Positions 1 through 34,283 are shown, counted from the first letter of the stretch. The stretch is DNA of 34,283 nt from Promethearchaeati archaeon (GCA_013166775.1 JABLTJ010000034.1:1-34283), one strand, 5' to 3'. Numbers and translations are program-made. The notes: generated from the sequence alone by a model not told the origin.

Positions 1-390
1 TTCAGGATGATTATTTGGTAACAAATCTGTTTCGAGAGCAACGGTTGTCACAGCAATTATCCCATGTCCACACATAGTACTATATCCTTCATTATGAAGG
101 AATAAAACACCAAAATCGGAGTCTGGATTCTCTGGTGGAGTAATTATGCAACCATACATGTCTGCATGACCTCTTGGTTCCCACATTAATGCTGTTCGAA
201 GGAAGTCATAGTTTTCTTTCACATAGCGTCGCCGTTCAAGAATAGTAGTACCTTTTGTCTCTGGGAACCCATCAATCAGAATTCGTAGTGGTTCACCAGC
301 AGAATGAACCTCAATTGAAGTAATTTTTTGCCAATCTTCCGGAGGTTGCCAGATTTTTAGTGCCTTTTTTCTCCACTCTAAATTATCCAT
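1..390 (-). CDS. Proline racemase / hydroxyproline epimerase-dehydratase family protein, 5' part (runs off the window edge)
   Basis: Not in the ORF track. Manual translation from ATG 390, with a GGTGA RBS upstream, gives [37 protein letters not shown]...[13 protein letters not shown]...[22 protein letters not shown]. HxxGEP, EPRGH and MCGHG are family signatures. The second catalytic residue lies outside the window, so specificity is unknown. Confidence 0.92.
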
Positions 391-512
391 CTTGTTCACC
401 TGCAATTGGATAAATATCTGTTAGAACTAATTAAATTACCACTATAAAACGATGATGTTGTTAAAAATATCAAGAATTTATTCTAAGAGTAGTAATTTTT
501 AGCTAAAACTCA

Positions 513-1812
513 TTAGTGAGGTAATTCTTCAAAAATCACATCAAGGAATTGTTCAATCGTTCTTTTATCATACGAATCTTCACAAAATGCAATACTGAAA
601 GAGATTCTCTTGTTAAAGGAGCTTATTCCCATACTAAATGAAGGAGCCCAATTAATTGGTGTAATAATATAGCCATCAACTACATCAACATCTCCAAAAT
701 ATCTTTTCTGAGCATCTACTCTTCCAACATTAGTAATTATGGGATGCATTTTTCCTCGTTTGTATATTCTCCCATAGATACTGTTTGCTATCCATCTGAC
801 CCAAGCATATCGTAATTTGAAGAAGTTGTTTATCATATATGTCTGACCCATGCTTAAGTAAATATCCTTCTTCTTGATCATTTGCTTGTTAATATCTAAT
901 AACATCTCATCAAAAGTTGATTCTGGGTTGTATTTAAGAGAAACAAAAGTTGCTGAAACCAAGTTTGCAATAGTTTCTGCTTTCTTTGTTGGCATGAGAA
1001 CTCGCAGGTCTGTAGGTATTGCAATTGTCATAGGTTTATTTTCTACTGGCTTCTTTAACTCAAATAAGGATCTGAAAACAGCTGTGAGAAACATATCATT
1101 TAATGTTGCTTGTCTTTCTTTACCGCATGCCTTTATTCGGTCAAATCGATCTGGTTCGATTTTTCTTAAAGTAAAAGTTTTCTTTGTCCTACCAGTTCCA
1201 ATCGCTGGAAATGACCAAGTAGGTATATAACCTTTATCGCGAAGTAATGATCTCATTTTCTTTCTAAATTTATAATACTTGAAAACTTGATTTAATTCTC
1301 TAGTTGCAAGAATATTCGGTTCAACTTGATAATTTGGATCTTCAATCAGTTTGTTGTATGTATCACATAAGAGCGTTAAATAATCATAAAATCCCCCACC
1401 ATCCATCACACTATGGTCTGATTTGATGAAAAGAATATCATTCATTTTAGTTCGTATTATTTTAATTTGTATAATGGATTCTATACTTGGATCTATTTGA
1501 TAAAGAACAATTTTTCTAATATCAGCTTCAGGATTATCTGATTCAATTAATGTGAAATACTTGAGATTATCAAGGTCCTCTCTTCTCTCCCAATAAGTTC
1601 TCCGACGATTTATAACATACTTGCAACCAAGAACAGGTTTTGCATCCATTGTTAACCTAACTGTTTTCTTCATTCGCTCAGGGTCAATATACCCGTTTAA
1701 GTGAAAAATGAAATTAATTTGCTGGTCAGTTCCACTTCGAGCAAGCGATTTAGATTATCATTTGCAGACGCACGTATGCATTCAGGAACTTTCCCGACTC
1801 ATGAGTATACAT
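513..1812 (-). pseudogene. CoA-dependent acyltransferase (condensation-domain / alcohol acetyltransferase-like, HxxxDG). The 5' end is frameshifted; an intact 386-aa frame remains at 513..1673.
   Basis: Contains the DHSVMDGGG motif, plus ATLNDMFL, PTDLR and ITNVG segments typical of the fold. The true start is ATG 1812 (AGGAG RBS), homologous to 33714. Two 1-nt deletions relative to the right copy (near 1740 and near 1780) stop the original frame after 20 codons. Translation from ATG 1673 could still give a protein lacking 47 aa. Confidence 0.8.
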
Positions 1813-1919
1813 TGACTAATCTCCTGGGAATATAAAACTAGTATAATGCCAAAACTAGGTTTTCTAACGTTAGACTAGTTAAAAGAATTTATCAAATAAT
1901 AATTAAAAGGTAGCTCTAT
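1450..1919 (+). repeat. Left copy of ~470-bp imperfect direct repeat (acyltransferase promoter + 5' coding part)
   Basis: Aligns with 33350..33820 at an offset of ~31900. Hand count gives about 52 mismatches and 3 single-base gaps (~88% identity). Both copies end in aattaaaaggtagctctat. Confidence 0.97.
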
Positions 1920-2168
1920 GATTACTATTTTTTGGATTTTCAGAGCAAAAAACATACGATATATTATAAGAAAACCAAAAGAGCAGGTAAATAGTCATTA
2001 GTAAATGATAGAGAATTTACTGCAGAAATTAACTGCAAAAACAATAACCTCAAAAAAATGGATGAATTTAAATTAAAAAGTTTTTTATTTGAAATCGGAA
2101 TAACAAAATCAGATAATTTTAAATCTATAAAAGAATGGTCTATAAATGGGTGCAAAAATGAGAGATGA
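1920..2168 (+). pseudogene. C-terminal half of a split, decayed third GTPase
   Basis: Frame from 1920 reads DYYFLDFQSKKHTIYYKKTKRAGK*SLVNDREFTAEINCKNNNLKKMDEFKLKSFLFEIGITKSDNFKSIKEW..., with TAG at 1992 and TGA at 2166. YYFLD, NDREFTAEIN and ITKSD match MFMVD, QDRFLAAILN and LTKSD of the 11434..12303 GTPase. The G4 region shares 14 identical nt (taacaaaatcagat). Confidence 0.72.
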
Positions 2169-3288
2169 ATGTTTAGAACTGCAGAAACAAGCAGTGAAAT
2201 TGGAGAAAAAGAAATTAACCAAAGAACCATACGAGGTAATAGAAGTTTTTAGGAAATTAGGATTGTGTTACTTTGAACATAAGTATATGTCGTTAGGTTT
2301 TGAAAATTACGTTAAACTACTTCTTCTTATAACCAATCACAAGGAAAGAGAAAAAATAATCTATAATATGAATTTCACCGAGTTAACGGGAATCTTTCAG
2401 AAGATAATCGAGCATTTTGAAAATAATCACAAAGGGTTAAAGAGTACAGAAATAGATTCATTGATTGAATTAGTCCACATTATTTTAGAATATAATAAAG
2501 GGAATATTAAATACGAATTCCTTATCGCAGAGATACTTTATAATTTAACCGATAAAGCATTAGAAAATGGATTAATAGAAAAAGCAGTCTATCAAACAAC
2601 AATAGGAATAATAACCGAATTAGCAGAAGATGTCTTTCTAAGAGGGCAAAAAAGACTTGAGAAAACTGATTTTGTGATAGCACAAGAGTATTTCTCCATG
2701 ACAGCAATATTGTTTCAATTGATAACCGACCCGAAAATGGATTTAGCTTTCAAAGAATGCGCAAAAGCAAACCTCTTACAAGGAAAATATCTTGTTACAA
2801 AGAAAAAATACCTCAAGGGATTGGATGCCTTGATTGCTGCTGTAAAGATCTATCAAGTGATTGAATTATTCGAAGAAAGCGAAAATGGACTAATTATAAT
2901 AAAGAAAGCTTTTAGAGCTGGAATAAATTATTTCGAGGATAATTACAAGAAAGATGATCCTAGACTCAAGAAATTACTTCTCTTTGAGGAAGTATTCAAG
3001 GATTTAGAGAGATCACAGAAAAAAACTAAGCAACAAGGAAAATCTAAAGAGAATATTATAGTAGATAATTTTATGAGAATACCATATCCGAAAACAATGG
3101 AGTTGATAGATGAAAAAGCAACAAAAAATCAATTGGAAAAGGAACTATATACATTAGAACAATCATTAGAGAGTATTAATCATGCTTTTAGGGATGGTCT
3201 TATCAGTTCAGAAGATTATGCAAGATTATTACTTGGGTTAAATAGAAATATCTACAAAGTCAGATCTTTATTGGAGAAAAAAAAATAA
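2146..3288 (+). CDS. TPR/SNAP-like helical solenoid protein with C-terminal steadiness-box-like (Vps23/TSG101 core) hairpin
   Basis: TPR-like segments RKLGLCYFE...ENY and GKYLVTKKKYLKGLDALIAAVKIY. The C-terminal TLEQSLESINHAFRDGLISSEDYARLLLGLNRNIYKVRSLLEK follows the TSG101 SB pattern as recalled. Start may be 2146 or 2158. Confidence 0.62.
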   Translation: MGAKMRDECLELQKQAVKLEKKKLTKEPYEVIEVFRKLGLCYFEHKYMSLGFENYVKLLLLITNHKEREKIIYNMNFTELTGIFQKIIEHFENNHKGLKSTEIDSLIELVHIILEYNKGNIKYEFLIAEILYNLTDKALENGLIEKAVYQTTIGIITELAEDVFLRGQKRLEKTDFVIAQEYFSMTAILFQLITDPKMDLAFKECAKANLLQGKYLVTKKKYLKGLDALIAAVKIYQVIELFEESENGLIIIKKAFRAGINYFEDNYKKDDPRLKKLLLFEEVFKDLERSQKKTKQQGKSKENIIVDNFMRIPYPKTMELIDEKATKNQLEKELYTLEQSLESINHAFRDGLISSEDYARLLLGLNRNIYKVRSLLEKKK

Positions 3289-3311
3289 GTAATTAAAAAT
3301 GTGGAATTTAA

Positions 3312-3896
3312 ATGGTAATTAAATCAGAAAGACCTATACAAAAGGGAGAAATAGAAGCGTTATTAATGCAAATTGACAAATTCAGGAAAAACCATATAAC
3401 TTTCATTAAGAATCAAACAACTAATTTTTTGGAAAATATAAAGACTGATGAACATTCCATTAAGAAATTAATAGAGATTTTTTATGAGGATTATTTGAAA
3501 ATTTCTTTTATTGAACTCATCAATGATAAACCTATATCTATTTCTATAAGAAGAGCAATTAAAAAATTGGATGAACAATCAGAATTATTAAGAAATTACA
3601 TTAAGGATCAATATTTAGATACTAGTAATAAAAAAACTAGAAAATTACTGTATATTTTAAGTTTCAATGTTTATAACTTAAAAGAAGGAATTAAAGAATT
3701 AATAAGAATATCTGATATTTTTAATAAAATATTGAAGAAAATGCAAAAATTATTTCTTGAGAAAAAAGAATCTTTAGCAGGTGAGATTCAAACTTGGTTC
3801 TTTAATTTCAGTAGAGATGTAAGTGAAAGTAAGTTAATTAATCATCGAATTTTAGAAATTCAATATAAAATATTGAAAGAGAATCATAATATCTGA
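3312..3896 (+). CDS. Hypothetical all-helical protein, co-transcribed with 2146..3288
   Basis: 194-aa ORF starting 23 nt after the previous stop, with GTGGA upstream. It converges tightly on the stop of 3901..7224. No motif recognised. Confidence 0.75.
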   Translation: MVIKSERPIQKGEIEALLMQIDKFRKNHITFIKNQTTNFLENIKTDEHSIKKLIEIFYEDYLKISFIELINDKPISISIRRAIKKLDEQSELLRNYIKDQYLDTSNKKTRKLLYILSFNVYNLKEGIKELIRISDIFNKILKKMQKLFLEKKESLAGEIQTWFFNFSRDVSESKLINHRILEIQYKILKENHNI

Positions 3897-3900
3897 TGAA

Positions 3901-6900
3901 TCAAATAGAATCAAACAACTCATCTGATTTTTGAATATTGTTTCTTATAAAATTCCAATAGTATCTAGTAAGAATCTCATTTGAGATATTTTTCATAAAA
4001 TTGTATTGAGTTTCAAAAATATTGATTCCAGCGTTAACCATAGTTTCAAACATGTGATTGATATGTTCTGTTATGAAATAATTATTACCTGTTGAATCAG
4101 AAATAACAATCTTTTTCAATTCTTGTAATAAAGGAATAATTGTCATTAATGAAAATTCTTTTACTGAATTAGGCAAGTTTGAGTTACTAAAAGCAAATGG
4201 AAGAAATGGTTGATTGTTTTTAAGACATTTCTTATATTCTACCTGTTTTGATTTTAGGAATATAATTAATTTCTTTCTAACTAATTCTAAGCTAATATGC
4301 TCTATCTTTCTAGTTTTTGTATCAATAAATATCGGAATAGTTTTCAAATGCTTATTAATGCGCTCATTATCGCTTCTGTTTTCAATTTCATCATTATAGT
4401 AACTATGATAGCTAACAATAAATTCTACTTCAGTAGCTTTTGTTATTTTTTTATTAGTACTAATTGTGAAACGTCTATCAAATGTTGGTTTTTCTAGAAA
4501 ATCTAACCGATCCAAAGAAGTATCTTTAGGATAAATAATTAAATCATTTATATCTGGACTATTGAAATAAAATATCGGATTTTTTAGATAACCTGCTTCA
4601 ACTTTAATGTGGACTTCGATGTTAATTTTATCGTTTACATCTCTTATTGTCGGATAAGGTTCTTGTATGCTACACATAGAAATAATCTTAGGTTCTGATA
4701 AGTCAAGTTCGAACTCGATTATCTTTGTATCAGATTGTTTTCCATGTATAAATGAAACTTGTATTGAAGCCTTCTCTCCAAATTTTTCAGATATAGGAAC
4801 TAACTTGAAATTTTGTTCAATAACTGTTCGATTACTTAGATTGCACTGTTTAAGGTCATCAAGTACTTTCAAATTATTAGTTAATGGTTTGATATATGGT
4901 TTAATTCCTTTAATCTCAACATCATTTTTTCCTATCGTCACACTGACAAGAAATGGTATGCCGAGTTGTGGTTTGTCACCTTTAACTGCTTCATTCTTAA
5001 CTAATTCAATATTATTTATATGGAAAATGGGAATTTTATCCTTTATTTCAACCTCTATTTCTTTTTCAACAAAAACTCCATCAGTTGTCTTTATTATTAA
5101 TGGACCAATTTTACTTTTGCCAATCTTCTTTGGTGTAAAAGATAGATAATCAGTAATTTCTTGTTTCCCGGGTGAGATTTCTCTATTTAGTAACGTTTTA
5201 AAACCAGGTTCATTCGGTACAATATTCTGATCAAGTTTCAGAGTACATTCAATTATAGTTATTTTTCTTACTGGTTTAATATTAATTTGATAATGATAGA
5301 TAAGATCTTTTTCTAAACAGCTATCTTGAACAACTAATGGTCCGCGACTTTGATTAACAATTACTGGAGTAGCAAGTTGTAATAGTGTTGAACATTCAAA
5401 ATCAGGTATTATTAGTTCAGATTTCTTATCGATTTTCTTCTCATCAACAATGATAGAATAGATTAGTGGTAATTTGATATCAAGATTAATAGCAGCAGAT
5501 GTTTCTAGCCATAAATTATATCTAATTGTACTCTTAGGTTTCAATATGTCAATAAGATTCTCCTCTTTACAACCAAGATAAATATCTATGGTATTTTCCT
5601 TCAAAATGGATTCAATTTTATCAAAGTCAAATCTAATATCATAAATATTTGAAGTAGATGGATTGTGTAAATCAAAAGAAAGCCTGAGAGGATAATTAAC
5701 AACTAGGTTTTTACCGAAATCTTTTGAATTGATTATTTTCTCTTTTATAATCTTTAAAAATATCTGATCAAGATTAACCTTTTCTAACTGAATTGCTTTC
5801 TTTTTTTGCAGATCAATGTGGTGTTTTCGTTCAATACTTTTAGTAAAAGCATCATATTTAACACGTAATTTTTCTAGGTTCTTCTTTGTATTCTCTCTCA
5901 TATCAGTACGAGGAATAATTAAATCAATAATATCAATAGAATCCATAATGACTTCTAAATTGATTTGTTCAGCTTCAAATTCATCTTCATAAAAATAGAA
6001 ACAATCCAAAGCGTGAGTAAAGAATAGGTCAATATCATTCATTGTTTTGTTTGCTGAAACAATATATATACTAAGAGTATCATCATCAATAATTTCATAA
6101 TTGGTCTGTACATAAAATGGATAAATCATTATAGATGAGACTTCATCACTGAGAAAATCATCAGTTTCTTGTTGAAAAATAACGATAATGAAAGTTATTC
6201 CAAGTTTATTATATTGATGCGAGAGAATATCAATAGGTTTAAGTTTAAATGAATCATCTACTTGAATTTCTTCTAAAGAGATTAATTCCACATCTTCATC
6301 TGTTAAAAGATTCTTTAAAAGCGAGATTTTACCGATATTCTCAAAATCTCCGATAACTAACGGAGTTGGTTCTTTATTTGTTGATTCATGATGAGTAATA
6401 CTATCCAAAAAATCTTGATTGATTTCCAATTCTTCTTTTGTGAGAGTTTGACCATCATATTTGAAATAAAATACACCATGTAAAGTTTTACTGATTAGAT
6501 GAGCTGTTTTTTTAGAAGCATCAGGTATATAGCAATAGGTTTCTATTATGAAGGAATTCGTTGATACGAGGTCACATTTTAAATTTGATTTGCCATTTTT
6601 GACTTCTAAAATACATACACTCTCGTCACTACATAACAAAATCTCAAAATTATTTTCATCAACTAATGTAATCAGATAACCATCTTCAAGATTTGAGGGA
6701 ATATCTGTACCTATAACCTTTGAAGAATCATAAAGAAGCTTAATCTGATAATTACTTACTGAATCCTTAACAATTTTAAAAATACTAGCTTTATCTCCTA
6801 TTATCAAAGCATATGTTTCCTGGTTGAAATAATAGGTTTTCAATTTGATAGCAAAACTAACAGCATTTGAGTTAATCCGTTCTAGTAATTCAAGCTTCTT

Positions 6901-7224
6901 TCCTACATTATCATATTCATAAAGGGTAATATTGTTATGTTCATCAATAGTTAATAATTCTTCTTGAACGAGTTCTGATAAACGAATGCCAGAAAAAGCT
7001 AGTATTTTATTCTGAAAAGTTCCTAAGATATTTTTTTCAAAACCTTCATTGGATAAGTGGAAAAAACCAATTTCATAATTAGGCCCATCATCATCCTGAA
7101 TGTAAACTAATTCAGGAATAACTCCTCCGCCCTCTAAATCAATTAGATTGAATATCGCTTTACTAAAAGGCAACTCAGATTTTGTTTCTTCCCAATTGAA
7201 TTTCTTTAATATCGTTTTGATCAT
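3901..7224 (-). CDS. Large cytoplasmic protein: N-terminal beta-propeller (degenerate FG-GAP-like), coiled coil, several Ig-like beta-sandwiches, helical C-terminus
   Basis: No signal peptide or TM. Aa ~1-370 are beta-rich with IDLEGGGVIPELVY and LVIGDFENIGKISLL. A coil spans ~440-490. Ig-type patterns follow: VNYPLRLSFDLHNPS...LKPKSTIRYNLWL, SFTPKKIGKSKIGPLII, LGIPFLVSVTI. Confidence 0.55.
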   Translation of the reverse strand: MIKTILKKFNWEETKSELPFSKAIFNLIDLEGGGVIPELVYIQDDDGPNYEIGFFHLSNEGFEKNILGTFQNKILAFSGIRLSELVQEELLTIDEHNNITLYEYDNVGKKLELLERINSNAVSFAIKLKTYYFNQETYALIIGDKASIFKIVKDSVSNYQIKLLYDSSKVIGTDIPSNLEDGYLITLVDENNFEILLCSDESVCILEVKNGKSNLKCDLVSTNSFIIETYCYIPDASKKTAHLISKTLHGVFYFKYDGQTLTKEELEINQDFLDSITHHESTNKEPTPLVIGDFENIGKISLLKNLLTDEDVELISLEEIQVDDSFKLKPIDILSHQYNKLGITFIIVIFQQETDDFLSDEVSSIMIYPFYVQTNYEIIDDDTLSIYIVSANKTMNDIDLFFTHALDCFYFYEDEFEAEQINLEVIMDSIDIIDLIIPRTDMRENTKKNLEKLRVKYDAFTKSIERKHHIDLQKKKAIQLEKVNLDQIFLKIIKEKIINSKDFGKNLVVNYPLRLSFDLHNPSTSNIYDIRFDFDKIESILKENTIDIYLGCKEENLIDILKPKSTIRYNLWLETSAAINLDIKLPLIYSIIVDEKKIDKKSELIIPDFECSTLLQLATPVIVNQSRGPLVVQDSCLEKDLIYHYQINIKPVRKITIIECTLKLDQNIVPNEPGFKTLLNREISPGKQEITDYLSFTPKKIGKSKIGPLIIKTTDGVFVEKEIEVEIKDKIPIFHINNIELVKNEAVKGDKPQLGIPFLVSVTIGKNDVEIKGIKPYIKPLTNNLKVLDDLKQCNLSNRTVIEQNFKLVPISEKFGEKASIQVSFIHGKQSDTKIIEFELDLSEPKIISMCSIQEPYPTIRDVNDKINIEVHIKVEAGYLKNPIFYFNSPDINDLIIYPKDTSLDRLDFLEKPTFDRRFTISTNKKITKATEVEFIVSYHSYYNDEIENRSDNERINKHLKTIPIFIDTKTRKIEHISLELVRKKLIIFLKSKQVEYKKCLKNNQPFLPFAFSNSNLPNSVKEFSLMTIIPLLQELKKIVISDSTGNNYFITEHINHMFETMVNAGINIFETQYNFMKNISNEILTRYYWNFIRNNIQKSDELFDSI

Positions 7225-7242
7225 TAGAGAACGTTCCTAAAT

Positions 7243-10200
7243 TTAATTCGTAGCATAATTACCTCTTAATAATTTTATATCAAACTTTTTCAAGTACTTC
7301 GAAACATGTCTTTCAATATCAGCTGCAATTTTTTTGGAATTTGGATCTACTTTATCACTTTTTAATATACTAATTAATTGATTTTGTAATTTGCTAGAAA
7401 TCTCATAGCTAATATTCTGTGGACATTTTTTAGTACTTATAATTGTAAAAATACGTTTCATATACAATAAATATCCTTCTCTAGTAATTTTCTTATCACC
7501 ACGTAATAAACGGATGTTATTGCTTAGAACTTCAATAAAATTATAATCATCGAAGTCACTCCTCATGGCATTTTTTAGGTATGAATCTAATACTTCTTCA
7601 TAAAATGATATATTCAAATGCTTAATGTCAATATCACCTAACTTCAAAATAGTATTATAGAACACTTTGCTTATCATCGGATTATTCTTGTTAGCTTTAC
7701 CAAGTAATTTGAGTATATCATCTTTATAGACCATAAGAAAGTTCTTTCTGTTAATGCTAGTAACTAAATTATTGTATATTCCAATAATGTTTGAAGAATC
7801 TGCAATTAGATCTACTTTGATATTTGAATGCAAATCGAATAATGAGAATATTAACTCTCTTCTTTTCTTAAGTAATGTACTATACTTTTGTCCTTCACTA
7901 TGAAGAAGGTTTAAGGTTTTTGTAATAACAATATTTAGAATTTCAGATTTGCTTTTGTTACTATATAGATTTGCCAATTTCTTGTTATATTCCATAAGAA
8001 AATCAGTAACCGCATGCACAAAAGAAACATCTTTTATTATTTCTGAATATTTACTTTCAGCTATTAATCTAAATAAACTAAAATAGAGTGTCAAATAATT
8101 AGTTAATGCAGAATCGTTTAGCTTTTTAACATTGGCTATTTTTTCAATGAATGCACAATAGATTTTAGTTTCTTTAGAAATAATACTTAATTGTTTAATC
8201 ATGTTTTCTTTGTATAATTGAGTATATTTACTGTCAAGTTCTTTATCGAGATAGGTCCAGAATATGTCAGTATTAATCTGATTAAATAATACTATTCCTT
8301 TATTGTCCAAGTTGTTTTCAAGAGATCTAAAGAGAGTATAAATTCTAAATTTAGTGCAATTCTTTTTCTCAAGCAATGTTTTATAATCAGCTAAAATTGC
8401 ATAATTTTTCTTAGAATTGTGATAGAATAGTAATAATAATTTCACCCAATCATTAGTTTTCAACCATTCAATTGTAGATTGCTTTGATTCTTGAGTAAAA
8501 CTAGTTATTATTTCAGACCACGCTTCAAGAAGATAAACAGGATTATCCTCTTGTTTTACATAATCACTTACTTCTTCAAAGAATGTTTGTTTTCTACCCT
8601 GCCTTATTGGTAGACCAATCAAAGTAATTTTAGCTTTATTGATAATCATTTCATAAACTTCCGATTTTGGTGTAATTTGCAATATAGGATTAATTAAATC
8701 CAAATTAGCTGATTTCCGAGCAGCATTAAGTAATGAATCAAGAAGAATAATCAAATCTTTATCAACTAGAGAAACAATTTTTGGATTGTTAGTATATTTT
8801 GCATGAATATTATTTAATAGCTCTCCATAAAACATTCTTAATTCTTCATTTTGATTTGCAAAAATGGTTTTACTTCGAGTCAAAGTTAGTTCAATATTAC
8901 TAATATCCAAATGGCTAATGATGAAATTCTTATGATTATTTATTTTCGCTAGTTTGTTGTAATATTTTAAGCTACTTGATAATGCTATGAAATAAAGATT
9001 CATTGCTTCATACTTTACTGTTGTTAAATTAGCAAGGGAGAATAATAAATTAATAACTTTTGGCAGTTGATTTGGAGATTTTTGTGCAAGAGGATAAAGT
9101 GTCTCTTTGACAAATACTGTAATATCTGTTTTAATTCTTGTAGAATAATTACTTTCTTCAATTTTGTTAAACAATAATTCTAATTCATCTTGTCGACCAT
9201 CAACTCCAGAATAAACATATGCAAAGAAAATTCTAAATAACTCATGAGTTAATTTTTCTAGTTTTTCATTTTCCGCATGTAAATTATGAGCATTTGATAG
9301 AGATTCTGCGATAATGTCTAATTGCTTATCTTGAATTTCAGCACTCTCTAATGCAATACCAAATGGAGCTTTGAGTAAAAAGTCGAAATAAATAGGCAAT
9401 TGGTTTATAAAATGATGACCATCATAATTAAGTGCTCCAGTTACTGTTTTATTATATGAAGAATTGTACCACTTAATTTCATCATCAAACTTATTTGAAA
9501 TAATAATTGCTTGGTAGTTTTCTAATTCCTCAAATAACCTGGAGTAGTATTCTAAACTTGGGGTAGTTTCAACGAGTACAAGTAATTTTTCTATGATTTG
9601 TCTACTTTCAAGTGATTTAGCAATATCAGATACTTTAACTCTAAATCGGTCTTTTGGTAACGTTTTGCGAAATTTAAGAATAACCTTATCTAAGGAAGTA
9701 TTTAATGAAAGGAGATCTTCAAGAGAATTACTCTCTAAATATTCAATAATAGAATTAGCTAGATAATTATCTAAGGTTATATCTTCCTCTCCGACGATTT
9801 TATTGCCATTTGAATCTAAAATAATTGTATTAGGCATTATTTTTGCTGATTTTACACAAGAACGAGGTGTAAAAATTAAGTTAAAATCTGGTTTTGATAA
9901 TGTATTATAAGGGTTTGTTTGTAAGAAAGGATCATAAAAGAAAGTAGCTAAACGAATTAAACAACGAACAGATTTAGGAATTATTTTGTAAAGTGTTTGT
10001 AATTCAGTGAGAGGTTGAGTATCTTTATACAAAACAATAATCGTTTTACCTGATAAAACTCCAGTTATTATCTTCTGAATAAGAATTAAAGAGAATTTCT
10101 GTTTTAAATACTGTATTGCGGTTTGTTCTACTATAGCTTTAGTTTTCAATGAAGCTAAAACAAAATTAGTAAAATCAGCATCAGCGAAATCATTACGGGT

Positions 10201-10569
10201 AAACACTTCAGCAGCATTTAAGAGCAAAGGATCAAAGCCAATGGCTTCAAATTCACTATCAGAGAGAATGATTGTATGGGTTTGAGTACGTCCAGGGCGT
10301 CCATCATAATTTCTACCAGCATCCATTAAACGACCAATTGCTACTCTACTCTCATCCAATTGATAACAATAAATAGTATCAGTTACCTCAATACGACAAA
10401 GTACATTCCGATAGGGGTTAACTCCGAAAGAATAATAAAGAATTTTCAATTTATCCTGATTACTTATTCCAGATGGTGATAAACTTGTTATTTGTTGGCC
10501 TGCTTTTGATTGAGTTTTTGCTGAAGTGTATAGCAAATGAGGCACTTTAAAATTACTCTTTTCAGACAT
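7243..10569 (-). CDS. GAP1-N2 / DENN-like N-terminal region followed by a long alpha-solenoid; putative GTPase regulator
   Basis: N-terminal LLYTS...GQQITSLSPSG...GRNYDGRPGRTQTHTIIL matches the GAP1-N2 pattern (YTS..G.Q...SPG...G.D..GR.G....H). IQKIITGVLSGKTIIVL...LYKIIP...NLIFTP...IILDSNGNKI resembles a central DENN domain. The rest is helical. The gene lies directly downstream of two GTPases. Confidence 0.68.
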   Translation of the reverse strand: MSEKSNFKVPHLLYTSAKTQSKAGQQITSLSPSGISNQDKLKILYYSFGVNPYRNVLCRIEVTDTIYCYQLDESRVAIGRLMDAGRNYDGRPGRTQTHTIILSDSEFEAIGFDPLLLNAAEVFTRNDFADADFTNFVLASLKTKAIVEQTAIQYLKQKFSLILIQKIITGVLSGKTIIVLYKDTQPLTELQTLYKIIPKSVRCLIRLATFFYDPFLQTNPYNTLSKPDFNLIFTPRSCVKSAKIMPNTIILDSNGNKIVGEEDITLDNYLANSIIEYLESNSLEDLLSLNTSLDKVILKFRKTLPKDRFRVKVSDIAKSLESRQIIEKLLVLVETTPSLEYYSRLFEELENYQAIIISNKFDDEIKWYNSSYNKTVTGALNYDGHHFINQLPIYFDFLLKAPFGIALESAEIQDKQLDIIAESLSNAHNLHAENEKLEKLTHELFRIFFAYVYSGVDGRQDELELLFNKIEESNYSTRIKTDITVFVKETLYPLAQKSPNQLPKVINLLFSLANLTTVKYEAMNLYFIALSSSLKYYNKLAKINNHKNFIISHLDISNIELTLTRSKTIFANQNEELRMFYGELLNNIHAKYTNNPKIVSLVDKDLIILLDSLLNAARKSANLDLINPILQITPKSEVYEMIINKAKITLIGLPIRQGRKQTFFEEVSDYVKQEDNPVYLLEAWSEIITSFTQESKQSTIEWLKTNDWVKLLLLFYHNSKKNYAILADYKTLLEKKNCTKFRIYTLFRSLENNLDNKGIVLFNQINTDIFWTYLDKELDSKYTQLYKENMIKQLSIISKETKIYCAFIEKIANVKKLNDSALTNYLTLYFSLFRLIAESKYSEIIKDVSFVHAVTDFLMEYNKKLANLYSNKSKSEILNIVITKTLNLLHSEGQKYSTLLKKRRELIFSLFDLHSNIKVDLIADSSNIIGIYNNLVTSINRKNFLMVYKDDILKLLGKANKNNPMISKVFYNTILKLGDIDIKHLNISFYEEVLDSYLKNAMRSDFDDYNFIEVLSNNIRLLRGDKKITREGYLLYMKRIFTIISTKKCPQNISYEISSKLQNQLISILKSDKVDPNSKKIAADIERHVSKYLKKFDIKLLRGNYATN

Positions 10570-10626
10570 TTGTTTCCCTCATAACTATTTTCCGTTTATA
10601 GTTTATTTTAATTACCTATGATATAC

Positions 10627-11421
10627 CTATTTATCAAGAAAGAACCTTAAGGGTTCTAGAACATTTATTGGTCTTATATTTTCTTTCATTGGATATTGCC
10701 TTGTTTCTGCATTATAGCCCAATGATGATATAGGAATACATTTGAAATTATTTTTGAAATTAATTTCTAGATATTTGTAAGTAAAAGGCATTTTTTGTTC
10801 TACGAATTCCCTTGCATCCGGAATATCTATCAAATCAGATTTTGAGATACAAAAAGCAATTTTAATTCCTTCAACAATACCATACCTTTTATCTTTTTGA
10901 GATTTTCTTTTGCCTTTATTCTTCTTAATTATCCGCAGGATAATCGTAAACATTGTATCTTGATCATCGAAAGTAGAACCTATTGGGTTAGGATCAACTA
11001 ATAAAATGAAGCAATCTCCAGTATATAGCATATTCATAATTTTCTTTTGACTTTCTTTAAATTCAGGAGGTATTATTGATTTTCTTATTTGGGAATGAAA
11101 TCTAGCATCAAATATTATATTAATATCTTCGCCGGATAAATCATAAGTAGAGATTAGTGCTGCAGTTTTTACTTTACCATCTTCTTGATAAGATAATTTC
11201 ATGTTTAACTCTTTGAATTGTCTTTCAGGAGTAGAAAAAGTACTTCCTTGTAACACTAAATCTTCGAGAACCATCGAAAGATAATCCATTGAATCAGCAT
11301 GATCTCTCATGTCTAAAATGTAATTTTCAAATCCATATCTGTCAATTTCTCCAAATAAAACTGACAAATAAACTGTTTTACCGGCTTGAGGAATACCAAA
11401 GATTCTAACTCTTCTATCCAT
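10627..11421 (-). CDS. TRAFAC-class GTPase B (double-GTPase / DO-GTPase-like)
   Basis: G1 GIPQAGKT, G2 Thr (FST), G3 DLSGE, ILLVDP, G4 SKSD, G5 SSLG, C-terminal PINVLEPL. Confidence 0.9.
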   Translation of the reverse strand: MDRRVRIFGIPQAGKTVYLSVLFGEIDRYGFENYILDMRDHADSMDYLSMVLEDLVLQGSTFSTPERQFKELNMKLSYQEDGKVKTAALISTYDLSGEDINIIFDARFHSQIRKSIIPPEFKESQKKIMNMLYTGDCFILLVDPNPIGSTFDDQDTMFTIILRIIKKNKGKRKSQKDKRYGIVEGIKIAFCISKSDLIDIPDAREFVEQKMPFTYKYLEINFKNNFKCIPISSLGYNAETRQYPMKENIRPINVLEPLRFFLDK

Positions 11422-11433
11422 TGAAAATCACTA

Positions 11434-12303
11434 TTAACGTCTATTACGATAATCTGCAAATTGTTTTTTGAACCATTTTAAAGGTTCATCAATATTTTCT
11501 GGTTGTATAATATCCGGTACAATAGCATATTTACTACCATCTTCTGCTGTTTCGTTTTTAGTATTATATCCCAGAGAGGTAATATAAAACGATTTGACTC
11601 TGTCTTTTACGAAATAAAGTTTTTTAGCTCGCTTCCATGATTGTGGGATTAATTTGTTTAATTCTCTCTCTGTATGTTGATTATTATAATATAAATCTGA
11701 TTTTGTTAAAACAAAAGCTATTGAAACGTTTTCTATAACACTATTAGATTTCAAACGATTCTTCTTTTGATTAGTATCAATGATTTGATTCAAAATTGCA
11801 GCTAAAAAACGATCTTGTTTATGCCTACCAATAGGATTCGGATCAACCATAAACATAAATGATGAGGATTCCTCAATTAATGAATTGATTGTTTTTTTCA
11901 TATTTATAAATTCAGAAGGTTTATTTTCATCAGGAATATTTTCGTTAGGAATTTCTACAATTTGATTATTGGATAAGTCAAGGTTTGGAGCGAAAATATC
12001 TAATAAAGTATCTCCTCCAAAATCATAGGTTTCCATTCTAAATACAGTTTCTACAGTATTTTTTACTTGTCTACTCAAGTTAAATGCTACTTTACGAATA
12101 GATCGTCTATCAGTCATTTCTGGTAATACTTTTTTTTCATATAAATCTTGAGCAATACCACTAAGGTAAGCTTCCGAATCCTCTTCGTTTTTAAAATCCA
12201 AAACAAGTTCTGCTTTTAGTTTATTGAGATATTCATATAATACAACGAGATAAACCGTTTTACCAGAACTAGTGGTACCAAATAAACCTACTTTATTATT
12301 CAT
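11434..12303 (-). CDS. TRAFAC-class GTPase A (double-GTPase / DO-GTPase-like), paralog of GTPase B
   Basis: G1 GTTSSGKT, G2 Thr (PEMT), G3 DFGG, MFMVDPNPIG (VDPNPIG shared with B), G4 TKSD, G5 TSLG, PENIDEPLKW. Confidence 0.9.
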   Translation of the reverse strand: MNNKVGLFGTTSSGKTVYLVVLYEYLNKLKAELVLDFKNEEDSEAYLSGIAQDLYEKKVLPEMTDRRSIRKVAFNLSRQVKNTVETVFRMETYDFGGDTLLDIFAPNLDLSNNQIVEIPNENIPDENKPSEFINMKKTINSLIEESSSFMFMVDPNPIGRHKQDRFLAAILNQIIDTNQKKNRLKSNSVIENVSIAFVLTKSDLYYNNQHTERELNKLIPQSWKRAKKLYFVKDRVKSFYITSLGYNTKNETAEDGSKYAIVPDIIQPENIDEPLKWFKKQFADYRNRR

Positions 12304-12474
12304 AACTATTTAATTCCCTTGATTCAACTGTTATATAAGTAACAAAAGTACTTTAAAACTTTTTAGGAGAAGAAGAAAGTGCTTATAAAAATAAAAAAAA
12401 TCACTTCTTTATGAGAGAAATTTTTATTTATGAATTAAAGAACATAATATAGGCAAAAGATTGGGGTTAAATCA
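12304..12474. promoter_or_regulatory. Divergent promoter region between the GTPase operon and the ESCRT operon
   Basis: 171-bp head-to-head gap with TATA-like boxes ttatataa (~12331), tttaaaa (~12352) and purine-rich + ttataaaa (~12384). Individual boxes cannot be assigned in such AT-rich DNA. Confidence 0.5.
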
Positions 12475-13086
12475 GTGAACAAATTTTTTGAGTTCTTTAA
12501 AAGAAAGAAATTTTCAATTGATGATTTAGAAGAAATGAAAGAAGATATACAAGAATATCAAATGAATCTGCGCAGCGGGCTTAGAGAGAATAAAGCAAAA
12601 TTAAAACGTATTATTAAGAAAGGTAGAACTCCATCACCAATGGCTGTTATGAGGTACAAAAAAGTACAATTGATGGACAAGCAAGTAGGTGGACTAATTG
12701 ATACAATTGATGGTATGATGTTTGAAGTAGAATTTCAAGAAGCAATAGCTTCTATACGAACTATATCAACAGATCTCTATGAGTCATTAAATATGTTCAA
12801 TTTTTTTAAAGAAGTAGATAAACGCATGAAAGAAGTCATGAATGTTCAAGTAAATTACACTAAAAATATGGATAAAGAAGTGAAGAAACAAGAATTTTGG
12901 CTAGAAAATCTCGAAGAAAAAACCGAAGATCAGAGAATCGAATTAGAAGAAGAATTTGATTATTTGGGAGATGAGTTACTAGTTGAATTTATTATGGAAG
13001 ACAAAAAGCTAGTTGAAGAATTACCAAATGAGGTAAAAGAAAAACCAATAGTGAAACAAGTAATAATGATGCTTGAAAAAGGATAA
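12475..13086 (+). CDS. ESCRT-III/Snf7-like protein 1
   Basis: 203 aa, GTG start. N-terminal amphipathic FFEFFKRKK, basic helical hairpin then acidic half, ELP-containing tail with terminal helix (MIM-like). Two genes upstream of the MIT-AAA ATPase. Confidence 0.68.
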   Translation: MNKFFEFFKRKKFSIDDLEEMKEDIQEYQMNLRSGLRENKAKLKRIIKKGRTPSPMAVMRYKKVQLMDKQVGGLIDTIDGMMFEVEFQEAIASIRTISTDLYESLNMFNFFKEVDKRMKEVMNVQVNYTKNMDKEVKKQEFWLENLEEKTEDQRIELEEEFDYLGDELLVEFIMEDKKLVEELPNEVKEKPIVKQVIMMLEKG

Positions 13087-13143
13087 AGATTTTAAATTAA
13101 AAAAAACGATGTTTACAAAGTTATTTAACAAGGAGGTTTATAA

Positions 13144-13716
13144 TTGAAGTTTTTTAAGCAAAAAAAATCAATTGAAAAACAAATGAAAGAAGTCGATGAA
13201 GCACGAGATGAAGTACAAGATAGATTGTACAATGTCAATTCAAGATGCAATACCTTGAAAAATGAAATCAAACGTGATTTTAAGAAAGGAAAGAATCCTT
13301 CACCAGCTAAGAAAATGAATTACAAACGAGCACAAATTATCCGTGATGTAACGCAGGGATTATATGATACCTTAGATGGTATCTATGGTGAACTCGAGAT
13401 GGCTGAGGACTTTAAGGATCTCAGAATTGACAAACTATCAAGTATGGTCACTAAATATGATAAAGTGTTTAAAACAAATAATGCTTTTCTAAAAGATTTA
13501 TTCAAGTTGCAAGAAAAACAATTGGGCAAAGTTAAAAGTATTATTGATAAACAACACTTTCAATTAGAAAATCTTGAGGAATTAGCATCAGATTACGATG
13601 TTGAAATAACTGATGATATTACTATAGATATACTACAAGAATTCTCTGGAGAAGACAAGGAATTCGAAAAAGAACTTCCAGATAAATTCAAGAAAGCATT
13701 AGAGAGACGAAAATAA
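13144..13716 (+). CDS. ESCRT-III/Snf7-like protein 2, paralog of protein 1
   Basis: 190 aa, TTG start with GGAGGT RBS. Starts MKFFKQKKS. KGKNPSPAKKMNYKR...GLYDTLDG aligns with KGRTPSPMAVMRYKK...GLIDTIDG, and KQHFQLENLEE with KQEFWLENLEE. Ends in an ELP tail. Confidence 0.68.
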   Translation: MKFFKQKKSIEKQMKEVDEARDEVQDRLYNVNSRCNTLKNEIKRDFKKGKNPSPAKKMNYKRAQIIRDVTQGLYDTLDGIYGELEMAEDFKDLRIDKLSSMVTKYDKVFKTNNAFLKDLFKLQEKQLGKVKSIIDKQHFQLENLEELASDYDVEITDDITIDILQEFSGEDKEFEKELPDKFKKALERRK

Positions 13717-13744
13717 TCAGTTTGACTTTCATGAGGTTTATACA

Positions 13745-14899
13745 TTGACTGAATTTGATAAAGCTAAAATGTTTAAAGATAAGGGAAATAAAGCAGCAAA
13801 AGAAGGGAAATTCGAAGAAGCAAAGAAATACTATCTTGAATCAATAAAATATCTTACAATTTTACGAAATCGAACGAAACCTCCAATAAGTAATAATTAT
13901 CAAATGATGATAGATGCTGTTGCTAATCTAATCAATAAGCTAAAAGATAAGAAGGAAAAGGTTGGGAAGAAACCTGGTAAACCATATATAGGTAAAATCA
14001 AGATTCCAATTAACCTACCTGAAAATTGCAAAGATTTAATTATTCTAACAAATCGTGATTTTGATGATATAGCTGGATTAGATGACCTCAAAAGTACCTT
14101 GAAAAAAACAATAGAATATCCATTGAAATATCCAGATAAAGTGGACAAATGGGGATTCGAAGGTGAAACAGGAATTTTAATGCATGGCCCACCCGGTTGT
14201 GGTAAAACTTTCCTAATAGAGTGTACTGGTGGAGAATTTGGTGTACCAATTATCTCACTAACACCTGATTGCGTTATGGATAAATATGTTGGAGAATCAG
14301 CAAAAGCAATTAAAGAAACATATAAATGTGCTAGTTTTTTAGCACCAGCAATTGTCTTTTTGGATGAGATAGAAAGAATGCTATTTAGTAGTGACAGTTC
14401 TGGAGTTAATGCTCAAGTTACGAGTCAAATAATGCAACAATTATCCGGAATAACAGGAACAGCACTAGTTTCATCTGAAACACCAATAATAACAATAGCT
14501 GCCTCAAATCATCCATGGAAAATTGATGCGGCATTGATTAGAAGAGGACGCTTAGGAAAAATAATCTATGTACCTCCACCAGACAAGAAAGCAAGGAAAA
14601 AACTTTTTGAAATTTATATTGGAGATTATCCCCACGAAAAAGGCATTGATTTTGATAAATTATCTGAATTAACAAGTCCGGATAAATCTAGTGGATGGCA
14701 ATATTCTGCAGCAGATATTAGTCATATCTGTAAAGAAGCAAGAAACGAAGCATTTGAATTGGATAAAGAAGGACATTCGAATATAACAATCACAGAAGAA
14801 ATGCTGAGAAAGCATATTAGGAAAACAAATCGAAGTATTTCACCAAAACAAATTAAAGATTATAACGATTGGGAAAATAGATCAAATGAAAGCATGTAG
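13745..14899 (+). CDS. MIT-domain single-cassette AAA+ ATPase, Vps4/CdvC-like
   Basis: N-terminal MIT-like three-helix unit (AKMFKDKGNKAAKEGKFEEAKKYYLESIKYL). FDDIAGLDDLK, Walker A GPPGCGKT, pore loop DKYVGES, Walker B IVFLDE, AASNHPWKIDAAL, YSAADI, and a Vps4-type terminal helix RSISPKQIKDYNDW. Confidence 0.85.
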   Translation: MTEFDKAKMFKDKGNKAAKEGKFEEAKKYYLESIKYLTILRNRTKPPISNNYQMMIDAVANLINKLKDKKEKVGKKPGKPYIGKIKIPINLPENCKDLIILTNRDFDDIAGLDDLKSTLKKTIEYPLKYPDKVDKWGFEGETGILMHGPPGCGKTFLIECTGGEFGVPIISLTPDCVMDKYVGESAKAIKETYKCASFLAPAIVFLDEIERMLFSSDSSGVNAQVTSQIMQQLSGITGTALVSSETPIITIAASNHPWKIDAALIRRGRLGKIIYVPPPDKKARKKLFEIYIGDYPHEKGIDFDKLSELTSPDKSSGWQYSAADISHICKEARNEAFELDKEGHSNITITEEMLRKHIRKTNRSISPKQIKDYNDWENRSNESM

Positions 14900-14910
14900 G
14901 TGTCTTAAAA

Positions 14911-15552
14911 ATGAGTGATATTCCAAAAAAAGTAGATAAAAAAGTTAGAAAGGTTATTGAGGATATGGCAAAATATCTTTTGTCACAAGAAATTAAGAAA
15001 AATCCTAGAACTATTATAAAAGAAGCAGATAAATGCATATCAGAGGCTAAAACGTTATCTAGCAGACAAAGATATGAATATATGTCATTTTTTAATGATT
15101 TTGTTGCTGATGAAATGTTATTCTGCAATCAACAACATGCTAATTTCACTAAAAAATACAAAGATAAAATAACCGAAGCAAGAAGGAAAATGGAAGCCAA
15201 AGTTATAACAAAAGAAACTCTTGGTTTATTATTGAAACAAGCAGCTGAATATCGTTATAGAGCAAATGAATTTGATAATAAGAAATTCCTAATTGAAGGT
15301 CTTACTTCACAATTCGAAAATTGGTTTGTAGAAGGTAATTCTAAATATATTGTAAATTTGACTGATCAATTCATTTCTTTAGAAGGATTAAGAGATGAAG
15401 CTAAGTATCAAAGAGAAGCATTAAATGAAGTACTTAATATTTCAGATAAAGAATTAGCAGCTTTAGGAGAAGAATTGGGATTTGATCTTGAAGAAAGTGA
15501 CGAAATAGCTGATTTATTAAAGGATGATGATTACGAGGAAGAATTTAGTTAG
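14911..15552 (+). CDS. Helical protein with acidic tail; possible divergent third ESCRT-III-like subunit with N-terminal extension
   Basis: FTKKYKDKITEARRKMEAK...LLLKQAAEYRYRANEFDNKKFLIEGLTSQFE resembles the Snf7 alpha1-alpha2 hairpin. Basic-to-acidic charge gradient. Starts 11 nt after the ATPase stop. Confidence 0.45.
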   Translation: MSDIPKKVDKKVRKVIEDMAKYLLSQEIKKNPRTIIKEADKCISEAKTLSSRQRYEYMSFFNDFVADEMLFCNQQHANFTKKYKDKITEARRKMEAKVITKETLGLLLKQAAEYRYRANEFDNKKFLIEGLTSQFENWFVEGNSKYIVNLTDQFISLEGLRDEAKYQREALNEVLNISDKELAALGEELGFDLEESDEIADLLKDDDYEEEFS

Positions 15553-15611
15553 TAACAAAAAAAATTTTATAACTATTTTTCTCCTATTTTTTCGGAGAAA
15601 AAAACCATAAA

Positions 15612-16421
15612 ATGTGGTTAAGAGAAATGGTGTACGATGATTTAATTGTTGAAATAGATATTCTCTTGGGTCAGTATAATGGTGAAATATCACATTCTTC
15701 TTATTGGAATAACGAAGTAATTCCTACAAGATTCTATAATATTGATAAAGAAATTATGACTGAATTACCATTAGATTATCAAATAAAAAAGATGATTGAT
15801 ATAAAAAAGAGATTGAAGAAAAAGAAGGATATAAAGGATAAGCATATTGAACCATTAAAAGAGTCATTAGTATTTGTAAAGAAAAGTCTGAAAATTGCAA
15901 GAAGTTTTAACGATTATTTCAAAAGAATTGACAAACTAGAATTAGAATACAAAGATACTTTTGATAAGAAGAAATTTGAAACTATTAAATCTATCTTCGC
16001 AAAATTGCGATATGAATTACAAACTAGAGCAATCATACTTGATCTTTATCTTGATGATATTGAAGAAAAAATATCTCAGCTTGAGGAAAGAATCAATAAA
16101 GAGTCTGGTATAAAGTATCGCTCCTTAGAATCAAAACCATTATCAGTAGCAGATTCTTCTCCTATCACCGATTATCATTTAGATATTGATAACATGATTT
16201 CTGAAATAAATCAACATTTCGATTTCTTAACATTTAGTCGAACATTGACTTTGCGTATTAAGGAACAAAAAGCTATAGGGGAAAATTACATTATTTGTAG
16301 TGACATTCCTGAATCCATTTGCAGAGCATATATTGACCTACCTGAGAACAAAGGTTTGAAATTTGTGAAGGAAACTGGTTTAATTTTATTAGAGGAAAAT
16401 TCAGAGCAAAGCACTAGCTAA
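15612..16421 (+). CDS. Hypothetical coiled-coil protein in the ESCRT operon (weak steadiness-box-like hairpin; small alpha/beta C-terminal domain)
   Basis: 269-aa ORF in operon position with a long coiled coil. Function not recognised. Confidence 0.7.
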   Translation: MWLREMVYDDLIVEIDILLGQYNGEISHSSYWNNEVIPTRFYNIDKEIMTELPLDYQIKKMIDIKKRLKKKKDIKDKHIEPLKESLVFVKKSLKIARSFNDYFKRIDKLELEYKDTFDKKKFETIKSIFAKLRYELQTRAIILDLYLDDIEEKISQLEERINKESGIKYRSLESKPLSVADSSPITDYHLDIDNMISEINQHFDFLTFSRTLTLRIKEQKAIGENYIICSDIPESICRAYIDLPENKGLKFVKETGLILLEENSEQSTS

Positions 16422-16438
16422 ATGTATGAAGTGATTAT

Positions 16439-18187
16439 ATGGACTGGTTAAAGAAATTAGATCCAGCTGCTTATAATGTATTAACCATTATTCATGAAGC
16501 AACCCCCAGTGAATCCTTGGAATTAATTTTCATATCAAATAAGCATGTTAAAGGGATATTTAGTATTGATGATCATAAACAAGGATTAGAGCAACTTGAG
16601 TTAATGGATATTAATAGTAGCTACATTACTGAGTTGAATGGCAAAGTTAGAACTATTATTGGTAACTTGGGGATTTTTTCACTTAGTGTACCAGTTAAAA
16701 AAATAGTCAAAAAAGGACTAAATGAAATTAATGACAAAATAGTAAAAATAGGTTTAGCTCAAAATTCTTTCCCTGTTCTTAATAGTTCAAAAAATATTAT
16801 TATGGGTGAACAAATTGAGATAGGTGATGGATCTGGAATAAAAATAGGAATTGTTGATTCCGGAGTTGATCAAACACATCCTGACTTGAATGTAACAACT
16901 CAGTTCGATGTTACCTCAGATGATGGCATCCCAGAATTAGCTAATAAGGATAAAATGGGTCATGGTACTCATGTAGCTGGTATAGTTGCTAGTAGTGGTA
17001 ATAAAAACTCCACACTTAAAGGGATAGCTGCTGGAGCTGAAATTATCGCTGCAAAAGTTTTTTCAAATAGATATATTGGTGCTTATAGAGACAAAATATT
17101 AGCAGCCATTGAGAAATGTATTAGTCAATACAAAGTGGATATCATAAATCTTAGTCTTGGTGAATTGCCAATGGACTACTATGAGAAATCACAGGGGTTC
17201 CAGTACCTTTCCAGAAATGACGATTCATATCAAATAGCTTATGAACGAATTAGAAAAGAATATCCTCAGGTAATTCTTGTTGCTGCAGCAGGTAATGATT
17301 CAGATGTTGGAACAATAAATTTACCAGCTGAATATAATTCATTAATTGCAGTAGGTTCTGTAGAGAAAGATAAAAAACTATCATATTTTAGCTCGAAAGG
17401 TCCCACTCGAGATGGTCGGATAAAACCAGAGATAGTAGCACCAGGTGGAAGCATTTACGCATCTCGTTCTGTATTTTCAAATGACAAGTATATAGGGAAC
17501 GATTTCGAAGGGAATGAATACTATACTACTAAGTCAGGAACAAGTATGGCTACACCACATATTGTTGGTATAGTAGCTGTTATACTGAAGGAACTTAAAA
17601 AGCACTCGCAATATCAAAATACCAAATACGATCGTCATGAATTAATAAAAAGAATATTAATGCATAGTGCTTCAGATCTTGGTTTAAAAGCTATTGAGCA
17701 AGGAGCTGGATTAGTATGTCTCCCAAAAACCATAGAGCAAATTAGGAGCGGAAAGGTTTTTGAGCCGATAAAGTTAACAGAACGAAAATTAACTATTGAA
17801 TCAATAGAACCTCAAGTAATAGATGAATTTGTTCCTTTTAAGACAATTATACCATATTCAACGGATTTAAGTGAAAAAGTTGCTGTTATATCAACCCTAG
17901 CGAAAAACTTGCAAAAAATACAAGATAAATTCATACTAAGCTCAATTGGACCAATTGGAAGAAAAATACACAAAGCTGTTTTAACTAAGGAAACAACACA
18001 AGGATTAACCACATTTAGATATAGCTTACCGATTAAGCGATTACAGATGGAAATACAAGATATTCTAGAGCTTGAAAAAATCCATGCAAACTATACAGAA
18101 ACTAAACATCTATACTCTGAAATGGCTAATGCACTTTCAATGATCGAGCAATTGGAAACTAGCAGAAAACAAATGACGATAAATTAA
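16439..18187 (+). CDS. Cytoplasmic S8 (subtilisin-like) serine protease with N-terminal prodomain and helical C-terminal extension
   Basis: Catalytic triad IVDSGVD, GHGTHVAGI, SGTSMATPHIVG; oxyanion AAGN; FSSKGP...KPEIVAPG; QGAG. No signal peptide. Confidence 0.95.
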   Translation: MDWLKKLDPAAYNVLTIIHEATPSESLELIFISNKHVKGIFSIDDHKQGLEQLELMDINSSYITELNGKVRTIIGNLGIFSLSVPVKKIVKKGLNEINDKIVKIGLAQNSFPVLNSSKNIIMGEQIEIGDGSGIKIGIVDSGVDQTHPDLNVTTQFDVTSDDGIPELANKDKMGHGTHVAGIVASSGNKNSTLKGIAAGAEIIAAKVFSNRYIGAYRDKILAAIEKCISQYKVDIINLSLGELPMDYYEKSQGFQYLSRNDDSYQIAYERIRKEYPQVILVAAAGNDSDVGTINLPAEYNSLIAVGSVEKDKKLSYFSSKGPTRDGRIKPEIVAPGGSIYASRSVFSNDKYIGNDFEGNEYYTTKSGTSMATPHIVGIVAVILKELKKHSQYQNTKYDRHELIKRILMHSASDLGLKAIEQGAGLVCLPKTIEQIRSGKVFEPIKLTERKLTIESIEPQVIDEFVPFKTIIPYSTDLSEKVAVISTLAKNLQKIQDKFILSSIGPIGRKIHKAVLTKETTQGLTTFRYSLPIKRLQMEIQDILELEKIHANYTETKHLYSEMANALSMIEQLETSRKQMTIN

Positions 18188-18586
18188 TAATTAAACATTT
18201 TAGTAATTGACAAAGAGGAAACGCGAACGATTTTAGCAAATAATTAGAAAGTATAAAATAAAATTTGATGTTTAATCATTTTATCATATTTCTTAGACAT
18301 CTTATATCCAATTGTTCGTTTTCTATTAGTACTAATGACTATTAACCCTCGGGATATCTAATGATCATAAAGTACGCTAAAAGAATTAGTGGATACCTAA
18401 TAACTGAGTATTATTACTAGGAAATATGGATCTATTTTAGTAAAAACGATATCAAATGATTGTAAGTTCACGAATTTTTTATTAATTATTATCAAATATT
18501 ATATCAAGAGATTGAAGTTTGAATTTAAAATTAGTCAAAATTAGATTCTATATTAACTAAAAGATAGAGGAAGGGTTGTTAGCAAG

Positions 18587-30400: not shown

Positions 30401-32754
30401 TCCTTTGCACCGGTATTATCAAGACAATAGACATAACCGTTATCACAACCAAAAACAATTTCCAGAACGCTATCTTGATCAATATCAAAAATACAAGGTG
30501 AAGTGCTTATATCTGCTGTAACCGGATAATTCCATTCTTCTGTCCCAGTGCTTGATATGCATTGTAATTTATTCAAGGCAGAACCAATAATTATTTCTTG
30601 TTGATTGTCATTATCAATATCTTCTATTGCTGGATTTGAAGCAATATATCCTCCTAACCCTACGTTCCATAAATCATTGCCAGTATAATCCAAGCAATAC
30701 ATATACCCAGATTCTGTCATCACAATTGTCTCGAGATAGTCATCACTGGTAATATTTGCTACTGAAGGTGAACATGAAAATCCAGATGCACTAAAGAAAT
30801 CCCATTTGTAAGTACCATCATAATTAAGACAGTAAATGTACCCATCCAAAGAACCGAAGATTATTTCGAAATAACCGTTACTATCAATATCTGCTACACA
30901 AGGCGAGGAGTATAATATTTGATCTCCTGTATTGTAATCCCATTCGTAATTACCAGTATGATCTATACAATAGAAATTACTATTATCAGCACCGAATAAT
31001 ATCTCCAATGTGCCATCTTTATCCAAATCTGCAACTGCAACTGAGGAGGTAATCTCAAAACCAACATTATAACTCCAAAGGGTAGTCCCAGTACCATTTA
31101 TGCAATACAATCTGTTATTGAATGGGAGTAAGATCTCATTCTTACCATCAAGATTGATATCAACAGCAGTTGGCGAAGCTTTTACATTTGAAGTTGTTGT
31201 CCTTGAATATCTTAAGGAGATACCCATCTCACCTTCTTCTTCTGGACCGGTGTAGGGAAAGTCTAACGGATCATTTGGATCCGAACCAAAATCAATCTCA
31301 ATCCAATCAGAATAGGTATCTCCATCCGAATCAGCATCATTTGGATCCGTTTCGTAATAGTAAAGTTCAACCCAATCCTTGAGATTATCAGAATCTGAAT
31401 CATCACTATTAGGATTGGTATTATAGAACCATTCTTCTGTTACATCGTCTATTGAATCACTGTCAGAATCAATGACTGCGTTATTTGTATTGCTTCCTCT
31501 AAAGGAGCCATAATAGACTTCGCCAGATTGCGTGACATCAGTTAGCTCCCAACAATAGACTTTCTGATCAGTATTACAACCGATTATTTCTAAAATACCA
31601 TCCCCTTCAAGGTCAACTACTGTTGGAGTATCAATAAAAAAACCATTCCCACAAAGATACTCAAATTCTAAACCACCTGTATGATTTATACAAACTAATT
31701 TATTGGCTTCATTACCGGTTATGATTTCAAAATCATTATCATCATCTATGTCAGCTATAACAGCAGAGGACATAGTATCACTCATAGAATATAACCAATC
31801 AGTAGAACCAGTATGAGTTAAGCAATACAAGCCATTACCAGTCCCAATAATAATTTCCTTTTGATTATCATCATCAATATCAACTACCACAGGTGAACCA
31901 TCTACTATACCAGTTGTGCCGTCTAAATCTCTCATCCATTCTAATGAGCCTGTTCGACTAATACAATAGACATCATCTGCTCCACCAACAATAACTTCTT
32001 TTGCACCATCTTTGTCAACGTCATTAATTATTGGAGAGGAATATTCCGTGCTTGATATGGCGTATTCCCACTGTTTTGCTCCAGTATGACTTAAGCAGTA
32101 AAGCTTATTATTGAAACTTACAAATACAACTTCTAAATATCCGTCATTATCTAAATCATCAATTGCAGGTGAACTCGCTATGGGTCCACCTGAATTAAAT
32201 GGTGACGACCAATCCTCATTACCATTTTTGTCTAAGCAATATAGATTATTATCTGCTGACCCTACTAAAATCTCCAACTCACCATCTTGATCAATATCAG
32301 CTATTGTTGGTGTCCCATCAATATTGCCACCTGTATCATACTGCCATAAAAATGCTCCATCTACATCATAGCATTCTATGTCATCACCTACACCAGTAAT
32401 TATCTCAAGATAACCATCATTAGTAATATCTGCAATAGCAGGTGTTGAGAGATCTGTTCCCCCAAGAGCTTGGGTCCAACGAAGAGTACCAATCGCATTA
32501 AAGCAAAATAGATTGTTGTTTCCATGTACAATTATTTCCATTTCGCCATCTTTATCTAAATCAGCTGTTTTTGGTGAATTGGTTAATGAATCTGTTGCCG
32601 AGACATCAAATGACCATCGTAGTGATATTCCTACAGCTTTGATTTCCATATCTTGAGGATCATTATCAAGTCCCCCTTCAACTTCAAGAATTAACGAAAT
32701 GCTTGAGATAACTAGCAAACCTACAAATATTATTGAGACTGCTCTTCCCTTCAA
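27424..32754 (-). CDS. Type I membrane surface protein: two tandem FG-GAP/PQQ-like beta-propellers, long TSP3-like stalk, TM, cytoplasmic wH + helical tail
   Basis: Two propeller units, each beginning GISLR(W/Y)S and ending in a F(R/K)GS...(N/H) closure followed by D.D.D repeats. TM YSIITAIGIFVVLTLVLTI. Paralog of 20508..24917. Confidence 0.9.
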   Translation of the reverse strand: MKGRAVSIIFVGLLVISSISLILEVEGGLDNDPQDMEIKAVGISLRWSFDVSATDSLTNSPKTADLDKDGEMEIIVHGNNNLFCFNAIGTLRWTQALGGTDLSTPAIADITNDGYLEIITGVGDDIECYDVDGAFLWQYDTGGNIDGTPTIADIDQDGELEILVGSADNNLYCLDKNGNEDWSSPFNSGGPIASSPAIDDLDNDGYLEVVFVSFNNKLYCLSHTGAKQWEYAISSTEYSSPIINDVDKDGAKEVIVGGADDVYCISRTGSLEWMRDLDGTTGIVDGSPVVVDIDDDNQKEIIIGTGNGLYCLTHTGSTDWLYSMSDTMSSAVIADIDDDNDFEIITGNEANKLVCINHTGGLEFEYLCGNGFFIDTPTVVDLEGDGILEIIGCNTDQKVYCWELTDVTQSGEVYYGSFRGSNTNNAVIDSDSDSIDDVTEEWFYNTNPNSDDSDSDNLKDWVELYYYETDPNDADSDGDTYSDWIEIDFGSDPNDPLDFPYTGPEEEGEMGISLRYSRTTTSNVKASPTAVDINLDGKNEILLPFNNRLYCINGTGTTLWSYNVGFEITSSVAVADLDKDGTLEILFGADNSNFYCIDHTGNYEWDYNTGDQILYSSPCVADIDSNGYFEIIFGSLDGYIYCLNYDGTYKWDFFSASGFSCSPSVANITSDDYLETIVMTESGYMYCLDYTGNDLWNVGLGGYIASNPAIEDIDNDNQQEIIIGSALNKLQCISSTGTEEWNYPVTADISTSPCIFDIDQDSVLEIVFGCDNGYVYCLDNTGAKEWDYYLSSTFISSSPTIADLNNDGKYEVVIGSRDTKLYCLSYNGTLLWSYLTGDIAAAACLADLDNDGILEVTVGTETGMFYILELTNVTLSGGSPWSCFKGSIFHTGWKDTDFDGIDDLTEQTYFGTNHTDSDYDNDLLNDWGEVYFAGSDPYDNDSDSDHLLDGEEVHLYLTDPMDSDSDEDTYSDWEEIDADSDPNDPLSIPSPDTDGDGLRDNKESELGTNPNDPDSDDDNLTDGEEYYTYLTDPLDSDTDNDNLDDYEEVFLGVDNYITNATNPDSDFDGLNDGAELTYSTDPWDVDSDGDTIWDGEEVILGVNGWITDPADSDSDGDNLADNYEIDVSHTSPVDDDTDSDGLDDNEEIVPGIDGYITLANDSDSDNDQLLDGEELFYLTDPWDIDCDNDTLLDGIEVHTYFTEPLNNDTDSDLISDGEEVILGVDGWITNATNPDSDGDGYTDYYEIYISFTNPIDNDSDQDGLTDDEEMTLGIDGFLTDPNLNDTDNDYLNDYQEYLEGTNPLVNDTDNDQLLDGLEIITYETDPFDDDTDDDSLLDGEEILGYYQPLNPYSNLTGYFVTNATNADSDSDGINDFEEITLGSDGFYTNPNSADSDGDSLSDLDEINTHLTDPTTIDADSDTMPDDFEVNHNLDPNSNDTADDYDSDELTNLEEYLLGTEPDNFDSDNDSMPDGWEQNNGLDPLDNSDASEDDDFDGLTNLEEYTEGTNPQNSDTDSDLLPDKWEVDQGTYATIPDANADYDSDDLTNYEEYQNNTDPYDDDSDDDQLTDGQEVNVYGTNPNAEDSDYDGFTDKAEIDAGTDPLDSKDNPRSKNIKTYSIITAIGIFVVLTLVLTIRGVVKHNSKSIVIIKRYLKRKQLVKNEMPIDDICDELNISPTDMRLLLEELQNKKKFSYHIKDQLVYFYNEETIKQILNRIELLLVRYRKASEADVALDHLVDAKTEVEAAQAFAQELGDINLINRCQKVEDEINSIVRK

Positions 32755-32815
32755 AAGTAAGACATCCTATAATTGATCTCTACTATTCAAATTAACTTCC
32801 ATACTAAATTAATTT

Positions 32816-32855
32816 TATCCAAATTTGGATACAAAAACTTGAAAGGGATTAATCC
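32816..32855. promoter_or_regulatory. Palindromic candidate operators in a divergent promoter
   Basis: Perfect 16-bp palindrome tatccaaatttggata (32816..32831) and 10-bp ggattaatcc (32846..32855), followed by TATA-like ttataaat. Confidence 0.4.
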
Positions 32856-32917
32856 TTATAAATTAATTTGAGTGATTTATCTGTAAATGATTAATATTAA
32901 ATTATTTTGGGATTTGA

Positions 32918-33349
32918 ATGAAAACTGAAATACTAGCCGTTGGAAAGCATGCTGTAGGAAGAATGGTTTATTTAATGGCACTTTTTCAGGAATTAAATCG
33001 GAGCTATTATAGTGACTTAGTACTCGATACAACTAACGATAAATTGAAACAACTGTATAATTTATTAGCTGATTTATAAAAAAAACAAGATTGGCCTTTA
33101 GCTACAGACTATAGATCTTTTCGTGGTCATAACTTCAATTTATGTAAAAGTGAAAAGGATAAGATAAAAATTGTAGCCAATTCCATCTTCTTCTATTTAA
33201 CAAGTGAGATGTATATGGAAAGGTTTTCTACAATAAATGCCAAAAAAGGGTATTATGATATACCAGATGAAATAATAATTGAAAATGATAAAGATGATAG
33301 TATAAAATTTATTTATAAATTTACAGATAAATTAGTAGATCAAAATGCT
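32918..33349 (+). pseudogene. N-terminal half of a split, decayed third GTPase
   Basis: ATG 32918 gives MKTEILAVGKHAVGRMVYLMALFQELN...DLVLD...DL*KKQDWPLATDYRSFRGHNFNL...YLTSE...KLVDQNA, with TAA at 33077. It aligns with GTPase A GTTSSGKTVYLVVLYEYLN...ELVLD...DLYEKKVLPEMTDRRSIRKVAFNL...DFGGD...SLIEESS. Confidence 0.85.
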
Positions 33350-33714
33350 GTTCTTATGATTTTAATTTGAATTATTGATTCTACACTTGGGTCTATTTGA
33401 TAGAGAACAATTTTTATTATTTCAGCTTCAGGATTATCTGATTTAATTAATGTGAAATAATTAAGTTCGTCGAGGTCATCTCTTCTCTCCCAATATGTTC
33501 TCTTGCGATTTATAACATACTTGCAACCAAGAACAGGTTCTGCATCCATTGTTAATCGAACGGTTTTTTTCATTCGCTCAGAATCAATATACCCGTTTAA
33601 GTGAAAAATGAAATTGATTTGCTGATCAGTTCCACTACGTAGCAAGTAATTTAGATTATCATTTGCTGACGCACGTATGCGTTTCGGGAACTCGCCCGAT
33701 TTATGGGTATACAT
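33340..33714 (-). pseudogene. Truncated 5' fragment (122 homologous codons) of the acyltransferase
   Basis: Intact frame from ATG 33714, homologous to the left copy up to IKIIRT, then AF-stop in island sequence. It ends before the HxxxDG motif. Confidence 0.92.
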
Positions 33715-33820
33715 CGACTAATCTCCTGGGACATAAAACTAGTATAATGCCAAAACTAGGTCTTCTAACGGTATGCTAGTTAAAAGAATTTTTCAAGTAG
33801 TAATTAAAAGGTAGCTCTAT
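33350..33820 (+). repeat. Right copy of ~470-bp imperfect direct repeat
   Basis: See 1450..1919. This copy ends 9 nt from the adh stop codon. Confidence 0.97.
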
Positions 33821-33829
33821 AGGAAAAAA

Positions 33830-34282
33830 TTACACAGTTTTCAGCAAAATTCTGTAAAGTGCTTCATCTGAGAGTTTTACAGGATTGTATCCCATACTCG
33901 AAGATTTCTTTGCTTTCCCGATTATTTTCTCAAAGTACTTTTCTGAGAGTCCATATTTTGATAACTTTGGTATTTTCAGTAATCTTGAGATTTGTTCTGT
34001 ATATTCAATAACTCGATCTGCTGCTTCTCTAATATCGTCAAAAACGAGATCGACTAATAATTCGCCTAGTGTTGCATATTTAGCGAGTGTTTCGTTGAAT
34101 GGAATTTCAGCTATCATTTGTTGTATATTCTCTTCAATAACTGGTGAGAGTAATGCTCCGCACACAACACCATGTGGAATTCCAAGTATCCCTCCTATTG
34201 GAGAAGCAAATCCATGAACTGCACCGAGTCCAGCATTAGCTAAGCAAATTCCACTAAGTAAAGCAGCAAAAGCAAGATCCTC
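33830..34282 (-). CDS. Iron-containing alcohol dehydrogenase family protein, 3' part
   Basis: Frame is open to the window edge: EDLAFAALLSGICLANAGLGAVHGFASPIGGILGIPHGVVCGALL...SSMGYNPVKL, with the metal-binding His motifs of Fe-ADH. Confidence 0.93.
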   Translation of the reverse strand, partial: EDLAFAALLSGICLANAGLGAVHGFASPIGGILGIPHGVVCGALLSPVIEENIQQMIAEIPFNETLAKYATLGELLVDLVFDDIREAADRVIEYTEQISRLLKIPKLSKYGLSEKYFEKIIGKAKKSSSMGYNPVKLSDEALYRILLKTV

Positions 34283-34283
34283 T

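Follow-up and report, generated by a model that had tools for sequence, protein, structure and literature searches.

Does this island in the genome of an Asgard archaeon hold one linked system, in which a GTPase switch is joined to an ESCRT-III-like machine, or a set of unrelated neighbours? No relatives nearer to eukaryotes than the Asgard archaea are known, and hypotheses on the origin of internal membranes draw centrally on Asgard ESCRT genes. The DNA analyzed here (the window; 34,283 nt of a Promethearchaeati archaeon, GCA_013166775.1 JABLTJ010000034.1:1-34283) contains an island at positions 1920-33349, for which a sequence-only reading had proposed a receptor-coupled, ubiquitin-independent membrane-remodelling pathway. 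The host is a Heimdall-group Asgard archaeon, and the island is a rare, accessory element. As that reading had claimed, it is bounded by repeats: a repeat search and blastn within the window found a 472 bp direct repeat (88.3% identity) at both edges. The left copy (1450..1919) comprises the 5' end of gene A with the region upstream of A, and the right copy (33350..33820) contains gene T (33340-33714, minus strand), a duplicated, truncated 5' part of gene A together with A's upstream region. At the same edge lies a decayed third DO-GTPase paralog (32918..33367, plus strand), which matches a profile built from the DO-GTPase alignment (6e-15) and has one in-frame TAA and a degenerate P-loop. The reported head-to-head layout is likewise borne out, with two divergent arms and tight gene spacing within each.

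One arm carries the two GTPases that had been called from sequence. F (10627..11421, minus strand) matches the type 1 DO-GTPase profile PF19975 (DO-GTPase1; 2.7e-11, 43.7 bits, gathering cut-off 27), and the adjacent paralog G (11434..12303, minus strand) matches both PF19993 (DO-GTPase2; 3.1e-8, 34 bits) and PF19975 (1.6e-6, 28 bits), again above the cut-off of 27. The P-loop, DxxGE, SKxD and SSLG motifs of F are conserved in the alignment; across all eight aligned GTPases, G..GK[TS] and D..GE are invariant and (S/T)KxD is present. Both F and G possess the Walker-B glutamate, and neither has an N-terminal zinc ribbon, the P-loop starting at residue 8. Downstream of the GTPases (gene order G-F-E, as fits the GAP1-N2 family) lies E (7243..10569, minus strand; 1108 aa; a putative DENN-like solenoid in the sequence-only reading), whose match to GAP1-N2 (GTPase-associated protein 1; 9e-5) reaches 22.9 bits, slightly below the Pfam cut-off of 24. 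Its ortholog in locus L008 exceeds this cut-off (2.3e-5, 24.9 bits), in agreement with the earlier GAP1 call, and the counterpart in L111 scores 23.3 bits (6.9e-5) and also matches GAP1-M (2.7e-4, 21.6 bits). GAP1-M was found only in L111, and GAP1-C neither in E nor in the relatives scored with Pfam. Just after E follows D (3901..7224, minus strand; 1107 aa), a predicted cytoplasmic partner with orthologs in L008 (63%) and L011 (37%) that gave no Pfam or PDB sequence match and occupies the position of the variable third component. The protein at this position in L016 has a C-terminal PLDc_2 domain (4.6e-16), and weak FG-GAP matches, the sole hints of the propeller/Ig fold that had been proposed for D, are seen only in the positional analogs of L109 and L111.

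This arm resembles the GAP1-N2-type DO-GTPase-centric ternary systems described by Kaur, Burroughs, Iyer & Aravind (eLife 2020, PMC7159879). There, the DO-GTPase is a TRAFAC GTPase with a conserved Walker-B glutamate, often present in two paralogous copies, and the authors assign the systems to biological conflict, with effectors that assemble into multimers (PMC7159879). The island shares with them two paralogous DO-GTPases bearing this glutamate, a downstream, probably N2-type GAP1, a large non-enzymatic partner gene after GAP1, membrane-associated components, a patchy distribution, and variable linked genes predicted to form multimeric assemblies. Whereas the described systems are bacterial, the host here is an Asgard archaeon; N-terminal zinc ribbons, frequent though not obligatory (60% of the DO-GTPase family), are missing from F and G; and no FNIII was detected on the island, unlike the FNIII-repeat partners reported for the bacterial systems. 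In place of the known themes of tubulin, HSP70/GrpE and kinase/PP2C (PMC7159879), the island links its GTPases to an ESCRT-III-like/MIT-AAA/subtilase theme. That article nowhere mentions ESCRT, Snf7 or Vps4, and we found no publication describing this gene combination in the literature searched, as the sequence-only reading had supposed.

The opposite arm starts with H (12475..13086, plus strand; 203 aa) and its paralog I (13144..13716, plus strand; 190 aa; 32% identity to H, BLASTP 7e-23), which had been taken for ESCRT-III proteins. When the H/I family was aligned by hhalign with 52 Asgard Snf7 sequences, the match had 95.4% probability (E 1.7e-8, 108 columns) and ran in register from residue 1 through alpha1-loop-alpha2. 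Its score of 59.5 compares with at most 18.7 in 20 column shuffles, 19.9 for the reversed alignment and ~22 for the K and L families (controls overall ≤20-25). The signal persisted without residues 1-24 (89%, E 2e-6) and with only the 15 distant family members (95.9%). The H/I profile matches a canonical Snf7 at 1e-9, and in genomes lacking the H/I family its weak genome-wide matches fall on canonical Snf7 genes. Both proteins also share with ESCRT-III a basic N-terminal and an acidic C-terminal half and a hydrophobic-basic N-terminus ('M..FFKRKK'). Two ~200-aa Snf7-type paralogs followed by a ~385-aa MIT-AAA protein is the arrangement of Asgard and eukaryotic ESCRT-III+Vps4 and of crenarchaeal CdvB/CdvC; H, I and J (203/190/384 aa) have the same order as the canonical Snf7/Snf7/Vps4 genes of this genome (204/217/387 aa). 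On the strength of these profile comparisons, H and I are remote Snf7/ESCRT-III homologs over the N-terminal hairpin half.

Unlike ESCRT-III proteins, H and I lie below all Pfam Snf7 thresholds. PF03357 matched neither of them nor any of 20 family members, even at E 1; a whole-genome Snf7 scan retrieved only the two canonical genes, and HMM-versus-sequence searches inside this genome yielded no cross-detection between H/I and Snf7. The C-terminal half has no Snf7 signal, and a conserved motif of its own, '[DE]DPEF..LP.E.K', replaces a canonical MIM1. The AF2 model of H is all-helical (pLDDT 73; helices 15-48, 55-97, 107-148 and 151-175). Foldseek returned no match for it, and VIA ranked BAR-like or generic bundles (Z ~10) above CHMP1B (Z 7.7) and Ist1 (Z 7.6); structure searches with this predicted model thus appear uninformative, as they do not discriminate among folds. 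A PDB profile search with H/I gave coiled-coil noise only. The missing Pfam match, the PDB noise and the undiscriminating fold searches, along with the classic-AAA motifs of J, would suit a reading of H and I as generic coiled coils with a merely compositional likeness to Snf7, in a module that is a regulated AAA-unfoldase/protease machine with no part in membrane remodelling. We consider such a machine very improbable, given that shuffled, reversed and same-composition helical neighbour families all fail where the H/I family succeeds, that the register holds across the hairpin, that the gene order parallels the canonical locus, and that J has a real MIT domain.

J (13745..14899, plus strand; 384 aa) is a Vps4-like MIT-AAA ATPase, as first called (Pfam AAA 5e-28). 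Its N-terminal profile matches the archaeal Vps4 MIT structures 2v6y (4.1e-6), 4lcb (1.2e-5) and 2w2u (8.6e-5), each match spanning the whole three-helix domain, so that MIT is recognizable by sequence. MIT is a domain dedicated to reading ESCRT-III tails. The best NCBIfam match of J is CdvC, over its full length (3.3e-51, 174 bits; cut-off 650), and over its whole length it can be aligned with the canonical Vps4 of this genome at 30% identity. Unlike Vps4, J belongs to a separate clade (support 100/100) set apart from 32 Asgard Vps4 sequences (100/99) and is not nested among them; it has no Pfam Vps4_C match and carries the classic-AAA arginine-finger context ('ALIRxGR'). J could also be a general unfoldase that feeds the protease M. 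In its behaviour, J matches three fast-evolving Vps4 paralogs of Heimdall-group archaea (Hodarchaeota), which are reported to branch away from the main clade of Asgard Vps4 and to occur alongside a canonical Vps4 in their genomes (Makarova et al. 2024, PMC11188069). In the island, the neighbours of J, H and I, prove to be ESCRT-III homologs.

Behind J follow K (14911..15552, plus strand; 213 aa, helical, with an acidic C-terminus; orthologs in L008, L011 and L086, positional analogs forming family K2) and L (15612..16421, plus strand; 269 aa; orthologs in L008 and L011). K had been counted as a possible third ESCRT-III protein. Its hhalign probability to Snf7 is only 1.5-5%, which gives this no sequence support; most of the gene calls stood. 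A profile from L and its positional analogs (269-274 aa; L017/L018/L019) also matches L086. Beyond the GTPase arm are two further helical proteins with orthologs in L008 and L011, namely C (3312..3896, plus strand; 194 aa), which stays with the cluster and gave no Pfam match, and B (2146..3288, plus strand; 380 aa), which ends in a 60-aa hairpin. Residues 320-378 of B match a 344-aa protein of the L019 module (jackhmmer, 5e-22); in Pfam, B itself shows a weak EAD11 match (0.01), and Vps23_core (E 0.013) appears in the L019 relative only. If the 'steadiness box' of the sequence-only reading has any counterpart here, it must be this hairpin at the C-terminus of B, for which the match is weak. 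The small 4-TM and 3-TM proteins N and O (18722..19582, plus strand; from hydropathy) are not conserved, being absent from L008, L011 and L016.

The remaining genes encode surface proteins and a soluble relative of their tails. Q (20508..24917, minus strand; 1469 aa) has an FG-GAP propeller, TSP3 repeats and a C-terminal TM helix (1300-1327) followed by a tail (tail HMM 1e-41); R (25170..27233, minus strand; 687 aa; LVIVD, TSP3) and S (27424..32754, minus strand; 1776 aa; several beta-propellers, TSP3) each have one TM helix and then the same tail, according to Pfam, hydropathy and the tail HMM. P (19745..20329, plus strand; AF2 pLDDT 85) is soluble and consists of two winged helices and a three-helix bundle, of which residues ~55-194 represent the tail domain, that is, one winged helix plus the bundle. 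A common cytoplasmic tail is thus present, as had been noticed; its carriers are three single-pass giants and soluble P rather than four membrane proteins. Among all six-frame ORFs of the genome, the tail domain matches only Q, R, S and P, and a survey of 399 Asgard genomes yielded full-length matches in G000, G173 and G206 alone, adjoining the module, apart from one weaker match in G183. Receptor coupling, and with it the dedication of the tail to this system on Q, R, S and P, gains comparative support from such island-specific occurrence.

The best Foldseek matches of the P model are winged-helix arrays of UFL1/DDRGK1 (1.2e-3), and the likeness of its three-helix bundle to MIT is one of shape alone (Z ~10). 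No ESCRT-I, ESCRT-II or ubiquitin genes were found in this window; in one relative, the module lies directly behind E1/UFC1-type E2/JAB genes. With that neighbourhood and the resemblance of P to UFL1-type arrays, to call the pathway 'ubiquitin-independent' is unsafe.

The island further differs from canonical ESCRT in coupling its module to GTPases and a protease. M (16439..18187, plus strand) is the predicted subtilase, an S8 protease (PF00082, 4.6e-59, 200.5 bits) with a 160-aa C-terminal extension and an intact Asp/His/Ser triad (VDSGVD, HGTHVAG and GTSMATPH in the translation). It has no hydrophobic N-terminus or signal and is therefore predicted to be cytoplasmic. In PADLOC, J matches IetA (2.2e-23) and M matches IetS (3.2e-22), and no other model matched. 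IetAS acts against phages and pairs an ATPase as antitoxin with a protease as toxin (PMC13069673); like the island, it combines an AAA ATPase with a serine protease of the S8 family (IteA/IteS) in one operon, whereas it is a two-gene bacterial system without MIT, ESCRT-III-like proteins or GTPases. Since CdvC outscores IteA for J (174 versus 72 bits; IteA cut-off 510) and mycosin outscores IteS for M (107 versus 51.5 bits; IteS cut-off 900), the IetAS matches indicate family-level similarity, not orthology.

These matches bear on a possible alternative, to which we lend clearly less credence than to our preferred reading: that the island serves primarily in conflict or in defence against viruses, after the Kaur-Aravind type, with GAP1-N2/DO-GTPase as sensor-switch, M as toxin and J as its restraint in the manner of IetAS, H and I as polymerising effectors that damage or seal the membrane in an abortive response, and Q, R and S as decoys or sensors for virus attachment. 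The description of GAP1-N2 systems as conflict systems with multimeric effectors, the patchy, island-like distribution, the PLD domain fused to the D-position protein in L016 and the decayed GTPase at the island edge all speak for it, as do the IetA and IetS hits. Against it stand the merely family-level nature of those hits and the lack of further PADLOC matches. In addition, all five genomes of family f19 keep the H-like/AAA core and lack canonical ESCRT, which is easier to reconcile with housekeeping than with conflict; in f19, the core seems to replace canonical ESCRT.

Whether the arms belong together was addressed by their distribution. Relatives at 70% and 49% identity preserve the order of the 12 core genes. 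In L016 (Loki-type), two GTPases and GAP1 stand head-to-head with two H-like genes and an AAA gene; G359 combines three GTPases with GAP1, a 973-aa protein, an H-like gene and an AAA gene, almost all in the same orientation (a single 337-aa ORF runs the other way); and in G016 a GTPase is accompanied by GAP1, by a 980-aa protein and by a fragment of an S8 protease. Overall, GTPase/GAP1 genes lie beside an H-like/AAA pair in at least four Asgard GTDB families and in two gene orders. The sub-modules hence co-occur elsewhere, a point on which the earlier interpretation hinged, and by this comparative evidence their linkage is not chance. As the GTPase-linked J proteins form one subclade in the tree, this co-occurrence may trace to one origin instead of independent replication. 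The H-like/AAA core also occurs without GTPases in several variants, which makes the GTPase arm an add-on and not part of the core.

The system is rare. Of 399 species genomes, ~12 show strong H/I-family matches; the 30 other genomes searched from the same GTDB family (24 of the same genus) show none, and only 18 representatives were found among 1.84 billion proteins. We count these ~12 genomes, the repeat-bounded island, the decayed GTPase, the PLD fusion and the IetA/IetS matches for an accessory character. The same genome carries a complete canonical ESCRT locus elsewhere, so the island is an extra system. The earlier interpretation is partly supported: this point, co-occurrence and H/I homology speak for it, and 'ubiquitin-independent' is an unsafe label.

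Close to the sequence-only reading is a housekeeping-type second ESCRT pathway, which would build or turn over the giant surface proteins through vesicles, protrusions or cell-cell contacts, with the GTPases as a trafficking switch. Giant propeller/TSP3 proteins do adjoin the module in the window, L008, L016, L019 and L087, within this genome only the island encodes the tail domain, and f19 appears to rely on the H-like/AAA core alone. We nevertheless judge such a pathway unlikely, as canonical ESCRT is already encoded and the giants beside GTPase-less variants lack the tail domain (a 33-aa tail in L019). Moreover, the module was not found in the 30 searched genomes of the same GTDB family; close relatives possessing giant surface proteins of their own can dispense with it.

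On balance, we lean towards one linked, Asgard-specific accessory system in which a DO-GTPase/GAP1 switch controls a second, divergent ESCRT-III-like machine. From its genes, we read it as predicted GTPase-gated, ESCRT-III-like membrane remodelling with hallmarks of conflict systems. F and G, with scaffold E and the large partner D, would form a nucleotide-dependent switch, and this switch would control the H/I/J machine. H and I, through Snf7-type hairpins and the basic-hydrophobic N-terminal membrane motif, would assemble into polymers on the cytoplasmic side of the membrane, and J, whose MIT domain may bind their tails, would remodel or disassemble the polymers. Cytoplasmic M may then cut one of the components, making the step irreversible or activated. 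The tails of Q, R, S and P would specify the site at which the machine works or the stimulus that it answers. As the outcome, we favour a regulated cell-envelope response (membrane shedding, repair, or abortive damage in conflict) over housekeeping trafficking.

A broader and still more tentative proposal, which we would not rank above a guess worth pursuing, is that the H-like/MIT-AAA core is an ancient, Asgard-only third ESCRT-III/Vps4 branch that replaced the canonical one in f19 and was elsewhere wired to a Ras-superfamily-like GTPase switch and dedicated surface receptors. Our findings mean that the Asgard ESCRT-III/Vps4 repertoire includes a hidden, very divergent branch missed by standard models. 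More than once, this branch is found linked to a GTPase switch whose descriptions to date all concern conflict systems of bacteria. Conflict GTPase systems are thereby extended to archaea, with predicted ESCRT-III polymers as a fourth theme beside tubulin, HSP70 and kinases, and the private tail on giant surface proteins offers a concrete, testable pairing of receptor and membrane machine. If the GTPases gate ESCRT-III-like assembly, the island would offer a simple model of how a switch can control membrane scission; if its role is defence, no earlier defence system would have employed polymers of the ESCRT-III type. Should the third-branch proposal hold, prokaryotic receptor, GTPase switch and ESCRT-type scission would together embody the logic of eukaryotic trafficking, with parts not seen together before.

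The window comprises the entire contig C110 of a 3.85-Mb assembly in 115 contigs (estimated 88.7% complete). As the sequence-only reading had proposed, it holds a repeat-bounded island: genes B to S are flanked by a 472-bp direct repeat whose copies (1450-1919 and 33350-33820) are 88% identical. The left copy spans the start of gene A (513-1673; weak WS/DGAT_C match) and the sequence upstream of it, and the right copy contains a truncated gene, T, which duplicates the first ~75 codons of A together with the upstream region. The proposed head-to-head arrangement of two arms was also borne out. A tightly spaced minus-strand arm consists of the DO-GTPase genes G (11434-12303) and F (10627-11421), the GAP1-N2 gene E (7243-10569), and the large partner D (3901-7224). 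Across a 171-bp divergent gap lies a plus-strand arm with intergenic spacing of 11-59 bp, comprising the ESCRT-III-like genes H (12475-13086; 203 aa) and I (13144-13716; 190 aa), the MIT-AAA ATPase J (13745-14899; 384 aa), K (14911-15552), L (15612-16421), and the S8 subtilase M (16439-18187). Genes B (2146-3288) and C (3312-3896) lie to the left of D on the plus strand. Between M and the soluble protein P (19745-20329) lie N and O (18722-19582, plus strand), small membrane proteins with four and three TM helices, respectively, homologs of which were not found in syntenic relatives, and the three giant genes Q, R, and S (20508-32754) follow on the minus strand. A decayed third DO-GTPase paralog (32918-33367, plus strand; profile E 6e-15), whose frame is broken by one TAA and whose P-loop is degenerate, abuts the right repeat copy. 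The island core has a G+C content of 28.9% compared to 32.9% for the genome, and the closest public relatives of the window's proteins are labeled Asgard, Lokiarchaeota, or Odinarchaeota. A reading of the island as a mobile element gained no support: Pfam scans found no integrase on the contig, and a DNA search of 24 genomes from the same genus gave no counterpart of the left flank.

Co-occurrence of GTPase/GAP1 genes with ESCRT-like genes elsewhere, set beforehand as the test that could refute the proposed system, was found in at least four Asgard GTDB families. Synteny of all 12 genes, B through M, is kept in metagenome contigs (L008-L010; H ortholog 70% identical), and also in an NCBI Asgard MAG and Logan contigs (L011-L014; 49%). 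In the Lokiarchaeota MAG G206 (locus L016), two GTPase genes are accompanied by GAP1 and by a partner with a PLD domain, head-to-head with two H-like genes, an AAA gene, and a K-type gene. In genome G359, an AAA gene, an H-like gene, and one for a 973-aa protein accompany GAP1 and three GTPases, and all but a 337-aa ORF share one strand. The components are split between two contigs in G016, with a GTPase, GAP1, an S8 fragment, and a 980-aa protein on the first and an H-like gene plus AAA on the second. These arrangements indicate that the pairing survives rearrangement, spanning at least four families (f1, f28, f25, and f9). Since GTPase-linked J proteins group together in a maximum-likelihood (ML) tree, all of them may go back to a single origin. 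Without GTPases, the H-like/AAA core is found at L017/L018 and L019, together with S8, L-like, and B-like genes and K2, a family of positional analogs of K. Strong matches to the H/I family were found in ~12 of 399 Asgard species genomes; the family to which the window belongs contributed none from its 30 other genomes.

H and I, which had been claimed as ESCRT-III-like, are paralogs (32% identity) belonging to a family of ~190-205 aa proteins. Searched exhaustively by profile, 1.84 billion representatives yielded only 18 members, of which all those bearing names are Asgard, and Pfam Snf7 matches no member of the family. Comparing a 20-sequence H/I alignment with 52 canonical Asgard Snf7 sequences from 30 loci in hhalign gave a probability of 95.4% (E 1.7e-8, score 59.5) over 108 columns that stay in register from residue 1 onward, across alpha1, the loop, and alpha2. 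The controls failed to approach this score: the highest score among 20 column-shuffled Snf7 alignments was 18.7, reversal of the alignment gave 19.9, and the K and L families, which are helical neighbors, reached ~22. The match persisted when residues 1-24 were removed (89%) and when 15 distant members were used alone (95.9%); the C-terminal half alone gave no Snf7 signal. In four family-free genomes (G015, G036, G054, and G039), weak genome-wide matches of the H/I profile fall on canonical Snf7 genes, which independently supports homology, and one canonical Snf7 is matched by the profile at 1e-9. Charge is distributed asymmetrically in the family, as in ESCRT-III, and the N-terminal motif ('M..FFKRKK' or 'MG.L..FGRK') resembles that of canonical Snf7 proteins; the family's own conserved C-terminal motif '[DE]DPEF..LP.E.K' replaces MIM1. 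The AF2 model of H is all-helical with a 34+43-residue hairpin (pLDDT 73), for which Foldseek returned nothing from the PDB at E <= 0.001. A VIA wide search was topped by generic BAR-like and three-helix bundles, with ESCRT-III chains at a non-discriminating Z of 7.6-7.7. An ESM Atlas shape search with the model gave no match, and the Atlas feature search with H returned unnamed clusters only, of which that at rank 21, with Snf7 in 16% of its members, is a lead only; the H/I profile against PDB sequences produced only coiled-coil noise. Overall, we consider H and I likely to be members of the ESCRT-III superfamily. The third ESCRT-III gene of the sequence-only reading, K, was dropped because it has no significant hhalign match to Snf7 or H/I, as is also the case for K2, L, and the 'X19' family of f19; an Atlas feature search with K was likewise without a match.

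J aligns end-to-end with the genome's own canonical Vps4 at 30% identity. Its assignment as a MIT-AAA ATPase is upheld by a profile of its first 85 residues, which matches the solved MIT domains of Sulfolobus Vps4/CdvC (2v6y, 4e-6; 4lcb, 1.2e-5; 2w2u) as well as those of katanin and spartin. The best NCBIfam model is CdvC, full length but with a score far under the CdvC cut-off. Walker A and B are intact, and J shares with classic AAA proteins the sequence ALIRxGR in its second region of homology. The ML tree places 12 J-type proteins in a separate clade (100/100), distinct from Cdc48-D2/PAN and from the 32 canonical Asgard Vps4 sequences included (100/99); because the tree has no independent root, it cannot decide whether J and Vps4 are sisters. 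A co-fold of the J MIT domain (alignment A5) with the C-terminal 54 residues of H (A2) scored 0.27 against a mark of 0.32, which is evidence neither way. M is a subtilase, as claimed (S8, 4.6e-59, triad motifs present), in which we found no signal sequence. In PADLOC, J matches IetA and M matches IetS, the ATPase antitoxin and protease toxin of a pair that has antiphage activity by an unknown mechanism (PMC13069673); the NCBIfam scores limit this likeness to the family level.

The other arm conforms to the GTPase part of the proposal. F and G exceed the Pfam cut-offs for DO-GTPase1 and DO-GTPase2, and in an alignment with six orthologs both retain the P-loop, (S/T)KxD, SSLG, and a DxxGE Walker B that includes the DO-GTPase signature glutamate. 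The GAP1-N2 match at the start of E scores 22.9 bits against a Pfam cut-off of 24, and its relatives reach 24.9 bits in the L008 ortholog and 23.3 in L111, where the protein also matches GAP1-M. Profile searches gave no match among PDB sequences for E, and none in Pfam or among PDB sequences for D. Positional analogs of D in L109 and L111 show weak FG-GAP repeats, and that in L016 (529-4524, minus strand; GCA_014729055.1) carries a C-terminal PLDc_2 domain (4.6e-16). PLD-family nuclease/phospholipase-type domains are typical effectors of conflict systems. The gene order of GTPases, GAP1, and large partner is common to the window and GTPase-centric ternary systems (PMC7159879). The paper defining the GAP1-N2 systems describes bacterial tubulin, HSP70/GrpE, and kinase themes, and nowhere mentions ESCRT, Snf7, or Vps4 (PMC7159879).

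Of the four membrane proteins said to share a cytoplasmic tail, the common tail stands and three are single-TM proteins, but the fourth carrier, P, is soluble. Q, R, and S all combine a hydrophobic N-terminal segment with FG-GAP/propeller and TSP3 repeats and a single C-terminal TM helix, followed by a cytoplasmic tail of ~135-140 aa that is homologous among the three and to residues 55-194 of P. A tail-domain HMM matched only these four among the genome's ORFs. Across 399 Asgard genomes, full-length tail domains occur only in G000 (the window's genome), G173, and G206, always beside the module, with one weaker match in G183. A giant protein adjoining the GTPase-less L019 module has a tail of only 33 aa, and the domain therefore tracks the GTPase-containing variant. 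In G173 (L011:18160-20613, plus strand), it sits on a polytopic membrane protein (~11 TM) with its three-helix part duplicated, and is thus a portable module on varied membrane anchors. The predicted model of P (pLDDT 85) comprises a winged helix, a linker helix, a second winged helix, and a three-helix bundle. Its best Foldseek matches are the winged-helix arrays of UFL1/DDRGK1 (E 1.2e-3), with SelB, PCI, and ESCRT-II winged helices scoring lower. The bundle resembles MIT (Z about 10) no better than many generic bundles, and as hhalign detected no sequence link between the tail and the J MIT profile, we do not claim a MIT-like tail. A profile search of PDB sequences with the tail gave no match. 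A homotypic EAD-style adaptor role was rejected after hhalign comparisons with B, C, D, E, K, L, and M were all null.

A hint of a link to a UFM1-like modifier comes from this UFL1-like array and from the L019 operon (L019:6970-16393; G118, GCA_016840065.1), in which H-like, AAA, and S8 genes lie directly behind genes for ThiF (E1), a UFC1-type E2, and JAB. Inside the operon, a 344-aa protein with a sub-threshold Pfam match to Vps23_core (0.013) shares the C-terminal 60-aa hairpin of B (5e-22), probably the 'steadiness box' of the sequence-only reading.

The same genome encodes a canonical ESCRT locus (G000:C1:273800-277200; L015:7810-11170) with two Snf7 proteins (204 and 217 aa), a Vps4 (387 aa) bearing MIT and Vps4_C, and an ESCRT-II subunit. 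H, I, and J mirror the canonical Snf7/Snf7/Vps4 in size and order, and the island machinery is a second system beside it. In GTDB family f19 (G021, G032, G051, G078, and G100; L082-L085), the H-like/J-like core is present in all five genomes as a conserved ~ten-gene operon without GTPase or protease/subtilase. At 75-83% completeness, none of the five yielded a Pfam Snf7 or a MIT-bearing canonical Vps4, and the H-like/J-like pair may be the sole ESCRT-III-like machinery of this family. Full-text literature searches and a 2025 review gave no publication of the combination, in agreement with the sequence-only reading, which knew of no description. The divergent Heimdall-group Vps4 paralogs of Makarova et al. 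2024 (PMC11188069) may be J-type proteins whose ESCRT-III-like neighbors went unrecognized. The gene observations of the sequence-only reading were thus largely right and the parts of the island are linked; its interpretation is partly supported, in that the system is new to the literature, while the membrane-remodelling function is a putative one. One possible view of the island is a GAP1-N2 GTPase system with an ESCRT-III-like/MIT-AAA/protease theme; an equally apt one is a third branch of ESCRT-III/Vps4 that is wired to GTPases.
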